Source: a virus (Duplodnaviria > Caudoviricetes). From it: a stretch of 64,000 nucleotides of DNA. The position numbers were made by a program, and so were the translations under genes. The stretch lies in IMG/VR virus record IMGVR_UViG_3300008954_000001; one strand, given 5' to 3'. Numbering within the stretch: position 1 is the first letter of the stretch; every line of letters starts with the position of its first letter. The notes beneath the pieces were generated by a model. It was not told where the DNA came from. It saw only the letters and a list, made by a program, of their open reading frames with translations, and did no database searches. Shown one piece after another: positions 1-64,000 of this stretch.

Positions 1-1090
1 CTAACCCAAGGTCACAATCATTGATAAGCCGCTTCTTCTGAGAGTCAGAAACAGTTGCTACACCATTGATCGAATAAATACCGTCCCACGGGCGAATGGG
101 TGTGCCGAGATAGTGCTTGTACTTTCCTTGGCCGCCAACATCGGGTATCTCCCACCCGTTGTTCTTCATAATGTCCAGAACCACATCAAGGAAGTCTTTT
201 TGGGAAGGGGGCTTTCCAGAAAAGATCCTCGTCCACCTATCCCAATTTGAAGCATCCCATCTTCGGTCCTTGGATGCCGTTACCGTAGAAACCAATCGGG
301 AATCTTTACCTTGAAACTGCAATAGGAACTGTTGAGGGTGCGAGAGGCCGCCTTTTTGTATGCTTGCGGATAGATCCTCAATCGTCTCATACACCTTCTC
401 ATATAGATACAGTATGTGCTTTTGGTGCTTTTCGACCTGCGATGCGATTTCATGTTGAAGCTCTTTGAGCTTCGTTTTGTGCTCAACGATCTGGTGCTGT
501 AGCACCGCCATCTTCTTACTCAGAGTGGCTTTTATATCCTCGGACTCCTTTTGGAGCAGTTGTATCTGCTTATGCTTCTTGTCCATAGAAGCCTGATAAA
601 AACTCATCGCCTCTGCGATCTGTTGATCAAGGTCTTTTATGCTGTTTTGAAGGGACTCAATTAGGGTTGTGTCGCCCGCCACATGAGCGGCTTTCAATTG
701 TTGCTCTAAAGAAGCCTTCGTATTGTCAAAGGCCATCATCTGGAGTTTATGGCTCTCTTGAAGGGCCTTTATGCTCATATGAAGAGCATAGATTTGTTGA
801 TCTTTTTCCTGAAGCGACTTGCTTAATTCCTCTTGGACGGACGCTAATTCCGCTTGGGCGGCTTTAATGGCCGCCTGAGTTTCCGCCGATGCTTTCGCCC
901 CTTCTTCTTTTACCTTTTCCAAGGTGCGTTCGATATCCGCAATCTCTGTGTTGAGTTTGAGAAGGATCTCATGCTCATCCCCTCGACCTCCCAACTGTAA
1001 GAAAGTGGTGGCAACTAACTTCGCTTCGGTCATAGCCTGATCGAAGTCTATGTCGGCATCCTTGTACTTGTTCACATAATTGGTAGCCAT
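1..1090 (-). CDS. Coiled-coil protein, 3'-partial (runs off the left edge); not in the supplied ORF track
   Basis: ATG at 1090 with GGAG RBS (TAGGAGTAAGAAATG), 10 nt after the stop of the 2316-aa gene. The frame stays open for 363 codons to the edge (MATNYVNKYKDADIDFDQAMTEAK...). About 200 aa are Q/E/K/L/A-rich and heptad-like, followed by a globular segment. Confidence 0.8.
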   Translation of the reverse strand, partial: MATNYVNKYKDADIDFDQAMTEAKLVATTFLQLGGRGDEHEILLKLNTEIADIERTLEKVKEEGAKASAETQAAIKAAQAELASVQEELSKSLQEKDQQIYALHMSIKALQESHKLQMMAFDNTKASLEQQLKAAHVAGDTTLIESLQNSIKDLDQQIAEAMSFYQASMDKKHKQIQLLQKESEDIKATLSKKMAVLQHQIVEHKTKLKELQHEIASQVEKHQKHILYLYEKVYETIEDLSASIQKGGLSHPQQFLLQFQGKDSRLVSTVTASKDRRWDASNWDRWTRIFSGKPPSQKDFLDVVLDIMKNNGWEIPDVGGQGKYKHYLGTPIRPWDGIYSINGVATVSDSQKKRLINDCDLGL

Positions 1091-1099
1091 TTCTTACTC

Positions 1100-4000
1100 C
1101 TACCCAAGGGCATCGTGATCTGTGTCGGGATCATCGGGGTTAGTAAAATCGTCGTTCAGGCCGCTATCGTCACCGCCAGTGTCGCCGCTATCGTCACCGC
1201 CAGTGTCGCCGCTATCGTCACCGCCAGTGTCGCCGCTATCGTCACCGCCAGTGTCGCCGCCATCAGGAGCACCCCCTTCTTGGAGCACCAAGACAGGAGC
1301 GGAGGCTTCAGACTGGTTCAGACCCACTGTTACGGACACCTTAATGGTCGCCGTACCTGCCCTCTTCCCTGTCACCACCCCATCTGATGATATGGTCGCC
1401 GTAGTTGGATCACTACTATTCCAAAGAATGCCGTGCGTTGTCGTCAAAGTCTGTACGAAGCCGTCAGACCACACAGCTTCCGCTTTGAGAATAAGGTCTT
1501 GACCCGCAGGGACAGCGAAACCGGAATCCTTACCTTGAAGATCCTTAATCGTGAGTGTTGTTATGGTAGCTGCCGGAGCGGTGATAACCGCTAAAGAAAC
1601 CGTGTCGTTGAAGCTACCGTCAACCGTAGCTGTTATATCAACCACCGTCTCGTCTGTGTTGGCGGTATAAACACCATCTGCCGTAATGGTTCCAGCCCCC
1701 GCAGGGCTGATAGACCAACTGGTGGTGTAAGCCGCAGTTTCGAGATTTTGCTCCATGCCATTGTTCCAAATCCCAACGACGGTCAGATCCAACTGGCCCG
1801 CTTGGTCAATCTGCGTGGGAACCGTGTTCGTAGCACTATCCTCAATCCTAATGCTCGTCATGATCGGTTGTGCTGCTTTTGCGGTAAGAGCCACATCTGT
1901 CGTCTTGGTGCCGTATGTGGCGTACACAGTTTCACTACCCTCTACGCTCGCCTTCAAAGTAACGATCCCAGAGATATCGTCGTAGTTATCAATAGTAAAA
2001 GCCCCGCTGTCCGACACGGACCAAGAAAGGTCAGTGCCGTTGAGAGCGGCTTGGGAGCTATCGCTGTAAGTCCCAAGAGCCTTTAGTTGAAGCGCATCCC
2101 CCACGGTCGCTGCGAAGTCAAAATGGCCATCGGCATCCACAATATGGATAGAACTAAGCGTCACAACAGGGTCAGTCACGGTAATGGCAATACTGTCTGA
2201 TGCGTCCATCACTTTAGCAGAAATCTCGGTCGCAAAGGTCGAAGCAAGAACGCCTGTCACCAAACCATTATCGTCAACCAAAGCATTTGTCTCAGATGAA
2301 CTGTTCCACTGGAGGCCAGTGGAACTTGTAATATCGCCAGTGCTCCCATCTGAATAAGTAGCCGTGACCTTTAGCTGAAGCGTTGAACCCTCTTCTAATG
2401 AAGCGGTGTCGCTCCCATCAGCCGTAGTCACATCAATCGAGGCCACATAAACATGCGGGGTGTAGCCCACAATGGCTTGACGATCCCACACAAACGATTT
2501 GCGATTCGAGTGTTGTGTGAGGTTAAGATCCGCATTGGCGAACTCGAATGTCCGACCCAACGCAGTATCGTTGTTGGGCCAATAAACACTTCGGTCAGTG
2601 GACTCAACATCGTTGTGCGCCCACCAATCGACATCCCAACTATCTGTGAGATCAACCCCTTCATCACTAATCCCGTTCCATAGCAACCAGAAGGTTATGC
2701 GATCAGGGCCAAGGGTTGTGTCGTAAGGGCCTTCCTTTTGCCGAATCTCCAAGCAGATAGGAATCCCGTATTGATCGGGGTGTCCCGGAACTGGCATCAC
2801 CGAAACCTTCCCGAACAACATACTCTCAAAGTTCAATGCTACTCGAACGACCTTGCCCACCGTTCCTTCGGATGTCCAAAGACGGGTATCCCCTCGGTCT
2901 GTTCGTGAGATGCCACCAACTTCGGATGGGGGATCATACGTTCCCATCGATCCCGCATAGTAGTTGAAGTCAGCAGTCGCCGTTTCCAACCCCTTCTCAC
3001 AGAGCTTGATAAAGCACATTTCATCCGAAGCAACCGTAACCCCATCAAGACTTGCTCGATGGATAACATAGGTCTGCGAAATGTCTTTTAGCTCCGTACT
3101 CCAAGGGGTGCTCACGGGGTAGGGATCAAAATAGCTGCCACCTTTCCCTGCGTTCATCTGTACTTTAGGGACCAGTGGTTTTGGCACCCCAAAGAAATAG
3201 GTGGGGGTTTTGGGGCCGCTGAAGTCTCCACCAAGCATGGGCCATGGGAGGATCGGAGCAAAGTGCTCACCATGAAGGATAACCTCTGGCGAATGCTCCA
3301 ACGCCTCTGAATAATGAAGCTCAAGAACCACTGTCTTCGTAGAACAACTCGCTTCGTAAAAAGTGTCTGTCGCATACTGCTTCCAGTGATCTACTCCAGG
3401 AAGGGCATAAGAGTTGCCTGTGGCTTCATATGAGAAATGTTGTGTCGATCTGTTAACAACATCCGACCATTGTTGATCTCCATCAACAGTCCATGTTGAA
3501 ACATCCCCCTCCATATGGATGATCCCACCAAATCGACCCTTGTACACATAATCTTGAGGGGCCGCATCGATATTTACATCCTCCGGGGTGAGGTTCCTAA
3601 CATCGACCAAAATAGGCTTGTCGATCTTCTCCATGAATACCTTTTGAGAAGTCCAACTGTTTTGACGGTTCCCATAAATATCTGCGGCGGCAGTCTCCCT
3701 AATTTTGCGGTATTGGTAGTTATCATCACTACTGAAAATCCCCCAATCCACGTGTTTCTTCCAATCGTCCCAACCAGTTGAGGTTCGAGGGTCGGGAAGT
3801 GACTTAACCTTCAAGGTGTCTGTATCCATCGCCTCGTCATAATGAAGAGTCAAAGCGTTGAAGGCGGGATCATAAAAAGAATGTTGAGGGGCGTAATGGT
3901 CTCCTGAAGCGAGGAACCTCCACATACTTGTGGTGGTGTATTGGTCGCCATTTTCCTCACTCCCGTAGTTTTGGGTAATGGCCCCGGAGACGGCCCCTGT

Positions 4001-7000
4001 ATTTGAATACCGTGGAGCCATCACATCAATCGTGTAGTCTTTGTAATTAAGACCGCCGATTAGCGTGGTTTTATCCGCTTCCCGCATTGTCAGCCAAAGC
4101 CTGTATGTCCCTTTAGTTAGGAGAGGGAAATTCTCGTGAGACCACGACTTTTCAACCTCCCCTTCCGCAGTAAGGTCCACATACCCCTCATCGATTACGA
4201 GAGAGCCATTGAGAGGTTCGAGCTTGTAATGAACCCAAGGAGGGTTTGTATAAGTCTCCTGATCCGCTTTAGGGCTGAACTTGATGTAAATGGTTCCAGC
4301 ACTGCTTGTTGAACCTTGCTTTACGGGCAGTTCTTCATTTGGGTTGTAGGAAGGCACATAATAAGTATCCCCACTGTCTGTGCGGTACTCAGCATCCCAA
4401 CTGTAAACCGTAGGCTTCTTGTTCTGAACTTCAAAAGTGCCTTCCCAACGATACATGGCGTAATCTGCAAAAGGTGAAGTTGCCCCACTCTCCTCAGTGT
4501 CGCTGTAACCCTCAACCACATAGTTGTAGGTGCCGTTCTCAAGCTCACTGGTGGTGTAGGTAGACCCCACATCCATTGCTGCGCTACCGCCCACAGGGAG
4601 TAGGATATCGTTGTACAACCAAATCGTGTCCATCTTACCGTTCGGGTCATCTTCCGTAACAGTGACTTCAACTCGGCCATCGTCTCCGATTTCGTTGAAC
4701 ACTACATGGAGGCCGTGATCCTTGATCTCAACATCCATGATCTCTGTAGTTCCGCTTGACCAAGCAAAGGTCGCCTTATGAACCCCCGCCAAAACATGAG
4801 TAGGTGTTCCAGTTTGGGCGTTCGGGGGGTTGTTCCCATAAGCATAGGAAGTGTCCAAATCCTCACCACCATTTGTGTCCACATCCCAATGGAAAGGACC
4901 AAAAATGAAAGCGGGTTTCCCACTATCCGTAACCGAATGGCTGTATGCCCCACTGAAACTTTTATCTCCGTCAGGCGTTTCAAGTGTCAGTAGGCAGGTG
5001 CTCATGTAAGACACACCCGCCGGGGCGAGCTTGATCCCATGGCGGCCATGTTGAAACCAAGTGTCTCCGATTTCCTCAATATCAAAGGAAACCCCTGTCG
5101 GCACCCCACAGGTAACCGTGCCTGAAGAGTCAAAGCTCCCTTGAGTGGTGAAAATATATGTGCCTGGAACCATCTGACCCAAAGCATCATCAAAAGGCTG
5201 GTCTACGGTAAAGGAATACTGACGGGCATAGTTCTCCAGCCCCGCAAAGTCAGTTTCGTTCCCAACACTTCCAAACGGAATCTCTACGATGGGGAAGTTG
5301 TATGTCGCCGTTGGGTTGGACCCTGTTCGGACCAAGAAAGAAACATCTTCGCCCGCCCCAAACGCAAGATCGATCTTAGTGGGTTCGGGGGTCTGGTTAG
5401 CTTCTACTTGCTCATAAATAACATTGTAAAAGACTTCAATTGAGTAATCGAAGTCAACCGTAGCGGTGGCTTCAAAACCAGACCAGCCACCAACCACTTG
5501 TGTCTCAACTGCGATTGTATAGGCTCCTGTCAAATCAAAGTCCCAAGGGATCTCCACTTCCGTATTAGCAGTAGACCAATCCCAATCCATGTAGAAATAT
5601 TGATCTTCATCCTCCCAAGAAATGATCTTCACCCGCCAATTACTTACATCTGCGCCAAGGGAAACAGAAAGGGTGACCTTGTTGTCGTTTTTGACCAAAT
5701 CTGTGATTGCAATCTCACCGTCCACGAAAACGTACTCGGCTTCCCACGGGCCGTAAGCAAGCGAACCGTCAGCGGCTAAAGTAATCTCATCAACACAGAA
5801 TTTAACTGCCTCTCCCGCAGGGTACAGACCACCATTAGGCCCGTAATAAGTAAGAGATGCGGATGACCCGCTAATAATGACATTTACATACTCTTGAGGG
5901 TCGTACAGCACCCAATCACCGTTTGCGTCCTTGACCTTCACATACGCAGAATTGATGCTGGTGATTGCTTGGTTGAATGTGAAGGTGGTCACACCACCGT
6001 CGTTCGAGATTGTGCTCCCCTCTGAAGGAGTAACACTCAATACTTCCAAGGGGGGTACAGGTTCGGGGTGGTTTTGAACATCGATATAAACCACACCGTC
6101 CCAGCTATCGGAAAAAATGTCCGAGTAGAGGCCCGAAGACAGTGGGTTACCCCAACCTGCACACTGCATGTGCGGGGCGAGAGCGTCGGGGTTTGTTTCA
6201 CTTGGGTTGCCACGAGGAACCTGAGGGTAGCCTTTGCCATCATAAGTGTACAAAGGCTTCAATGTGAGTCGAATTCGATACAGCCCATCCCCGTAAGGAA
6301 TCGGGGTTCCGCTCACGGTTGTAAGGTCGAACGATAGTTTGTGCGCCCAAATCTGTTCGGAAACGTCCTTCTTCTGCTCGTCTGTCAGTTCCGCAAATCG
6401 TGGGTGGGAGTCCTTCATTGGTTGAACAAACTTAAGAGAAGCAACCACATCTGTTGCGACAGTCTCTACGCCATTGGTGCCAACCGTATAAACTGTAACT
6501 CCAGCCCCCTCGTAAAAGGCCAAGAGAGCGTTTGGCTCCATATGTTTAACGGCAGTCGTAAATTGGACGGGTGCCTCACCGTCCCAATCGCCGTTAGTTT
6601 CATGGTTGATGTGGTAAACCCCTTGCGCCCCAGTTTGAGCCAACTGTGGGTACTGAGCTTCCATCAACACTAAAGGCAATTCCGTAGCTGTGTTGCCGTT
6701 AGCATCTGTTAAAAAGTGCGACAGTTTGAACTTTGCGTTTGGTGCTGTTGTGGCGTTAGCCTCAAACTTCACAGTAATGGCTTGGACATGCTCGTGGCTA
6801 TCCACCAAATGTACTTCCGAAATGGTTAGGCCAGACTCCCCATTTACGCTCCACATACTTGGATCGGTGGGGTTTTCAACCGCTTCATCAAACCCTACCA
6901 ACACTGACCGCACGTTTGAGATCAAAGCGTTGTCCGAAGTTCGAGCAACATTACCAATATATGTAACGACTGGTGAAGGGTTGATGAAAGTCGCCACGGG

Positions 7001-8050
7001 GGAGGTCGTGTCCGAAGACACCCACTTCACATTCCAAACATAAACTGAACTCTCTGGTTGAAAGCTGTTCCCCGCCCGATCTGTCATCGTATAAGGGTGC
7101 CTCAAGACAAGCTCTAACCTGTCATAAAAGGCCGCCGCATCCGCAGGTATGCCGTAATACTCGAAGGGGTCTACGGTATAAAGACCGATTTTAAGGAACC
7201 CGTCTTCAGGGCCGAAGTTCCCGGAATCCCAATCAAGAGCCTCTACCGCTTTCAACTTAACATCAAGAGGGGCCTGTTGGCCCCCACTCGCTTTCAGCGT
7301 AAACCCCCACTGAGAATTGGCACTCCAAGAATTATTCGGCAAATGTTCCGAAAACCGCATCTCAAACACCCAATTAAAGGTGTTTGTCATAAGGGTGGCT
7401 AACTGTGGGTCGGGGTAGAGGTATTCAATCCATGGTGTAATATGCTCCGCATACCAATCCACGGATTCTGTTTGAAGCATGTTCCCAGCATCGTCTTGAA
7501 TGGGGCTTCGAGAATACGAAGGGTGGTTGAGCGTCAAAGTCAGATATTGATCGGGGAAGCTAAAAGTCCCGTCAGGCTCAAACACACTCCCCGCAAAAAT
7601 AAGGTGTGCGGACCTCCTGTCAGGGGACACCACAACACGTTCAATATAGAGACTTCCAATCCCTACACTACCTTGAAAAAGGTAGTTGCTGACCAGTTCC
7701 GCATTTTGCACGGCTTCCGTAAAGATGACTCGAATCCCATTGTTGAGAAGATAGGCTCCGTTGAAAAAGCCTTGATCTGACGGAACGGTGGCCAAAATCC
7801 TTGGGGCCTGAAGATCCACATCTTTTCGAGGGGGGACAATATGGCCATAAATAGTAGCTTGGGGAAAACCATTCGCCGTAGCGGAATCTGTATCAACGCC
7901 CGGCTTGAAAGGAACCTTCAACAAATTTTCGTGGGTGGCACTCATCGTGTTTGGGTTGAATACCGCTTTCCCGATACTCGCACCCCCAGAAAGGCGGTTG
8001 CCTGTGCTCTTCCCATAGTAAAATTTATCGTCAGCCACGGTCGCCTCCAT
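1100..8050 (-). CDS. Giant (2316 aa) Ig-like repeat protein, probable virion surface/adhesin protein
   Basis: Long T/S/D/V/G-rich ORF. About 4 C-terminal Big_2-like repeats (e.g. LQLKVTATYSDGSTGDIT...LQWNSS...ALVDDNGLVTG; LILKAEAVWSDG...ILWNSSDPTTATISSDGVVTG) and SbsA-like Ig segments (VLSVTPSEGSTI...TFTFNQAI). Acidic GGDDSGDT tail; no N-terminal signal peptide. Confidence 0.75.
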   Translation of the reverse strand: MEATVADDKFYYGKSTGNRLSGGASIGKAVFNPNTMSATHENLLKVPFKPGVDTDSATANGFPQATIYGHIVPPRKDVDLQAPRILATVPSDQGFFNGAYLLNNGIRVIFTEAVQNAELVSNYLFQGSVGIGSLYIERVVVSPDRRSAHLIFAGSVFEPDGTFSFPDQYLTLTLNHPSYSRSPIQDDAGNMLQTESVDWYAEHITPWIEYLYPDPQLATLMTNTFNWVFEMRFSEHLPNNSWSANSQWGFTLKASGGQQAPLDVKLKAVEALDWDSGNFGPEDGFLKIGLYTVDPFEYYGIPADAAAFYDRLELVLRHPYTMTDRAGNSFQPESSVYVWNVKWVSSDTTSPVATFINPSPVVTYIGNVARTSDNALISNVRSVLVGFDEAVENPTDPSMWSVNGESGLTISEVHLVDSHEHVQAITVKFEANATTAPNAKFKLSHFLTDANGNTATELPLVLMEAQYPQLAQTGAQGVYHINHETNGDWDGEAPVQFTTAVKHMEPNALLAFYEGAGVTVYTVGTNGVETVATDVVASLKFVQPMKDSHPRFAELTDEQKKDVSEQIWAHKLSFDLTTVSGTPIPYGDGLYRIRLTLKPLYTYDGKGYPQVPRGNPSETNPDALAPHMQCAGWGNPLSSGLYSDIFSDSWDGVVYIDVQNHPEPVPPLEVLSVTPSEGSTISNDGGVTTFTFNQAITSINSAYVKVKDANGDWVLYDPQEYVNVIISGSSASLTYYGPNGGLYPAGEAVKFCVDEITLAADGSLAYGPWEAEYVFVDGEIAITDLVKNDNKVTLSVSLGADVSNWRVKIISWEDEDQYFYMDWDWSTANTEVEIPWDFDLTGAYTIAVETQVVGGWSGFEATATVDFDYSIEVFYNVIYEQVEANQTPEPTKIDLAFGAGEDVSFLVRTGSNPTATYNFPIVEIPFGSVGNETDFAGLENYARQYSFTVDQPFDDALGQMVPGTYIFTTQGSFDSSGTVTCGVPTGVSFDIEEIGDTWFQHGRHGIKLAPAGVSYMSTCLLTLETPDGDKSFSGAYSHSVTDSGKPAFIFGPFHWDVDTNGGEDLDTSYAYGNNPPNAQTGTPTHVLAGVHKATFAWSSGTTEIMDVEIKDHGLHVVFNEIGDDGRVEVTVTEDDPNGKMDTIWLYNDILLPVGGSAAMDVGSTYTTSELENGTYNYVVEGYSDTEESGATSPFADYAMYRWEGTFEVQNKKPTVYSWDAEYRTDSGDTYYVPSYNPNEELPVKQGSTSSAGTIYIKFSPKADQETYTNPPWVHYKLEPLNGSLVIDEGYVDLTAEGEVEKSWSHENFPLLTKGTYRLWLTMREADKTTLIGGLNYKDYTIDVMAPRYSNTGAVSGAITQNYGSEENGDQYTTTSMWRFLASGDHYAPQHSFYDPAFNALTLHYDEAMDTDTLKVKSLPDPRTSTGWDDWKKHVDWGIFSSDDNYQYRKIRETAAADIYGNRQNSWTSQKVFMEKIDKPILVDVRNLTPEDVNIDAAPQDYVYKGRFGGIIHMEGDVSTWTVDGDQQWSDVVNRSTQHFSYEATGNSYALPGVDHWKQYATDTFYEASCSTKTVVLELHYSEALEHSPEVILHGEHFAPILPWPMLGGDFSGPKTPTYFFGVPKPLVPKVQMNAGKGGSYFDPYPVSTPWSTELKDISQTYVIHRASLDGVTVASDEMCFIKLCEKGLETATADFNYYAGSMGTYDPPSEVGGISRTDRGDTRLWTSEGTVGKVVRVALNFESMLFGKVSVMPVPGHPDQYGIPICLEIRQKEGPYDTTLGPDRITFWLLWNGISDEGVDLTDSWDVDWWAHNDVESTDRSVYWPNNDTALGRTFEFANADLNLTQHSNRKSFVWDRQAIVGYTPHVYVASIDVTTADGSDTASLEEGSTLQLKVTATYSDGSTGDITSSTGLQWNSSSETNALVDDNGLVTGVLASTFATEISAKVMDASDSIAITVTDPVVTLSSIHIVDADGHFDFAATVGDALQLKALGTYSDSSQAALNGTDLSWSVSDSGAFTIDNYDDISGIVTLKASVEGSETVYATYGTKTTDVALTAKAAQPIMTSIRIEDSATNTVPTQIDQAGQLDLTVVGIWNNGMEQNLETAAYTTSWSISPAGAGTITADGVYTANTDETVVDITATVDGSFNDTVSLAVITAPAATITTLTIKDLQGKDSGFAVPAGQDLILKAEAVWSDGFVQTLTTTHGILWNSSDPTTATISSDGVVTGKRAGTATIKVSVTVGLNQSEASAPVLVLQEGGAPDGGDTGGDDSGDTGGDDSGDTGGDDSGDTGGDDSGLNDDFTNPDDPDTDHDALG
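1160..1260. repeat. 24-bp coding tandem repeat (4 full copies plus a partial one), encodes GGDDSGDT
   Basis: Unit GCCGCTATCGTCACCGCCAGTGTC at 1160, 1184, 1208 and 1232, with no spacers. Confidence 0.95.
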
Positions 8051-8184
8051 TCACAAGGCCAGATGAAGCCCCTGTTCTATGGATAGTGGGCTATAGACCT
8101 TCCAACGGAGAGCGACCTCAAAAGTCCTCGGTAAAGTGGCAATCTTTTGGTTAGTGTGGAGCAACTACTGTATAGGAGACTTGA

Positions 8185-9243
8185 ATGGGCGATCTCAAAA
8201 ATGTCGTCATGGTATTAGGCCCGTCCGCTGGACGGTGGCCTTTGCTATTGGGGACAGCATATGAGACTCGCAAAATCCTTCAAGAAAATGGCTACAACCT
8301 CATAGCGGTCGGGGGAGACTCCGGGGGTGCTTTAGTCGCCGCCATGCTCGCAGCAGACGTTGATCCTATCACTTGGATCAACGACCACGGCCATCGCCTC
8401 AAAGGGGCGAAGATTGGCGGAAGCTTTATTGGTTGGATCAACGCCTTCTACAACTTCTTCAAATACGGGGGATTCCTTCAAGCGAACAAGCTGTACGAAG
8501 AAATCGGCAAGGTCGCCATCGAGCCGCACCAACCGAAAATCCCATGCTACGCCTATGCTTGGTCCTTATCTTCGGAAAGAGAAGTGGTGTTTCCAGTACA
8601 CAAAATGGCACTGCATCGGGACACCAGAGATCATTGGGCCATGCCTATCTTTGCTTCCATGGCTTTGCCGGGAGCACTATGCCCCATGGTAATCCCAAAC
8701 CAACTTATCTTGGACAACGAATTCGACACGCTCCATATCCCCCCCGAATACCGAACACATGGGGTTTCTTGTTTCGGAGATGGGGGGACATCATCTTATT
8801 GCCCTTACGATATGTGTTTAGATGTTGGGGAGTTATATCCCCCCGAAGACGGCCACCGAGACGACCCTCCTATGTGGGTCCAATCCGAAATCGATGATGT
8901 TGAGATCCGCCACGAAATGCCTTTAACTTTGGCGGTTGTCTTAGATGACCCACAGCCTCCATACGACCCAAACTTTATGGAACGGCCAGCCCTTACCAAA
9001 TTCTTCAACTCTTGTTGGGGGGCCTTAAGAGCGAACGCAAATGAAGATCGTGAAGATATGGCCGGGAACCCATGCTTTACTATGTGGTCCCGCACTCCAG
9101 AGCGACATTGGAAATGGTTGCTGCGATTCGATGCCCCATTAGAGGCCCTTCACGATATGTTTGAGGCGGGGCGAGAAAGTGCTCGTACCGAAATGGTGGG
9201 CATCCTTGAAAAGATGCACCACGGCATGTCGGATTGCGATTAG
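8185..9243 (+). CDS. Patatin-like phospholipase
   Basis: N-terminal Gly-rich LGPSAGR, nucleophile elbow GGDSGG (GxSxG), IFASMALPG segment and DGG motif (FGDGG). GGAGA RBS before the ATG. Confidence 0.8.
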   Translation: MGDLKNVVMVLGPSAGRWPLLLGTAYETRKILQENGYNLIAVGGDSGGALVAAMLAADVDPITWINDHGHRLKGAKIGGSFIGWINAFYNFFKYGGFLQANKLYEEIGKVAIEPHQPKIPCYAYAWSLSSEREVVFPVHKMALHRDTRDHWAMPIFASMALPGALCPMVIPNQLILDNEFDTLHIPPEYRTHGVSCFGDGGTSSYCPYDMCLDVGELYPPEDGHRDDPPMWVQSEIDDVEIRHEMPLTLAVVLDDPQPPYDPNFMERPALTKFFNSCWGALRANANEDREDMAGNPCFTMWSRTPERHWKWLLRFDAPLEALHDMFEAGRESARTEMVGILEKMHHGMSDCD

Positions 9244-9551
9244 GACTCGTACACGGCCATCACAGCCCCATTGTAGGTTTCGCAGTGATACCCGTTCAAG
9301 GACTCCGTAACTTTGGTCCAGCCTTCAGTGATCGGCCAACCACCACCACACTCATAGGCAGGGTTAGGGATGCCTGACTCGGTGTGAATCACGACCGCTG
9401 CGGTCGGGGACCAACCTCCAGGGTCGCCTTTCCCTGTAAAGGTAGCCTTACGGATAACGGCCATCTTCTCGGCTTTGGTGTTGCCTGGGATATACCCCTC
9501 GAACACCTCAAAAATTGACTCCCGTACTTGGGTTATTACTCGTTTCGCCAT
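9240..9551 (-). CDS. Hypothetical protein (103 aa)
   Basis: ATG at 9551 with GAGGTG RBS (the ORF track extends to 9557). Converges on the patatin gene with a 4-nt overlap. Confidence 0.6.
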   Translation of the reverse strand: MAKRVITQVRESIFEVFEGYIPGNTKAEKMAVIRKATFTGKGDPGGWSPTAAVVIHTESGIPNPAYECGGGWPITEGWTKVTESLNGYHCETYNGAVMAVYES

Positions 9552-9565
9552 ACTCACCTCTTTCT

Positions 9566-9604
9566 AACTTTGCGCCTTAAAGTTCAACTTTGCGCCTTAA
9601 AGTT
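9566..9604. promoter_or_regulatory. Tandem palindromic operator-like site, 2 x AACTTTGCGCCTTAAAGTT
   Basis: Identical 19-mers at 9566-9584 and 9586-9604 (20-bp period), each with inverted arms AACTTT-N7-AAAGTT. Lies between divergent genes, one of which encodes an HTH protein. Confidence 0.65.
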
Positions 9605-9735
9605 GGGGATTATCCCCGCATATTCAAACTACCGCTGAACCGTAAAATCGGCCCCCCCTGACCATCCTGCATATTTATCAGTAAGATAGAAGCCAGCCGT
9701 TGCTGGTGAATAACTACTCTAAGAGGAATAGACTT

Positions 9736-10332
9736 ATGCTCTCCATTGTCTGCAAGCACTGGCAAATCAGTGCGGAGGAGTTCGGACGGATCTTCAATGT
9801 CCCCGAACCCGATGTGGAAAAGATCCTTTCAGGACAAGGGACTCTTCCCCACCACACCTACGAACGATTTACCCGTGTCATCCAAACAGCGGAGTCCATT
9901 ACGGGGGACGGGGATGTTGCTGCCGCTTTGCGCCAATACCAAGAGGACAACGGTCTGAACTTGGTAGATGTCGCTAACAAGTTGGGTATGGAACGGGATT
10001 CCGTTCGCCGTTGGGTTCGAGAAGAGGCCGCCCCAAAGCGCAACAGTCTTTTGAAGATTGCCGCTATGATCAACCAATCCCCTATCGAGGAAGAATGGAT
10101 GTATGAAATGGAAGGCTTTCGCCGCCATTCCAAGATCCTCGGCATCTCTCAAAGCTGGCTGGCGAAGCAGCTTGAGTCGAGCACTCCCACGGTAAACCAG
10201 TGGATCAATGGCAAGACCGTTCCTCGTAAGGCCACTATCGAGCGATGGCTTCCGTGGGTGCGGCGATTCAATGAGAACGCCAAGACTCTTTCAGAAGGGG
10301 TGTTGGACATCCCACCTAAAGACAACCAGTAG
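9736..10332 (+). CDS. Transcriptional regulator with three tandem XRE/Cro-like HTH domains
   Basis: Three HTH-like units: ISAEEFGRIFNVPEPDVEKILSG, LNLVDVANKLGMERDSVRRWVREE, ISQSWLAKQLESSTPTVNQWINGKTVP. ATG at 9736 with GAGG RBS. Confidence 0.75.
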   Translation: MLSIVCKHWQISAEEFGRIFNVPEPDVEKILSGQGTLPHHTYERFTRVIQTAESITGDGDVAAALRQYQEDNGLNLVDVANKLGMERDSVRRWVREEAAPKRNSLLKIAAMINQSPIEEEWMYEMEGFRRHSKILGISQSWLAKQLESSTPTVNQWINGKTVPRKATIERWLPWVRRFNENAKTLSEGVLDIPPKDNQ

Positions 10333-10600
10333 CGTAAGCGTGGTCGTATAAGCTGGTCACGTGCTGGTGAAGCCTTCTTTCCGAAGCTAACCAAGTCTGA
10401 AACTCTGACTCATGTTCTTGGCGGGTAATTGTACCTGCCTCGAACGCTTGGGTTGCCATACCCATCTGACCAGAAAGCCTGTCCCTTTCAGCTTGTACAG
10501 CTAAAATCTCCCCCACAAGGGGGCGGCAACGCTTTTCAAGAGCAGAGGTGTGAGCACACCCCACACAAGCAAGCAAGATGGACAGGAAGGCAATCCTCAT
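10316..10600 (-). CDS. Putative small lipoprotein
   Basis: From ATG 10600: MRIAFLSILLACVGC, a short basic/hydrophobic signal with lipobox-like Cys, followed by a helical coiled segment. Confidence 0.5.
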   Translation of the reverse strand: MRIAFLSILLACVGCAHTSALEKRCRPLVGEILAVQAERDRLSGQMGMATQAFEAGTITRQEHESEFQTWLASERRLHQHVTSLYDHAYATGCL

Positions 10601-10618
10601 ACTGGATTGTACCCACAC

Positions 10619-10661
10619 AAAAAAAGAAGCCCCCTCACACCACAAGGGCATGAGGGGGCTT
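10619..10661 (-). terminator. Rho-independent terminator after the major capsid gene
   Basis: 11-bp stem AAGCCCCCTCA/TGAGGGGGCTT followed on the minus strand by CTTTTTT, about 30 nt after the MCP stop. Confidence 0.85.
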
Positions 10662-10689
10662 GAATCTCGGTTTAGAACCGAAGCTCGAC

Positions 10690-11559
10690 TTAGCGAGTAA
10701 TGCTGAGTCGTGTCAACCCACGGGGGTTGAAGGCACCAAGTCCAAGGTTCTCGAACACGGAGAATCCGATAGTACGAGCCTTGGGATCATCGGCACTGAG
10801 CACGGTAAGCTCGGTACGAACCGGGATACGACCGAACATCTCTGGCTCACAGCAGACATAAGTCACGCCGTTAGGAACCAAACGAGACACGATCACCTGA
10901 GCACCCCAAAGGGTTCCCATGAGACCAGTCTTGAGGAGAGCCGCTTGGCTCTCGATGTCCAGAATGTCCCGACCAAACTTACGAAGGTCAGCATAGTCAC
11001 GAGCGTTCATGAACACACGAGCAACACGAAGGTCGTGACGCTCAATCAGGGCGAAAGCGTCAGCCAGCACGGAGCCACTAATCGGGGCAACGACGGACTG
11101 ATTCTGCTCAACCTGAATGGAGTCAAAACCATTGGAAGCAATGGTGTCAAGAACTGCGAATACTCGCTCATCTTCAGCGGCCTGGATCTGGGCACGGGCC
11201 AAGTCCTGAGCACGTTCAATGAGGTCGAATCGACGTTCCTTGATCTGGGTTAGTGGAATTTCGGGATTACTGGCGATCTCGAAAAGAGGGAAGATCACAC
11301 GACGAGGCTTGGTGACAGCGACGATATTCTCGCCTTCCTCACCAACCACATACGCAGTCACATCGGGGTCTTTATCGTAGATCGGCAAAGCACCATCCGG
11401 CAACTGCTCGACCAAAAAGGTCTTACGGCCAACGGCGGTGTAATCTCGACGGGTACGGAGCGGCTGTGTCATCGAAGCTGCGAGCTTGGCACGACCCTGA
11501 GGGGTCTTGATGTACTCACTGATGATACGCTGCTTTACGGCATTTGATACGTTCGACAT
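10690..11559 (-). CDS. Major capsid protein (HK97 fold, 289 aa)
   Basis: ATG 11559 with AGGAGG RBS (MSNVSNAVKQ...). Features fit HK97-fold MCPs (FEIASNPEIPLTQIKERRFDLIERAQ...EDERVF; VFMNARDYADLRK; GTLWGAQVIVS). Lies downstream of protease, scaffold and decoration genes and upstream of a strong terminator. Confidence 0.85.
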   Translation of the reverse strand: MSNVSNAVKQRIISEYIKTPQGRAKLAASMTQPLRTRRDYTAVGRKTFLVEQLPDGALPIYDKDPDVTAYVVGEEGENIVAVTKPRRVIFPLFEIASNPEIPLTQIKERRFDLIERAQDLARAQIQAAEDERVFAVLDTIASNGFDSIQVEQNQSVVAPISGSVLADAFALIERHDLRVARVFMNARDYADLRKFGRDILDIESQAALLKTGLMGTLWGAQVIVSRLVPNGVTYVCCEPEMFGRIPVRTELTVLSADDPKARTIGFSVFENLGLGAFNPRGLTRLSITR

Positions 11560-11569
11560 GATAACCTCC

Positions 11570-12187
11570 TTATACCCGCTGGTCGTAGACGATTTCGTCT
11601 TGGGTTGCGTCAGCAGGCATCTTGAGAACGCCGATAACGATATCCGTTGCGCCACCTGCACCAGCATAGCCATTGGCCTGAAGGTGCGAGTTGTTAGCAT
11701 CTGCAACATTCGTGAGATAGCCGTTCTGGGAAGCAACCAACTCTTCGCCACATGCGTAGGTCAAGTCGTCAGTCGTATCCAAGTTCTGCGTCTCAAAAAG
11801 TGCGTTTGCGTAACAGCCCTGTGCAGAAACATACGGTCCCTTACCACTGGCGGTGCCAGGGGTGTTCTCGAAACTGTTTCCGTTTGCGGTGTTAATGAAG
11901 CAACCGAGGGGAAGAGCCGTAGCGGTGGCCGAGGGGCCTCCGATTTGGTTCGATCCGCCGCCGCTGCCTGCGTCACGGGTGAAAGCTACGCTACCGCTCA
12001 GAACACCTAAAGTAGAGGTGTCGGTCTGATCGGAGATCGTAGCCGCTGTGGTAACGATTGGGGGGTTCGCCTGAGTGAAAGCATCGTCACAAAGTACACC
12101 AACGGTATTACGAACACCGATATGCAAAATGCGAAGAGCTGAACTACTCTCAGTGAAACCGCCACTCGCCTGTCCAAGTAGAGCCAT
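11570..12187 (-). CDS. Putative head decoration/cement protein
   Basis: 205-aa G/A/T-rich protein directly upstream of the MCP, AAGGAG RBS. Assignment rests on position and composition. Confidence 0.55.
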   Translation of the reverse strand: MALLGQASGGFTESSSALRILHIGVRNTVGVLCDDAFTQANPPIVTTAATISDQTDTSTLGVLSGSVAFTRDAGSGGGSNQIGGPSATATALPLGCFINTANGNSFENTPGTASGKGPYVSAQGCYANALFETQNLDTTDDLTYACGEELVASQNGYLTNVADANNSHLQANGYAGAGGATDIVIGVLKMPADATQDEIVYDQRV

Positions 12188-12326
12188 GATATTCTCCTTC
12201 TGGCTTTACTCCCTGTTCGGGAGGGTGGTTGAAAAACGCCCCAAAAAAATCTCTAAGGCGGTGCTCTTTCAAAAGGGACGAGCAGCCCCTATGTATAAGA
12301 CTCGCCTATTGACGGCCTATTGAACA

Positions 12327-12364
12327 AAAACCCCCCCGTTGCGAAAAAACAACGGGGGGGTTTT
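12327..12364. terminator. Rho-independent terminator (potentially bidirectional) after the scaffold gene
   Basis: AAAACCCCCCCGTTG-N8-CAACGGGGGGGTTTT perfect inverted repeat with A/T tails on both sides. Confidence 0.85.
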
Positions 12365-12390
12365 ACGAATCAAGGGATAATCAGCGACTT

Positions 12391-13602
12391 TTAGTTGCCG
12401 AAAACATCCGAGACATCAGGAGCCACCGCCCAGAGCTTCGAGAGATCGTTGACCTCTGAAGTTGCCTGTTTGGTAACCGTACCAAGAGACTTGGCACCCT
12501 TACTGGCCTTGCGAGCCTTGGGCTTCAAGTTGGCCTTTTTAGCCGAAGCCTGCTTCACAGCCGCTTCCTTGCCACCCTCGTCGTCACCTTCGTCGGCATC
12601 GGCATCGTCGTCACCTTCGTCGGCATCGTCGTCACCTTCATCCGCATCCTCATCGTCTGCGGTCTTGCCACCGAAAAGCTGTGCAAGAAGATCATCGTTG
12701 GCTTCGATCTGATCGCCAAGACCCATAGGATCTTCATCAGCAACCATCTCAAGGCCAATCTCTCCACCCATGTCGTCCATCGGAGCACCCATCGGAGCAC
12801 CGTCGTCTTCCAAGAGAGGAGCCTCTTCTTCAAGAGCCTCGTCAAGAGCGTCGGCTTCGGGAGCCAGCATTTCAGCCAACATCGCCTCAACTTCGTCATC
12901 ACCAGCTTCCAAGCCTTCGGGGGCTTCAGCTTCCATACCACAAGCCACAGGCTCGTCCTCTTCAGCGAAAAGGGTCGCTTCGGGTTCTGGCTCTGGCTCG
13001 CCTTCTTCGGCCAACATAGCGGCAAGCAGTTCCTCGGCTACCATATCAGCAGCGTCGGCTTCCTTGCCCCCATAACCAAGTTCAGGGTCGTTCTGAGCAC
13101 GGCTGTAGGCTTCCTTGTCATCCTCATCACCTTCATCATCGGCCAAAAAAGCGGCAGAAAGACGATCCATGGTGGCGTTGATGGCATCACGGGTCAGGTC
13201 CATAAAGTCTACGGCCTGATCTTCCACAGTCTCCGCAGTAGCGGCCTTACCTAAAAGGGCCTGTGCAATACGGATACACTTGGCAGCCTTACGCTCGGCA
13301 GCTTTACGCTGCATAGCGGCCTTCTTCTCGGAAGGTGCGGCACCCTTGGCATCAGCCTTCGCTGCGGGGTGATCGGGATCCCAGCCATACGAGGCGGGGG
13401 CCGGTCCCTGTGCGTAGGGGCCAGGTGCAACATCTTCAGCGAAGTCACTCGGCTCAGAGCCAGTACCGTTGCCGTCATTATCAATCAGATAATCATCGAC
13501 TTCGGGATCGGCCTTATGAGCAGGGTGCTCAGGCTCCCAGCCATAGGAGGCTGGAGGTTGTGCTGCATTACGTTGAGTCATTCGGATTCGGGATTTTGCC
13601 AT
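12391..13602 (-). CDS. Putative capsid scaffold protein (very acidic)
   Basis: 403 aa, D/E/A-rich with DEGDDDA repeats and a basic C-terminal stretch. Sits between the prohead protease and the decoration/MCP genes; AAGGAGG RBS. Confidence 0.65.
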   Translation of the reverse strand: MAKSRIRMTQRNAAQPPASYGWEPEHPAHKADPEVDDYLIDNDGNGTGSEPSDFAEDVAPGPYAQGPAPASYGWDPDHPAAKADAKGAAPSEKKAAMQRKAAERKAAKCIRIAQALLGKAATAETVEDQAVDFMDLTRDAINATMDRLSAAFLADDEGDEDDKEAYSRAQNDPELGYGGKEADAADMVAEELLAAMLAEEGEPEPEPEATLFAEEDEPVACGMEAEAPEGLEAGDDEVEAMLAEMLAPEADALDEALEEEAPLLEDDGAPMGAPMDDMGGEIGLEMVADEDPMGLGDQIEANDDLLAQLFGGKTADDEDADEGDDDADEGDDDADADEGDDEGGKEAAVKQASAKKANLKPKARKASKGAKSLGTVTKQATSEVNDLSKLWAVAPDVSDVFGN

Positions 13603-13630
13603 GGTAAAGTCCTCCTTGTAGGCGTTTTTG

Positions 13631-15019
13631 TTAATCCGTGTGCGAGATGAGCTTGCCCAGACGGACTAACGCCTTGGCTTCTGTCAAAGAGGGCTTACGT
13701 CCAAGTGCTCTCGTACATGCACTTAGATACCCAGTTAAATTGTCGTACTTCTTTGTTGAACCGAGTTTTAAGGCGGCTCGATAGATTTCCACAGGAAACA
13801 TGATTTTGTGATGGTTGTTATAGGTGGCTACCCGGTTGATAAGATCAGCAGGTTTCGTGGAAGTGTCTAAAATCGCTTGTAGTCCAATAAGATACGTCTG
13901 TTTATCTGCGCCACGGGCTTCCCGCTGAAGCGTATCGTTCGGGGCCATTGAAGAGTCGCCGTCCCCTTCGGGGGCACCCTCCAAGTCCTTTTCAATACGC
14001 TGACGAGCTTTGGAAAGAATCTTTCCAACAATCTTATCTTCCAGTTCTTGGAGTGGAGAAGCATCTTCCTCCCCACCCACCTCATCTGGAACATCAGGAT
14101 CATCCCAACCAGCGAAAACGAGTGAGGAGGCTGCGGCTTTCGCCAAGCCCCCATCGGCCCATTCTTTCGGGAGGGAAGATAATACTTCTTGAGCTTGCTT
14201 CTTCGCAGAATCGCTCATCTCCAACGGGGAGACAATATTTCGCATAACCGCACCCGCAAATGCGGGAGTTGCTACCCAACTGGCTTCGATGAAGGTCACT
14301 CCCCCTGTGGGATCAAGGGTTTGATGTCCACAGAGTTCAGCAATCCGATGTTGGCGGCCTTGATCATCAAAAAAGGTATTCCCCTTTTCGTATTTGATAT
14401 GACCACACATTTCGGTTTCATCGGCGGCAACATTTCCGCATTTTGTACATACGGTAAAGTCCACCGAACAGCCCATCGACATAGCTGCCATTCTGCCATT
14501 CTCAATCGCCTTTACTAAATCAGTGTGTTTGCGATTGGTGGCAATCAGAATGTCGATGTAAACGCTGTCCCCAATATCACGAGCAACCGCATCAATGATC
14601 CTGCCTTTCGACAGGTTTTCAATCTGAACATGCTCAACGAAGTTATGCGCCCCAATGAAAGTCTTGTAGGACTTCATTAGAACCTCACGGCTCCAAGCAT
14701 CCAGATTATTATTGATGAACTTATCGCAATCAGGAACGATCCTATAATCCGTATAGTTACGGACCACTTGTTGACCATCTTCTTGAGAAGACCCGACCTT
14801 TACTCCGGGGACATCTTCAACATCCACCGAGCAAACAATCGTCGCATGGGTCAAAAGGTGATCTTTGGGATCAAAGCTCGACCCAAGAAGCTCCGCCGCT
14901 CGTGCGGAAACCTTCGTAGCAAGTTCTGTGTCCTGTGCCGCTGTGCGAATCTTCTGCCAACTCTTCGGAGAGAGTTGTGGAGATACTACTTTCGCCTTCG
15001 CATACTTTAGAAAAGCCAT
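13631..15019 (-). CDS. Prohead (capsid maturation) protease with Cys-rich insert
   Basis: NFVEH (candidate His), MSMGC (candidate Ser) then CTKCGN...CGH, and FIEASWVATPAF. This pattern fits HK97/assemblin-fold prohead proteases; gene lies between portal and MCP. Confidence 0.75.
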   Translation of the reverse strand: MAFLKYAKAKVVSPQLSPKSWQKIRTAAQDTELATKVSARAAELLGSSFDPKDHLLTHATIVCSVDVEDVPGVKVGSSQEDGQQVVRNYTDYRIVPDCDKFINNNLDAWSREVLMKSYKTFIGAHNFVEHVQIENLSKGRIIDAVARDIGDSVYIDILIATNRKHTDLVKAIENGRMAAMSMGCSVDFTVCTKCGNVAADETEMCGHIKYEKGNTFFDDQGRQHRIAELCGHQTLDPTGGVTFIEASWVATPAFAGAVMRNIVSPLEMSDSAKKQAQEVLSSLPKEWADGGLAKAAASSLVFAGWDDPDVPDEVGGEEDASPLQELEDKIVGKILSKARQRIEKDLEGAPEGDGDSSMAPNDTLQREARGADKQTYLIGLQAILDTSTKPADLINRVATYNNHHKIMFPVEIYRAALKLGSTKKYDNLTGYLSACTRALGRKPSLTEAKALVRLGKLISHTD

Positions 15020-15020
15020 A

Positions 15021-15524
15021 CTATTCGCCCCCGTGCATGTGAATGTCCAAGTTCTTGATCAAGAACATGCAATTAGGACATGCGTATAGGTGCTCACTGG
15101 CACCTTCCCTACGCTTATAGATTGCTTTCTTCAAGCCACCCTCTTTGCATCGAGGACACCCGTAAACGCCCGAATCACACTCACTTTTCGTAGCGTGATA
15201 CTGGCGATCTTTGGTTTTCCAATACAAAGCAACCCTCTCTGGAGAGGCTGCGGCTTTTTTGGCGGGAACAGTACCTGCTCCGCCAGGAACAGAGTTGGTC
15301 TTCGGAGGTGCGAGCCAGATATCAGGGTTAGTCCGTTGCAGATCCTCAACAGGATACCGTGTGGCACCCCACGCAGTCTGCACATCAGCCATACCAATAG
15401 CGGGGTAGAGAGCCACAATGGTCCCTACGACATCCAAGCCATGTCCGAAAGGGACTACATAATCCCCTACGGCAAACTCAGTAGCCCGCTCTTGATAATG
15501 GGTTTGTCCGCTGGCCTGCTTCAC
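15021..15524 (-). CDS. Head-module protein with C-terminal zinc ribbon
   Basis: N-terminal SH3-like FAVGDYVVPF...GTIVALYP and C-terminal CPRC...CPNC. Coupled to neighbours by 1-8-nt gaps. Confidence 0.65.
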   Translation of the reverse strand: MKQASGQTHYQERATEFAVGDYVVPFGHGLDVVGTIVALYPAIGMADVQTAWGATRYPVEDLQRTNPDIWLAPPKTNSVPGGAGTVPAKKAAASPERVALYWKTKDRQYHATKSECDSGVYGCPRCKEGGLKKAIYKRREGASEHLYACPNCMFLIKNLDIHMHGGE

Positions 15525-15532
15525 GGGAACTC

Positions 15533-16114
15533 CTAAAGGGCATAACCGTGAGCGAAAGAGGCTTCCTTGCCACCTTCATCAGCGTCCTCATCATCCCCAT
15601 CGTCGCCTTCGTCAGCGTCTTCGTCGCCTTCGTCAGCGTCTTCGTCGTCACCAGCCAATCGGAGGAGGCTATTAGCAAGGTTGACCAAAGTTGCCTTCTT
15701 GTCGGCATCTTCTTCTTCCTCGTCATCAGCGTCCTTCTCGTCCTCATCCTCATCGGATGCCTTCAAGAGTTCAGCGACTTTTGCGGCGATCTCCTTTAGG
15801 GCTGCTTTGCCAAGACCACCACTCTCGACCATATTTCCAAGCTCATAAAGCTCATCCTGATGGGTCTTAGTGGCCATATAAGGCTCATCCGACTCGTGCT
15901 GAGTATCCACTTCCTGATTGAATTCCTTCTGAATGGAGTCAGACTCCTCATTGGAACGCTTCTCAACGAAGTCGGAAAGCAGATCGCATCGGTATGCGAA
16001 GTCCTTCGCAACATTGGTTGGAATACCAAGTGCTTTGTGGTCTGCCTCAAAGAGTTGGGCCAGACGGTCCAGATCGGCGGTAATAGCTTGTGCGGCTTCT
16101 TTTGTTAGGGCCAT
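15533..16114 (-). CDS. Acidic head-module protein (scaffold/internal protein-like)
   Basis: AGGAGG RBS. Acidic DEDADEG repeats ending in GGKEA, similar to the scaffold gene. Confidence 0.7.
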   Translation of the reverse strand: MALTKEAAQAITADLDRLAQLFEADHKALGIPTNVAKDFAYRCDLLSDFVEKRSNEESDSIQKEFNQEVDTQHESDEPYMATKTHQDELYELGNMVESGGLGKAALKEIAAKVAELLKASDEDEDEKDADDEEEEDADKKATLVNLANSLLRLAGDDEDADEGDEDADEGDDGDDEDADEGGKEASFAHGYAL

Positions 16115-16249
16115 GATGTATCCTCCTAAAAATTAGTTGTTCCCTAAAGGTCTACGCAGGAGAATACCCCTGCGAAAGATGGCTCACCTTTCACATGGGT
16201 AGCCCTCAATAAAAGGGCGGTGATATAGGAAAGCCATTGAACCGAGACT

Positions 16250-19200
16250 TCATTTATTTTCTTTCCGCCTTCCCCCGAATGGAGGGGGCGGGGGCGGAAG
16301 CGTCTTTTGTGACAATGCTTCGGCGTTGCCTGTGTCGGCGTGTTCCCGAACTTTATCCGCCAAAAGAAATAGGTCATCTGACAATTTCTCTTGGTCTTGC
16401 TTTTTTTCAGCGAAAATCGAGAGGACGGTGGCGGAAATACTTTTCCGAAGTGTCCCCCCAATGTCCTCCGGTGGCTCTTCTTCGTTGAGCAAATTGTCGT
16501 GAGCCTCTTTAATCAGACCTTTACACGCCTCTAAGTATGCGAAATCGCCCCCATCTTCCTCTTGTAAGCCTATTTCAGCGAGCAGGGGGGAGTACACTGT
16601 GATGCTATCCAACGCCATTGCCATCGCCCAATCTCGTAACGTCCCTCTTTCTTCTGGGTCATGTCCCAAAGGAACTCGGCCCGCCATGATCCCGGACGGG
16701 GTGGCCGAATCGAAGAAATCTTGAAACTGCTCGTCTGGAACTTCTTCCATGACTGCAAAAAAGACCTCACGACTCTCTTGGGTATGCCACTCTTGTAATG
16801 GGGTACATAAGGCGGCGTGGCCGTCCTCTGTTTCTGCCATCTTCCGAACAAACCGTTTGGTTTCTTTACTCGGAGACACCCCACCGGGGGATTCATGTCC
16901 TTTAAGGATCGCCGCTAAATGGTGACCCTCAATTCTGGCTTCAATCTCAGCGACTCGCTTTGACCTCTCAGGTAAAGTATCGGCCTCTGCTTCTAACGCC
17001 ATTACAAGCACTTGGCGGTCGTCCCCAGAATACTTCCGAGAATCTTCTATGGTTGAGGAAACCTGAGCGAAGCGAGCATCTTTTGTGAGTTCTGACTTAT
17101 CTTTAGGGTCTGAAAGGTCTTTAGCTGGGTTAAAGTAGGTTTTCTTGGCATATTCCGCACGGGCAAGGGCCTCCCCTATAAAAGCTGCGGGGGAACCCTC
17201 ATCCTCAAAAAACCTCTCTGCCGCATACTCCCCACTCAAAGCTGCCCGTGCATCGATGAGCTTCATAGGGTTTTGCTTCAACCCTTCGGTTTCAGCTTCA
17301 AAAGCGGCCTCGAAAGCTCCAAAGTCAAACGCTTCCGACAAGATTGCGTTTTCCTCCAACGCCTCCACCAAGTCTGGTAGCAAAGCCTCTAATCGAGAAG
17401 CCAACTCTTCACGAGACGCTAATTCTTCCTCAACGTGTTGTTTGTTTTTGACCCTTTGGGTTTCAATGACCTGTTCAGGAAATGTTTGTAAGAGGTCTAA
17501 ACCCTCTTCGGTAGACGGGTCTAAAGACACCTCATCTTTTGTTCCGTCCACATGATCAACCGTGATTGTGTATTTCCCATCAACGGGACCGGACACAGAC
17601 ACATCTGGCCTTGGAAAGTCTGTTTCGGGGTCATCAAACGCCTCTAAATCCAAAAGCCCTTTAAGCCCTTCTGGGATCGACTCTTCCGAATCGACCTTAG
17701 CTACCTCTGGCCCGTCCCCGATTTCTTCTTCTCCACCCCCGCCTTCATCGTCATCTTCTCCGGGGTCTTCGGCCAACCATGCTTCGGCTTCTTCTCGTGT
17801 TGAAAAGTGTTCGGTCTTATCCCCTTTAGTGGCTTTGAAGCCTTCGTCATCCCCCAACTCTTCAATCCCGTCAGCAGTCAGCCACCGTTGAGCAATTCGC
17901 TTATAGTTCATGCTCAAATCGTCATCGCCTTCAGCCCCAAGATCCTCAACGTCCGAATCTTCCGCATCCACACGCTCTTTTCGTAAGTCTTTGCGTGGGG
18001 GCTTCTTCTTCGGAGAGGGTCGCACAAGGCGGCCCGCTTCTTCGTCTTCTTTCTCAGCGAGAGTTTTTGTCGCTACCCTATGAAAGCGAACGGCGTTGAC
18101 CGCAGCGGATTCGTTGGTGAAGCGTTTAGGGGTGTTTGAATCTCCGGGGGAAGCCCACCACTCCTTACCGATTTGCCAAACAAATCCTTGGGGGATCATT
18201 CCTCCAATGTCATGAGAGCCTTTCGTAACGTCAGCAACGCCCCAATCGTGGACAGCCTTCACCGTTGTCGCTCTCGACAAGAGGTTCATCAACCATCGTT
18301 TCAAACCACCCATTTTCAGTGTTTCTTCATGAGGACACGGATACGAGCGATCTACAACACGCTCTATATTAGCCTGTCGATAAACACCTAAAAGAGCAGT
18401 GGGGTCGAGTTCCTTCCGAATTGAGCGAAGGGCTTGCGCTATCCATTGGGGGTCGGACTCCTCCAACCATGCCCGCTGAAGCAATCGAATACGATCCGCC
18501 ATCTGCGATAAATCTGTTTGGTTTGTTTCCCAAACCTCGTTGATTTTATCGAGCGTAACGGCCTCTTCTAAAAAGCCTTCGATAGTCAAAAAATGCTTCG
18601 CTATACAATCTGGACAGCGTTTGCGGGGATGAAAGAGGTGATCCTCCAATAAAACGCATTGTTTGACCACTTCTCGAAGGTTGAACCACGGCGACATAAT
18701 CGGAAGCAAACTGGCTAACCGCAACTTGTCTACTGAACGGCGAATCTCACTTTTCAACTGATTTGGGGATTTCAAAAGCTCCGGGTTCTCTAAAAGAACC
18801 AAGCGAGAAAGCTCCTGTACTCTTGGGAAAAAAGACTTCAAATCCTTTTTCTCAATGCCCTTCTCTTTCGCCAACATTGGCATGAAGCTCTTATCTTTGA
18901 TGGCATTACCGGGATTCTTCAAAGCCGAAACAAGATGGTCTTGCTCCTCACGGGTCATCTCAAACGCAATATCAGCAACCCGCTTACGGCCCGCCGCATC
19001 AAGAAATCCGAGATCGTGGCGAACGGGCAGGCCGAGGTCGGTCAACGTAAAGAAAAACTGAACTGGCAATTTCGCAGCCCTCCCTTTCATGGTGGCGGCA
19101 AACATCTTGTCCTTTTGAAGCATCACCTTCAGCGGCTCAATCAACCCCAAACGGTCAAGTTGGGCCAATGTTTGTTTCCACGTATTCTCTTCCAATAGCT

Positions 19201-20026
19201 TGAATAACTCCTGGGCCACACGAGAGGGGCTTACTTTCAGGAGGGCCATCCGCTTACGGCGGATTGAAGCTACGGTATCTGGTGGTATCTTCAGGCCATA
19301 TTTGACCAAGAACTTGATTGCTCGAAGCATTCGAGTCGGGTCATCTTGAAAAGTCGTGTCAGGGTCAAGGGGGCAACGTGCTTCACCTGCCTTCAAATCC
19401 TCCAAGCCGCAACCCGTCATATCAATGATCTCGGCTTTATCTGGACCCTTCGCTAAATCCGATAGCCGCCACATCAACGTGTTGAAGGTGAAGTCCCTCC
19501 GCATGATATCTTCTTTGATCCCAGACCATTCAACAGAGGGTTTGTACCCCCCGCCGGAATCGTCCGAATAAGTCTCTGACCGAGCGTTAACGATCTCAAT
19601 GGCAGCATCGCCCTCGGCACTAAACTCACTGAGGTCCACACCGTCCACAACCCACGAACTTTTCACTACAATCTTGGCAACTCCGTAGTTGTCCGTGATC
19701 AACTCCGTAGAGGCTGGAATCATGCGCTCTAACCGCTTGGCGAGCCAAGCCGAGTCTTTACCCAAGTGTTTTGAGTCTATGACCATATCCACATCTTTAA
19801 TGGGTTGGTCGATTACGAAGTTTCGGACAGCCCCGCCCACCACATACACATGCTTTCCCACATCAGGACCAAGACGGCCCACAGCCTCTGCCATCCACCG
19901 CATTAGAGCGGTCGAGTGTTGGCTGGACACAGATTTCTTGTGGAAGGCTGAGACAACCCTTTGAACTGTGTCTTTATGTTGTGTGGTAAGGGTCACAAAA
20001 GCATCCTTCATCGGTCGGTAATACAC
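16250..20026 (-). CDS. 1258-aa multidomain protein: N-terminal class II (CCA-adding/poly(A)-polymerase family) nucleotidyltransferase fused to further domains and an acidic C-terminal region
   Basis: VYVVGGAVRN...DVD (motif A with DxD), ARSETY...P-V loop, EDIMRRDFTFN (motif B), DDPTRMLRAIKF (motif D). An alternative start is ATG 20011 (MKDAF). Confidence 0.85.
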   Translation of the reverse strand: MYYRPMKDAFVTLTTQHKDTVQRVVSAFHKKSVSSQHSTALMRWMAEAVGRLGPDVGKHVYVVGGAVRNFVIDQPIKDVDMVIDSKHLGKDSAWLAKRLERMIPASTELITDNYGVAKIVVKSSWVVDGVDLSEFSAEGDAAIEIVNARSETYSDDSGGGYKPSVEWSGIKEDIMRRDFTFNTLMWRLSDLAKGPDKAEIIDMTGCGLEDLKAGEARCPLDPDTTFQDDPTRMLRAIKFLVKYGLKIPPDTVASIRRKRMALLKVSPSRVAQELFKLLEENTWKQTLAQLDRLGLIEPLKVMLQKDKMFAATMKGRAAKLPVQFFFTLTDLGLPVRHDLGFLDAAGRKRVADIAFEMTREEQDHLVSALKNPGNAIKDKSFMPMLAKEKGIEKKDLKSFFPRVQELSRLVLLENPELLKSPNQLKSEIRRSVDKLRLASLLPIMSPWFNLREVVKQCVLLEDHLFHPRKRCPDCIAKHFLTIEGFLEEAVTLDKINEVWETNQTDLSQMADRIRLLQRAWLEESDPQWIAQALRSIRKELDPTALLGVYRQANIERVVDRSYPCPHEETLKMGGLKRWLMNLLSRATTVKAVHDWGVADVTKGSHDIGGMIPQGFVWQIGKEWWASPGDSNTPKRFTNESAAVNAVRFHRVATKTLAEKEDEEAGRLVRPSPKKKPPRKDLRKERVDAEDSDVEDLGAEGDDDLSMNYKRIAQRWLTADGIEELGDDEGFKATKGDKTEHFSTREEAEAWLAEDPGEDDDEGGGGEEEIGDGPEVAKVDSEESIPEGLKGLLDLEAFDDPETDFPRPDVSVSGPVDGKYTITVDHVDGTKDEVSLDPSTEEGLDLLQTFPEQVIETQRVKNKQHVEEELASREELASRLEALLPDLVEALEENAILSEAFDFGAFEAAFEAETEGLKQNPMKLIDARAALSGEYAAERFFEDEGSPAAFIGEALARAEYAKKTYFNPAKDLSDPKDKSELTKDARFAQVSSTIEDSRKYSGDDRQVLVMALEAEADTLPERSKRVAEIEARIEGHHLAAILKGHESPGGVSPSKETKRFVRKMAETEDGHAALCTPLQEWHTQESREVFFAVMEEVPDEQFQDFFDSATPSGIMAGRVPLGHDPEERGTLRDWAMAMALDSITVYSPLLAEIGLQEEDGGDFAYLEACKGLIKEAHDNLLNEEEPPEDIGGTLRKSISATVLSIFAEKKQDQEKLSDDLFLLADKVREHADTGNAEALSQKTLPPPPPPFGGRRKENK

Positions 20027-20069
20027 CTACCGTTGAAAGATGATAGGCAGACTATGGAGGACACCTGTA

Positions 20070-21761
20070 TTAGAAGCGGCTACCGCCATCGTCCTTCTTC
20101 TCGTACTCCAAGCCCATGCTCTCAGCGACCTTCTGAGCCACATCAGAGCTTTCGGCCAAAGCCCGACCAACCTCACTGTACACTGACCGCATAACCTCAT
20201 TGAAAGAGGAGTCGTTCAAAGTGAATAGATCCCGTTGTAGTTTGAGCTTGGTTGTCTCTGGGTCGATATTTAGCAACTCCAAGATAATGTCGATATCGAG
20301 ACTTCCCTTTTGATAAAGGTTGAACAAGGCATCGAAAGTATCTGAGTTGTCCCGCAAGGCCAATCGAGTGAACGAGAGTTTAGGGTAAATCACATTCTCC
20401 AACCCGTCCTCATCCGTCTCAACGAACCCCATGCGAGCACACATCGGCTTGAAAACGTACTCTTCAATGAAATCTTGGAGGAGTTCCCGAAGCAACATAT
20501 AGCGAGTGTTGATCACCTCAAGGTTGATCCTATCCCCCGAATACGAAGACTCACCTGAAAGCAAAGACTCCGTTACCCCAAGGCCCGCATATAGCTGGCG
20601 GTCAGTCAGGTCATACTCAGTGGTCAAATCCAACAGGCGTTGATCCGCCCCCATTTCTTCCCAACGAATCTCGAAGTTGGCGATGATTGAGTAGTCGGGG
20701 TCTTGTAGAGATAGGTCCACCTGATCCCGTAACTCCTCAACATCCTGAATATCCATACCTTCGGCATAAATCACTCGAATGGGGGTCATGTGGCGGCTGG
20801 CGATAGAAGTCTGAGCCTGTCGGAGCTTGTCCCTAAACACCAATGTTCGGATACAGCGTTCGAGGATCGAGTGTCCACGGGCCTCGTATTGGCTCTTTTT
20901 GCGGGACATGTAGTAAACGAACGACCCCGCTTCGGGGTCTGTGTTCAAGGAAATGTTCTGGCCGCCTCGAATTGAATTGACCACATCGGAGGGCATCGAA
21001 TCCACAACACGCTTGGCGTTGGAGTCGCCCATATCCGCTTGGTTGATCAGATCCTTGGTCTTCGAGTCAGGGATAAGCTCAACAATCCTTTCATCCGTAA
21101 AAGGAAACGCTTCCATGTGGACTTGTTCGGGAGGCAATATACGAATGGCAGTCCAACCATTGTAGTTCTCCTTTAGCCAAGTAACGGCTCGATCATCTGC
21201 GTCTGGTCGCTCGTGCCATTGGACATCCACCTCTTGAGTCTCGTCATTCAAAACACGGACTTCTTCTTGTCGAATATCTTGGGGCATGTCCGGGGAGGTG
21301 TCTTCAACAAAGATAAACACCTCTCCAATCAAATGATAGTCATGGACAATCTCAATCAGCCGATGCAGCAGCCCCGTGCTCTTTGACCATTTCTGGCAAA
21401 AGGCCAACGCTTTCTCCGCTAATTGGTGATCTTCCGCTTTCGGGATATTCAACCGAAGTTTGCTCAGGGGAAGCTCTGTGTGTAGGTCAATCGCTTGACC
21501 TACAAAAGGGTCGGCCCGATAAAAGAAGCGATAGTAGTTACGCTGTTCATCAAGACTTTGAGGAAGCTCCAAGAAGTCTGTCGAAAGCTCAGGGCTATAA
21601 AAGTTGCCCCCCGCCCCAGTCATGCTTCCACCCACTTGTGGGAAAGAAGCCATCTTGATCCCGCCCGTTGCGATTTTTCTCGGCTTCCCTGTCGTGACTT
21701 TCGCACGATTTGGAACCTTGGCTACCTCTTTGCCTTCTTGTTCCTCGATCTTTCTACTCAT
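20070..21761 (-). CDS. Portal protein
   Basis: 563 aa. FFYRADPFVGQAIDLHTELPL, EIVHDYHLIGEVF, HSILERCIRTLVFRDKLRQAQ and LGVTESLLSGE segments are portal-like. Located between TerL and the protease. Confidence 0.75.
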   Translation of the reverse strand: MSRKIEEQEGKEVAKVPNRAKVTTGKPRKIATGGIKMASFPQVGGSMTGAGGNFYSPELSTDFLELPQSLDEQRNYYRFFYRADPFVGQAIDLHTELPLSKLRLNIPKAEDHQLAEKALAFCQKWSKSTGLLHRLIEIVHDYHLIGEVFIFVEDTSPDMPQDIRQEEVRVLNDETQEVDVQWHERPDADDRAVTWLKENYNGWTAIRILPPEQVHMEAFPFTDERIVELIPDSKTKDLINQADMGDSNAKRVVDSMPSDVVNSIRGGQNISLNTDPEAGSFVYYMSRKKSQYEARGHSILERCIRTLVFRDKLRQAQTSIASRHMTPIRVIYAEGMDIQDVEELRDQVDLSLQDPDYSIIANFEIRWEEMGADQRLLDLTTEYDLTDRQLYAGLGVTESLLSGESSYSGDRINLEVINTRYMLLRELLQDFIEEYVFKPMCARMGFVETDEDGLENVIYPKLSFTRLALRDNSDTFDALFNLYQKGSLDIDIILELLNIDPETTKLKLQRDLFTLNDSSFNEVMRSVYSEVGRALAESSDVAQKVAESMGLEYEKKDDGGSRF

Positions 21762-22054
21762 GCTTCACGTCCCTTAGTGGCCCGATCAACAACCCTGTCT
21801 TGCAAGTCGGGATCGTCCAAATCATAATTAGGGGCCATTGGCCGAGCAGAGGACAGGGCATTTAACGCATTTTTAAGGTGGCGATGAATGTCTTTCAACC
21901 TACGCTTTTGTTGGCCCGAAGCCGTCTTTGACGCTTGGGAATATACTCCCAAGGCTTGACGAAGGGAATTCTCGGCACTGGCCATATGACCAAGTGCCTC
22001 TCGATCCACATCATTCTTTGCAAGTCTGGCTCGAAGTTTTCCCATGTTCCACAA
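21758..22054 (-). CDS. Hypothetical helical protein
   Basis: 98 aa, ATGA overlap with the portal start. Start uncertain (GTG 22054 or ATG 22045). Confidence 0.6.
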   Translation of the reverse strand: MWNMGKLRARLAKNDVDREALGHMASAENSLRQALGVYSQASKTASGQQKRRLKDIHRHLKNALNALSSARPMAPNYDLDDPDLQDRVVDRATKGREA

Positions 22055-22063
22055 TACCCTCGG

Positions 22064-22339
22064 CTACCCACGACCTTTTCGAGGTTCATCCGACTTAAAC
22101 CCTGACCGTGTAATATGCCCTGTCTTGTAAGCCGTTTTCACAACTTTCTTCAAGAGAGTAATATGGGGAACACTACCTGAAAAGAGCCTTCTCCAAGAAC
22201 CACCAGCCCGCTTAAACACCCGTATGATCTCATCATACTCGGCCCCAATATGCACGGCATCAGGACCATACTTATCGATGAAATCTTTGATAAGACGGTA
22301 ATCAGCCCGTACAGGATCAGTGGGGTCTTTGTTGGGCAT
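22064..22339 (-). CDS. Hypothetical protein (91 aa)
   Basis: ATG 22339 (MPNKDPTDP) with GAGGAG RBS, immediately after the TerL stop. Confidence 0.6.
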   Translation of the reverse strand: MPNKDPTDPVRADYRLIKDFIDKYGPDAVHIGAEYDEIIRVFKRAGGSWRRLFSGSVPHITLLKKVVKTAYKTGHITRSGFKSDEPRKGRG

Positions 22340-22340
22340 C

Positions 22341-24161
22341 TTATCTCCTCTTCTTCCCAGGCACTTGCCGAGACTCGTGTGAGCCACCTCGCATAGCCTT
22401 GAGTCGGGCCTTCCTTCTGTGCCTTGTTATAGAAGCCTCATTGTTGTTAACGCCCCCTCGATGGCCCACCATGTACTTCTGGTTCCCCAAATGCTGTGAG
22501 GCAAGCCAGATCATTCGGCAAAGAGCATCCGCCATATCATCGTGTTTCCCTTCTGTATTGGGGGCCTCCACCGTAGTCACAAACTTTGAGTGGTAGTGGG
22601 CTTGAAGCTCTAAAAGCTCCTTTATGTATGCACAGTGCTGTTCGCCTTCGGGGATCGGGTGGTCGTATAGCTCCAACCTTTTATCGAAAAGCATATCTTT
22701 GAAGTTCTTGAACATTTCACTGGTTTTAGGTTTCGTCATCGCCTCGGAACGGAGCTTCCTCAAACCTCGCTTGATAAGGGCCTGCTCCAAAGGAATCCCC
22801 GCCCATTGATCAAAAAGACCCTCCGAGAAGTAAAACTTCTTACTCAACGCAAGAATCCAATCGGCCACGTCATCGAACTCAAGACGATCTTTATCGGCGT
22901 ACTGCCCCTCACCCGCTTTAATGCTGTCCACCAAATCCACCACAATCTTATTGTTTGTGTCTATGTGTCCAATAGCAATAGCGGTGCCGTCACCTACAAG
23001 GCCAAGGTCGATCCCGACAAAATGGGGGGCCTTTGATTTGGCCCCTGTGCGAGCTTTACGGTCTGGGATCACGCAATCCATAAGATCAGACTCCCGCTCA
23101 ATCCAACCTTTTGTTCGGTCAGTGAAAACACCGCCGTACTCCGTAAAGAATACGTTCGGGTCTTTGATGTAGTGCTTTTCAAACTCTGTGGCGGGAACCG
23201 TTGGGTTCACTTCCCATGTAGGGGCCTGAACACACAGCATGTTTTCCGCAGCCTTCCCACCCCTCATTCCAATTTGGAACAGTTTGTAGAACTGGCCTTG
23301 GCGACCTAAAGGGGAGGAAATCAAAATGATACGGCCCTCTACAGGGCCGATTGGAATCCGAGAATCGGTCGGGTCTTTGGGCGAGAACGCTGAAGTAGAG
23401 GGTGTTACGGCGTTATAGACCGCTTCGGCCCCGGACTGCCCCTTGTCTGTGAAGTGGGCAACCTCATCAAGAATCACCACCAAGTTACCTGCACCACGCA
23501 AACCTTTGGCTACGCAGGAGCGAAAAGTTACCTTAAGGGTAGCTTTTGCATTGGGGTCATCCGCATAAGTCCCATACCTCTTGATATCGTCTGGAGTCTG
23601 AAACCTCGCATAAGACATCGTATTGTTTGCCGTATAGGGATGGAAAAACGCCGTGTTGCGAAAATGGCCTGACACCTCTTGATATAAAAGGCCCGCCTGA
23701 TCCTTATCTGTAGCAACCGAAATGATCTGAATGTTATTAGATGCGGGCAATCCGTAATACTGTTGAGGGTTCTCTTTCTTAATCAGCCTGTATGTCTCAT
23801 AAGCAGCAATACAGGATGAGAGAAGGGTCTTTCCAGAACGGCGACCAATACTCAGGATCATCTCTCGTCGCTCATGCCCCGGCACCACCTCCCGAATGTT
23901 GCATCGGCCCTCATCATACAACCACTCAAGATATGTTTTCTCGGTGTAGTCCTTGAAGTCTTCTCTGCGCCAATCGGAAATCTTGAATGTGGTTGTATCG
24001 TCCAATTCAAGCCCATAGTGGATCTTGAGAATGATCCGCTGAATGGGAAACAGCTTCATTTTCAAGCCCCAAGAGGACTCTACAAACTCAATGATGTTTG
24101 CGTCTTTCTGTAAAGAAGCGTCTACTTTTCCAGCAGATTTAGCGATATCTGAAAGGGCCAC
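22341..24161 (-). CDS. terL: Terminase large subunit
   Basis: Walker A SIGRRSGKT, SVATDKDQA, Walker B VVILDE, ISSP coupling motif, and an RNase H-like nuclease domain (VGIDLG...HDDMADA). Confidence 0.9.
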   Translation of the reverse strand: MALSDIAKSAGKVDASLQKDANIIEFVESSWGLKMKLFPIQRIILKIHYGLELDDTTTFKISDWRREDFKDYTEKTYLEWLYDEGRCNIREVVPGHERREMILSIGRRSGKTLLSSCIAAYETYRLIKKENPQQYYGLPASNNIQIISVATDKDQAGLLYQEVSGHFRNTAFFHPYTANNTMSYARFQTPDDIKRYGTYADDPNAKATLKVTFRSCVAKGLRGAGNLVVILDEVAHFTDKGQSGAEAVYNAVTPSTSAFSPKDPTDSRIPIGPVEGRIILISSPLGRQGQFYKLFQIGMRGGKAAENMLCVQAPTWEVNPTVPATEFEKHYIKDPNVFFTEYGGVFTDRTKGWIERESDLMDCVIPDRKARTGAKSKAPHFVGIDLGLVGDGTAIAIGHIDTNNKIVVDLVDSIKAGEGQYADKDRLEFDDVADWILALSKKFYFSEGLFDQWAGIPLEQALIKRGLRKLRSEAMTKPKTSEMFKNFKDMLFDKRLELYDHPIPEGEQHCAYIKELLELQAHYHSKFVTTVEAPNTEGKHDDMADALCRMIWLASQHLGNQKYMVGHRGGVNNNEASITRHRRKARLKAMRGGSHESRQVPGKKRR

Positions 24162-24162
24162 C

Positions 24163-24843
24163 CTAAGCCTCCTTCACACGCTTACTCGCCTCGGCTTTCC
24201 ACTCGTCATCGAGTTTACTTGCAAACTTAGAAATGACAGTCTCCACCATTTCAGGGCGAGAACCACACTCCAACATTGATTCTTTGAAGGTTTCCACCAA
24301 AAGCTCAAACACCGCCCCAAACTCAGGGCCGTCTACATCCAAGGCTTGTTGGGCCAACTGAGACTTTCGCTTAAGCCAAGTGTCTCCAACCGCTTGAAGA
24401 ATCCGTGCTCGACGGATGGATAGTTGTGATGTGGCATCCCCTTTTCGTTCGGCTTCTTCTCGCTCAAACTTCAAACTGGCGGCTTCTTCCGCCAGTTCGG
24501 ACATCACATTACGAAGCACCTCAGGGGATTCAGGGGCTTCCTGTGTAGCGATTAAAATGGAATCGCAATCACGGGCCGCATCCTTCCGACGAATGGAGTT
24601 AGCAACCGCCTCGTTCGCTATGGGGGCGGATCGGGGAGCATACTTCCGTCCCGGCTTACCCTTCATTGTGATGGGTGCGCCCTTCTTATCTGTCTGGATT
24701 ACATCCGTTTCGATGACATCTTGAAGGTTGCGGTACTTCTCTTTACCGAATTCATCGGTAACTTTGACCCGCATAGCATCGTCTGGACACATCCGAAGCA
24801 GGCGGTAACGCTCTTCTTTCGTCTGCTTTTTGTTGGCTGCCAT
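24163..24843 (-). CDS. Hypothetical protein, candidate terminase small subunit
   Basis: 226 aa, basic N-terminus and helical C-terminus, 1 nt upstream of terL. Assignment is positional only. Confidence 0.4.
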   Translation of the reverse strand: MAANKKQTKEERYRLLRMCPDDAMRVKVTDEFGKEKYRNLQDVIETDVIQTDKKGAPITMKGKPGRKYAPRSAPIANEAVANSIRRKDAARDCDSILIATQEAPESPEVLRNVMSELAEEAASLKFEREEAERKGDATSQLSIRRARILQAVGDTWLKRKSQLAQQALDVDGPEFGAVFELLVETFKESMLECGSRPEMVETVISKFASKLDDEWKAEASKRVKEA

Positions 24844-24857
24844 TCCCTCTCCACAGG

Positions 24858-25325
24858 TTAGAAGTCTGGCCCCGTAATAGCCGGGGAGCCTTCAGACATT
24901 ACCCCTGTGGTGGGATCAAGCGTGAGGTTTTCTGTGTAATCGACCAACTCCAAGGTAATATCTTGGGGGCCGTTTGGACCACTAATGGTCACATCAGCAT
25001 CTACCGCCACTGCGCTGAACCCTGCGATACCGTCATTAAGGGTAGCTCCAATCGCATCAGCGATATTTGAAGCGGTATCGTTCACATTACCGGCAATCTC
25101 CCAATGAGTGCCTTCAACCAGTTCAATGTCCCCTAATGTAATTCGGGAACCTTTTGATGAAATGGCGTTCGTTGCGATTACCGTAAGGGTAGCTTCACAG
25201 GCGGTGGGGTTTCCGGTCAAATTTGCATTGATAACCTTCCCCCCACCGAGATCAATGTGTTGATAGGTCACTGTCCCCAATGCGGGGGAGATAATTTCAA
25301 AGCGACCTTTTGTTTTGCGTGTCAT
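24858..25325 (-). CDS. Putative structural protein
   Basis: 155 aa, beta-rich and G/T/A/N-rich (EGTHWEIAGNVNDTASNIADAI), inside the head module. Confidence 0.55.
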   Translation of the reverse strand: MTRKTKGRFEIISPALGTVTYQHIDLGGGKVINANLTGNPTACEATLTVIATNAISSKGSRITLGDIELVEGTHWEIAGNVNDTASNIADAIGATLNDGIAGFSAVAVDADVTISGPNGPQDITLELVDYTENLTLDPTTGVMSEGSPAITGPDF

Positions 25326-25912
25326 TCGATGTCTCCTATGGGTTCACCCACCAGACTAAAATCGTAGGGCGGTTTTTCAATTCCTGGGCGGCCTTCGGAG
25401 TCTGTCATTCGTTGTTGTAACAGGTAAATAAAGACCTCATGTTGATTTGCTAATGTCATTAGATAATCATCCATACCAAGAGACAGGCTATCCATGCCTT
25501 TTAGTAGGTCATAGGCAGTGCGAATCGTGACTTGTAGGTCTTCTTCCCCCGCCAAAGCTCTCAAAAGCGGGCAATCCACTTCTTTGAACCTTGAGATATG
25601 TGCTTGCGCTTTATCCATTTGGGAGAAAGGGCTGACCGAATCGGGGCCAAATAGCCCAACACACTTTTCGGCAAGCTGGTCAATCTCTCCCGTCATCTGG
25701 TTATACATGCGCTCAAACAACTGGTGATCCCCATAGCTGGATTGGCCTTTTGCTGACCAATGCGCTGACCAGTGCATCCACCGCAACCCTCGAAGCGTTG
25801 CGAGAGTTACCGTAAGAATAGTCTGTGCTGCATGAACGTGCGTAGGGACACCTACCAAATAGGCTTTCTTTAGGTGTCGTGACGCAACTCTGGCAGCAAG
25901 TCTACTCATCAT
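25322..25912 (-). CDS. Dps/ferritin-like four-helix-bundle protein with basic N-terminal leader
   Basis: HWSAHW...GDHQLFERMY...IDQLAEK matches the Dps/ferritin-like HW, HxxFExxY and DxxAE pattern. Start ATG 25912 or 25909, overlapping the upstream stop. Confidence 0.7.
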   Translation of the reverse strand: MMSRLAARVASRHLKKAYLVGVPTHVHAAQTILTVTLATLRGLRWMHWSAHWSAKGQSSYGDHQLFERMYNQMTGEIDQLAEKCVGLFGPDSVSPFSQMDKAQAHISRFKEVDCPLLRALAGEEDLQVTIRTAYDLLKGMDSLSLGMDDYLMTLANQHEVFIYLLQQRMTDSEGRPGIEKPPYDFSLVGEPIGDIE

Positions 25913-28139
25913 CTTCCCCAAGGCTCATCCCACCAAAGAACACCCCCGCCAACTCTTCGTGTTCGGGAGTGTCGTTGAAATCGAACCCTGTCATGGAATC
26001 GTTCGACAGTTGAAACTCGGATGGGTCGTAGCCCGAAAACAAAGAAGCCGTGATTTCTGCATCACTGGCTCTGGCAAGCCGAAGAGCCTCTGCTTGATAC
26101 TTCTTCGGGTTCTCAACCGGAGCTTCCTCTACCAGAATCTTATTGTACTTCTGACAAACAGAAAGCCCGTCAGGGAGTTTGTTTGCGAACTTACAAGTCC
26201 CACATCGAGGCATACACAAAGCGAACTTCAAGCCGTTCGTTCTGTGCCTGTCTGCGCCCCTGTCACAGCCTTTGGTTCCTTCGGGAGTGGCGTAGGCTTC
26301 GGTGTCTACATAAACTTGCCCTGAAAGGCCCTCGTGGGCCTCACGAATCTGAATAAGCTCATGACCAGCCGCCTCTACCAAACGCTTTGAAAAGCGAGCG
26401 GAAAGAAGGTCGTCGAAATCCTTGCCCAACACGCCCTCAGACATCTGAATCCGAGACCACTTAACGAGCTTCCGAACATCTACGCTACTGGTTTTGGTGG
26501 TTCGACTCTCTGGGATCGCCTCTGTGTAAATGGCTTCCGAATACTCTCGAACAGGTGTAGCGGTAATCTCGCCACGCTTCGAGTTGTTCAAAGCCACCAC
26601 CGCAGATGCAGCGTGTACTAACTCGCCCGCATTACGCTTGGACTTGAGTAGCCTATCCGCTTGTCGTTGTGTGATTTGAGCCTTATCCGCCAAAGCCTGA
26701 ACATGCTCTTTGGCCTGATCCAACTTGCTTTTCTTCAAGTCAGCCGTGACCTTCTTGGCCCACTCATGCTTGAGCTTACGAGCCTGACCTACATCCTTCG
26801 TATGGATGCCACTCGGCTTGTAGTCTTTACCCGCTGTCGGAAAGGCCGCTGCGGTAGCAAAGCGAAGCATCTCTTTAGGACTCGCCCCACTATTGATGAT
26901 CTCTTTAGCGGCCTTTTTCGTCAGTGAACCATTCCGCACCAACTCAAGGACATGCTTCTGAGCACGGGTCTTCAACACCGTGTCCAGCGTATCGCCCGTA
27001 ATCTTAGCTTGCGCTTGCTTCTTAGAAGCCGAGAACTTCTCTTTTGCCTCGGCCATACTGACCGACTCTACGGGCGTTTTGTGTGTCGTAAAGGCTTCTC
27101 TGCGCCTCGGCTTCCTCGTAGGCTTCGTAGTAAAGGCGGTTTTAAGGGCTGTGCGAGGGTCCGAACCAGCGACCTTGATGCCCAAGGCTTTGAGTCGTGG
27201 GGCATAAACCCTCAACGCTTCCTTCCAAGGAATATCAAGAACAACTCGCTTACCGAGGTAGTTCTCAAAAGCGGCCATCTTCGTGTTTGGCTCTGCCAAA
27301 ATATAGGCGGCGGAGGCACACTTCGTCTTAATGAGAGAGTCCCATTTTCCGTTGTGCATCCCAGGAAAGGCTGACGCTCGAATAAACACGTTTCCAGCTA
27401 AACCGTGCTCCTCTGAAATCAGGCCAGCCAAAAGCCGTGCCGTGGTGTCGGGAGTTTCAAGCTCTTCGGCGGCTTCTTTCAGCAACGCCTCCATCGAATA
27501 ACCACAAGCGGATCGCCGCATAGCTTTTTGCATGGCGGCTTTTACATTGTCGTAGCCTGGAAGCCCTGATGTTTGGCCGGGATCACGAACTTCAGCTTGA
27601 TACCGCTCAACCTCTTTGTTCCGATTAGGAATCAGTTCCAACCCGTTTGTTCGAGTCTCTACCCACGCTTGTTGGAGAGCAGCCTGAGCCTTATCCACAG
27701 GATTGACAGGAAGCCTGTCTTCATCTTGTTCGAGCGAGGGATCAAGCCAATCGAGATTGGCGAGGGAGGATTTCTTCCCAAGCTGCGAGTTCTCTTCCTC
27801 TGAAAGAACAGCACCAGAAGCCAGCAGTCCCCAAGGATCGCCCATATGTTTATGGAGGGGGCCGCTGCGCTGCTTCACTTGGACGGCTGGCCCTGTGTAG
27901 TTGCTGGGGGCGGAAGGGGGTCCAGCTTCAGCATCTTTTTCATCGGGGCTTTCGGGAAGGATGCCTTCAGGAAGCTCGGCCATGCCGTAGGCTTCAGGTA
28001 ACACGGCCCCGTCTTCAACGCCGTCTCCGTAATCCATATCAAAATCAAAGCCGTCTAAGCCGTAATTGAAACCGGAAGTTGGGACATGGCCGCCATCGGG
28101 GAGATGAGACTCGCTCTGCTTCGCTTTTTTCTTACTCAT
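25902..28139 (-). CDS. Large head-module protein (745 aa) with Cys-rich C-terminal domain
   Basis: Acidic N-terminus, K/A-rich helical middle, C-terminal CDRG...CMPRCGTCKF...CQKY. Coupled to both neighbours by overlaps. Confidence 0.75.
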   Translation of the reverse strand: MSKKKAKQSESHLPDGGHVPTSGFNYGLDGFDFDMDYGDGVEDGAVLPEAYGMAELPEGILPESPDEKDAEAGPPSAPSNYTGPAVQVKQRSGPLHKHMGDPWGLLASGAVLSEEENSQLGKKSSLANLDWLDPSLEQDEDRLPVNPVDKAQAALQQAWVETRTNGLELIPNRNKEVERYQAEVRDPGQTSGLPGYDNVKAAMQKAMRRSACGYSMEALLKEAAEELETPDTTARLLAGLISEEHGLAGNVFIRASAFPGMHNGKWDSLIKTKCASAAYILAEPNTKMAAFENYLGKRVVLDIPWKEALRVYAPRLKALGIKVAGSDPRTALKTAFTTKPTRKPRRREAFTTHKTPVESVSMAEAKEKFSASKKQAQAKITGDTLDTVLKTRAQKHVLELVRNGSLTKKAAKEIINSGASPKEMLRFATAAAFPTAGKDYKPSGIHTKDVGQARKLKHEWAKKVTADLKKSKLDQAKEHVQALADKAQITQRQADRLLKSKRNAGELVHAASAVVALNNSKRGEITATPVREYSEAIYTEAIPESRTTKTSSVDVRKLVKWSRIQMSEGVLGKDFDDLLSARFSKRLVEAAGHELIQIREAHEGLSGQVYVDTEAYATPEGTKGCDRGADRHRTNGLKFALCMPRCGTCKFANKLPDGLSVCQKYNKILVEEAPVENPKKYQAEALRLARASDAEITASLFSGYDPSEFQLSNDSMTGFDFNDTPEHEELAGVFFGGMSLGEDDE

Positions 28140-28762
28140 TTGGTTCTCCCATTAGTTCGGCCAAGGACTCGATTGATGGCGGCGGTTTTCCTGTGGGCTT
28201 GCCTACCTGAAAATTGATCTTCAACAACCTCATCGGCGGCGGCCTCTGGATTCTCTTTGATCTCCTCCACATCTTCCATGATGTCTTTGACCTCATCCCT
28301 CTGTCGATCCACGGTAGGGTTATCCATAGACCAATGGGGAGCATTGATTTCGTCGTACAAGGTGTCCGTAAGGGAAGAAAGGGCTTCGGAGCAGTTCATA
28401 AACTGCCGTCGCATCGCACGGATTTCTTGAATATAGCCCTTACCGCCAAGATTGCCGTCTGGTGAGATCAAGGCTGATTTGAGTTTCGCAAACTCATGAT
28501 AAGAGCTTTGTGTGTGGCCCAAGGCCATAAGACATGAACGAAGGCATTTCGCCAAAGGCTTTAGTCGAGCGGGTGAAAACTCAAACTCAACATTCAAATC
28601 TCGCTCGGACGGCCCTGTATCGGCGTAGGCCCAGTTTTTCTCATCTGAACCACGGTCCTTGATGAAACGAACTTCACCCGCTGTCTTGGACATAGCGGCT
28701 GTTTTTGAGCGCAGATACCGTGTCACTACACGACTCGCCATCCTATTGCGTTTATCGGCCAT
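28136..28762 (-). CDS. Head-module hypothetical protein (208 aa)
   Basis: GGAGG RBS. The N-terminus carries RVVTRYLRSKTAAMSKTA. Confidence 0.75.
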   Translation of the reverse strand: MADKRNRMASRVVTRYLRSKTAAMSKTAGEVRFIKDRGSDEKNWAYADTGPSERDLNVEFEFSPARLKPLAKCLRSCLMALGHTQSSYHEFAKLKSALISPDGNLGGKGYIQEIRAMRRQFMNCSEALSSLTDTLYDEINAPHWSMDNPTVDRQRDEVKDIMEDVEEIKENPEAAADEVVEDQFSGRQAHRKTAAINRVLGRTNGRTK

Positions 28763-28830
28763 ACGGCAAACCTCCGTTTCTACAATCGACTATAGATAGG
28801 GACTTTACCGTTGGACGGGCAGGGCCAGAT

Positions 28831-29373
28831 TTATGTTTGAAGCGGACCATCAGATTCCTCGAACAGACGTTCAATGACCCAAGCATCACCGTCTTGCTGG
28901 AGGGACCACATATCGTCCGTAGATTTATGAACAAGCTCGCCCTCAACTTGGTTGCCAGCAACCAATAAGAACTCACTAAGATCCCCAAGGCTGGCGACTC
29001 GCATCTTATCTACTCGAAGATGCCGCCGATCCACGGGCATTACATCATGGTTACCGTCCCACCGTACAAAAACCATCTCATCATGGCTGGTCTTATTACC
29101 AAGCGACGTATGAACTCGGACAACCGTGCCAATCGTGCCTGCTTCGGGAGGGTCGGGGTATGAAAGAACAGAGCCGACATTCACGATGAAGGCGACCCGT
29201 GTACCTTCCGCTACGGGAAGAGGGATCGCATGGGCCGCACGGCCCTTGTCGGTCAAGGCTTGCATGGAGGACGTTCGAGCGTCACCAAGCTGTTTACCCT
29301 TCAAATGAGAGTCGATAGCCTCGTTTACTCTGGCAACATAGTTACCTGTCAGTTCGTCCCAAAATTCGCTCAT
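28831..29373 (-). CDS. Hypothetical protein with SH3/KOW-like beta domain
   Basis: 180 aa; GTRVAF...GTIGTVVRV...VFVRWDG. GGAGG RBS. Confidence 0.65.
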   Translation of the reverse strand: MSEFWDELTGNYVARVNEAIDSHLKGKQLGDARTSSMQALTDKGRAAHAIPLPVAEGTRVAFIVNVGSVLSYPDPPEAGTIGTVVRVHTSLGNKTSHDEMVFVRWDGNHDVMPVDRRHLRVDKMRVASLGDLSEFLLVAGNQVEGELVHKSTDDMWSLQQDGDAWVIERLFEESDGPLQT

Positions 29374-29388
29374 TTTCTGCCTCCAAAA

Positions 29389-29742
29389 TCACTCATGGAA
29401 ATCCACACCAATCTTTCTCTGATGAGCATCCCAACGATCCATCATCTTCAAAAGATCCCGCTGGAAAGCCGCAAGCACCCCATGGACCGCCTTCCTCATT
29501 GATTTGGGATAGCCCGTGTTACCCGTAATCGAGTACAAAATGGCCTCATGCAGTCCTGTCCCATCATAGTAACGAGACTTTTTCATCAAATCGTCCAAAG
29601 GGTTGTCTACAAGTTGTTCAAGCCCCTTGGCCCACTCGTCTGTGTCATACGCCTCTGACCCCTTCTTCACTAATGGAAGAAGGTCTTTCCGCAATTCTGG
29701 ATGCTCATAAGCCAGCTTAATGATCTGATTTCTTAAGCTCAT
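29389..29742 (-). CDS. Hypothetical protein (117 aa) with N-terminal LRNQIIKLAYEHPELRKDLLPLVK helix motif
   Basis: The likely start is ATG 29742, in an ATGA overlap with the upstream stop at 29739. The ORF-track extension to 29856 overlaps the previous gene. Confidence 0.65.
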   Translation of the reverse strand: MSLRNQIIKLAYEHPELRKDLLPLVKKGSEAYDTDEWAKGLEQLVDNPLDDLMKKSRYYDGTGLHEAILYSITGNTGYPKSMRKAVHGVLAAFQRDLLKMMDRWDAHQRKIGVDFHE

Positions 29743-30917
29743 AGTGTGCTCCGTACAACTGACCAGCCCACCGTACCCGTTTGAACCCCATCGAAAGTGA
29801 TTGTAAAGCCTTCGCTTGTCTTCGCTCCAATGGCGGGTGCGGCGTTCATAGAACACTCAGTACAAACGAAGTATTGATTATCAGGTTGGGAGACAGCAAA
29901 GGTCACGGTTTCAGCAGCACTCGCAGCAAAGGCGATTTCTCCTGTGGAACCACTCTCTGAAAGCGTCCCGTCACCCGCCAGATCCCCGTGAGACGATCCC
30001 ACGGAAACAGCAGTTACGGTGTTGTTCAGGGTCAAATCCCCAATCATGCAGCCGATTACCCGTGCCGACCTATCTCCACCAATAGTTACATCCCCAACAT
30101 TCGGGCATCCGGCAATAACGACAGAATTCCCACCAGTTAGGTTGATCAGAACATCTCCCACTTCACCACATTCCTCAATACGGTGGCTGGTGGCCGCAAT
30201 ATCGGACACCGCCGAAGCGGTCGTATAAGCAATCTGAATGTCAGAAAGTCGCTGGATGCCTTTGAGAAGGACACTGGCACACTGGTCAATCTCAATCAAA
30301 GTCGTTGCCACAGGGTTCCAATCGCCCCCCACCGCTACAATGTTGCCCACAGTGGAAGCTCGCAAAGGCCGAGAACCTACTCCCGACGCTTGCAGTTCAC
30401 AGTTTTGAATACGAATACGGTCCTCTCCGATTGTCGATCCCGCCCCGCCGATTACTCGAACGCACGAGGAAGAGTCCTCAGATGACTGAACTCGTAGATC
30501 CACCAAATCTAAAGTTTTGGGGGTGGTGGAAACACCAGCCTGGATGGTGAACGTGTCGCCCGCTGCTGCGGAAACTACAGGTCTACCGATCCCAACAACG
30601 CTGATCCCATCCTTATCAATAGTGATGTTTTCGCTGTAAGTTCCAGAGGTTACAAGGATTGTGTGGGGATTTGTTGCGCTGGAAGTGGCCGAAACCGCAT
30701 CCACAGCGTCTTGAATTGTGCTGTATTGAGCATTGTCCCCAACCACCAAGACAGTCGCATTGGCGGTAACTCCCGCAAGGCGGGCCAGCCCGATCCCGTC
30801 CGTAACCTTCGCATCGACAAACTCAAGGTCGCCATCGGTTGAACGAGAAATCGTCAGGGTGTCGCCACTGGAAGCCTCTATTTGGATTGCGTCTAACTGG
30901 ATTGGGTCTTGCGCCAT
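29739..30917 (-). CDS. Right-handed beta-helix (pectin-lyase-like) protein, fibre/spike-like
   Basis: YSTIQDAVDA...TILVTSGTYSENITI is the usual N-cap of pectin-lyase/pectinesterase-type beta helices, followed by I/V/G/D-rich rungs. Confidence 0.65.
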   Translation of the reverse strand: MAQDPIQLDAIQIEASSGDTLTISRSTDGDLEFVDAKVTDGIGLARLAGVTANATVLVVGDNAQYSTIQDAVDAVSATSSATNPHTILVTSGTYSENITIDKDGISVVGIGRPVVSAAAGDTFTIQAGVSTTPKTLDLVDLRVQSSEDSSSCVRVIGGAGSTIGEDRIRIQNCELQASGVGSRPLRASTVGNIVAVGGDWNPVATTLIEIDQCASVLLKGIQRLSDIQIAYTTASAVSDIAATSHRIEECGEVGDVLINLTGGNSVVIAGCPNVGDVTIGGDRSARVIGCMIGDLTLNNTVTAVSVGSSHGDLAGDGTLSESGSTGEIAFAASAAETVTFAVSQPDNQYFVCTECSMNAAPAIGAKTSEGFTITFDGVQTGTVGWSVVRSTL

Positions 30918-30928
30918 GATCTCAACTC

Positions 30929-31357
30929 CTACACGAACACGTCATAGCCAACGGAACCTGTGAAGGTTGCGCCAAGCTCGACAGTGAAGCCCGTAATGGT
31001 CTTGTTTGTGACCCGGATAGGGACAAACTCGCCAACCGAAACATGGACTCGATAGGTTGCGGCGTTTAGGGCCGATGAAAAGACAACATCTTTAGATGCC
31101 TCAGTGTCGAATTCAAGCGTCCCGCTTACAGATGAAGATGCCATAAGATCCTCCAACTCAGCCATGGCGGTCTGAATGTCGTCCGTCACTTCTTGTGGAA
31201 GCTCGATGTAAGCGTCAGCAATCGACCCTTGGGGCGTAATAATATTACGGACGGAAACGACCCCTGAAATGTCTTGAACAACAGTGAATGTGTACTCCTC
31301 ACTTAAAGCCGTGATGGAGCGATACGTGGATTCTGTTTTGTACCTTGTCAGAGCCAT
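30929..31357 (-). CDS. Putative structural protein; C-terminal domain paralogous to that of 29739-30917
   Basis: 142 aa ending NKTITGFTV...TGSVGYDVFV. Confidence 0.6.
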   Translation of the reverse strand: MALTRYKTESTYRSITALSEEYTFTVVQDISGVVSVRNIITPQGSIADAYIELPQEVTDDIQTAMAELEDLMASSSVSGTLEFDTEASKDVVFSSALNAATYRVHVSVGEFVPIRVTNKTITGFTVELGATFTGSVGYDVFV

Positions 31358-31678
31358 CTACCAGATCCCCGTAGTCAGATACCCTCGGTCGGTGAGCCAC
31401 TTATCGAGCTTCACCAATTCGGAATGATTGGAGGACCAGATCGTAAGGGAACCAGCGTTTTCTTCTTTACCCATACCAAGGTCAGTTATCGGCTCGATCC
31501 CTCGGATACGGGCCTTCCCATCCCTGAAAGATCGCAGCAGATTGTTGATGTTCTTGATGGGCTTAGATGACCCTGCTTCATATACCGTCACACGGTATTC
31601 AGGCGTAGCATGGCTCTGTAGCCATCGCTCGGCTACCTCCTTGGCCATTACTACCCGTTTTTTGCAGGGCTTACTCAT
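31358..31678 (-). CDS. Hypothetical protein (106 aa), first gene of the head module
   Basis: AAGGAGG RBS; carries EVAERWL. Confidence 0.65.
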   Translation of the reverse strand: MSKPCKKRVVMAKEVAERWLQSHATPEYRVTVYEAGSSKPIKNINNLLRSFRDGKARIRGIEPITDLGMGKEENAGSLTIWSSNHSELVKLDKWLTDRGYLTTGIW

Positions 31679-31738
31679 TTAGTTCGCCTCCTTCGGCTCT
31701 CCTGTAAAGAAATGCCAATAGGCTACGAACCGACAACC

Positions 31739-32338
31739 TCAATCCACCGTGAAGATGGGGGTCTCCTCTTTCTCAATGCGTCGAATCTCTCGCAAAATCG
31801 ACAAATTCTGTGAGATCACTCGAAACAGTGAGGCGTAAGTCTCCATTGTGGGGACCACCGCCATCCGTTCGATAGTTCTAATGAACCTGTGTCGAACGAA
31901 TCCTTGGGACACGTTGAGCTTCTTAGCAACCGTGCTCTGACATTTCGTGTCGTACATCCCAACCATGACTTCGACATCGATAGGATCGGTCAAAAATCCC
32001 CGTAAGTCCCGGCGCAATTTCTTCGGCTCAACATCGGGTAGCTCCATTAAGAAGCGAATCCGAGTGGTGGCCCGTTGCAAGCGGTAGCAAACGGTGGGTT
32101 GTGAAACACCGAAGATATGGGCAATGTCTGTCTGCTTCTTGTGTCGAAAGAAGTAAAGCTCGACAAAATCCGCCTCCCGTGGGGGCAGCTTCCCAAGGAC
32201 CGACCGAATATCTTCGATCTGCTCCAAATCCTCTTCAGTAGGTTCAGTGAAAATCGAATCCATATACGCCAAGGAATCCTCGGTCGAGAAACGACTCTCT
32301 ATGTCAGTAGGGTCAATCATTCTCCAATGCCATGACAA
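31739..32338 (-). CDS. Sigma-70 region-4-like transcription factor (two HTH units)
   Basis: LGKLPPREADFVELYFFRHKKQTDIAHIFGVSQPTVCYRLQRA is region-4-like. A second unit reads KCQSTVAKKLNVSQGFVRHRF. No clear region 2. Confidence 0.7.
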   Translation of the reverse strand: MSWHWRMIDPTDIESRFSTEDSLAYMDSIFTEPTEEDLEQIEDIRSVLGKLPPREADFVELYFFRHKKQTDIAHIFGVSQPTVCYRLQRATTRIRFLMELPDVEPKKLRRDLRGFLTDPIDVEVMVGMYDTKCQSTVAKKLNVSQGFVRHRFIRTIERMAVVPTMETYASLFRVISQNLSILREIRRIEKEETPIFTVD

Positions 32339-32386
32339 TATGTGTTCTCCTTTGATGATGGGGCTATGCCCTATCTATCGGTTCGA

Positions 32387-32920
32387 TTAGTCCATAACTT
32401 CCAAAAAAACTTGAGGAATCTTGGTCACGATAGCGAGAGACCGCATTTCTATCTTTAGAATTGCATAATCTTCTTCAATATCGAGAACTTCCCCATCCAT
32501 TCCTTTGTATGTACCATCTGATATGTTGACCATCGAGCCAGGAGTTACATCCCCCATCACCATTGTCCGAAGTTTATCTCTCATCGCTTGGACTTCGAGA
32601 TCGGACAGGGTGTGAGGAATCCTCATGCCTGAGGGAGAAGCACTGGACATAATACGCTTTATGTCCTGATGTCCTTCCAATTTGAAGTAAGTGGTTTCTA
32701 ATAAACCACTTTCAACGAAGGCGTAGCCTTCCATTAAATGAAGTGTGACCGTGCGCCCCGCCTTTTTATAGGTGGCCGCAGGAATGAAAATACCGTGATC
32801 GGGGTCGAGCTTCAGGGCTTTACGAAGGACACGTTCAAAATTACCATCAGCTATCTTCTGCTCACCCTGTCGAGTGAGTTCTAAGATAACCCAAGTTTTA
32901 CGGTCCCTCTTGTCTGCCAT
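32387..32920 (-). CDS. NusG/RfaH-family transcription elongation factor
   Basis: NGN-like N-terminus (WVILEL...GEQK...EGYAFVE) and C-terminal KOW (GSMVNISDGTYKGMDGEVLDI). 177 aa, a typical NusG length. Confidence 0.75.
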   Translation of the reverse strand: MADKRDRKTWVILELTRQGEQKIADGNFERVLRKALKLDPDHGIFIPAATYKKAGRTVTLHLMEGYAFVESGLLETTYFKLEGHQDIKRIMSSASPSGMRIPHTLSDLEVQAMRDKLRTMVMGDVTPGSMVNISDGTYKGMDGEVLDIEEDYAILKIEMRSLAIVTKIPQVFLEVMD

Positions 32921-34265
32921 TTTTTCTCCCTAACTCACTGAGGTAGCGAGAAAAAATGTCGGCAAACTCGTTCGCCGCCAACTCACCGTTAGTTTGTTTT
33001 TTGGGTGTTCGAGTTTTGTTTTCAACACGGCTGTCCCCAACATGGTTCGGATTCACTCCCCGTGGGTCCAAAAATGTCCCCCCCTCTACAGAGGGTGCTG
33101 ATTGAAACTTCATCGGGTTCACTACTTTACCCACGTCTAAAACTTGGGTCTCCGTATTCTTCATCTTCCCACAATTCAAAGGAGATACCGCAACTTGGGC
33201 AGGAACAAAAGGTACACACAAACTGGCAACCTCGCAGAGAAATGCCGAAGCGGGCACCCGCCCCGGCTTAGATGCGAAGGAAGAACCTATGTGAACCAAG
33301 GCTGGCCCAAGGTCTTTTAGGTTGGTCACTAATTCCAAAGGCCACCACGAAGGAGGTTTGCCGACCCCTAAACTTGCGGCATACAGCCGTAGAGCGTGGT
33401 CAGAAACCTTTTCATACAGCACAGAGGGGGAAGCCTGCGCCAACAACTCTTGGGCCAAGGACACAGCCGTTTTAGGGTCTTGAGTTCCCATGGCCCCAAT
33501 CAGAGTCAAAATGGACAAAGAAGTGGCCAGCCCTAAATAGGCATAAACCTTTTCGTCCGTGACCGCCCCCAACATAGTCACGCCCTCAATCGTTTTTAGA
33601 GCGTCCCGAATATGACATTCGCAATGTTCGGCAATCAATTCCAACGCAGAATAGTCGTAAGTAAAGCCCTCTTGTTCACAAACATAGTCCAACCGATCCG
33701 CAATTGCAGCCACGGACGCATGACGAATAATGAAGGGAGGGGCGCATCGAGATACGACCGTAGTTCGCATCTTTTCGGGTTCGGTGGTCGCAAAGATACA
33801 CACCAGCCGCTTATCTTCGGTGCCAGGTAAAGCATCCTCCATCGGCTTGAGTAGGGCATCTAAAGCATCCCTCGATAGCTGATGGGCTTCGTCAAACAAA
33901 TAGATCCGACGCTTCCCCGAAAAGGAAGAGTACTGAAGCTGCTCAACGATCTTCCGAATATTGTCCTTACCAGAATTGGTGGCGGCATCTACCTCCACAA
34001 AATCCGCAGAACTCCCGTTCTCCAAAATCTCGACACAAGAGGGACACGTCCCACAAGACTCCCCATTTACCGGGGCATCACACAGTAAAGACCGAGCAAG
34101 AATACGCCCAAGCGTTGTCTTGCCCGACCCGAAAGGACCAGCAAACAAATACGATTGCCTAAGCCCTGACGCAGAACGAATAAATTCACGGAGGATACTT
34201 ACAGTAGTGTCCTGACCTATGACTTCATCGAACCTCGTTGGGCGATATTTGGTATCAAGAGCCAT
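32898..34265 (-). CDS. dnaX: DNA polymerase III subunit gamma/tau (clamp-loader ATPase)
   Basis: KYRPTRFDEVIGQ, YLFAGPFGSGKTT, C...CGTCPSC zinc module, EVDAAT, FDEAHQL, VVSRC. Confidence 0.92.
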   Translation of the reverse strand: MALDTKYRPTRFDEVIGQDTTVSILREFIRSASGLRQSYLFAGPFGSGKTTLGRILARSLLCDAPVNGESCGTCPSCVEILENGSSADFVEVDAATNSGKDNIRKIVEQLQYSSFSGKRRIYLFDEAHQLSRDALDALLKPMEDALPGTEDKRLVCIFATTEPEKMRTTVVSRCAPPFIIRHASVAAIADRLDYVCEQEGFTYDYSALELIAEHCECHIRDALKTIEGVTMLGAVTDEKVYAYLGLATSLSILTLIGAMGTQDPKTAVSLAQELLAQASPSVLYEKVSDHALRLYAASLGVGKPPSWWPLELVTNLKDLGPALVHIGSSFASKPGRVPASAFLCEVASLCVPFVPAQVAVSPLNCGKMKNTETQVLDVGKVVNPMKFQSAPSVEGGTFLDPRGVNPNHVGDSRVENKTRTPKKQTNGELAANEFADIFSRYLSELGRKNGRQEGP

Positions 34266-34311
34266 CCCTTCTCCCCTGCTCTTTTTACTAAAGAGACTCG
34301 AAAAAGGTCAC

Positions 34312-34788
34312 TCAAGCATCCCCGGAAGGCGAAAAGATTTCCGTAAACTGTTTGATTTCAGTGTCCGCCGCATCTGAAGGCCGAGGCCGCCAATCGCCGT
34401 GTCGATCCAACTCGTCCCAAAAGAAGCTCACATCAGGGGGAGCGATGAAGCAACGGAAGTCCCCGGTGTTGGGATTCTCTTCAACCCGACAAGCACAAAG
34501 AAGGTGGTCCAACAACGCTGACCGCTGCTTGTTGTCCAACCCATCCCACTCATCGAACGCCAATTCCAAAATGAACTTATAGTCCGTGTCGCCAAGCACC
34601 CCAACCAATGCTGGAGCCTTTTTAGCCTTGCCCAAAACTACCGTTCCGCCTCGTTTGCTCGATTTCTCACGGAAAATCACGGCGATCTCATCTTCCACCA
34701 AGATCAAATCAGGGTGGTGAGCTTTCAAGTTCCCCATGATCTCAGGAACTCCCGTGTCTTTTCCCGCAAGCCAATACTCTGTAGCCAT
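34312..34788 (-). CDS. Putative phage metallopeptidase-like protein (degenerate motif)
   Basis: Start ATG 34788 (MATEYW) with AGGAG RBS. GKAKKAP...YKFILELAFDEW...SALLDHLLCAC...HDV-like PDV..F resembles phage metallopeptidase-family proteins, but LLDHLLCAC replaces HExxH. Confidence 0.5.
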   Translation of the reverse strand: MATEYWLAGKDTGVPEIMGNLKAHHPDLILVEDEIAVIFREKSSKRGGTVVLGKAKKAPALVGVLGDTDYKFILELAFDEWDGLDNKQRSALLDHLLCACRVEENPNTGDFRCFIAPPDVSFFWDELDRHGDWRPRPSDAADTEIKQFTEIFSPSGDA

Positions 34789-34804
34789 CGTTCTTCTCCT
34801 TCGA

Positions 34805-35515
34805 TTAATAGTGACTGAAATTAGTCTGTAATCCTTGTTCGCCTTGTGTGAGCCAGATATCGCCAGGATCTTTCCCCATGTAGCGGCACTGGACAACATG
34901 CGGAACACCCGCACGAGTCAAAGCGTCAACGGCACCATAATACCGCCGACCCGTATCGGGGTCGGTCCATCCTAAAGCACCTTTTCTTCCCGTTTCATCA
35001 TTGTCATAAGCGATCATGCAGCCCCCCGAACAAAGTCGAGAAAGGAACCTTACCTGACTCCTTGTTAGGGCGGCTCGTTGGGTGGCAAAAACAGCGTCCC
35101 CGTATGGGATCACTCGCTCAATGGCAGCAAGGTCGAACAGTCCTTCCACAACCCACGCCCTGCCGCCTTTCCATAAACGCTCGGCGGCGTTCTTGCTTTG
35201 CACCCATACTGGCACCCACTTGGATTTAGGGAGCCGATAGCCTGTGATCTTCTTGGTTGCGACTTCACGGGTATCCAAACCTACCAGGCGACCTCTGGGA
35301 CACCGTAATGGGATAGCCAAATGGCCCTTTAAGGCTTGCCCTGACTTACCGTAGCGAAAACGAAAGGATTCCTCTGGTGCGGGTTCTGATGGAGGCACCC
35401 AAAGGCCAAGCCCCAAATCTTCGATCAAAGAATCCGACACCCCACGCTTCTCCAAGTATTGCTGAAGCTGAGAGTCCAATGGACGAATCCCTGATTGTAA
35501 CCACCTTTCCATCAA
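34805..35515 (-). CDS. DnaG-type primase catalytic core (TOPRIM)
   Basis: LAIPLRCPRGRLVGLDTR, WVVEGLFD, IAYDNDETG (DxD), KDPGD. No N-terminal zinc-binding domain seen. Confidence 0.8.
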   Translation of the reverse strand: MMERWLQSGIRPLDSQLQQYLEKRGVSDSLIEDLGLGLWVPPSEPAPEESFRFRYGKSGQALKGHLAIPLRCPRGRLVGLDTREVATKKITGYRLPKSKWVPVWVQSKNAAERLWKGGRAWVVEGLFDLAAIERVIPYGDAVFATQRAALTRSQVRFLSRLCSGGCMIAYDNDETGRKGALGWTDPDTGRRYYGAVDALTRAGVPHVVQCRYMGKDPGDIWLTQGEQGLQTNFSHY

Positions 35516-36036
35516 GGCTCCCCTAAAACCGCAACTCCTCGACTCGGATTGTGGACCATAGCCAAAAAGCCTTTACCCACATCTGCAAAAACACCAACGC
35601 AATCCCTGTCTTTTGGAACAACGACCGCACAGCCTTTATGCAACCACGCACAAACCTTTACCGGGGAATCCACAATGAAGGGCAGACCGGAATCGCTTGC
35701 CAGCACTTCAATGTCTTCCACCCCGTAATACTTCAAGTGCTCTACCGCCTTCTCAAAGCCATCGGAGGTGAGCGGGTGAACATTTCCCCACTTACTCGTC
35801 TCCCCCACCAAAGCGATCTCTCGGATGATGTCTAAATTCATGGCGACCCTCTCGCCCGAATCTTGTTTACGAACACCTACCCGAACCCGACCTTTGGATG
35901 AGGGAATCCAGATAAACTTGGACTTCCCTGCTGCGGTAACCAGAAATGGGGCTAATTCAGGGTTTACTGGGAACTCCATCATCAATGGAGTTCTACCACC
36001 CGTTTTCAACACAACTTTCTTCAAGAGATCAGACAC
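35512..36036 (-). CDS. Hypothetical protein (174 aa)
   Basis: Overlap-coupled in the operon. Confidence 0.65.
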   Translation of the reverse strand: MSDLLKKVVLKTGGRTPLMMEFPVNPELAPFLVTAAGKSKFIWIPSSKGRVRVGVRKQDSGERVAMNLDIIREIALVGETSKWGNVHPLTSDGFEKAVEHLKYYGVEDIEVLASDSGLPFIVDSPVKVCAWLHKGCAVVVPKDRDCVGVFADVGKGFLAMVHNPSRGVAVLGEP

Positions 36037-36568
36037 GGAACCTCCTCAATAATTCGAGATACCAAGGAGAACGGCTATCGTCAGCCTGAAGATCCTCCAC
36101 AGGTGGGAACACCTGAGTCTTCAGGGGCATGATTTCCTCAACGTCCTCCGAAAGCCCTTCATTATCGGGATCGTGGGTTTCATCGTTAGGGTGTTCGCTC
36201 AATACCCACAGTAGGGCGGCCATGTCTGGAAAGTGGTAGGCGATTTCCCCAAAATCCGCTTGGCTCAAAAAGGTGTCGAATTCCTCTCGGATACTATCCG
36301 CATCTTGATTGGCTTGAAAGACGGGACAGCTTGCGGCCCTTGCTCGGCCCCCAAACTTCTCATCGCAAACACCATCGTACTCTTGGCCCTTAGCCACCTT
36401 ATAGGCGCAAACCCCCACATTAGGTTCCGAAGGGGTGTTCCCTGGTCCAAGCGAAACATTGTGGGCGCAATTACACGGCCTACGAGAGAGACCTGTCCGA
36501 ACCATTTTCTTCAAGTGCCGAAAACGCACCTGAGACAGTTTCTTTTGGATCTCTTTTCGATTCCGCAT
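36029..36568 (-). CDS. Cys-containing hypothetical protein (179 aa)
   Basis: CNCAHN...CAY...CDE...CP followed by an acidic tail; coupled to neighbours. Confidence 0.65.
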   Translation of the reverse strand: MRNRKEIQKKLSQVRFRHLKKMVRTGLSRRPCNCAHNVSLGPGNTPSEPNVGVCAYKVAKGQEYDGVCDEKFGGRARAASCPVFQANQDADSIREEFDTFLSQADFGEIAYHFPDMAALLWVLSEHPNDETHDPDNEGLSEDVEEIMPLKTQVFPPVEDLQADDSRSPWYLELLRRFRV

Positions 36569-36582
36569 GGTTCACTATACCT

Positions 36583-37059
36583 TCAAGGAGCTTGTTGTAA
36601 GCGAGTCCCACAACAGGGGCACTTGATCTCATCTCCGCTTTGAAGACGCTCAACCATGCGCTCTTGAACTGCTCGTAACGTAATATCAACGCCCTCTGGC
36701 ACTAAAGGGATCTTCGGTGCTTTAACGGGCTTCTTTCGATTTGCCTTAGCTTTTTCGGCAAGCTCAACCGCATTGTCTGAATTGATAGCCACCCATAGAA
36801 CGGCCCGACGACCGCTTCGAGTTAGCCCCTTCTTACCAGAATTAGCAACCAAACCTTGTTTCACAAGCTCACCCCGGCGAGCCGTATAGGTCGTGTGCTT
36901 CATCTCTAAGGTTTCTTCAGCGGCATCGTCTGTGGTGCCTTCGGAGCCACGAGAAATTATGTGCTCATATACTCGACGACGGAGTGCTCCCGTAACATCT
37001 GCGATAGCTTCAGCGGCTTCTTTAGAAGTGTCTGATCCCGGTGTGTGTGGAGCAATCAT
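36583..37059 (-). CDS. Winged-HTH DNA-binding protein with C-terminal CPCC
   Basis: SDTSKEAA...LRRRVYEHI...GTTDD...TYTARRGELVKQGLV...TRSGRRAVLW. Confidence 0.65.
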   Translation of the reverse strand: MIAPHTPGSDTSKEAAEAIADVTGALRRRVYEHIISRGSEGTTDDAAEETLEMKHTTYTARRGELVKQGLVANSGKKGLTRSGRRAVLWVAINSDNAVELAEKAKANRKKPVKAPKIPLVPEGVDITLRAVQERMVERLQSGDEIKCPCCGTRLQQAP

Positions 37060-38261
37060 TACTTAACTCCAAACAAATCAAGAATGGTTACTTCGGGAAC
37101 CTCTTGTTTTGAGGTTGTGGTTTCACGGCCCTCAATCCTACAACAAGCAATATCAAGGTAGTCCTCGTTCAAATCGATACCAACATAGTTTCTACCCAAC
37201 TGAAGAGCGACAGCCCCAGTGGTTGCTGATCCAGAAAAAGGATCAAGAACCACACAAGGTTCGGGCCACGGATTATCTTCAACACAAGAACAACCTGTCT
37301 CCCAACCTAAAGTTCGGGAGTACCCATCGACCCGCCCTGACCCAGATTTCCCCACCGTACCTACAGGATTGCCAGCCCCACCTCTTGCATCGTGGGCCGC
37401 CTGTGTTTTAGGGCAGGATGTGCTGTGACCCACAAATCGTTCGGAGACTCGCTTAAAAGGCTCTCCACACGCCGCACAGCGGCCATAGGCACTGGTCCCC
37501 GCCTTGATCATAGGCATAACGAGCTTCGGGGGCCACACGGCGAAATGCGCCCCCTTAAAGGAAGCTGGTGGCACATCCCACAAGGTTCTTTTATTGCCCC
37601 CTCTTATGAGGGCATCTTCGCTAATCGGAGCACCCCTATTGGAACCCTCTCTCTTTTCATTGGGATCGTGAGTCCTTTGATGGCTGTTCCAACGATACTG
37701 GTTCCGTTGAAAGGTTGCTCCTTTCAACGGCTCTCGAATTGCATCTGCATCGTAGTAGTAATGACCACCACTGTCTGGATGAGCAAACAGGAAAACGTAC
37801 TCATGTGCTTTGGTGGGGCGGTCTTTGACCGACTCTGGCATTGGATTAGGTTTCGACCAGATGATATCTGAACGCAAATACCAGCCGTCTTTTTGAAGGG
37901 CGAAAGCCACCCGCCACGGGATGCCTATAAGGTCTTTCGACTTTAATCCTCCCTCATAGCTCCCAGCATAACTATCCCCAAGATTTAGCCAAAGGGTGCC
38001 ATCTTTCCGCAACACTCGTTTGATTTCTCGAAACACCTCAACCAAGGCTTCGGCATATTTTTCGGGGGAGTCTTCCAACCCAAGCTGGTTATCCCCGGCC
38101 CCATAATCTCGTAAGCCGTAATAAGGGGGGCTTGTACAAACTGTGTGGACCGAAGCGTCTTCGAGCAGCTTCAAGCCTTCAACAGCACCAACGCCATACA
38201 GAAGTCTTGCCTTGGGTGGGTTATCCCCGACCGAGTGGAAGAGAGTTCGGTCAACCATCAT
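37059..38261 (-). CDS. Amino-DNA methyltransferase (N4-mC/N6-mA, beta class)
   Basis: Motif IV TSPPY precedes motif I VVLDPFSGSATT. Also GTLWLNLGDSY, IIWSKPNPMPES and HFAVWP. Confidence 0.9.
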   Translation of the reverse strand: MMVDRTLFHSVGDNPPKARLLYGVGAVEGLKLLEDASVHTVCTSPPYYGLRDYGAGDNQLGLEDSPEKYAEALVEVFREIKRVLRKDGTLWLNLGDSYAGSYEGGLKSKDLIGIPWRVAFALQKDGWYLRSDIIWSKPNPMPESVKDRPTKAHEYVFLFAHPDSGGHYYYDADAIREPLKGATFQRNQYRWNSHQRTHDPNEKREGSNRGAPISEDALIRGGNKRTLWDVPPASFKGAHFAVWPPKLVMPMIKAGTSAYGRCAACGEPFKRVSERFVGHSTSCPKTQAAHDARGGAGNPVGTVGKSGSGRVDGYSRTLGWETGCSCVEDNPWPEPCVVLDPFSGSATTGAVALQLGRNYVGIDLNEDYLDIACCRIEGRETTTSKQEVPEVTILDLFGVK

Positions 38262-38905
38262 CCCCCACCCACCAAATCAAACTTCGCCCCTTTCGGGGTT
38301 CGACGGATTCGGTAGGCTCGGTGGGAGGCTTCAACTAAAGCTGGATTGTGTGTCACGAGCAAAATGTCTACCCCCATCCTCTCACATAGAAGACGGAGAA
38401 ACTTGCCCATTGCGTCCACATAATTCGCATCAAAAGCGGGTAAGGATTCATCTAAAAACAAGACGGGTCGAAGACCTCGCCGCATCACTACGATCAATCG
38501 AAGCAGAACAGATTGAACCGTTGTAACAGCACCACCAAAGGCATCGATACAATCCCCTTCTGAAATGGTGCCATCCGGCTGCTTCTGCGTTGTGATCAGG
38601 TCTACCGAAACCTTGTTGTACTTCACCCCTACTTCCGACCGAACCGAGATCTGCTGATCTGAAAAGACCGCACTCAAACCTTCCGTCAGTAGCCCCTCAA
38701 CTGCTTGAACACCAGCGTTCACTTCTGCGTCAATCAATTGACGAAATAACTCGGAAACCAACTGACATAGGTGGCCCTCGCTATCTAATTTACGAATATT
38801 GGTTTTCGTGTCGCCTATACGCCGAGATACTTCATCCCGACGACCAACGACACGATCCACCCTGCTCCGTAATGACGCAACATCGCTGGTGATCTGTTCA
38901 TTCAT
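38258..38905 (-). CDS. Rad50/SbcC-like ATPase, C-terminal half
   Basis: Coiled coil, then degenerate signature DAFGGA, Walker B/D-loop LFLDESLPAFD and H-loop LLVTHN. No Walker A. Confidence 0.8.
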   Translation of the reverse strand: MNEQITSDVASLRSRVDRVVGRRDEVSRRIGDTKTNIRKLDSEGHLCQLVSELFRQLIDAEVNAGVQAVEGLLTEGLSAVFSDQQISVRSEVGVKYNKVSVDLITTQKQPDGTISEGDCIDAFGGAVTTVQSVLLRLIVVMRRGLRPVLFLDESLPAFDANYVDAMGKFLRLLCERMGVDILLVTHNPALVEASHRAYRIRRTPKGAKFDLVGGG

Positions 38906-40104
38906 GCAGATGTCTCTACTGTGGAAGTGTCTGTATCAGGCACCCCTGCGGTCACATTCGTATTGACCGATGTAGTCTTCTGCCGACTGAACATCCAAGT
39001 GATCGCCGTACTGAATCGGAAACCCTCTTCAGGCTCTTCCGTAATGATCACCCAACCACCCTTTTCGTGGCGGCGGCATCGCATCTGAACGGAATCTTCC
39101 GTACACAAGGAAAGCAAACGGGTGATGTGCAGACGACTAATGTTGAAGCCGAAAGACTCCTCCCCACACTCCACCTCAATACCAGCCTTCACGGTCTGGT
39201 ACAGGCTTTCACCTGAAGTAGACTTCATACTCAAAGTAACAACAGCATCCTTACGGGTGATGTTGAGGGTGTTGTCATCCCAACTCGCACCAGAGGCCAA
39301 GAAGTTGATGGCTGAAATCAATTCCGCACGGTCGAGATCCCAAAGCTCTGTGTAGTTGTCCTCCACCTGAACCTTGGGGAAAGCGGCCAGCGGTCGTGCT
39401 TCTCCGAAGACGGCACCTTTACCACCAAGAGCACCAAAGAACTGTGCTCGGTCGGTTTCGTAAATGGTTACTTCGCCATCGCTCTGAAGGGCCAAGAAGC
39501 TGTTCAGTGCGCCCAAGTCCTTACCATGGAGCCGAACCTTGCAGTTCTCAATTCCTGGCACGGAGGACTGACTCATGGCCGTCAAATCAGTACATCGAAG
39601 GGTGCCTTCAATACACTCAACCACACACAGCTTCGGCTGCTTTGTTTCGTCATCGGAAACGAATGGTTTACTGTGGCTCAAAGCCGACCGAAGCTGATCA
39701 GCCCGAACCTTCCCCGTCGCTTCAGCGGAGTTCCAAAGCTCATCCCACCAAGGGAAAGATGCTGGATCGAGAGATTGGAAAAGGTTGTGTCCACGGGGAG
39801 CCGTGGCCTTTACCACCCCTTCCTCCAACTCAAACTCAACCGTAGCGGTATCCGCAAGGGTGTTGAGCCACAGATCGAGCCGCTTGGCCTCAATAGTAAA
39901 GGCTTCCACCCCTTCGTAGGTAGTTCCTGAAATAGGGCAGAAGGCAAAGGTCTTACCTGTCCACCCATACACAGCAACACCATCGCTTTCGTGCGGCCTA
40001 AAAACATAGTGGGAGGTAATATCCCCCGCCGAATTCGCCACACAAGAACGAACGCAAGCGAGTGCCGCTTGCAGGTCAGTAAAAGAAACTTTCATCGTAG
40101 TCAT
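38902..40104 (-). CDS. dnaN: DNA polymerase III beta sliding clamp
   Basis: About 400 aa with three-domain character: DLQAALACV, SLDPASFP, CTDL, ARPLAAFPKV, DRAELISAI, FGFNISRL. In the same operon as dnaX. Confidence 0.7.
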   Translation of the reverse strand: MTTMKVSFTDLQAALACVRSCVANSAGDITSHYVFRPHESDGVAVYGWTGKTFAFCPISGTTYEGVEAFTIEAKRLDLWLNTLADTATVEFELEEGVVKATAPRGHNLFQSLDPASFPWWDELWNSAEATGKVRADQLRSALSHSKPFVSDDETKQPKLCVVECIEGTLRCTDLTAMSQSSVPGIENCKVRLHGKDLGALNSFLALQSDGEVTIYETDRAQFFGALGGKGAVFGEARPLAAFPKVQVEDNYTELWDLDRAELISAINFLASGASWDDNTLNITRKDAVVTLSMKSTSGESLYQTVKAGIEVECGEESFGFNISRLHITRLLSLCTEDSVQMRCRRHEKGGWVIITEEPEEGFRFSTAITWMFSRQKTTSVNTNVTAGVPDTDTSTVETSA

Positions 40105-40105
40105 A

Positions 40106-40399
40106 TCAGTTCACTCCGTTTTCATAAGGTTGGAGAGCAGATTCAGCGGTATCCATCGCTTTCTGCAAGGTGTTCATTTCTTTATCGAAACGCTGTTCCA
40201 ATTTAGCGATAGCCTCATCGATCTGCTCTGGCTCGATCTTCTTCGCTCGGCATTCCGCCTCTACAGCCTGCTTGTTAGCCTCGGCTTCCTGAAGACGACC
40301 CTTAAGCCGCTCAACCTGTGCCACCAACTCGGCCCGTCGTTTTGTGGCGTTCTGAAGAACCGCCGTATGATCACTATTCATTTGAACCTCCTGACTCAC
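40106..40399 (-). CDS. Small coiled-coil protein (97 aa)
   Basis: Heptad-rich sequence (RRAELVAQVERLKGRLQEAEANK), between the nuclease and dnaN genes. Confidence 0.65.
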   Translation of the reverse strand: MSQEVQMNSDHTAVLQNATKRRAELVAQVERLKGRLQEAEANKQAVEAECRAKKIEPEQIDEAIAKLEQRFDKEMNTLQKAMDTAESALQPYENGVN

Positions 40400-41348
40400 T
40401 CTTTTTTACCGAGAGTGTGGGCGAAAGGGCACCCTCGAAACCAATCAAGCCCTCTTCAAAGGGTTCCTCTTTCTTTCTACGGGTCTTCCGTCGAGCCTGT
40501 AGCTGGCCCTGACGCTCAGAACACACCTTTTCATACTCACAGAATTTACAGTTGGAAGGGGAGGGGTTCGCCTCCCATTTCCCTTTCCACATTCCCTTAC
40601 TGGCTTGCCTTGCACGATGCGCCAAACCCTTCAAGTCGTCCATCGTAAAAGGAACCTCCACGATCCCCGACCAATCCTCTTGGTTGTCGGGTTGGTTGTC
40701 GGGAGGACTGCCTATCGGGTATCTGAAATAGATGAAAGCTAATCGATCTGGCATCTGATTATAGGCCAGCTTGAAACATAGGGCGTACCAACGAAGTTGA
40801 TCTGGATCTGTATAAACACCCACCGACTTCGAGTTCTTGCCATCGTAGATGGTGATCCCAGTGTCCTTGCGCCGAACAATCAAATCCGCTCGACCCCCAA
40901 TCGGGTTGTATTTGTCGAGCCAAGTCCTCAAATCCACCTCCGCTCTGGCGTAGGGGCCGAGAATCTTGTTGGCTTTCATGGTTGCCAAATAGTTCAAAGA
41001 CCCATCCAAGCAGGTCTGTAGAAGCTCATCTCGGCTTGGAGTCCACGGCCTATGCCATTCGATGTACTTCTTTTCGACAAGTTTGTTGAAAGTCTTTTCA
41101 ACCAACTGAACCAGTTCGTCCCGCAAAGTATCGGGATACCGCCACATTTCGTTGTTGTAGAGGTGTTCCATTACATCAGCGATCACGATCCCCATAAGCG
41201 CATGGTGCTCTGATTTCTTCTCAGCACCCGGCTTACGCTTGCCTTCACCAGCACCTAAATCAATGCCGGGATAGCCACGAGACCATAAGGTTCGCTGTGG
41301 GCATTCCTCGTACATTGAAAGTGTTGACCAATAGAGTGGTTTCTTCAC
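40374..41348 (-). CDS. PD-(D/E)XK nuclease (RecB/AddB/Cas4-like superfamily)
   Basis: YEECP, GGRADL, IYDGK, QLRWYA and C-terminal CKFCEYEKVC. Probable start GTG 41348. Confidence 0.8.
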   Translation of the reverse strand: MKKPLYWSTLSMYEECPQRTLWSRGYPGIDLGAGEGKRKPGAEKKSEHHALMGIVIADVMEHLYNNEMWRYPDTLRDELVQLVEKTFNKLVEKKYIEWHRPWTPSRDELLQTCLDGSLNYLATMKANKILGPYARAEVDLRTWLDKYNPIGGRADLIVRRKDTGITIYDGKNSKSVGVYTDPDQLRWYALCFKLAYNQMPDRLAFIYFRYPIGSPPDNQPDNQEDWSGIVEVPFTMDDLKGLAHRARQASKGMWKGKWEANPSPSNCKFCEYEKVCSERQGQLQARRKTRRKKEEPFEEGLIGFEGALSPTLSVKKSESGGSNE

Positions 41349-41387
41349 CCGTTTCTCCCGTCTAATGGGAGAAACTTTACCCACGAA

Positions 41388-42362
41388 TCAGGCAAGCTCT
41401 AAATATTGGAGTGCTCTTTCTCGCACTTCGTCAGAGATATCCGCCACGGCCACCACAGCTTCGAGGGAGTTCTCGCCCTCGCCTTTTACTAAGCTGTTCT
41501 TCAAGTTGGAGACGAAGTCCTCCATGACCGACTCCCGCATTTCGGCTCGTTCACGACCTCGCACATCAAAAACCTCAACGGAATCGGGGATCTTCAAGTC
41601 ATGTCGAACAATCGTAATCCCCGACTGCTCAAACTGAAGCTCCACCGCACAAGGCTTTCGGTCCATATCATCCTGAATCAAGGCCCCACGAGAAAGGCTC
41701 CCTGTGTTCACGACATACTTGCCCTTGGCGATCTCCTTGATCCCTTGGTCTTTATGCCAATGACCGAACAACCACACATCGGGGTCGAGACCCTTTAGAT
41801 CGGCGTACTTGATGATGTCCTCATTCTCGAACATTGTGCCACCCTTAGGGCTGGCAAGGACATGAGCCATCACCACCAGATAGTCCTCATCCCCCTTTTT
41901 GATGTTCGTAAACCGTTCCATATCGTACTTGGTGCCGTGATACGGAATGCCTACCACCCGAACCCTTGGTCGAATCTTCGTCCCAGGAGAGCCAAATTCC
42001 GCCTCATGTTCATCGTATAGTCGGCGGAATACCCCCGTGGAGAACAACACCCCCAAAGGCTGTTGGGGTAGGTAGGTGTAGTCCCCGTACACACAATCAT
42101 GGTTCCCCACATTGGCATATACGGGGCAAGGGTACTCTTGATGTAGTTCCGCAACCTCTCGAATCAAACTATGGCTGTTACGAGAAGGGGCTTTGATATC
42201 GAAGAAGTCCCCACCGTCAAGAACCGCATCGGCTTGAATCTCGGTAGCAAGCTCTCCTACCTGACGAAGTTTGCCCACAATGGCTTCACGCCAATTGTCG
42301 TTTCGTGAACGGGGAGTTCGTTCAGACAAATGCACATCTGTACGCCACAACAACTTGATCAT
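41388..42362 (-). CDS. Mre11/SbcD-like metallophosphoesterase nuclease
   Basis: TDVH, GGDFFD, VGNHD, AHV and FGHWH motifs. Confidence 0.9.
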   Translation of the reverse strand: MIKLLWRTDVHLSERTPRSRNDNWREAIVGKLRQVGELATEIQADAVLDGGDFFDIKAPSRNSHSLIREVAELHQEYPCPVYANVGNHDCVYGDYTYLPQQPLGVLFSTGVFRRLYDEHEAEFGSPGTKIRPRVRVVGIPYHGTKYDMERFTNIKKGDEDYLVVMAHVLASPKGGTMFENEDIIKYADLKGLDPDVWLFGHWHKDQGIKEIAKGKYVVNTGSLSRGALIQDDMDRKPCAVELQFEQSGITIVRHDLKIPDSVEVFDVRGRERAEMRESVMEDFVSNLKNSLVKGEGENSLEAVVAVADISDEVRERALQYLELA

Positions 42363-43480
42363 AGGACACCCCCCATTTCAACAGAGCAGGTATTCGTATG
42401 GGTGTCGGTCCCGCAAACAGGACATTCCCCCAACTCCCCAAGAGTCTCTTTGATCTCGAAGTTCAACGAATCCAAATCCGATTGAGCTACCTGTAACTGC
42501 TCTCGCAAGTTCCCGATTGTTTCATCAGCATCCGACAACCTTTCAGCAATGCCTTGGAAAAGGCTGATCGTCTTGGCCGCTTTTTCCGCTTTGGCCGTAT
42601 CTGGAAAAGAGAGTTCTTGGGCGGCGGTGAAAGCATCGGCAACGGCCTGATGTTCTCTTCCGGCTGAATCAACTCGGCCCTGAAGGATCTTGAGATCCTT
42701 GATCTCAAGAAGTAGGGCTTTCAAGTCACGGGCCGTATCCTCGGTGTCTTCCAAGGCAACGAAGTCCGTCCGAACCCCTGAAAGCTGTTTCACCGTATCC
42801 GTAGCCGCTACCAAACGATCTCGCATAACACTCAAGCCTGTGACGGCCCGACCAATCTTTGTGGTCTTTTCAAGACAGGCTTCCACAGAGGCCACAGTTT
42901 CTTGGGCTTGCTCCACACCCTCGAACAAGAGCAACTCTTCCTCGAAGGCTTTCAAGTCTTTCTTTCGTACTTTCAACTCACTGTTCGCTGAACGAAGGTC
43001 TGACTCAGCCCCTTTCAAGGCCCTATTGAGTTTCCCAACCCGTTCTACATCGGCCACCGCTTCGGCCAACGCACTTCCAGTTTGGTCAACCAAAAACACT
43101 TGGCCCGTAAACTGGTTGGCAATTTGAGGCCAAATCTTTTCACTACCAGCGTCAATAGAGCAAACGCCCAAGTCTGCAACCTCTTGAGGAACGGTGCTCT
43201 TACCCGGATTTACTACCTTTGATCCAAACTCATAGGCGGCTTTACCCGTTGCTTTCTTTTCCCAAGCGAAGCCTTCTTCGGGTCCAAGCTCAACCTCCAC
43301 TCGACACGACTTTTCTCCGTGACGGACAAAGCCTGTACCTGAAGTGTTCTGGAAAGCACCTCGGATGGCACGGATCAAAGCGGTCTTACCGCTGTTGTTG
43401 GGGCCAGTGATTACCGTAAAGCCCTCAACCTCAACCTCGGCATCCTTGATCGACTGGAAGTTTTTGACTCTGACCTTCAT
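42359..43480 (-). CDS. Rad50/SbcC-like ATPase, N-terminal half ending at the zinc hook
   Basis: VKNFQSI, Walker A ITGPNNSGKT, Q-loop NQF, long coiled coil, CPVCG close to the C-terminus. No Walker B. Confidence 0.85.
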   Translation of the reverse strand: MKVRVKNFQSIKDAEVEVEGFTVITGPNNSGKTALIRAIRGAFQNTSGTGFVRHGEKSCRVEVELGPEEGFAWEKKATGKAAYEFGSKVVNPGKSTVPQEVADLGVCSIDAGSEKIWPQIANQFTGQVFLVDQTGSALAEAVADVERVGKLNRALKGAESDLRSANSELKVRKKDLKAFEEELLLFEGVEQAQETVASVEACLEKTTKIGRAVTGLSVMRDRLVAATDTVKQLSGVRTDFVALEDTEDTARDLKALLLEIKDLKILQGRVDSAGREHQAVADAFTAAQELSFPDTAKAEKAAKTISLFQGIAERLSDADETIGNLREQLQVAQSDLDSLNFEIKETLGELGECPVCGTDTHTNTCSVEMGGVL

Positions 43481-44677
43481 TTACACATCCAAAACTGTTT
43501 CCACAAACACATCTTCATCCTCATCTTCACCGCTCTCGGCAGCGATTTGAGTCTCATCAACTGTCTTACTCAAGATCGGGCTAATTTGGCCCCACAGTTC
43601 ATTGAAAGAACCTTCACGGGCATCAAGCAAAGTGCGAAACTTGCCCATACCTTGACCCCGAATTTCGTTCCCGTCAGGGGCGATCCACGAATACCAAGCT
43701 CCCGCACGAGTAATCAGGTTGTTCGCCAAAGCGATCTCGATCAGGGTTGCGTCATCGTCGATCCCGTATCCAGATCGAAGGATGAACACCGCTGACCTGT
43801 TCATCGCATCAGATACCTTGCACTTGTCCAAGCGAGCCTTCACCTTTTGGCCTACGACAACCTCATCGATCTTCCCTGACAGGGGGTCGTGAACCTTCTC
43901 TTTCAGCCCTTGGATACGAGACAGCATCATTCGGGTGGCCGAATAGAACTTCCATGCCTTACCACCTTGGGCCGCATCTTTAGGCCCGCCGTAGCCCGTA
44001 ATATTGAGGTTGGTACGAAGCTGACTGATACCGATGATTGCCGTATTAGTCTTCGATGCGATGCTCTTGAGCTTCGGTAGCTCTTGGCTCCAAATGCTTG
44101 CAACCAAACCGATCCGACCCTTACCCGGAGTCTCGTCAGCCTCAAACCATGCTTGAGGCACACCAGCCCCAACAGAATCGAGGACAACCAGATCCACACC
44201 CTCACGGCACATGATGGCGGCATACCTGATCCCATCTTCAAGGGTAGTGGGTTGGATCAACACGAACTTCTCAGGATCGGTAATGGGAACCCCAAGGATT
44301 TCCGCATAGCGTGGCTCTACTTCATTCTCCCAATCGATATAAGCGACCGTTCCCCCAAGCTCACAGACAGAAGCCGCTGCGGTCAAAGCAAGAGTGGTCT
44401 TACCAGCACCGGGGTTTCCATACAGATTCATGATCCGTCCACGGGGGATGCCGGGACAGGGGGGTACACCAAACTTGTTGGGCTTCCCACCAATCAGGTA
44501 GTCGATGACAACAGAACCGCTTGGGAAGTGGGGTGCCGACTCTCGCAAGTTCGCTGTATCAAGCTGAACCTCATCGTCTCGACCCTTCATTGATTTATTG
44601 ATCGCCGCCCTTGCCCTCGCCAAAGCTGAGTCACCTGCGGTCTTCTTTGCGGTTTCCTTCTTTTTCCTTGCCATCAT
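43481..44677 (-). CDS. recA: RecA/UvsX recombinase
   Basis: GIPRGRIMNLYGNPGAGKT, YIDWE, VVLDSV, ISQLR, GGKAWKFYS, RAGAWY. Confidence 0.9.
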   Translation of the reverse strand: MMARKKKETAKKTAGDSALARARAAINKSMKGRDDEVQLDTANLRESAPHFPSGSVVIDYLIGGKPNKFGVPPCPGIPRGRIMNLYGNPGAGKTTLALTAAASVCELGGTVAYIDWENEVEPRYAEILGVPITDPEKFVLIQPTTLEDGIRYAAIMCREGVDLVVLDSVGAGVPQAWFEADETPGKGRIGLVASIWSQELPKLKSIASKTNTAIIGISQLRTNLNITGYGGPKDAAQGGKAWKFYSATRMMLSRIQGLKEKVHDPLSGKIDEVVVGQKVKARLDKCKVSDAMNRSAVFILRSGYGIDDDATLIEIALANNLITRAGAWYSWIAPDGNEIRGQGMGKFRTLLDAREGSFNELWGQISPILSKTVDETQIAAESGEDEDEDVFVETVLDV

Positions 44678-45318
44678 TACCTCTCGGACCAGCGAAAAAA
44701 GCGTTCGGCTTCACGGTGAAGTATCCCTGACTTGACCGTGCGACCTTTCTTTTTCCCTCGCTGGAAAGTGTGAATTCGATTGAACTGTTGTAACTCTTTT
44801 TCGGTGAGATCGGTCAGGGTTAGATCCCCACCAAAGACACGCCAGAAACGAGCGGCGTGTTTAGCACACAGGTAAGCATCGGCTTCGTTGTGGTTCCAAC
44901 GACCCTTGCCCCCCGTGTCGATTTTCGCTGCCTCAACCATATCGGCCTTACCCATCTTCCACCCTTTCGGGCGATCTAAAAGAAGGGCTGAAACAGATTT
45001 GATTTGAGTAGGAGCGAAGAACACCACATCTTGTTTGGTTTCCTTCAAGGCTTCACAGGAGTACAGGAACAACCCATACATCCCCTCGGACCAAAGATCG
45101 CCAAAGACGGGGTACTCGATGCCTACGGCATCAGGATTTGTTTCGATAACGAGGCTGGCAAGACGGTCCCGTAGATCGACATATCGATCTACGAAAAGGG
45201 TCTTAGAAGACGTTTTGAAACGCCCTCGCCCCTCACAGCGGGCGGAGCCGTCCACGGAATCATCGTGGACGGCCCACCCGAAGTTTGTGAGGGATGGATC
45301 AAGCCCCAACACCCTCAC
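44677..45318 (-). CDS. RuvC-like Holliday junction resolvase
   Basis: MRVLGLDPS, VGIEYP, NEADAY. Confidence 0.85.
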   Translation of the reverse strand: MRVLGLDPSLTNFGWAVHDDSVDGSARCEGRGRFKTSSKTLFVDRYVDLRDRLASLVIETNPDAVGIEYPVFGDLWSEGMYGLFLYSCEALKETKQDVVFFAPTQIKSVSALLLDRPKGWKMGKADMVEAAKIDTGGKGRWNHNEADAYLCAKHAARFWRVFGGDLTLTDLTEKELQQFNRIHTFQRGKKKGRTVKSGILHREAERFFRWSER

Positions 45319-45320
45319 GA

Positions 45321-46022
45321 CTACAACTCATCGAGCGCATCGTCGAGGACATCATCAAGGTCACCCACCACCGCACTATCCACCACAGGGGATGAAGTAG
45401 GCATGTCGAGCTTTTCCTTGACCTGATCCACAGTCAACTCACGACCAATAGCATCGTAGATACCATCAGCGAGAGCCTTCGTCTTTTCCACAATGTCCTT
45501 ACCAGCAGACTTGTCGCCTTCAAGCAAAGTGCGGAAAAGGTTCCCCTTCTTGGCCGAAAAGGACATCTTTTGGAAGTTAGCGTCCTTACAGTTGACCAAC
45601 ACATCATGCTCACCGAAATGGAATTCGGTGTGCTGATCCTTGAGGTCAGCGTACTTGTCCTTGGAAAAGATCCAAGTAAGCACTTCGTAGTCGCCGTTCT
45701 TCAACGCAGCCTTGTCAAGATTACCCTGACGATCCACAGGCCACTTACAAACCACGGTAGCAATGGCGGGGCGAGGACGCTGACCAGCGAGGTCGTTGAA
45801 CTCGTTGCCCTTGGGGATGATGTAACCAGCCCCCTTGATATACACACGGTTCTTCGCAACCATGATCGGGCTGTCGCCACTAAAATCAGGTGCGTCATCA
45901 TCGTAGCCTTGCCACCAGACAAAGCTAAGACGATACTTCTTTCCAGTTTCACCCTTGAACTGTGAGTTCTTGCGGGTGATAACCGCATCGTTCTGGCCGA
46001 AGCCAATCATTCCGTCAATCAT
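45321..46022 (-). CDS. Putative single-stranded DNA-binding protein (gp32-like)
   Basis: 233 aa with an aromatic-rich core and strongly acidic C-terminal tail (DLDDVLDDALDEL), next to recA and ruvC. Inferred from composition and position. Confidence 0.5.
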   Translation of the reverse strand: MIDGMIGFGQNDAVITRKNSQFKGETGKKYRLSFVWWQGYDDDAPDFSGDSPIMVAKNRVYIKGAGYIIPKGNEFNDLAGQRPRPAIATVVCKWPVDRQGNLDKAALKNGDYEVLTWIFSKDKYADLKDQHTEFHFGEHDVLVNCKDANFQKMSFSAKKGNLFRTLLEGDKSAGKDIVEKTKALADGIYDAIGRELTVDQVKEKLDMPTSSPVVDSAVVGDLDDVLDDALDEL

Positions 46023-46113
46023 GTCTATTCTCCTGTTGTGGGCGGGTTTTAGTTTTTGGAAAAGTTACAATGCCCACGGGTCTATTACCGAAGGGTGTCT
46101 GAAAGGGACACCC

Positions 46114-47040
46114 CTACCAATCTTCGCTCAAAAGTCCTTCTAAATCATCATCGTTGAGGCCAACGACACTCACCTTCTTACTCCCTCCGTTTGAGGGGGC
46201 TTCCTTGATGGCATCCAAAGCGGAATCCGCCTTCTCGTCTGTCGCTGCGCCGACCAACATAGTACCCAACTCATCCTCGTCCTCATCTGCATCCTCGTCA
46301 TCGCACAGACCGTAGTCGGGGCCGTCAATTTCGGGTTCAAGAGAGTTAGGATCTTTTTCGTCGGAATCGGACTCTGTGGTGGGGTCGAACTTCTCTTCGT
46401 CGTCCAAGATCCCCGCCAGTTCGTCAACATCACCAACCACAGACTCAACGAGACTTCCCGATGAGCTTGAGGAAGGGCCTTGCCAACTTTGAACAGGCTT
46501 TACTGTTTGGTCGGGTGGTGGAGAACTCCCCCACATGGCTCCCAAGGAAACCTCTTCTCCGATCAAACGGATTTGATCTCGGAGTCGCCCTTGAGTGTCT
46601 TTAAGGTCGCCCTTCTTACACCGCACAACCGTAATAGCACTCTTAACTTCTTCTACGGCTTGTTCGATCTTTCGCACCAACCCCGTTTCAGATCGAAGTT
46701 TGGTGTTGGCAATCGCTTCTCGATCTTTCACGCTCCGTCCCGCACGAACTTCAGGATCTGAAGTAAGCAAGTCTTGAACACTCAAATCCAAACGGGCTTG
46801 TGCCGCTCGGAGCTTTCTATTGAGGTTGGTCAAATCACGGGACAGACTGATCTCGATCTCAGTGCATCGAGACACAAGCCTTTTGCAGTAAGCGACCTTA
46901 CCGTTCACCCTCTTGGGACCGAACCGGATCGGGTCATCGTCCAAATCGACCCCCATTTCGGAGATTTCCCCATACATAACGTCAATGTAGGAGGGGTCGA
47001 AAGCAAAGGCTTCCGTATCCTGATTAGGTGGTTGAGTCAT
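46114..47040 (-). CDS. Hypothetical coiled-coil protein with acidic C-terminus (308 aa)
   Basis: Long heptad N-terminal half and D/E-rich tail. Confidence 0.65.
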   Translation of the reverse strand: MTQPPNQDTEAFAFDPSYIDVMYGEISEMGVDLDDDPIRFGPKRVNGKVAYCKRLVSRCTEIEISLSRDLTNLNRKLRAAQARLDLSVQDLLTSDPEVRAGRSVKDREAIANTKLRSETGLVRKIEQAVEEVKSAITVVRCKKGDLKDTQGRLRDQIRLIGEEVSLGAMWGSSPPPDQTVKPVQSWQGPSSSSSGSLVESVVGDVDELAGILDDEEKFDPTTESDSDEKDPNSLEPEIDGPDYGLCDDEDADEDEDELGTMLVGAATDEKADSALDAIKEAPSNGGSKKVSVVGLNDDDLEGLLSEDW

Positions 47041-47527
47041 GTGCCATCTCCTTCAGCTTCGAGCCATAACGAGATCGCAACTGTCGAATCTCGTGATCTC
47101 GATCCGTTTCAGAAATATCCCCAGCCAAAAAAGCCCCGTCAATCGCCGCCGTATCCGCCTTAAATTGGAGGATCGCCAAAGCAAGAGAGGCTTCTTTCAA
47201 ACTCATGCCCGAAACACTACCTTCGACCACATCGATCTCGGAGTCGTCTCGAACTGAATCCCACTCTGAACTGAAAGCCACGAAATGATCTCCCCGCTTC
47301 GTTTTCACACAGCGAGTAGCCGTTACCTTCGTGATCTTCATCTTATTTTTCACAGATAGAAGAAGATCCCGCACCTTATTCGACTCGGAAACCCCGTTAT
47401 CAGGGGTTTCCACAACAACTTCACCCTCTACAGGGGTTGCTTGAACAGGGGGCTTCTTCTTTGTAGCCGCCTTCTTACGGCTTTTCGGCTTCTTTGTTAC
47501 CGCTTTTGTAGTTTTTGATTGGTCCAT
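47024..47527 (-). CDS. Hypothetical protein with Lys-rich N-terminus
   Basis: Start ATG 47527 (MDQSK) with GAGGA RBS. Confidence 0.6.
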   Translation of the reverse strand: MDQSKTTKAVTKKPKSRKKAATKKKPPVQATPVEGEVVVETPDNGVSESNKVRDLLLSVKNKMKITKVTATRCVKTKRGDHFVAFSSEWDSVRDDSEIDVVEGSVSGMSLKEASLALAILQFKADTAAIDGAFLAGDISETDRDHEIRQLRSRYGSKLKEMAHDSTT

Positions 47528-47580
47528 TTGTCTTGTCCTCCGCAATCGGGGTTTCTCAGGTTTTATTACCGCACAGGGGG

Positions 47581-49896
47581 TTATTGGGGCACCCCGTCCA
47601 GAATACGGACACCCAAAGCTGAATTTCGTAGGCTTTCTTTATTGGAGAGCACCGCACGGTGTAGGGCAGAGGCCACACCTACCAAGATGACCTTCTTCCT
47701 CGCACGGGTCACAGCCGTATAAATCAGGTTCCTTTGTAGCTGTCTCCCAAAGGACTCCAAGATAGGCATAACGATAATGTCGTATTCTTGGCCTTGGCTC
47801 TTATGAATCGTTTGAGCATAAGCGAGCCGAAGCAAGCGGTTTGCTGTTTTAGTATCCATAGAGACATAGGAAGCCACTGGCCCGTGGATCTTGACTCGAA
47901 CAAACTTATTCTTCAAATCGATCTCGGAAACCTTGCCCACATCCCCGTTATAGATACCAAGAGTGTAGTCATTGGCCGTAATCATCACTCGGTCGCCTTC
48001 TCGAATATGCCCCGACGCAACTCGAAGTTGACGACAACCCTGACCAGCGGGGTTCAACATTGCCCGTAATTCAGAGTTCAGGTTTGTGACACCAGCGATC
48101 CCCTTATGCCGTGGAGATAACACCTGAAAGTTGGACTCCCTCTCATAGAGCTTGTTGACGGCCTTCAAGATGATGTCCAAAGCGGCATCTTCGCTATTAG
48201 CGGTAATTAAAGAGAAGTCTTTCCCAATCTCAGGCATTTCCCCCGCATGGATAGCGTGGGCCGCTTGTACAATGTCAGACGTTTCGGCCTGTCTGAAAAT
48301 CTCCGTAAGACGCACCTTGGGAACACAATCCGCCCCGATTAGATCACGGAGAACATTTCCTGGCCCCACACTCGGAAGCTGTGCGTGATCCCCCATCAAA
48401 ACCAGATGGGCATCCTCTCGAAGTGCTCCGACGATCCGTGAAAAGGCTTCGATATCAAGCATCGAGGACTCGTCTACCACCACAAATTGTGCTGGATGGC
48501 GGCTATTCACACCGTAAGACCACGACCCCCACGACCCCTTCGCTGACTCCGAACTTCCGACAGCTTCCCCCACAATACCTTCGTAAGAGCTATCCCTGTT
48601 CTTGGTGTCTTTAGGTTTGCCCCCCAAAGCTCGGTGAACCGTACAGGCTGAAGTCACTCCAGTAATGTTCGCTACCCGCTTGGCTGCGATCCCCGTAGGG
48701 GCCAGCAACAACACGTCAAGGTTTTCACTCTTGTCCGATGCCGTCTGGAAACCCAAACTATGAAGAACCTGAACCAACACCTTTAAGGAAGTGGTTTTCC
48801 CTGTTCCTGGGAGGCCACTGAATACAGAAATCGGGGAAGTTAGGGCGTTCTCGACCCCAAGACATTGATCCTCAGTCAACTCAAAGCTCATGTCTTTAGC
48901 TGTTTGCTGAACCATCTTCCGAACCTTGTTTCGGAAGGACTTCTCATTCCACCGTTTAGGCAGCATCCCAAGAACGCTCATCGCAGAAGGAACCGTAAGC
49001 TCCTTCTTTGGAGCACTCAACATCTCCTTCACACGAACAGCAGCGTCTCGTTCAAAGCGGTGCATATCTGGAGCGTACAGCAACTTCCCCATAGGCAAAT
49101 CCCGCTCAATTACTACACTCCCCTTCTTGTGAGCAGCCGCTAAACTTGGGGCTATCTCTTCGTTAGTTAGTCGTGGACAACGGGATTGAATCTCCCCAAG
49201 CACCTGACCCAACGTCAAATAGGTGTGGCCTGTGCTACACGCTTCTCGCACAGATGCCGCACAGACACCCTGCACCCTATAAGGAGAGTCCAAAGGAACC
49301 TCCAACTTTTGAGCCAAGGTATCCCCACGGGCTAAAGAGAAGCCCGCTTCCGTGATCGCCCATGGGTTTTCCGTAACAACCTCAATGCAATCCGTACCAA
49401 AAATCCTGTACAACTTACTGACTTCAGATCCACTAAAGCCCAAATCCATTAGGACAGGGATGGTGTCGTAAAACAGGCGGGTCTTTGTCCAAGTTCGAGC
49501 CAAATGGAGGGCTTCAAACTGTGTAAGATCCCCTTTCTCTTGGAGAAGGTCTTCATCAGAAAGGGAGTCGAATAGGTTTTCTCCGAAAACCTTGTCCAGC
49601 CGTTCCATCGTTAGGGAGCTACAACCGTTCGCTACCAAGGCCCGCTTGATCTTTTCGTTCGACCAACCACCTTCAACAGCGGGGGCTTGGTGAATCTTGA
49701 CCTGATCGCCATGCGTCTGGTCATTAACCCACTCCCCTTTAATCCCTAACCATGTACCCGAAGAAGGAGGAGAGCCGATTACAGGCCCCTTAAAGGTGGC
49801 CGAACCACCCTGATCTAAGGCCAGCTTAAAGATGTAGAAAGGTTGAGACTCGTCAGCGAAAATAACCCTGTCTACAACACCGCTAAAATACATCAT
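47581..49896 (-). CDS. RecD2-like SF1B helicase
   Basis: N-terminal OB-like region, SGLPGTGKTT, LAPTGIAAKR, VVVDESSM, GDHAQLPSVGPG, IFRQ, LAYAQTIHKSQGQE, YTAVTRAR. Confidence 0.92.
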   Translation of the reverse strand: MMYFSGVVDRVIFADESQPFYIFKLALDQGGSATFKGPVIGSPPSSGTWLGIKGEWVNDQTHGDQVKIHQAPAVEGGWSNEKIKRALVANGCSSLTMERLDKVFGENLFDSLSDEDLLQEKGDLTQFEALHLARTWTKTRLFYDTIPVLMDLGFSGSEVSKLYRIFGTDCIEVVTENPWAITEAGFSLARGDTLAQKLEVPLDSPYRVQGVCAASVREACSTGHTYLTLGQVLGEIQSRCPRLTNEEIAPSLAAAHKKGSVVIERDLPMGKLLYAPDMHRFERDAAVRVKEMLSAPKKELTVPSAMSVLGMLPKRWNEKSFRNKVRKMVQQTAKDMSFELTEDQCLGVENALTSPISVFSGLPGTGKTTSLKVLVQVLHSLGFQTASDKSENLDVLLLAPTGIAAKRVANITGVTSACTVHRALGGKPKDTKNRDSSYEGIVGEAVGSSESAKGSWGSWSYGVNSRHPAQFVVVDESSMLDIEAFSRIVGALREDAHLVLMGDHAQLPSVGPGNVLRDLIGADCVPKVRLTEIFRQAETSDIVQAAHAIHAGEMPEIGKDFSLITANSEDAALDIILKAVNKLYERESNFQVLSPRHKGIAGVTNLNSELRAMLNPAGQGCRQLRVASGHIREGDRVMITANDYTLGIYNGDVGKVSEIDLKNKFVRVKIHGPVASYVSMDTKTANRLLRLAYAQTIHKSQGQEYDIIVMPILESFGRQLQRNLIYTAVTRARKKVILVGVASALHRAVLSNKESLRNSALGVRILDGVPQ

Positions 49897-50390
49897 TTCT
49901 TCGTCCCGTCGAACAAGCCATTCAATGCTTCAGACAATTTACCCATTGCCTGATGCGCCCGTTCTTCGGCAGAACGAATCGCTTCCACATCCTTTGCGGT
50001 GCGATCTAACTTCCCCAAGTTCAAGTCAGAGATGAGGTCATCCAACTTGTCCACATCATCCACAATCTTGAAGTCGAGGTTCACGATGGCCAGCGTACAA
50101 CGCTCACCTTCTAAAGCATTAAGTTCAAAGACTTGGTTCCCAAGACGGTAAAGGCCCCCCACACCAGTATCTTCGGGGCCATTCAAAACACCGTCCCCCT
50201 TCACCATAAAAAGCATACTGGTTTCGGGTAGGGCCGCATTTGCGGGGTGGTGCGAAAGAAGTAGTCGTACCTCATACCCAAAATAAGTGGCTAAAAGGGC
50301 TTCAATGTTAGTGCCATCAATGTGCAGAGCACCATCGACCCTCTCGGCCATGCCCGTCAGATTATCTACTATTGGTTGGTTTTCCACCAT
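49893..50390 (-). CDS. Hypothetical protein
   Basis: Probable start ATG 50390 with GAGGG RBS; overlap-coupled to recD2. Confidence 0.6.
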   Translation of the reverse strand: MVENQPIVDNLTGMAERVDGALHIDGTNIEALLATYFGYEVRLLLSHHPANAALPETSMLFMVKGDGVLNGPEDTGVGGLYRLGNQVFELNALEGERCTLAIVNLDFKIVDDVDKLDDLISDLNLGKLDRTAKDVEAIRSAEERAHQAMGKLSEALNGLFDGTKK

Positions 50391-51156
50391 AAGTTGCCCT
50401 CTCAAGTACACCTTCTATTACCGAATCCCCCGTAAAACAGACACAGGTATAGTCGTGAATTCCGTCCCATACAGGTACGTCATAGAAGTCGCCTAACCCA
50501 TACTGTTCAAAAACAGTATCCATAGACTTTCTCCAAAAAGGCATGGCCAAGCAGGTTTTCAAGCCTTTCTCTTCGTCCCACTCATTCACGTAATCCTGCC
50601 CAAAGGTGTGTGATCCCGTACAGCCGCCAGGAGACTCCCCGACAAGGATTAGTGGGATCTGCTTCTCCTTGCACAAAAGCATCAACTCTTGGTCAAGGGT
50701 TGACTCATATGGAATCCAAGAAGCAAACACCACATCGGGGTTTCTACCCCTTACCGCTTCCAAGGCTTCTTGTTGGATTATTTCAGGATGCCCACCCACG
50801 GGGATGTGGGTTTCTGTTGCTTCCCAAGCAACACCACGCTTTCGCATGAGGTCGATTAAGACCCCTCGACCAGCACAAACCTCCAGAACCTTGTTGTTCT
50901 TGAGAAGTCGAGCCATCGAATCAAGCCACTCTACGGTAAAAACGGCCCACGACACTTGGGCCGTGTAATACTCTCTGGCCCTATAAGCCGAAGCAAAGTC
51001 GATGCTTCGTAGGAGCTTATACGCATGGTAATACTCGTCGTGCGTAAGCAAGCCCCCACGACCCCGTTCCACCAAAGAACGTAGAACGGGCCATGCCTTT
51101 GACGGAACACGGAACTCCACTTCCGACAAATCCCTATCGTGGTATGCGTTCTCCAT
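50362..51156 (-). CDS. Class I SAM-dependent methyltransferase-like protein, substrate unknown
   Basis: KVLEVCAGRG (motif I), WEATE, DVVFASW, LILVGE. Confidence 0.6.
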   Translation of the reverse strand: MENAYHDRDLSEVEFRVPSKAWPVLRSLVERGRGGLLTHDEYYHAYKLLRSIDFASAYRAREYYTAQVSWAVFTVEWLDSMARLLKNNKVLEVCAGRGVLIDLMRKRGVAWEATETHIPVGGHPEIIQQEALEAVRGRNPDVVFASWIPYESTLDQELMLLCKEKQIPLILVGESPGGCTGSHTFGQDYVNEWDEEKGLKTCLAMPFWRKSMDTVFEQYGLGDFYDVPVWDGIHDYTCVCFTGDSVIEGVLERATYGGKPTNSR

Positions 51157-51194
51157 ATCTCGGAATACCGATAATATGGAGAATTAGCCCCCTG

Positions 51195-51308
51195 CTACTC
51201 ATCGGGTCCGTCGAAATGGACCTTACCCTTTTTGAGAATGTACCAAAGGGTAAGACAAGTTGCCCCCACCATCACCGCCACAGAGCCGATAAACAGTGCG
51301 ATTTCCAT
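51195..51308 (-). CDS. Small single-pass membrane protein (37 aa); not in the ORF track
   Basis: MEIALFIGSVAVMVGATCLTLWYILKKGKVHFDGPDE*, starting 3 nt after the nrdJ stop. Confidence 0.45.
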   Translation of the reverse strand: MEIALFIGSVAVMVGATCLTLWYILKKGKVHFDGPDE

Positions 51309-51311
51309 CGG

Positions 51312-53411
51312 TTAGGCAGACCCGAAGCTGACCGTACAAGTTTCACCGTCGCAGAACTTATCGTCTGCTTCGTGTTGCGCCATAGTCAAATCCAACGGCT
51401 TAATCTTCGCCATTAGTTTCTCGTATTTAGCTTTGGTGATCTCAATGTAAGGTGCTTGCACATAACCATGCTCATCAATCGGAAGTAGCGAGATCGACTT
51501 CAACTGATCCTCGTACACCGACAAACAAGTGGCGATATCTTTCGCTTCTTCAGGCTTGAAAGTAACCGTAATACTAACTTGGTTGTCGGCCCAGTATTTC
51601 TGCATGTCAGCCGCATTAGCAAACTGCTCCCACATGGTCACATCACTCTTCGACTTAATGAAATGCTTCTCATGGACAGGGAAGCTCACAACCCACGAGT
51701 TAGGCTGATAGGCGCACTTCTCCATTGGATACCCCGCCTTCTTGACCACAGCCACCAGTGGAGAGGACGCAATCAGTCGAATATTACGGATGTAGTATTC
51801 GGCATGGGGGTAGTGAATCCCTGGCGTAGCCCCACAGAGTAGGCTTACCGTGCCTGACGGTTTTACGCTGGTCATCTTCCTACTGGAAGGCACACAAAGC
51901 CAATCCGAGTAGATCGTATCGAGATTGCGGATATAGTTGTACCCCTCATCACACCAACGTAGGAACTCTCGGCGGCCCAACTTGACCATCGCCTGAATGA
52001 TTCCCGACTGAGAGCACCCAATACGGCGATTTCTCAACATAACGGCGTTTGTTCGAGCGTCATGTGTGGGGATCAAGGTCACAGTTTTTGCATACAAATA
52101 CGCAAACTTGAGGGTTCTTTGGTAATCCTCAAAAGAATCGTGATGGGCAGGGAAAGTCTCAACCAAGCAGCAAAGCTCGAAGCTCTCCAAGCTCTGCTCA
52201 GAGCAGGGATTTGATCCCATCACCCGACGATCTTTGTCGTTTCGGGCATCTTTGAGCCGACCGTAACCACGAATAGCATCTAACCAAATGACCCCTGGCT
52301 CGCCGTTAGTGGCGATGGCCTCGGAGATTTCCTCGTAATCCATCCCAATCGTGCCAAAAATACTATTGTTCGAGGCCCATCGGTGGGTACGAAGAGGGTG
52401 CTTTTCGATCTTCCGCTCCAAGGAGAGGGCTTGTTTGCTGTCTCCCTTACCTTTGGACTTCAAGTTTCCAAGTTCCTCCACCCAACGATTGAGTTTGGTG
52501 GGATCTTTCAAGGCCCTGAATTCTTTGTCGTCGGGATCACCAAACATGATCTCAGCAGTACGGCGGACTCCGCCCGCAACAACGCACTTTCCAACCATGT
52601 TGAAGATATCAACGATCTGAGAAGATCCGATCCGATAAGGCTTTTCATCTTTCGGCATCAAAAGCGTAGTTAGCTCGGATACCAACGTCTTTAAGGGTTC
52701 GGGACCAGAGGCCACGCCACCAAACCCGTTGATTGGGGTTCCTTCAAGACGCACTTCGGAAAAGTCGATGTTGAGCGGGTAGTACCCCTTGCCCACAAAG
52801 CTGTTCAAGATTGTGCGAGCCAACTCAACCCAACCTTCTCTGGAATCCTCTACAACGTAAGGCTCCGTCCGGGATCGGGGGTTCTGAATCTTAACTTTGC
52901 CCGCACCCCGGCAGTCGCCACCTACGCCTACGCCAAGCATCGACATATCCATCAAGAAGCAAAACGGGGCCGCAAAATCGGTTTCAATGTCCTTTGTGGA
53001 CACGAACGCACAGTTGTTCAGGGCCGCCGAACCCTTCTCATAAATAACATCGGTCCCCATCGTCCACAGCCCACGGCCAGGAGGGGTCCATTTGAATGAC
53101 CACATTCGCTCGTACATCTCTTGGGCTGATTTCTGTGCCTTGGGTTCATTCCAAGGCAGACTGAGCTTCCGACAATGAATCTTCTGAACATTGAAGGTGC
53201 CTTCAATCACCCGCCGACACGTCTCCCACCACTCTTCGGTCATTCCATCTTCTTTCACCCGTGCGTAAGTACGCTTGTAGGTGAAATGGCCTGTTGGCCC
53301 CCACTGTGGTTGTCGTGTCTTGTAATCTTCCATAAAGGACTCGCTGAGAGAAAAGACTCGCACTTTTCTTCCATCAGCCCCTTCGGGGAAGAACTCATAA
53401 TTTAATCCCAT
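51312..53411 (-). CDS. nrdJ: Adenosylcobalamin-dependent (class II, RTPR-type) ribonucleotide reductase
   Basis: PPGRGLW, NNCAF, GGVRRTA, NPCSE, CCLVE, TSVKPSGT and C-terminal FCDGETC. Start ATG 53411 with GGAGG RBS. Confidence 0.93.
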   Translation of the reverse strand: MGLNYEFFPEGADGRKVRVFSLSESFMEDYKTRQPQWGPTGHFTYKRTYARVKEDGMTEEWWETCRRVIEGTFNVQKIHCRKLSLPWNEPKAQKSAQEMYERMWSFKWTPPGRGLWTMGTDVIYEKGSAALNNCAFVSTKDIETDFAAPFCFLMDMSMLGVGVGGDCRGAGKVKIQNPRSRTEPYVVEDSREGWVELARTILNSFVGKGYYPLNIDFSEVRLEGTPINGFGGVASGPEPLKTLVSELTTLLMPKDEKPYRIGSSQIVDIFNMVGKCVVAGGVRRTAEIMFGDPDDKEFRALKDPTKLNRWVEELGNLKSKGKGDSKQALSLERKIEKHPLRTHRWASNNSIFGTIGMDYEEISEAIATNGEPGVIWLDAIRGYGRLKDARNDKDRRVMGSNPCSEQSLESFELCCLVETFPAHHDSFEDYQRTLKFAYLYAKTVTLIPTHDARTNAVMLRNRRIGCSQSGIIQAMVKLGRREFLRWCDEGYNYIRNLDTIYSDWLCVPSSRKMTSVKPSGTVSLLCGATPGIHYPHAEYYIRNIRLIASSPLVAVVKKAGYPMEKCAYQPNSWVVSFPVHEKHFIKSKSDVTMWEQFANAADMQKYWADNQVSITVTFKPEEAKDIATCLSVYEDQLKSISLLPIDEHGYVQAPYIEITKAKYEKLMAKIKPLDLTMAQHEADDKFCDGETCTVSFGSA

Positions 53412-53453
53412 TTGTTTTATCCTCCGCATCAAGGTCGAAAGTAGCTTCCGTTA

Positions 53454-54443
53454 TCAGGGGTCAATCAAGCGTCTACCGACACCCCTGCGTTCGTGGATGG
53501 CCCTTACGACCTGACACACTAAGCTATTGAAAGGGGCGACGGCTCCCGCCTTGACGGAATTTTCCGCCTCTGCCAAAGCACTTAGGAGTGAAGCGCACCC
53601 CTTCGACCCCCATTTCCGTGCGGGAGGAAGAACTTGGTTTTTCAAGTACCAAGAATTTTTTCCCAAGCGTTGAGCTACTAAATCTAAAGAAATCTTATTT
53701 TCGTGGGCGTGAGAAACCGCTAACCAAAGTAGAACCCTTTTCGACAAAAGCGCACAGGTCCACATGGTTGGGTCTTTGCCCGCATATTGTTGAACTCGGA
53801 GGGCGGCGGCCAAGAACTTCTTAGCGGATAGTGCCTCTAATGGGGCTATCAACGCTTCTGGCCCAACCTCCGAGATCGGGGCCATTACTCGCTTGACGTG
53901 GGTGGCTTCAATCGTTGGGGAGCCTTCCAGCCCTGCCAGCATGGAGGCTTTTTTGATCTCCCACCAAAGCGTTGCCAAGTCGGTCCCAACTCGACCCACC
54001 AAGGATGTTGAAAGAGCCTTGGTAATCGGTGTTCCCATCGCTTTTGCGATGCTTACTCCGAAATCTGCTGCGTAAGGTGTTTGTTCCCACGGCTTTGTTG
54101 GTGTGATGTACGCATACGCACGAGAAGTCTTTTCAACTACTTTCTTGAATAGTTTAGAAGACTTGGGGATCGTGCTGTCTTGAATCAGAACCAACCGTAA
54201 AGTCTCGTCAGATCGCCCGACCGCATCGATCACCCCTTCAAGGTCTTTCAACGGCTGCTTTACGATGATGGCTAATGGTTCGGAAAAGAACACGGAGCCT
54301 GACAAGGCATCTAAGACGGACCCTTTGTTGTTCCCGTCTACGGACTCTATTCGGAAGCCTTGTGTGTAAAGCTCGTTCTGAAGGCTCTGCGAATGACGGG
54401 AAATCCGAAAACTACAATTCCCATGGATTACGTCCACATTCAT
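53454..54443 (-). CDS. holA: DNA polymerase III delta subunit-like
   Basis: SVFFSEPLAIIV, LVGRVGTDLATLWWEIKKA, HVKRV and helical collar ending LAEAENSVKAG. Adjacent to the holB-like gene. Confidence 0.7.
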   Translation of the reverse strand: MNVDVIHGNCSFRISRHSQSLQNELYTQGFRIESVDGNNKGSVLDALSGSVFFSEPLAIIVKQPLKDLEGVIDAVGRSDETLRLVLIQDSTIPKSSKLFKKVVEKTSRAYAYITPTKPWEQTPYAADFGVSIAKAMGTPITKALSTSLVGRVGTDLATLWWEIKKASMLAGLEGSPTIEATHVKRVMAPISEVGPEALIAPLEALSAKKFLAAALRVQQYAGKDPTMWTCALLSKRVLLWLAVSHAHENKISLDLVAQRLGKNSWYLKNQVLPPARKWGSKGCASLLSALAEAENSVKAGAVAPFNSLVCQVVRAIHERRGVGRRLIDP

Positions 54444-55054
54444 TTTTCAATACCTGCGTTGGCCAATGCCGCAGATACTGATGCGATACTTTCACGCCCA
54501 AGGACATTCTTCATGAGCAACCACATGCGAGGCTCGAACTCTCGTTTTGAGAGATGGTCCAAGGCGGCATCCAAGACGGTTTTGGGGTCGTGCTTTAGCA
54601 TCAACTCCCCAATGGTGGTCCCGTTTCCCGCCAAGGCTTCTTCGATTAGCTTTGGGTCGATTTCTTCTGAGGTGGAGGACTCGCCATAAGACCAAACGGC
54701 TTGGCATCGAGATCGGATCGTTTTCGGAACTTCGCCTAAATCAAAAGCCCACAAAAACGGTCGGGTGTAGTGGCTGGGTTCTTCGATTATCTTGAGAAGG
54801 GCATCCGCAGCCTCAAAGGTAGCCAAGTCCATCGGTCCAAGAACCACGGAACCAAAAGCATCCGAAGCTGGTGGCATGTTGTGGAGACGAAGCATCTCTC
54901 TGGAGTCATCCTTACGAAGCCCTTTTTCTCCCCCTAAAACAGCGAGGATTCGCCCGTATTGCCCTGCGGCTTCCATAGCCGCATCCTGAGCACCTTGACC
55001 GTGAAACAGGCTTACGGAGGCTCCTACAAGCGATGTCTCGATCCGCTGCTCCAT
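54440..55054 (-). CDS. holB: DNA polymerase III delta-prime subunit-like (short, degenerate P-loop)
   Basis: AADALLKIIEEP and VPKTIRSRCQ (SRC motif); SLFHGQG is a degenerate Walker A. Confidence 0.7.
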   Translation of the reverse strand: MEQRIETSLVGASVSLFHGQGAQDAAMEAAGQYGRILAVLGGEKGLRKDDSREMLRLHNMPPASDAFGSVVLGPMDLATFEAADALLKIIEEPSHYTRPFLWAFDLGEVPKTIRSRCQAVWSYGESSTSEEIDPKLIEEALAGNGTTIGELMLKHDPKTVLDAALDHLSKREFEPRMWLLMKNVLGRESIASVSAALANAGIEK

Positions 55055-55107
55055 GTCTCTCCCTTATCTAATTTCCATACCGAAAATTTGGCGGAAACGG
55101 ACACATC

Positions 55108-55296
55108 TCACAAAGAGATATGCCACGCCTTATTACAGGTGAGGCACGTGTAGCGATAAGCATGGCCGCCACTTGCGAGCTTCTTCTTGAAATCAAGCCG
55201 TGCCTGATTGCCCTCACAGCGTTGTGAGGCTTGGCAACGGATAAAGTGCAGTGGTTTTTTTGATGGTGGCGGCTGTTTTTGCTCTTGGTCTGTCAT
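55108..55296 (-). CDS. Small zinc-ribbon protein (62 aa)
   Basis: CQASQRC...YTCLTC. Confidence 0.55.
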   Translation of the reverse strand: MTDQEQKQPPPSKKPLHFIRCQASQRCEGNQARLDFKKKLASGGHAYRYTCLTCNKAWHISL

Positions 55297-55327
55297 GCGA
55301 TCCCCTCAATATCTTTGAGAGGGGATA

Positions 55328-55762
55328 CTACCCGCCAGCTTTAGCGTCCCAACCAGGAATACGAATCCCCGAAGGGTTTTGGGTCTGCTCTACATATTCA
55401 GGAGCGACCGCAGCCAAGGCTTCATACAAAATATCTTCGGCAATCTTCAGCAACGAACCAACATCTCGTTGTTGGAACATCACACTGATCGACGGACGGG
55501 ACAGGCTTAAAGAAGCGACTTTATCCTTGATGGCAAACCACAAGTCCCCACGGATGGCCGTAGGGGGAAAGGTCAAGCCCATAGGAGCAATCCCCGAAAC
55601 CTTTTGAGACAGCACAACAAACTTAGAAGGACCAGCAGCACCCGAAAGTGGGTAGTCAACTCTGGCCAATCCTAAACCATAAAACAGGATCGCTACGGTA
55701 TCTGGATGTACTTTCCTCACAGGAATCCCTCCACAGGAAAGATCCCGAAATAGGAACGTCAT
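55328..55762 (-). CDS. Hypothetical protein (144 aa), first gene of the leftward block
   Basis: ATG-initiated ORF just downstream of the non-coding divergence zone. Confidence 0.55.
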   Translation of the reverse strand: MTFLFRDLSCGGIPVRKVHPDTVAILFYGLGLARVDYPLSGAAGPSKFVVLSQKVSGIAPMGLTFPPTAIRGDLWFAIKDKVASLSLSRPSISVMFQQRDVGSLLKIAEDILYEALAAVAPEYVEQTQNPSGIRIPGWDAKAGG

Positions 55763-56445
55763 TGGATATCGAGCCTAAAGGTCTGGTTTAAGCGTAGAAG
55801 TAGAACTTTGAGCGTAAAAGTTTGGGCGTAGCATTAGTTAGAGTAAGAGTAGTGATAGTAGGTATTGGTTTAGTAGTAAGTTCGGTTTTGGTTTTGGTTC
55901 AAAGTCTTTGGTTTCTGGTGTTGATGATTGCAGATCCTATGTCTCTTCCTGAATACTTAATTAGAGTCTTCAGTTTAATCGCAACAGGGAGCCTCCTTTC
56001 GGAATGCCACCTCCCTCGGAACAACATAGGATAGAGGGTTTCTATACTCTCCCTCCGAGATCCCTCAATCCGAAGATGCTGTAGGGAACCCTGAGCCGTC
56101 ACTGTTCGGTGGTTTAGCCAATCCCACGAGGGTTTCCCCCCCAAAGTGCTTCGAGAAATGTCCGATGGCTGGCTATTTCTCTCAATCCCGATGGTTGATG
56201 CTCTCTTTTTTGAGATTTCTTGCAACGGGCGTGACCTCTGCTGGCCTGTCAATGACAGGACTGAACAATGAGGATGCTTCTACCCGCCTTCATCAGATTT
56301 CGCAAGAAGGTTGATGGTGAACTTTTTGAGAAAGTAGGTTCAACCAATCTTATCGGGTAGTTATGGAACCACACCCCTAAACGCCCTATGTGGGCTGGTT
56401 CGGTGGGTATCCTATGAGACTCCCCAATTGTGTAGAGGTGACGAC
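55763..56445. other. Non-coding divergence region with a strongly G/T-skewed tract (candidate origin/control region)
   Basis: No convincing ORF. In 55801-55920 I count 37 G versus 8 C. Four (AT)CCTATG copies. Confidence 0.45.
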
Positions 56446-56616
56446 ATGCCACAGCCAGAAGAAACTGAAACAAAAAAGACCGACACCAAGAATAACGCCC
56501 CGGAGGATTTCGGCGGGCAGCAACTTGTTCTTCCCTTTATGAAGGACCACCTGCCCCGTAAGCCTGTGGATAAGAAATCAGGGCAAAGTGAAGAAACTGA
56601 TGGGCGAGCTTATTGA
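56446..56616 (+). CDS. Small hypothetical protein
   Basis: ATG 56446 with GAGGTG RBS. Confidence 0.5.
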   Translation: MPQPEETETKKTDTKNNAPEDFGGQQLVLPFMKDHLPRKPVDKKSGQSEETDGRAY

Positions 56617-56830
56617 TCTCAGAGAAGAACTCTATTTACGCCTACTTGCACGGCGTTTGGTAGAGGACTTGTGCGTTCCCCCCGAAACAGTCGAGGAGAT
56701 GGGTGGGGTCGTTGATTTCGCTGTCGCATTAATGCGGCGAGTGGATGACCTTCCTGAAGGGAACGGCGAAAGCATCTGCGATGATCACCCTGAGTTGTTT
56801 GAACTGCTTCGGAAAAGGGCCGCAGGATAA
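56588..56830 (+). CDS. Hypothetical protein
   Basis: 80-aa helical ORF coupled to neighbours. Confidence 0.5.
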   Translation: MKKLMGELIDLREELYLRLLARRLVEDLCVPPETVEEMGGVVDFAVALMRRVDDLPEGNGESICDDHPELFELLRKRAAG

Positions 56831-57033
56831 TGAAAACAATACTACTCTTGATCCCTACCCTCTTGATCCTCTCTTGTGTTGAGATGGCACCAACCCCCGA
56901 TGTTTCGGATGCTGGCGATATTAGAGAGGAAGAAACCCATTGGAGCGTTCTCTATATCCGAGATCACTGCTCCCGTTGCCCTGATTGCTGTGTGGTCATC
57001 GATGAAGATGATGACGGCTTGGTAGATCGGTAG
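56830..57033 (+). CDS. Putative small lipoprotein with Cys cluster
   Basis: MKTILLLIPTLLILSC is signal/lipobox-like; later HCSRCPDCC. Confidence 0.5.
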   Translation: MKTILLLIPTLLILSCVEMAPTPDVSDAGDIREEETHWSVLYIRDHCSRCPDCCVVIDEDDDGLVDR

Positions 57034-57144
57034 GCAACTTCGACCTCCCGCCCGTTGACCTTCACGGTACGGGAATGCTTGATAGGTTTTGAAACCTTGA
57101 CGTTAGGGGAAGGTTTGACAAGGCTCGGCTTGTCAAGGCACGGC

Positions 57145-57396
57145 TCATCCATCTTTAGCCTTGCCCTTCTTCTTACCCTTCTTTTCAGCCTTGGCCTTCT
57201 TTTCAGGCTTTTCAGCCTTGGCCTTCGGCTTGGCATCCGCAATCCGCTTGGCGAGCTTGGCCCGTTCCTTAACGGCCCCCTTACCCTCACCGAACATTTG
57301 ATCCAAACGAGCAATCTGCTGTTCGGGGGTGCGCTTGGCCCGTTCTTCGGCCAGAGCTTCAGCCCGCTTCCGCCGTTCGTCTCGTGCTACTGACAT
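57145..57396 (-). CDS. Small basic protein with K/A-rich (histone-H1-like) tail
   Basis: RTPEQQIARLDQMFG...KERAKL core, then KPKAKAEKPEKKAKAEKKGKKKGKAK. AAGG RBS. Confidence 0.65.
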   Translation of the reverse strand: MSVARDERRKRAEALAEERAKRTPEQQIARLDQMFGEGKGAVKERAKLAKRIADAKPKAKAEKPEKKAKAEKKGKKKGKAKDG

Positions 57397-57397
57397 A

Positions 57398-57613
57398 TTA
57401 TGCCGCCTTGAGTTCTAAATGGTTGCCGTTTTCATCAAGCAAGTGGGCGGGTTCATGCCCAACTTCTTTTAGAATGTCCAAAACTTCTTCAAGAGTGTAC
57501 CCCTCAGGGATCGGAACTCGGCTACCGTCTTTTAGAACTACAGTCATCGGGATTGAGTATCCTTTGGAAGCCAAAGGCTTTCGGGTGGTGTAGGGGCATG
57601 GTTTTCTTCGCAA
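57398..57613 (-). CDS. Small hypothetical protein (start uncertain)
   Basis: MTVVLKDGSRVPIPEGYTLEEVL core; 1 nt from the next gene. Confidence 0.45.
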   Translation of the reverse strand: MRRKPCPYTTRKPLASKGYSIPMTVVLKDGSRVPIPEGYTLEEVLDILKEVGHEPAHLLDENGNHLELKAA

Positions 57614-57707
57614 CCCGCTGCGTCAAAAGCCCACATCATAGAGAGGACTATGCCGAAGACCACAAGGATCTCCAGCATAGCCCCACTAAACAGGTACTTG
57701 ATTACGT

Positions 57708-59171
57708 TCAATCGAGCCAACTTGGAAGATCCTCTTCCACTAAGATCATGGCGACCTTCGCCCCAACCTTTGTACAGCCCTGATAGAAAGCATCCGAGTA
57801 ATGGGAGTCCCCATACTTGTGAGCGAACTCATGGATGCAAATGTCGAGGTACTGCTGAAAACCTGCACGGGTTTCAACAGCGGCATCGATCCACCGCTTC
57901 CCTAAAGAACGCTTGTTGAAAGCGAGGCCGCTTCCGTAAACGGCTTGATGCCCACGAGGGTCATTATGCCATTTCACTGTGATGGGGCTTCCGTGGACCT
58001 TCTCATGGAGCCACGAAGCGTACTGCGCCAGCGTAGCCATGTTGGGAGTCCACTTCTCTTTCGGGATGTTCACATTAGGCCCATCGCCATACTTGACGGT
58101 TGCCTCTGGAAACAAATCCGTAGCGGTTGGGACATTGACCGACGCATCGATATTTCCCCACGCAGCCTTGGTGTGGTTACCCCCGTAAACCACTTTCATT
58201 CCAGCGGCGGTTGCGGCTGCGGATGACTCAGGTTCACTTGGGTTATGCTTCACAGCATCCTTGCCGTGCTTCGCAACGAAAAGCGTCTGTGTGGCTGTAG
58301 GGTTCGTTGTCTCCATAGCCTTGTTGACCCACGACTCCTTCACTTCTTCGGGAGTCAGGTCTGAAGCTGACAGGTTGCCTACGATGGTCAGAATCTTACG
58401 GAGGTAAGCAGGGGTCACTGAATCTCGCTTGTAGTTCAGCGGCACCTTCTGATGCACATTGACATGATACGGGGTCGGGTTCTCTACGATGGGGATACCC
58501 ATTTCGTAGATCATCGAGGTATCCCCGCTCTCCGCCCTGTGTAGCTCTACAAGGGCCTTTCGAGCCGAGTGGGTAAGTTCCCCCTCATCGTTCGCAATCA
58601 CCGTAGGAAGCGACTCTGTGACCTTTGCATAGGGCTTCTGAACCGTAAGCTCAGTACCATTGACGAAAGTCGGGAAGTCATGTGGCGGGAGGAACCCGTC
58701 AATGCTTTCAACCATGCCAGTGATGACTTGCTTTGAGGCTCGGAAAGTACAAGTGATCTGTGACCCCTTGTTCGTAGTCCGACGCAACTTGGTTCGACCC
58801 TTCGCCTTAGAGAAGTGGTAGCCCCCACTGGTGGTGAGGATTTCGACCTCTCCACCTGTTTCCACACAATAGGCGATGACTTGTTTCTCGCCCATATTGA
58901 ATCGACCTCGCAAGGTCGGGTCCACCTTCTTGCCGCTTTCGGCAAAGAGGGTGAAGCTATGCGACAGGTCTGCAAACCCGTCAGGATCGTCATCTGTGAT
59001 GACGATCTTACCTCGGCCATGTCCCACCGACTCGATGGTCATGCGAACCTCGGTTACGTTTTGGTCCCATGCGTTTTGTAAAAGCTCACGGGGAATCCAA
59101 TCGATTCCATTTTCGGACAGGAGTTTACTAAACCCCTTTGTGTCCACCTTCAAAATTTCTGTTGTACTCAT
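57708..59171 (-). CDS. GHKL (Hsp90/MORC-like) ATPase fused to a C-terminal HExxH metalloprotease-like domain
   Basis: RELLQNAWD (N box), DDDPDG (G1-like), GRFNMGEK (G2-like), KGSQI (G3-like); C-terminal CIHEFAH...SH. Confidence 0.7.
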   Translation of the reverse strand: MSTTEILKVDTKGFSKLLSENGIDWIPRELLQNAWDQNVTEVRMTIESVGHGRGKIVITDDDPDGFADLSHSFTLFAESGKKVDPTLRGRFNMGEKQVIAYCVETGGEVEILTTSGGYHFSKAKGRTKLRRTTNKGSQITCTFRASKQVITGMVESIDGFLPPHDFPTFVNGTELTVQKPYAKVTESLPTVIANDEGELTHSARKALVELHRAESGDTSMIYEMGIPIVENPTPYHVNVHQKVPLNYKRDSVTPAYLRKILTIVGNLSASDLTPEEVKESWVNKAMETTNPTATQTLFVAKHGKDAVKHNPSEPESSAAATAAGMKVVYGGNHTKAAWGNIDASVNVPTATDLFPEATVKYGDGPNVNIPKEKWTPNMATLAQYASWLHEKVHGSPITVKWHNDPRGHQAVYGSGLAFNKRSLGKRWIDAAVETRAGFQQYLDICIHEFAHKYGDSHYSDAFYQGCTKVGAKVAMILVEEDLPSWLD

Positions 59172-59200
59172 TCTATTCTTGTTTCCTTTTTCCTTTGGGC

Positions 59201-59389
59201 CTACGGCCTCTTTGTTAGTGGAGGCGGTATTGCCTCCTTTGCACTATCGGGGGGGTTTGGAATCGGCCCCCCCTTCATTTCAACCTTATGGGTGGAAAGG
59301 ACTGTTCCTTCACGGATCATGTCCTTCGCCTTGCGGTTACGCTTCTTGCGTTGCTTCGACTTGATGGACTTCTTCTTCGACTTGGCCAT
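59201..59389 (-). CDS. Small Lys/Arg-rich protein
   Basis: MAKSKKKSIKSKQRKKRNRKAK; GGAGA/GAGA RBS-like sequence upstream. Confidence 0.45.
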   Translation of the reverse strand: MAKSKKKSIKSKQRKKRNRKAKDMIREGTVLSTHKVEMKGGPIPNPPDSAKEAIPPPLTKRP

Positions 59390-59390
59390 C

Positions 59391-59651
59391 TTAGAGGTCT
59401 CTCCCTTGGTAATGGTGAGCTACGATCTCAGTGCAGTCAGCCCAACATTGTTCGGCTGGCAAGTTACGGGAGGAGGGAACGCCAAGTTCGGCCTCACAAC
59501 CACTGCTGATGTAGCACTCGTGGATGGCCCATAACTTTGCGTCACGCTCTGGCAAAGCAAACCCGACGTACCAAATGCCAGCGACCGCTATAGTGGCCAG
59601 CAAAACAACTCCGCAAACTCGATCAACTAATGTGTCTGATTCATCAAACAT
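59391..59651 (-). CDS. Small single-pass membrane protein with Cys-containing C-terminal domain
   Basis: Hydrophobic VCGVVLLATIAVAGIWYVGFAL; GAGGG RBS. Confidence 0.55.
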   Translation of the reverse strand: MFDESDTLVDRVCGVVLLATIAVAGIWYVGFALPERDAKLWAIHECYISSGCEAELGVPSSRNLPAEQCWADCTEIVAHHYQGRDL

Positions 59652-59726
59652 GGTTCCCTCTTTTCGTAATACTAACGATACCCCTTTGAGGGCACCTTAT
59701 GGCCGTTTTATCGGCCAGCCAACAAA

Positions 59727-59972
59727 TCAGCCCCCCTTGCTCTGAGGGCTGTGTGGAACATCGTGTTCTTCGACCTCGAAACTCGTGTAGCCTTTTAGGA
59801 CTGAACGAGCGTGGAAGCCTTCTCGACTCTTGAGCGACCACGAATGGGCGTAGTCGCAAGCCTCTTTCTCGGACTTGAAGAAGGCCACCAGATCCCGATG
59901 GTAGATGGTCTCGAAACCTCGGTCCCAACCCAATCGAAGGTGCTCCGTTCTCAACCCGTATAGGCCAAACAT
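59727..59972 (-). CDS. Hypothetical protein
   Basis: Probable start ATG 59972 (MFGLYG). Confidence 0.4.
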   Translation of the reverse strand: MFGLYGLRTEHLRLGWDRGFETIYHRDLVAFFKSEKEACDYAHSWSLKSREGFHARSVLKGYTSFEVEEHDVPHSPQSKGG

Positions 59973-59998
59973 ATTTACCTGCTTTGTCGTGGGACATA

Positions 59999-60415
59999 TT
60001 ATTGAAGCCTGAAAGCGTAGTTGTCTTTCGTGCCGTAGCACCCGTGAGCGTCATTTGGCTCGTCGCAATGTGGGTCGTTGTCATCGGTCAAAACCGAGAA
60101 GGAGAAGTGCTGTGCAAGAAAAGCGTCCACCTGTGCCATCGCTTCTTCTTTAGTGTTTTCGATCCCGCTGGTGGAGTGACCCTGACCTTGAGGACAACTT
60201 CGGTAGCCCCATCCATCAGTTCCCCCGTGTGAGTCACCGAAGCCACCCAACCATGAGGACACAAGTGCAACCTGTGTTCCCAAACCGTTAACTCGAATAA
60301 ATCGAGGGGGGTGGGAGGAGTCTGGCGACCATGGAAGGATCACTTTGTTCAAGACCTCTTGGGCTTCACGAATGGAAGCGGCATCTTCAGTATCGATTGT
60401 CAGATTCGGTTTCAT
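59999..60415 (-). CDS. Hypothetical protein (138 aa)
   Basis: ATG with GAGG RBS, in a run of small leftward genes. Confidence 0.55.
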   Translation of the reverse strand: MKPNLTIDTEDAASIREAQEVLNKVILPWSPDSSHPPRFIRVNGLGTQVALVSSWLGGFGDSHGGTDGWGYRSCPQGQGHSTSGIENTKEEAMAQVDAFLAQHFSFSVLTDDNDPHCDEPNDAHGCYGTKDNYAFRLQ

Positions 60416-60418
60416 TTT

Positions 60419-60598
60419 CTACCTCATTCCGTAGCGGCGTAATTTGCCATTTGCACTTTGGTTGTCTTGTTCCATGTTTTGGAGGATTCGGAAGAGTCGC
60501 TCTTTCGCCTCTGGCGATAGCTTCTCCAAAAGCTCCATGACCAAGGGGCCGTTCTGCCCCCGCTGTCTCAACAGTATCGCTTGTAGGTGTCTGTCCAT
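60419..60598 (-). CDS. Small hypothetical protein (59 aa); not in the ORF track
   Basis: MDRHLQAILLRQRG...RRYGMR*, ending 3 nt before the next gene's start. Confidence 0.45.
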   Translation of the reverse strand: MDRHLQAILLRQRGQNGPLVMELLEKLSPEAKERLFRILQNMEQDNQSANGKLRRYGMR

Positions 60599-60688
60599 GT
60601 TCAGTTTACCGATTAGTAAGCTAAACAGCCCCCTCTAATTAAAAGGTAGTAAGGGGGGCCGATTCGACAGCCGAACGGTAGCCTCCAT

Positions 60689-60940
60689 ATGAGCGATACT
60701 AACGACATTCGATTTGACTGCCCCAACTGTGGAAAGGGCTTCGGCATCCCCGGCATCAGCGACATTGCTGAATGTGAGGGTGCCACCTGTGATTGCCCCA
60801 ACTGTGGCGATCTGCTCCTTTTCGCAGACGGCAAGATCGTGGACTTCCACGCCCACCTCAATGCCAGCGACCCCCGTTGGCCCGCTGATGGTGCTGGCAC
60901 TGGAGTCATCAACATTTCATGTGAAGGGGGGGCTAATTGA
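60689..60940 (+). CDS. Small zinc-ribbon protein
   Basis: CPNCG...CDCPNCG. Confidence 0.55.
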   Translation: MSDTNDIRFDCPNCGKGFGIPGISDIAECEGATCDCPNCGDLLLFADGKIVDFHAHLNASDPRWPADGAGTGVINISCEGGAN

Positions 60941-60994
60941 TAGCCCTGTCGGTAGTACGAACAGGAGCACAAAGCTCCGCTTAAACCGTGACTA

Positions 60995-61846
60995 ATGATA
61001 GTCCAAAGGAAAACTAAGATGTATGGAACAAACGCAAGCCCAGTAGCCGCTGCACTACACTTGAACAATGCGGATCACGCAGGGAAGTTGGAAAACCGCT
61101 TCCTTTCAGTTGCCGTCCAGAAGGCGGGACAACTTCGTGGCCCTAAAGGTGCCAAATACCGTGTTGGAGACGACAAGGTAGCTGCGGTCATTTTGGGTGG
61201 GGTCAACTACCTCAATCTCAAAACACGGGACAGAGCTATTCTGGTCGAGGCTTTGGCTAACGACCCTGATCTGTTCACGACTCTCGAAACGAAAGCCGCC
61301 GATGCTGGTTTGCTGGCTTGGAGTGGTCGAGGCAAGAACGCTACACAGGATGTGGCGATCACGGCCCAAGACTTCAAGGACGCTTACGAAGCCATCATGG
61401 AGTCTATCGACAAGACTCTGGCTGGCACCAACACTTCTACTTCGGCCCATGTGTATGAGCCTCTTGAAGTGGACGGTCGCAAGGTCAAGGGCTGTAAGGT
61501 CTATATCGGCAACGGTGGTGTAGATGCGGCTGAAGATAGCCGTACTCCCGAAGCAGGTTCGATCCATATCGCAGGGTTGCATATCGCAAGCCGAGTGGTT
61601 GAAGAAGCGGAACACCCGAAGCCCGCCACCAAAAGCGGTGGTAAGGCGATTGCCAAGAAGCGCATCGAATCGTGGTTCAAGCTCCCTTCCCGCCGCTATG
61701 TCCAATACCGTATCCCTGCGGGGGAACAGTGGCGGCTCAAGGTCGGTGGTCAGGCCGCACTTGCCATGACCGAACACGGTCTTGAGATCACGGCCAAGGA
61801 CGCTAACGAAGTTTTGGGCCTCACGGCTCTGGAAGATGCCGCATAA
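60995..61846 (+). CDS. Hypothetical protein (283 aa; start may be ATG 61020)
   Basis: Long A/K/G-rich ORF with strongly biased codons, followed by a GC-rich hairpin. Confidence 0.7.
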   Translation: MIVQRKTKMYGTNASPVAAALHLNNADHAGKLENRFLSVAVQKAGQLRGPKGAKYRVGDDKVAAVILGGVNYLNLKTRDRAILVEALANDPDLFTTLETKAADAGLLAWSGRGKNATQDVAITAQDFKDAYEAIMESIDKTLAGTNTSTSAHVYEPLEVDGRKVKGCKVYIGNGGVDAAEDSRTPEAGSIHIAGLHIASRVVEEAEHPKPATKSGGKAIAKKRIESWFKLPSRRYVQYRIPAGEQWRLKVGGQAALAMTEHGLEITAKDANEVLGLTALEDAA

Positions 61847-61858
61847 GGTCAACTAAAC

Positions 61859-61880
61859 GGGGGGCGGGAAACTGCCCCCC
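61859..61880 (+). terminator. GC-rich hairpin with GAAA loop (terminator-like, no U-tract)
   Basis: GGGGGGCGG-GAAA-CTGCCCCCC, 12 nt after a stop codon. Confidence 0.4.
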
Positions 61881-61919
61881 ACAGCCCCCAAACGGGGGGA
61901 ACGAGGATTATGGATTAAT

Positions 61920-62600
61920 ATGGGAACCGATATTCACTTGGGCGTTGAACGCCGTAATGGAAATGGAAAATGGGAAGAACTGTCAGAGGTCTTTCCAACA
62001 TGGGAACAGGTCAGGCTGGCTTATGAGAACCACGAAGCCCCTGAATCAATTACTCTCCTAAACGAGTACCCCCTTCATCGAAACTACGACTTGTTTGCGA
62101 TGCTGGCGGATGTTCGGAATGGGGTCGGATTTGGCGGGTCTGTTCGGTGTGACCCTGTGCGACCTTGCTTTCCCAATCGTGGGGTTCCCGAAGACACCTG
62201 CTTCCCTGTAAAGGACGAACACTGGCTCAACGGATACCACAGCTTTACTTGGTGTACCTACGACGAAGCCTTGAACGCTCCGTGGACACGAGAAGTGATT
62301 ACGGACGGGGTTCTCGCCTTCGATGAATGGGTCGATTGGAAAAAGTCTTCCAACACCGTACCGAGTTTTTGGAGTGGTGGTGTCGGGGGTGGCGGAACCC
62401 GCATGGTAACCGAAAAGGAAGCCGTGGAAATCCACAAGAGCGGAGAACCTACGGGGTTGATCTATGTCAAAGCCCGTTGGCGTTGGAAGCCCTTGGCCGA
62501 CTCATCTTTTCGACGGTGGTTGCTGTCCACCAAGTTTCAAGAAGCTGCCAACAAGTATGGCGGGGAGAACATTCGCATCTGTATCAGTTTTGATTCATAG
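61920..62600 (+). CDS. Phage hypothetical protein (MG[TC]DIH-type N-terminus)
   Basis: MGTDIH...RNYDLFAMLADVRN...HSFTW; GAGGA RBS. Confidence 0.7.
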   Translation: MGTDIHLGVERRNGNGKWEELSEVFPTWEQVRLAYENHEAPESITLLNEYPLHRNYDLFAMLADVRNGVGFGGSVRCDPVRPCFPNRGVPEDTCFPVKDEHWLNGYHSFTWCTYDEALNAPWTREVITDGVLAFDEWVDWKKSSNTVPSFWSGGVGGGGTRMVTEKEAVEIHKSGEPTGLIYVKARWRWKPLADSSFRRWLLSTKFQEAANKYGGENIRICISFDS

Positions 62601-62609
62601 GAGACTTCA

Positions 62610-63038
62610 ATGAACGACATCAAGAAAGCCATTGTCCTGAACTCAGAGGAACACTTTGAGCTTTTGAAGGAAATGGACGGGGAACGAGTTCGTGTCCATG
62701 TTTCCTTTATGAAGGATTACCAACACGAGTTTGGGCCACAGATCGCCGTTCATGGAAACTTGGACGGTCGAGTTTATGATGACCAACCCCTCTTTCGAGT
62801 CTTGTCTACAAACCCAAGCGACCGTGGCACCGACTACGCCTACTTTGGGCTTGAGGATATTCATGTCATCGCTGATCGCCGTCAAACCGAAAAAGGAACC
62901 TTTGACGGAGGGGCGATCCTTGCAATCTACTTGAAGGGTACGGCTACCCACCCCTATGCCGATAAGGTGATCGAAACCGTTAACACCGCCGCAAACCTAC
63001 GAGGGGGAGGGAAAAGCCGTTGGCCGATGAAGACGTAA
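62610..63038 (+). CDS. Hypothetical protein (142 aa)
   Basis: GGAGA RBS; operon-coupled. Confidence 0.6.
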   Translation: MNDIKKAIVLNSEEHFELLKEMDGERVRVHVSFMKDYQHEFGPQIAVHGNLDGRVYDDQPLFRVLSTNPSDRGTDYAYFGLEDIHVIADRRQTEKGTFDGGAILAIYLKGTATHPYADKVIETVNTAANLRGGGKSRWPMKT

Positions 63039-63511
63039 AACCAGCCAAAACCCCTCTCTTGATCCCTCGAATGAATGATCAAGAGCGAAAGGACTTCGTT
63101 CGGGATTGGCTTAAGAACCATATCTTTTCATCGTGCCATCTTCGGCCCCACGATGAAGGTATGTTGGGGCATGTTTTCTACCCCGTCCTATTCGGGGGAG
63201 TGCTTCCAGAGATTAGGGAGCCAGAGTTTCCCGAAGAGATACCTGAGGATATGGCCGTAGAAGATTTTGATCGTCTTCACGACAACCGAGAAACGATTTT
63301 AGAGAACTGGCGAAAGGCAAACGATCATCTTGAGCAACAATACAAACAACAGCTTGGACTAATTTGGGAGTATTGGGATAAGTCCCTACCACGATCCATC
63401 AACGGGTATCCTATCTTCATGTCGTGCAGAGTTATGCACATTGACGATTGGAACAGGATTTGGCCTGTAATCGAGAAAGAAGAAAAACGGATAGCTGATT
63501 TAGAGGTGTGA
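63020..63511 (+). CDS. Hypothetical protein (163 aa)
   Basis: GGGGGAGGG RBS-like sequence; operon-coupled. Confidence 0.6.
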   Translation: MADEDVKPAKTPLLIPRMNDQERKDFVRDWLKNHIFSSCHLRPHDEGMLGHVFYPVLFGGVLPEIREPEFPEEIPEDMAVEDFDRLHDNRETILENWRKANDHLEQQYKQQLGLIWEYWDKSLPRSINGYPIFMSCRVMHIDDWNRIWPVIEKEEKRIADLEV

Positions 63512-63524
63512 GGGGTGGCGAGGG

Positions 63525-64000
63525 ATGTATTTAGATCGACAAACAGCCCGTGAGCAAGCGTGGGCTATCCATGCCCTCGTTGAAAAGGGGCGGAAGTTCT
63601 TTAGAAATCTGCTTGGCAGAACTCCGCAAACCAAAACCGTTTTTCTTGATACCGAAACTACGGGCCTCAAGCCGGGGCCAGACAAAGCCGAGATTATTGA
63701 GATCGCCATGATCACCGAAACCACTGAGGGTTCGGTGGAGTATTGGTGCGTCAAGGTTGCCCCTCAACATATACATACGGCCCATCCCAAGGCCCTCGAA
63801 ATCAATGGCTATACGCCTAAAGCGTGGGAAGATGCTTGGTGTCCTACTACCGTGGCCCCACTCGTAGCTGAAAGGTTGGAGGGGGCCATTGTTGTTGGCC
63901 ATAATATCAAATTCGACCTTCGTTTTATTCAAGAGCTTTTTACCAGCACCAGCTACGAATCTGACCTTGATCATGTGGCCGAAATTGATACCCAAGACCT
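63525..64000 (+). CDS. DnaQ/epsilon-like DEDDh 3'-5' exonuclease, 3'-partial; not in the ORF track
   Basis: Frame open from ATG 63525 to the edge: VFLDTETTGL (Exo I), IIEIA, ALEING, VGHNIKFDLRF (Exo II). Confidence 0.88.
   Translation, partial: MYLDRQTAREQAWAIHALVEKGRKFFRNLLGRTPQTKTVFLDTETTGLKPGPDKAEIIEIAMITETTEGSVEYWCVKVAPQHIHTAHPKALEINGYTPKAWEDAWCPTTVAPLVAERLEGAIVVGHNIKFDLRFIQELFTSTSYESDLDHVAEIDTQD

Follow-up and report, generated by a model that had tools for sequence, protein, structure and literature searches.

Do the dissimilar proteins encoded around the head genes of an uncultured megaphage share a peptide code that would load them into the capsid and mark them for cleavage there? 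The question arises from a 64,000-nt stretch of DNA (the window) comprising the head and replication region of such a phage, for which a sequence-only reading had proposed a short basic motif as a head-targeting tag and K/R-x-A triplets as the cutting sites of a prohead protease. The nearest record is LR745208.1 (485 kb), with Tunturi_5 and Bacillus phage G next, and a search of 50,697 phage records returned LR745208.1 as the sole match to one of the proteins at issue, a 208-aa protein. The window represents a megaphage clade with no cultured member. Tail-type genes are present alongside the following head and packaging genes:

10690-11559, minus strand: major capsid protein (phrog_2522), with its true start at Met65 of a long ORF
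20070-21761, minus strand: portal protein (phrog_16240)
22341-24161, minus strand: large terminase (phrog_2)

The major capsid protein is 85% identical to that of LR745208.1 and 38% identical to phage G gp27. Its N-terminus (K-Q-R-I-I-S-E-Y-I-K) bears a loose likeness to the tag described below, and no more.

The tag is short, basic and portable, with the consensus [RK]-[VI]-A-x-R-[YWHF]-L, often followed by x-A, and is found mostly at protein ends. All of the peptides quoted in the sequence-only reading are present on the minus strand, a few bases from where they had been placed:

25862-25903, minus strand: N-terminal tag of the Dps-like protein, RLAARVASRHLKKA (R-L-A-A-R-V-A-S-R-H-L-K-K-A); then K-K-A, then Y-L-V-G
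28697-28741, minus strand: N-terminal tag of the 208-aa protein, MASRVVTRYLRSKTA (M-A-S-R-V-V-T-R-Y-L-R-S-K-T-A)
31607-31648, minus strand: N-terminal tag of a 106-aa protein, MAKEVAERWLQSHA (M-A-K-E-V-A-E-R-W-L-Q-S-H-A)
17873-17905, minus strand: internal tag YKRIAQRWLTA of a 1258-aa protein (residues 708-718), with acidic low-complexity flanks
18341-18364, minus strand: degenerate tag ERVVDRSY of the same 1258-aa protein

The strict pattern used in that reading has 3 occurrences in the head block, where within-protein shuffles give 0.01, and a looser pattern has 9 (0.6 in shuffles); in the rest of the window the count is 1 against 1.3. A 16-residue weight matrix gave 13 matches in LR745208.1 (0 in reversed and ~1 in shuffled proteins) and 23 matches (0 reversed) in 18 further head-centred IMG/VR loci that had been left out of matrix building. 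A second model, trained solely on the tags of the 208-aa and Dps families, found 7, 13 and 9 sites in three relatives (289-529 kb), in other protein families, and no site in phage G (497 kb) or Tunturi_5 (309 kb). Of 32 distinct matches, 14 begin no more than 30 residues from the start of their ORF (3.8 expected; p = 5e-6). Tagged proteins, which include the Dps/ferritin-like protein, a CCA-adding nucleotidyltransferase polyprotein, 2H phosphoesterases and many unknowns, are mostly unrelated to one another outside the tag (all-against-all BLAST). The tag lies at the N-terminus, at the C-terminus or between modules, its helix often opening with a Pro/Asp cap. One short peptide thus recurs at the termini of dissimilar proteins, as in T4-type systems. 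The tag is a real, conserved and modular peptide, far above chance, and that part of the proposal is borne out by the matrix controls, by conservation in homologues and by the BLAST comparison.

The second motif was counted in the same way. In the head block, [KR].A occurs 129 times against 80±7 in shuffled sequence, and other spacings and orientations give 75-92. In a scan of all residue pairs (20x20, gaps 0-3; 1284 patterns), R.A and K.A rank 2nd and 4th in the head block; in the remainder of the window they fall to 362nd and 25th. Only in head blocks does K/R-x-A come out at or close to the top of the over-represented gapped pairs. Across LR745208.1 it is near expectation (1369 versus 1338), and the top three of the 608 ORFs for its enrichment are the orthologue of a 745-aa protein (first), the scaffold and the protease. 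The enrichment is specific to head-assembly proteins, of which the following carry it in the window:

12391-13602, minus strand: acidic scaffold-like protein, positioned between the protease and major capsid genes
13057-13071, 12658-12672 and 12562-12576, minus strand: scaffold sites GGKEA, GGKTA and GGKEA, respectively
12457-12513, minus strand: scaffold C-terminal cluster R-K-A-S...K-Q-A-T
13631-15019, minus strand: putative prohead protease, 462 aa (phrog_18299, phrog_2774)
14126-14149 and 13916-13924, minus strand: K294-x-A296 and R366-x-A368, conserved bounds of the protease linker (homologue alignment)
15533-16114, minus strand: 193-aa acidic protein, ending in GGKEA (15560-15574) and a short aromatic tail
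25902-28139, minus strand: 745-aa protein, rich in K/R-x-A

The scaffold holds 20 triplets against 6.5 expected, and nine scaffold orthologues taken together have 174, where shuffles give 68±7; K/R-x-A-S is seen 48 times in them against 4.2±2, and Ser is 4.3-fold enriched at P1'. Each of the five close orthologues and paralogues of the 193-aa protein examined has K/R-x-A followed by a C-terminal tail of 1-10 residues. The protease, in which the RTA and KAA reported earlier are present, has its catalytic part in the first 265 or so residues; a variable acidic linker, otherwise unconserved between its two K/R-x-A bounds, leads on to a C-terminal helical domain. The idea that such triplets recur across head proteins is sound in so far as they are enriched and conserved in the scaffold, protease, 193-aa and 745-aa proteins, but many of the conserved triplets of the 745-aa protein lie in seemingly structured regions.

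Could both motifs be compositional or post hoc artefacts? The patterns were initially defined by eye, and K, R and A are frequent in helical low-complexity scaffold sequence. However, the counts are not reproduced by reversed, shuffled, spacing or orientation controls, the unbiased all-pairs scan singles out K/R-x-A, models built from independent families detect tags in other families, the two negative-control genomes (phage G and Tunturi_5) give zero matches, and the motif is retained across the 120 examined of the 744 homologues found for the 208-aa protein. We consider an artefact hardly credible.

The 208-aa family clearly displays the two motifs together, and two further features of the window's copy are:

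28655-28687, minus strand: invariant motif K-T-A-G-E-V-R-F-I-K-D, a candidate cleavage point after Ala28
28139-28192, minus strand: C-terminal K-T-A and degenerate C-terminal tag

The N-terminal tag, predicted to be a free helix (residues 2-21), is present in most of the 120 homologues. K-T-A, which occurs three times in the window's protein as had been reported, lies between the tag and the core GEVRFIKD and again ahead of the C-terminal tag, and is frequently doubled among homologues. In 59 of the 120, the C-terminal end runs from an acidic stretch through G-K-T-A to RVAxRYLxRR. Among 69 aligned homologues, A28 to F33, K35 and D36 are invariant, and yet the K-T-A-G-E-V-R-F-I-K-D stretch sits in a segment with pLDDT <50.

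The other two N-terminally tagged proteins of the window differ in what follows the tag. One is the candidate cargo:

25322-25921, minus strand: 199-aa ORF, Dps/ferritin-like (weak matches to PF19174, phrog_3636 and phrog_858)

Its match to PF19174 (E = 3.8e-4) is below the cutoff, and its database homologues have PF00210 or PF19174; the true start is probably at MMS, a few codons downstream of the ORF start. The close homologues all open with the tag, in the form MN[KR]LA[KA]RVAARH..K[RK][AS]Y. The tag of the 106-aa protein is retained in its orthologues in LR745208.1 and a further locus (L001), but this family has no conserved Ala behind the tag, which abuts the folded part directly.

Cellular Dps has a Lys-rich N-terminal DNA-binding tail, and the tag of the Dps-like protein, itself strongly basic, occupies the same place; several tagged proteins also work on nucleic acids. 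The tag might accordingly be read as a basic tail tethering proteins to phage DNA. This is very unlikely in our view: a protein interface accounts better for the conserved aromatic-Leu pair and for the small residues lining one helix face, the charge is variable (for example, E-V-A-E-R-W-L in the 106-aa protein), and distant ferritin-like homologues (P0133-P0139, not bona fide Dps proteins) are without the tag, which is not ancestral.

Internal tags and triplets coincide with module boundaries in the 1258-aa protein:

16250-20026, minus strand: 1258-aa polyprotein (PF01743 and PF12627 above cutoff; phrog_2244)
18710-18727, minus strand: K-L-R-L-A-S joint between the nucleotidyltransferase and Cys/His modules

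The N-terminal part is a CCA/poly(A)-polymerase-type nucleotidyltransferase. Tags orthologous to the internal one (...NYKRVA...) were found in L019 and L022. In L006 the protein is split into genes, and the nucleotidyltransferase ORF and a 374-aa ORF without counterpart in the window each start with a tag of their own; ORF3 of that locus aligns to residues 441-545 of the window's protein, and around its residue 112 it has the well-formed tag VRVASRWLSA, in roughly the place of ERVVDRSY as judged from neighbouring aligned residues and not from an alignment of the two tags. The Cys/His module (..LLPIM..) opens a separate ORF in LR745208.1, L033 and L006, and in L022 a different upstream module is fused to it via K-K-T-A-A-LLPVM, so that K/R-x-A stands at two independent fusion joints preceding the same module. 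The L022 orthologue (1765 aa) begins with a segment bearing 2H-phosphoesterase-like H-x-T motifs (by eye), followed by tags.

The two motifs are linked both statistically and in position. With the tag masked, K/R-x-A is higher in tagged than in untagged proteins of LR745208.1 (Mann-Whitney p = 0.006). Triplets are retained in disordered linkers and fusion joints. The proposal that they flank domain boundaries thus applies to the 208-aa linkers, the protease linker and the fusion joints, and a triplet beside the tag is clear in the 208-aa and Dps-like families; it is absent from the 106-aa family, and only about three of seven other N-terminal tags in LR745208.1 have one within 20 residues (by eye).

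The first three residues of the tag, R-V-A, are already a K/R-x-A triplet, so that a cut there would fall inside the tag. The tag might then be the protease's own high-affinity recognition site, cut internally (R-V-A / S/G/T-R-aromatic-L), with no separate docking element. All tags do open with [RK]-[VI]-A, often with Ser, Gly or Thr next, internal tags separate polyprotein modules, and the scaffold contains a conserved tag-like segment, C-I-R-I-A-Q-A-L-L-G-K. We nevertheless judge this improbable, as a predicted helix is a poor protease substrate, N-terminal copies would lose merely ~10 residues, and the separate K-T-A in disordered linkers is conserved far beyond what such cutting needs.

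The suggestion that the basic motif is limited to head-module proteins is contradicted by the complete relatives: 11 of the 13 tags in LR745208.1 are outside the head block, and the majority in the 289-kb and 529-kb relatives are distant from the head module. This distribution favours a reading in which the tag is a docking or oligomerization helix for a non-capsid hub (either the 208-aa protein with its two tags or a replication/transcription factory) and K/R-x-A serves ordinary scaffold and protease processing, the motifs being separate systems. The 208-aa protein, tagged at both ends, resembles a bivalent adaptor, small residues recurring at set points of the helix hint at close packing against another helix, and the tagged enzymes have nucleic-acid substrates. 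Yet tag density is 2.5-10 times higher near head genes (0.19-0.74 per 1000 aa, versus 0.07-0.08 elsewhere), none of the window's replication proteins is tagged, the tags of the 208-aa family are set off from the core by K-T-A, and tagged proteins have the K/R-x-A excess noted above. We regard a non-capsid hub as rather unlikely.

The assignment of 13631-15019 as a prohead protease agrees with its match to phrog_18299, 'head maturation protease' (1e-12), with the prohead-protease annotation of homologues from Rhodococcus, Gordonia and Tunturi phages, and with its place between the portal and the scaffold/major capsid genes, an order kept in relatives; invariant Ser/His residues in the alignment include H58, H130 and S181. 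Against it, no Pfam match was obtained even at E = 5, a PDB profile search found nothing relevant, and the AlphaFold model is poor (mean pLDDT 49; catalytic part <50). Since the protease is known in this way, through PHROG and annotated homologues, an assemblin-like preference for Ala is an analogy. Herpesvirus assemblin release and maturation sites are (V/L/I)-x-Ala followed by Ser, and the HK97 protease itself cleaves after Lys. The megaphage protease, for which an assemblin fold is a candidate, would resemble assemblin in cutting after Ala with Ser next, and it likewise has a linker-fused C-terminal domain with conserved sites bounding the linker; P3, by contrast, is Lys or Arg rather than aliphatic.

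In this clade, the best explanation of these observations, to which we give roughly even confidence, is a two-part peptide code consisting of a capsid-docking tag and a prohead-protease release site. The basic amphipathic helix would dock dissimilar proteins to a partner that they share in the prohead under assembly; the best candidates for this partner are the acidic scaffold/core proteins or the protease's extra C-terminal domain. The triplet K/R-x-Ala, with Ser, Gly or Ala preferred at the next position, would be where the 13631-15019 protease cleaves, on the C-terminal side of Ala. This enzyme would degrade the scaffold, release itself from its linker and trim the 193-aa and 745-aa proteins; it would also strip mature cores of their tags and divide polyproteins into individual enzymes.

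Encapsulin cargo-loading and microcompartment encapsulation peptides are short terminal peptides that dock dissimilar enzymes within a protein shell. Encapsulins typically carry ferritin-like cargo, and microcompartment peptides are amphipathic helices with a linker to the cargo. The megaphage differs in being a tailed phage with portal and terminase, in the peptide, and in the release site beside the tag. An encapsulin cargo-loading system, which has an HK97-fold shell lacking portal, terminase and tail and a consensus loading peptide at the cargo C-terminus, is ruled out by the portal, terminase and tail-type genes and by the different tag sequence.

The proposed code also has parallels among phages. 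Polyvalent proteins (Iyer et al. 2017, PMC5512222) and P1 Dar are, like the megaphage proteins, multi-enzyme polypeptides encoded beside head genes, with predicted packaging and processing and recurrent 2H phosphoesterase modules; the 1258-aa protein, with its nucleotidyltransferase, Cys/His module and further parts, lies between portal and protease genes. Polyvalent proteins have an embedded peptidase domain, whereas here the prohead protease is proposed to process tag-marked K/R-x-Ala joints. The capsid-targeting sequence (CTS) of T4, the leader of internal proteins IPII/IPIII and of Alt, carries foreign proteins into the head, after which the prohead protease gp21 removes it (PMC9958956). 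Both it and the megaphage tag are short conserved leaders common to dissimilar proteins, adjoin a motif also plentiful in scaffold/core proteins (in the megaphage, clearly so in the 208-aa and Dps-like families) and belong to genes dispersed over the genome. The T4 leader has ~10 residues and ends in L/I-x-Glu, whereas the megaphage has K/R-x-Ala plus a basic R-V-A-x-R-aromatic-L helix, which also occurs at C-termini and between modules and whose targeting function is a proposed one; the motif sequence rules out homology to the CTS and its L/I-x-Glu site and makes the tag an analogue. In phiKZ, 201phi2-1 and SPN3US, propeptides are cut at A/S/G-x-Glu (PMC10052503), rather than after the Ala suggested for the megaphage, the protease lineage differs and no shared docking helix is described. 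SPN3US N-terminal propeptides are cut at A-x-E with Ser favoured at P1', and its protease removes its own C-terminal propeptide (PMC10052503). Many N-terminal head propeptides, multiple motif copies within them, a C-terminal propeptide on the protease and Ser at P1' are the features that would liken these giant phages to the megaphage. By analogy, we infer that the megaphage code belongs to the same theme as the T4 CTS and the giant-phage propeptides.

The window comes from a megaphage in the phage G-like lineage. Its capsid protein shares 85% identity with that of LR745208.1 (an uncultured phage of 485 kb), 48% with that of Tunturiibacter phage Tunturi_5 and 38% with that of Bacillus phage G, these being the nearest records, and its IMG/VR relatives sit on contigs of 289–529 kb. 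No phage record matched the DNA of the region by megablast; whole-genome counts were made on LR745208.1, a complete relative. Almost all genes of the window are carried on the minus strand, with the replication module upstream (32–55 kb). The identifiable landmarks are:

31739-32338, sigma-like factor
25322-25921, minus strand, Dps/ferritin-like protein
22341-24161, minus strand, large terminase
20070-21761, minus strand, portal
13631-15019, minus strand, prohead-protease homologue
10690-11751 (ORF; true start Met65), minus strand, major capsid protein

Proteins without assigned identity comprise, from high to low coordinates, 106, 142, 392, 180, 208 and 745 aa; Pfam scans of the small ones at E ≤ 1 gave nothing useful. 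The portal is followed by a 1258-aa protein with an N-terminal CCA/poly(A)-polymerase-type nucleotidyltransferase, then by proteins of 193 aa (acidic) and 167 aa, which stand between it and the protease homologue. A very acidic scaffold-like protein (403 aa) sits between the protease homologue and the major capsid gene. Directly downstream of the capsid gene region is an ORF of 2316 aa (1100-8050, minus strand), some segments of which are Ig-like and tail-protein-like. The 392-aa (29739-30917, minus strand) and 142-aa (30929-31357, minus strand) proteins have a C-terminal domain in common (40% in a match between one and the orthologue of the other); the former has a weak pectinesterase/beta-helix match, and both are candidates for head fibres or decoration proteins. 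Some relatives have over-long terminases, portals and proteases in which large insertions, resembling inteins, divide the homologous parts: the terminase (1109 aa, 3519-6848) and portal (1122 aa, 7439-10807) of IMG/VR locus L006, and the protease ORFs of loci L032–L035 (870–920 aa), are about twice normal length.

Two conserved, modular motifs exist and co-occur: a short basic helix (hereafter the tag) and the triplet K/R-x-A, the latter specific to head-assembly proteins. The peptides quoted in the sequence-only reading were all found, a few bases at most from where it had placed them, and the basic motif that it saw in dissimilar head-block proteins is indeed common to them (strict pattern, 3 versus 0.01 in shuffles). 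A looser pattern gave 9 versus 0.6 in the head block and 1 versus 1.3 in the remainder of the window. The consensus is a helix with a Pro/Asp cap, [RK]-[VI]-A-x-R-[YWHF]-L-x-A. A 16-residue weight matrix found 13 sites across all of LR745208.1 (none in reversed proteins, about one in shuffled ones) and 23 in 18 more head-centred IMG/VR loci that took no part in its construction (none reversed). A profile whose only input was tags from the 208-aa family and the Dps-like family found 7, 13 and 9 sites, on other protein families, in three relatives of 289–529 kb, and none in phage G and Tunturi_5, which served as size-matched negative controls. That both motifs are artefacts is scarcely credible. 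A Tat signal was ruled out as the identity of the tag by its single Arg and the lack of a hydrophobic region behind the motif.

As a head-module feature, the tag stood up in part: it is enriched in the head block, and its density is 2.5–10 times greater near head genes than elsewhere, but 11 of the 13 tags of LR745208.1 lie outside the head block. It could thus be a docking helix for some hub without relation to the capsid, an explanation that we consider unlikely. The scatter is not decisive against a capsid role because the cargo genes of T4 and phiKZ are scattered too.

The tag favours protein starts, with 14 of 32 distinct sites beginning no more than 30 residues from the start of the ORF (3.8 expected; p = 5e-6), on proteins that mostly have no resemblance outside it. 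The 208-aa protein has 744 homologues; among the best 120 of these, most have an N-terminal leader with the tag, at a varying distance from an invariant K/R-T-A-G-E-V-R-F-I-K-D, and 59 also end in an acidic stretch followed by G-K-T-A and the tag. Its fold matched nothing in the PDB at E ≤ 0.001, generic helical hairpins apart, and an ESM Atlas search gave no usable match. The tag opens all close homologues of the Dps-like protein; in ferritin-like homologues further away the ferritin helices come first, with no tag before them. A nonamer identical to the Dps-like tag of the window occurs in an unrelated 101-aa ORF of another relative. The tag might instead be a DNA-binding tail, for which we see little likelihood.

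The tag also lies between modules. In L006, the 1258-aa protein is represented by several separate genes, with a tag at the start of both the nucleotidyltransferase ORF and a 374-aa ORF without counterpart in the window; the third ORF has a tag near residue 112, and the degenerate ERVVDRSY of the window is at about the corresponding place, judged from neighbouring aligned residues. A 1765-aa polyprotein in locus L022 (4075-9372) has an N-terminal segment with 2H-like H-x-T motifs (by eye) that ends in two tandem tags, then a further region and the Cys/His module that the 1258-aa protein of the window also has; a 2H phosphoesterase is among the identifiable tagged proteins. In a distant clade (L025), three to four successive small genes right behind the capsid gene begin with tags, two of which exceed the matrix threshold, the rest being judged by eye. 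No Ala site follows the tag in the 106-aa family. The capsid N terminus (K-Q-R-I-I-S-E-Y-I-K, then K-L-A-A-S) was dropped as a tag and site, the phage G triplet being A-L-A and the tag score low.

Two other terminal sequences recur. A longer N-terminal module, L-R-x-x-[IL]-I-[KR]-L-A-[HY]-x-x-P-x-L-R-x-x-L-L-P-L, lies at 29662-29742 (minus strand), at the start of ORF 29389-29856 (true start Met39), and opens eight otherwise different ORFs of LR745208.1 (14562, 20283, 226068, 351465, 351838, 389893, 398171 and 431502), one of which has a tag-like C terminus; it might represent a second class of address. The C-terminal peptide G-I-E-K-P-P-Y-D-F-S-L-V-G of the Dps-like protein (25322-25400, minus strand), nearly invariant among Dps-like homologues and missing in shorter ferritin-like relatives, may be another linear motif.

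K/R-x-A, which had been proposed as the cleavage site of the protease, is enriched in the head block of the window (129 versus 80 ± 7 in shuffles), where the same residues at any other spacing, or in the opposite order, number 75–92. When all residue pairs at gaps of 0–3 were ranked, the 1284 head-block patterns had R.A in 2nd and K.A in 4th place, against 362nd and 25th for the remainder of the window; K.A leads the head block of LR745208.1 and drops to about 800th of 1600 outside it. The genome-wide total there is 1369 versus 1338 expected, and the first three of its 608 ORFs by K/R-x-A excess are the orthologue of the 745-aa protein, the scaffold and the protease. Nine scaffold orthologues contain 174 K/R-x-A (68 ± 7 expected) and 48 K/R-x-A-Ser (4.2 ± 2), with Ser 4.3-fold enriched at the following position. 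The scaffold N terminus (13330-13560, minus strand; residues about 15–85) also has a duplicated unit, P-A-S-Y-G-W-[ED]-P-[ED]-H-P-A, kept in orthologues as P-A-x-x-G-[YW]...H-P-A.

K/R-x-A is kept precisely where the remaining sequence varies. Conserved K294-x-A296 and R366-x-A368 flank the protease's acidic linker, which is variable, and all five close orthologues and paralogues examined of the 193-aa protein end in K/R-x-A plus a tail of 1–10 residues. In the 1258-aa protein, K-L-R-L-A-S marks the joint ahead of the Cys/His module, which begins a separate gene in three relatives and in L022 is joined via K-K-T-A-A to a different upstream module. In the 208-aa family, K-T-A directly precedes the invariant motif, where AlphaFold pLDDT is below 50; invariant yet predicted to be disordered, this motif has the signature of a linear motif. 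The K/R-x-A half of the code appears to reach cultured phages, with 10 versus 3.4 in phage G gp19, and with phage G gp21 and Tunturi_5 gp332 rich in it too.

The tag and K/R-x-A are linked by how they are arranged in the 208-aa family and the Dps-like family, by tag density and by the K/R-x-A excess of tagged LR745208.1 proteins over untagged ones, which holds with the tag masked (p = 0.006). The tag itself starts with R-V-A and could be the cleavage site, which we judge improbable. We see about an even chance that the tag is a docking helix and K/R-x-A a prohead-protease release site. In the prohead, the helix would bind its carriers to one shared partner: perhaps the scaffold/core proteins, which are acidic, or else the helical domain at the C terminus of the protease (residues about 370–462), a domain missing in the proteases of the tag-less phage G and Tunturi_5. 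Cleavage behind K/R-x-Ala would then destroy the scaffold, release the protease itself, detach tags and split polyproteins. The AlphaFold model of the putative protease, in which Ser181 is invariant, has a mean pLDDT of 49; nothing relevant came from Pfam scans of 11 orthologues or from a profile search of the PDB. The predicted complex of the full-length protease (from its own alignment) with residues 1–60 of the 208-aa protein scored 0.00, which speaks neither for nor against contact. Zinc ribbons are unusual in prohead proteases; an invariant cluster in this one (C184, C191, C194, C205, C230 and H232; residues about 184–232, 14400-14470, minus strand) looks like a zinc ribbon inserted beside the S-M-G-C motif.

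More tentatively, the tag may be a portable address at the N terminus, C terminus or between modules that, with K/R-x-Ala sites, loads swappable enzymes into the capsid and frees them there for co-injection with DNA. The set so loaded might include the ferritin-like protein, the tRNA CCA-adding enzyme, 2H phosphoesterases and many unknowns. This would resemble an encapsulin cargo system, but within a tailed phage. Precedents exist for a clipped targeting sequence, in the T4 CTS (PMC9958956), for propeptides that have Ser at P1', together with a protease that trims itself, in SPN3US and phiKZ (PMC10052503), and for packaged polyvalent proteins (PMC5512222). The proposed code would act much as the T4 CTS and giant-phage propeptides do, but without homology to them: the tag sequence is different, the putative P1 is Ala here and Glu there, and the tag here occurs at either terminus and between modules. 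Literature searches returned no prior description of the clade's motif pair or of the doubly tagged, highly conserved 208-aa protein; as far as these searches go, both are new.

If true, the phage G-like/megaphage lineage would gain its first code for maturation and cargo loading. To our knowledge, the lineage has no genetic system. The code would account for the giant polyproteins between portal and protease and offer a short ready-made tag for capsid loading, usable at either protein end. It would also predict capsid-borne members among the many unknown megaphage proteins, including RNA-repair and nucleotide-signal-degrading enzymes that could perhaps blunt host defences on arrival.
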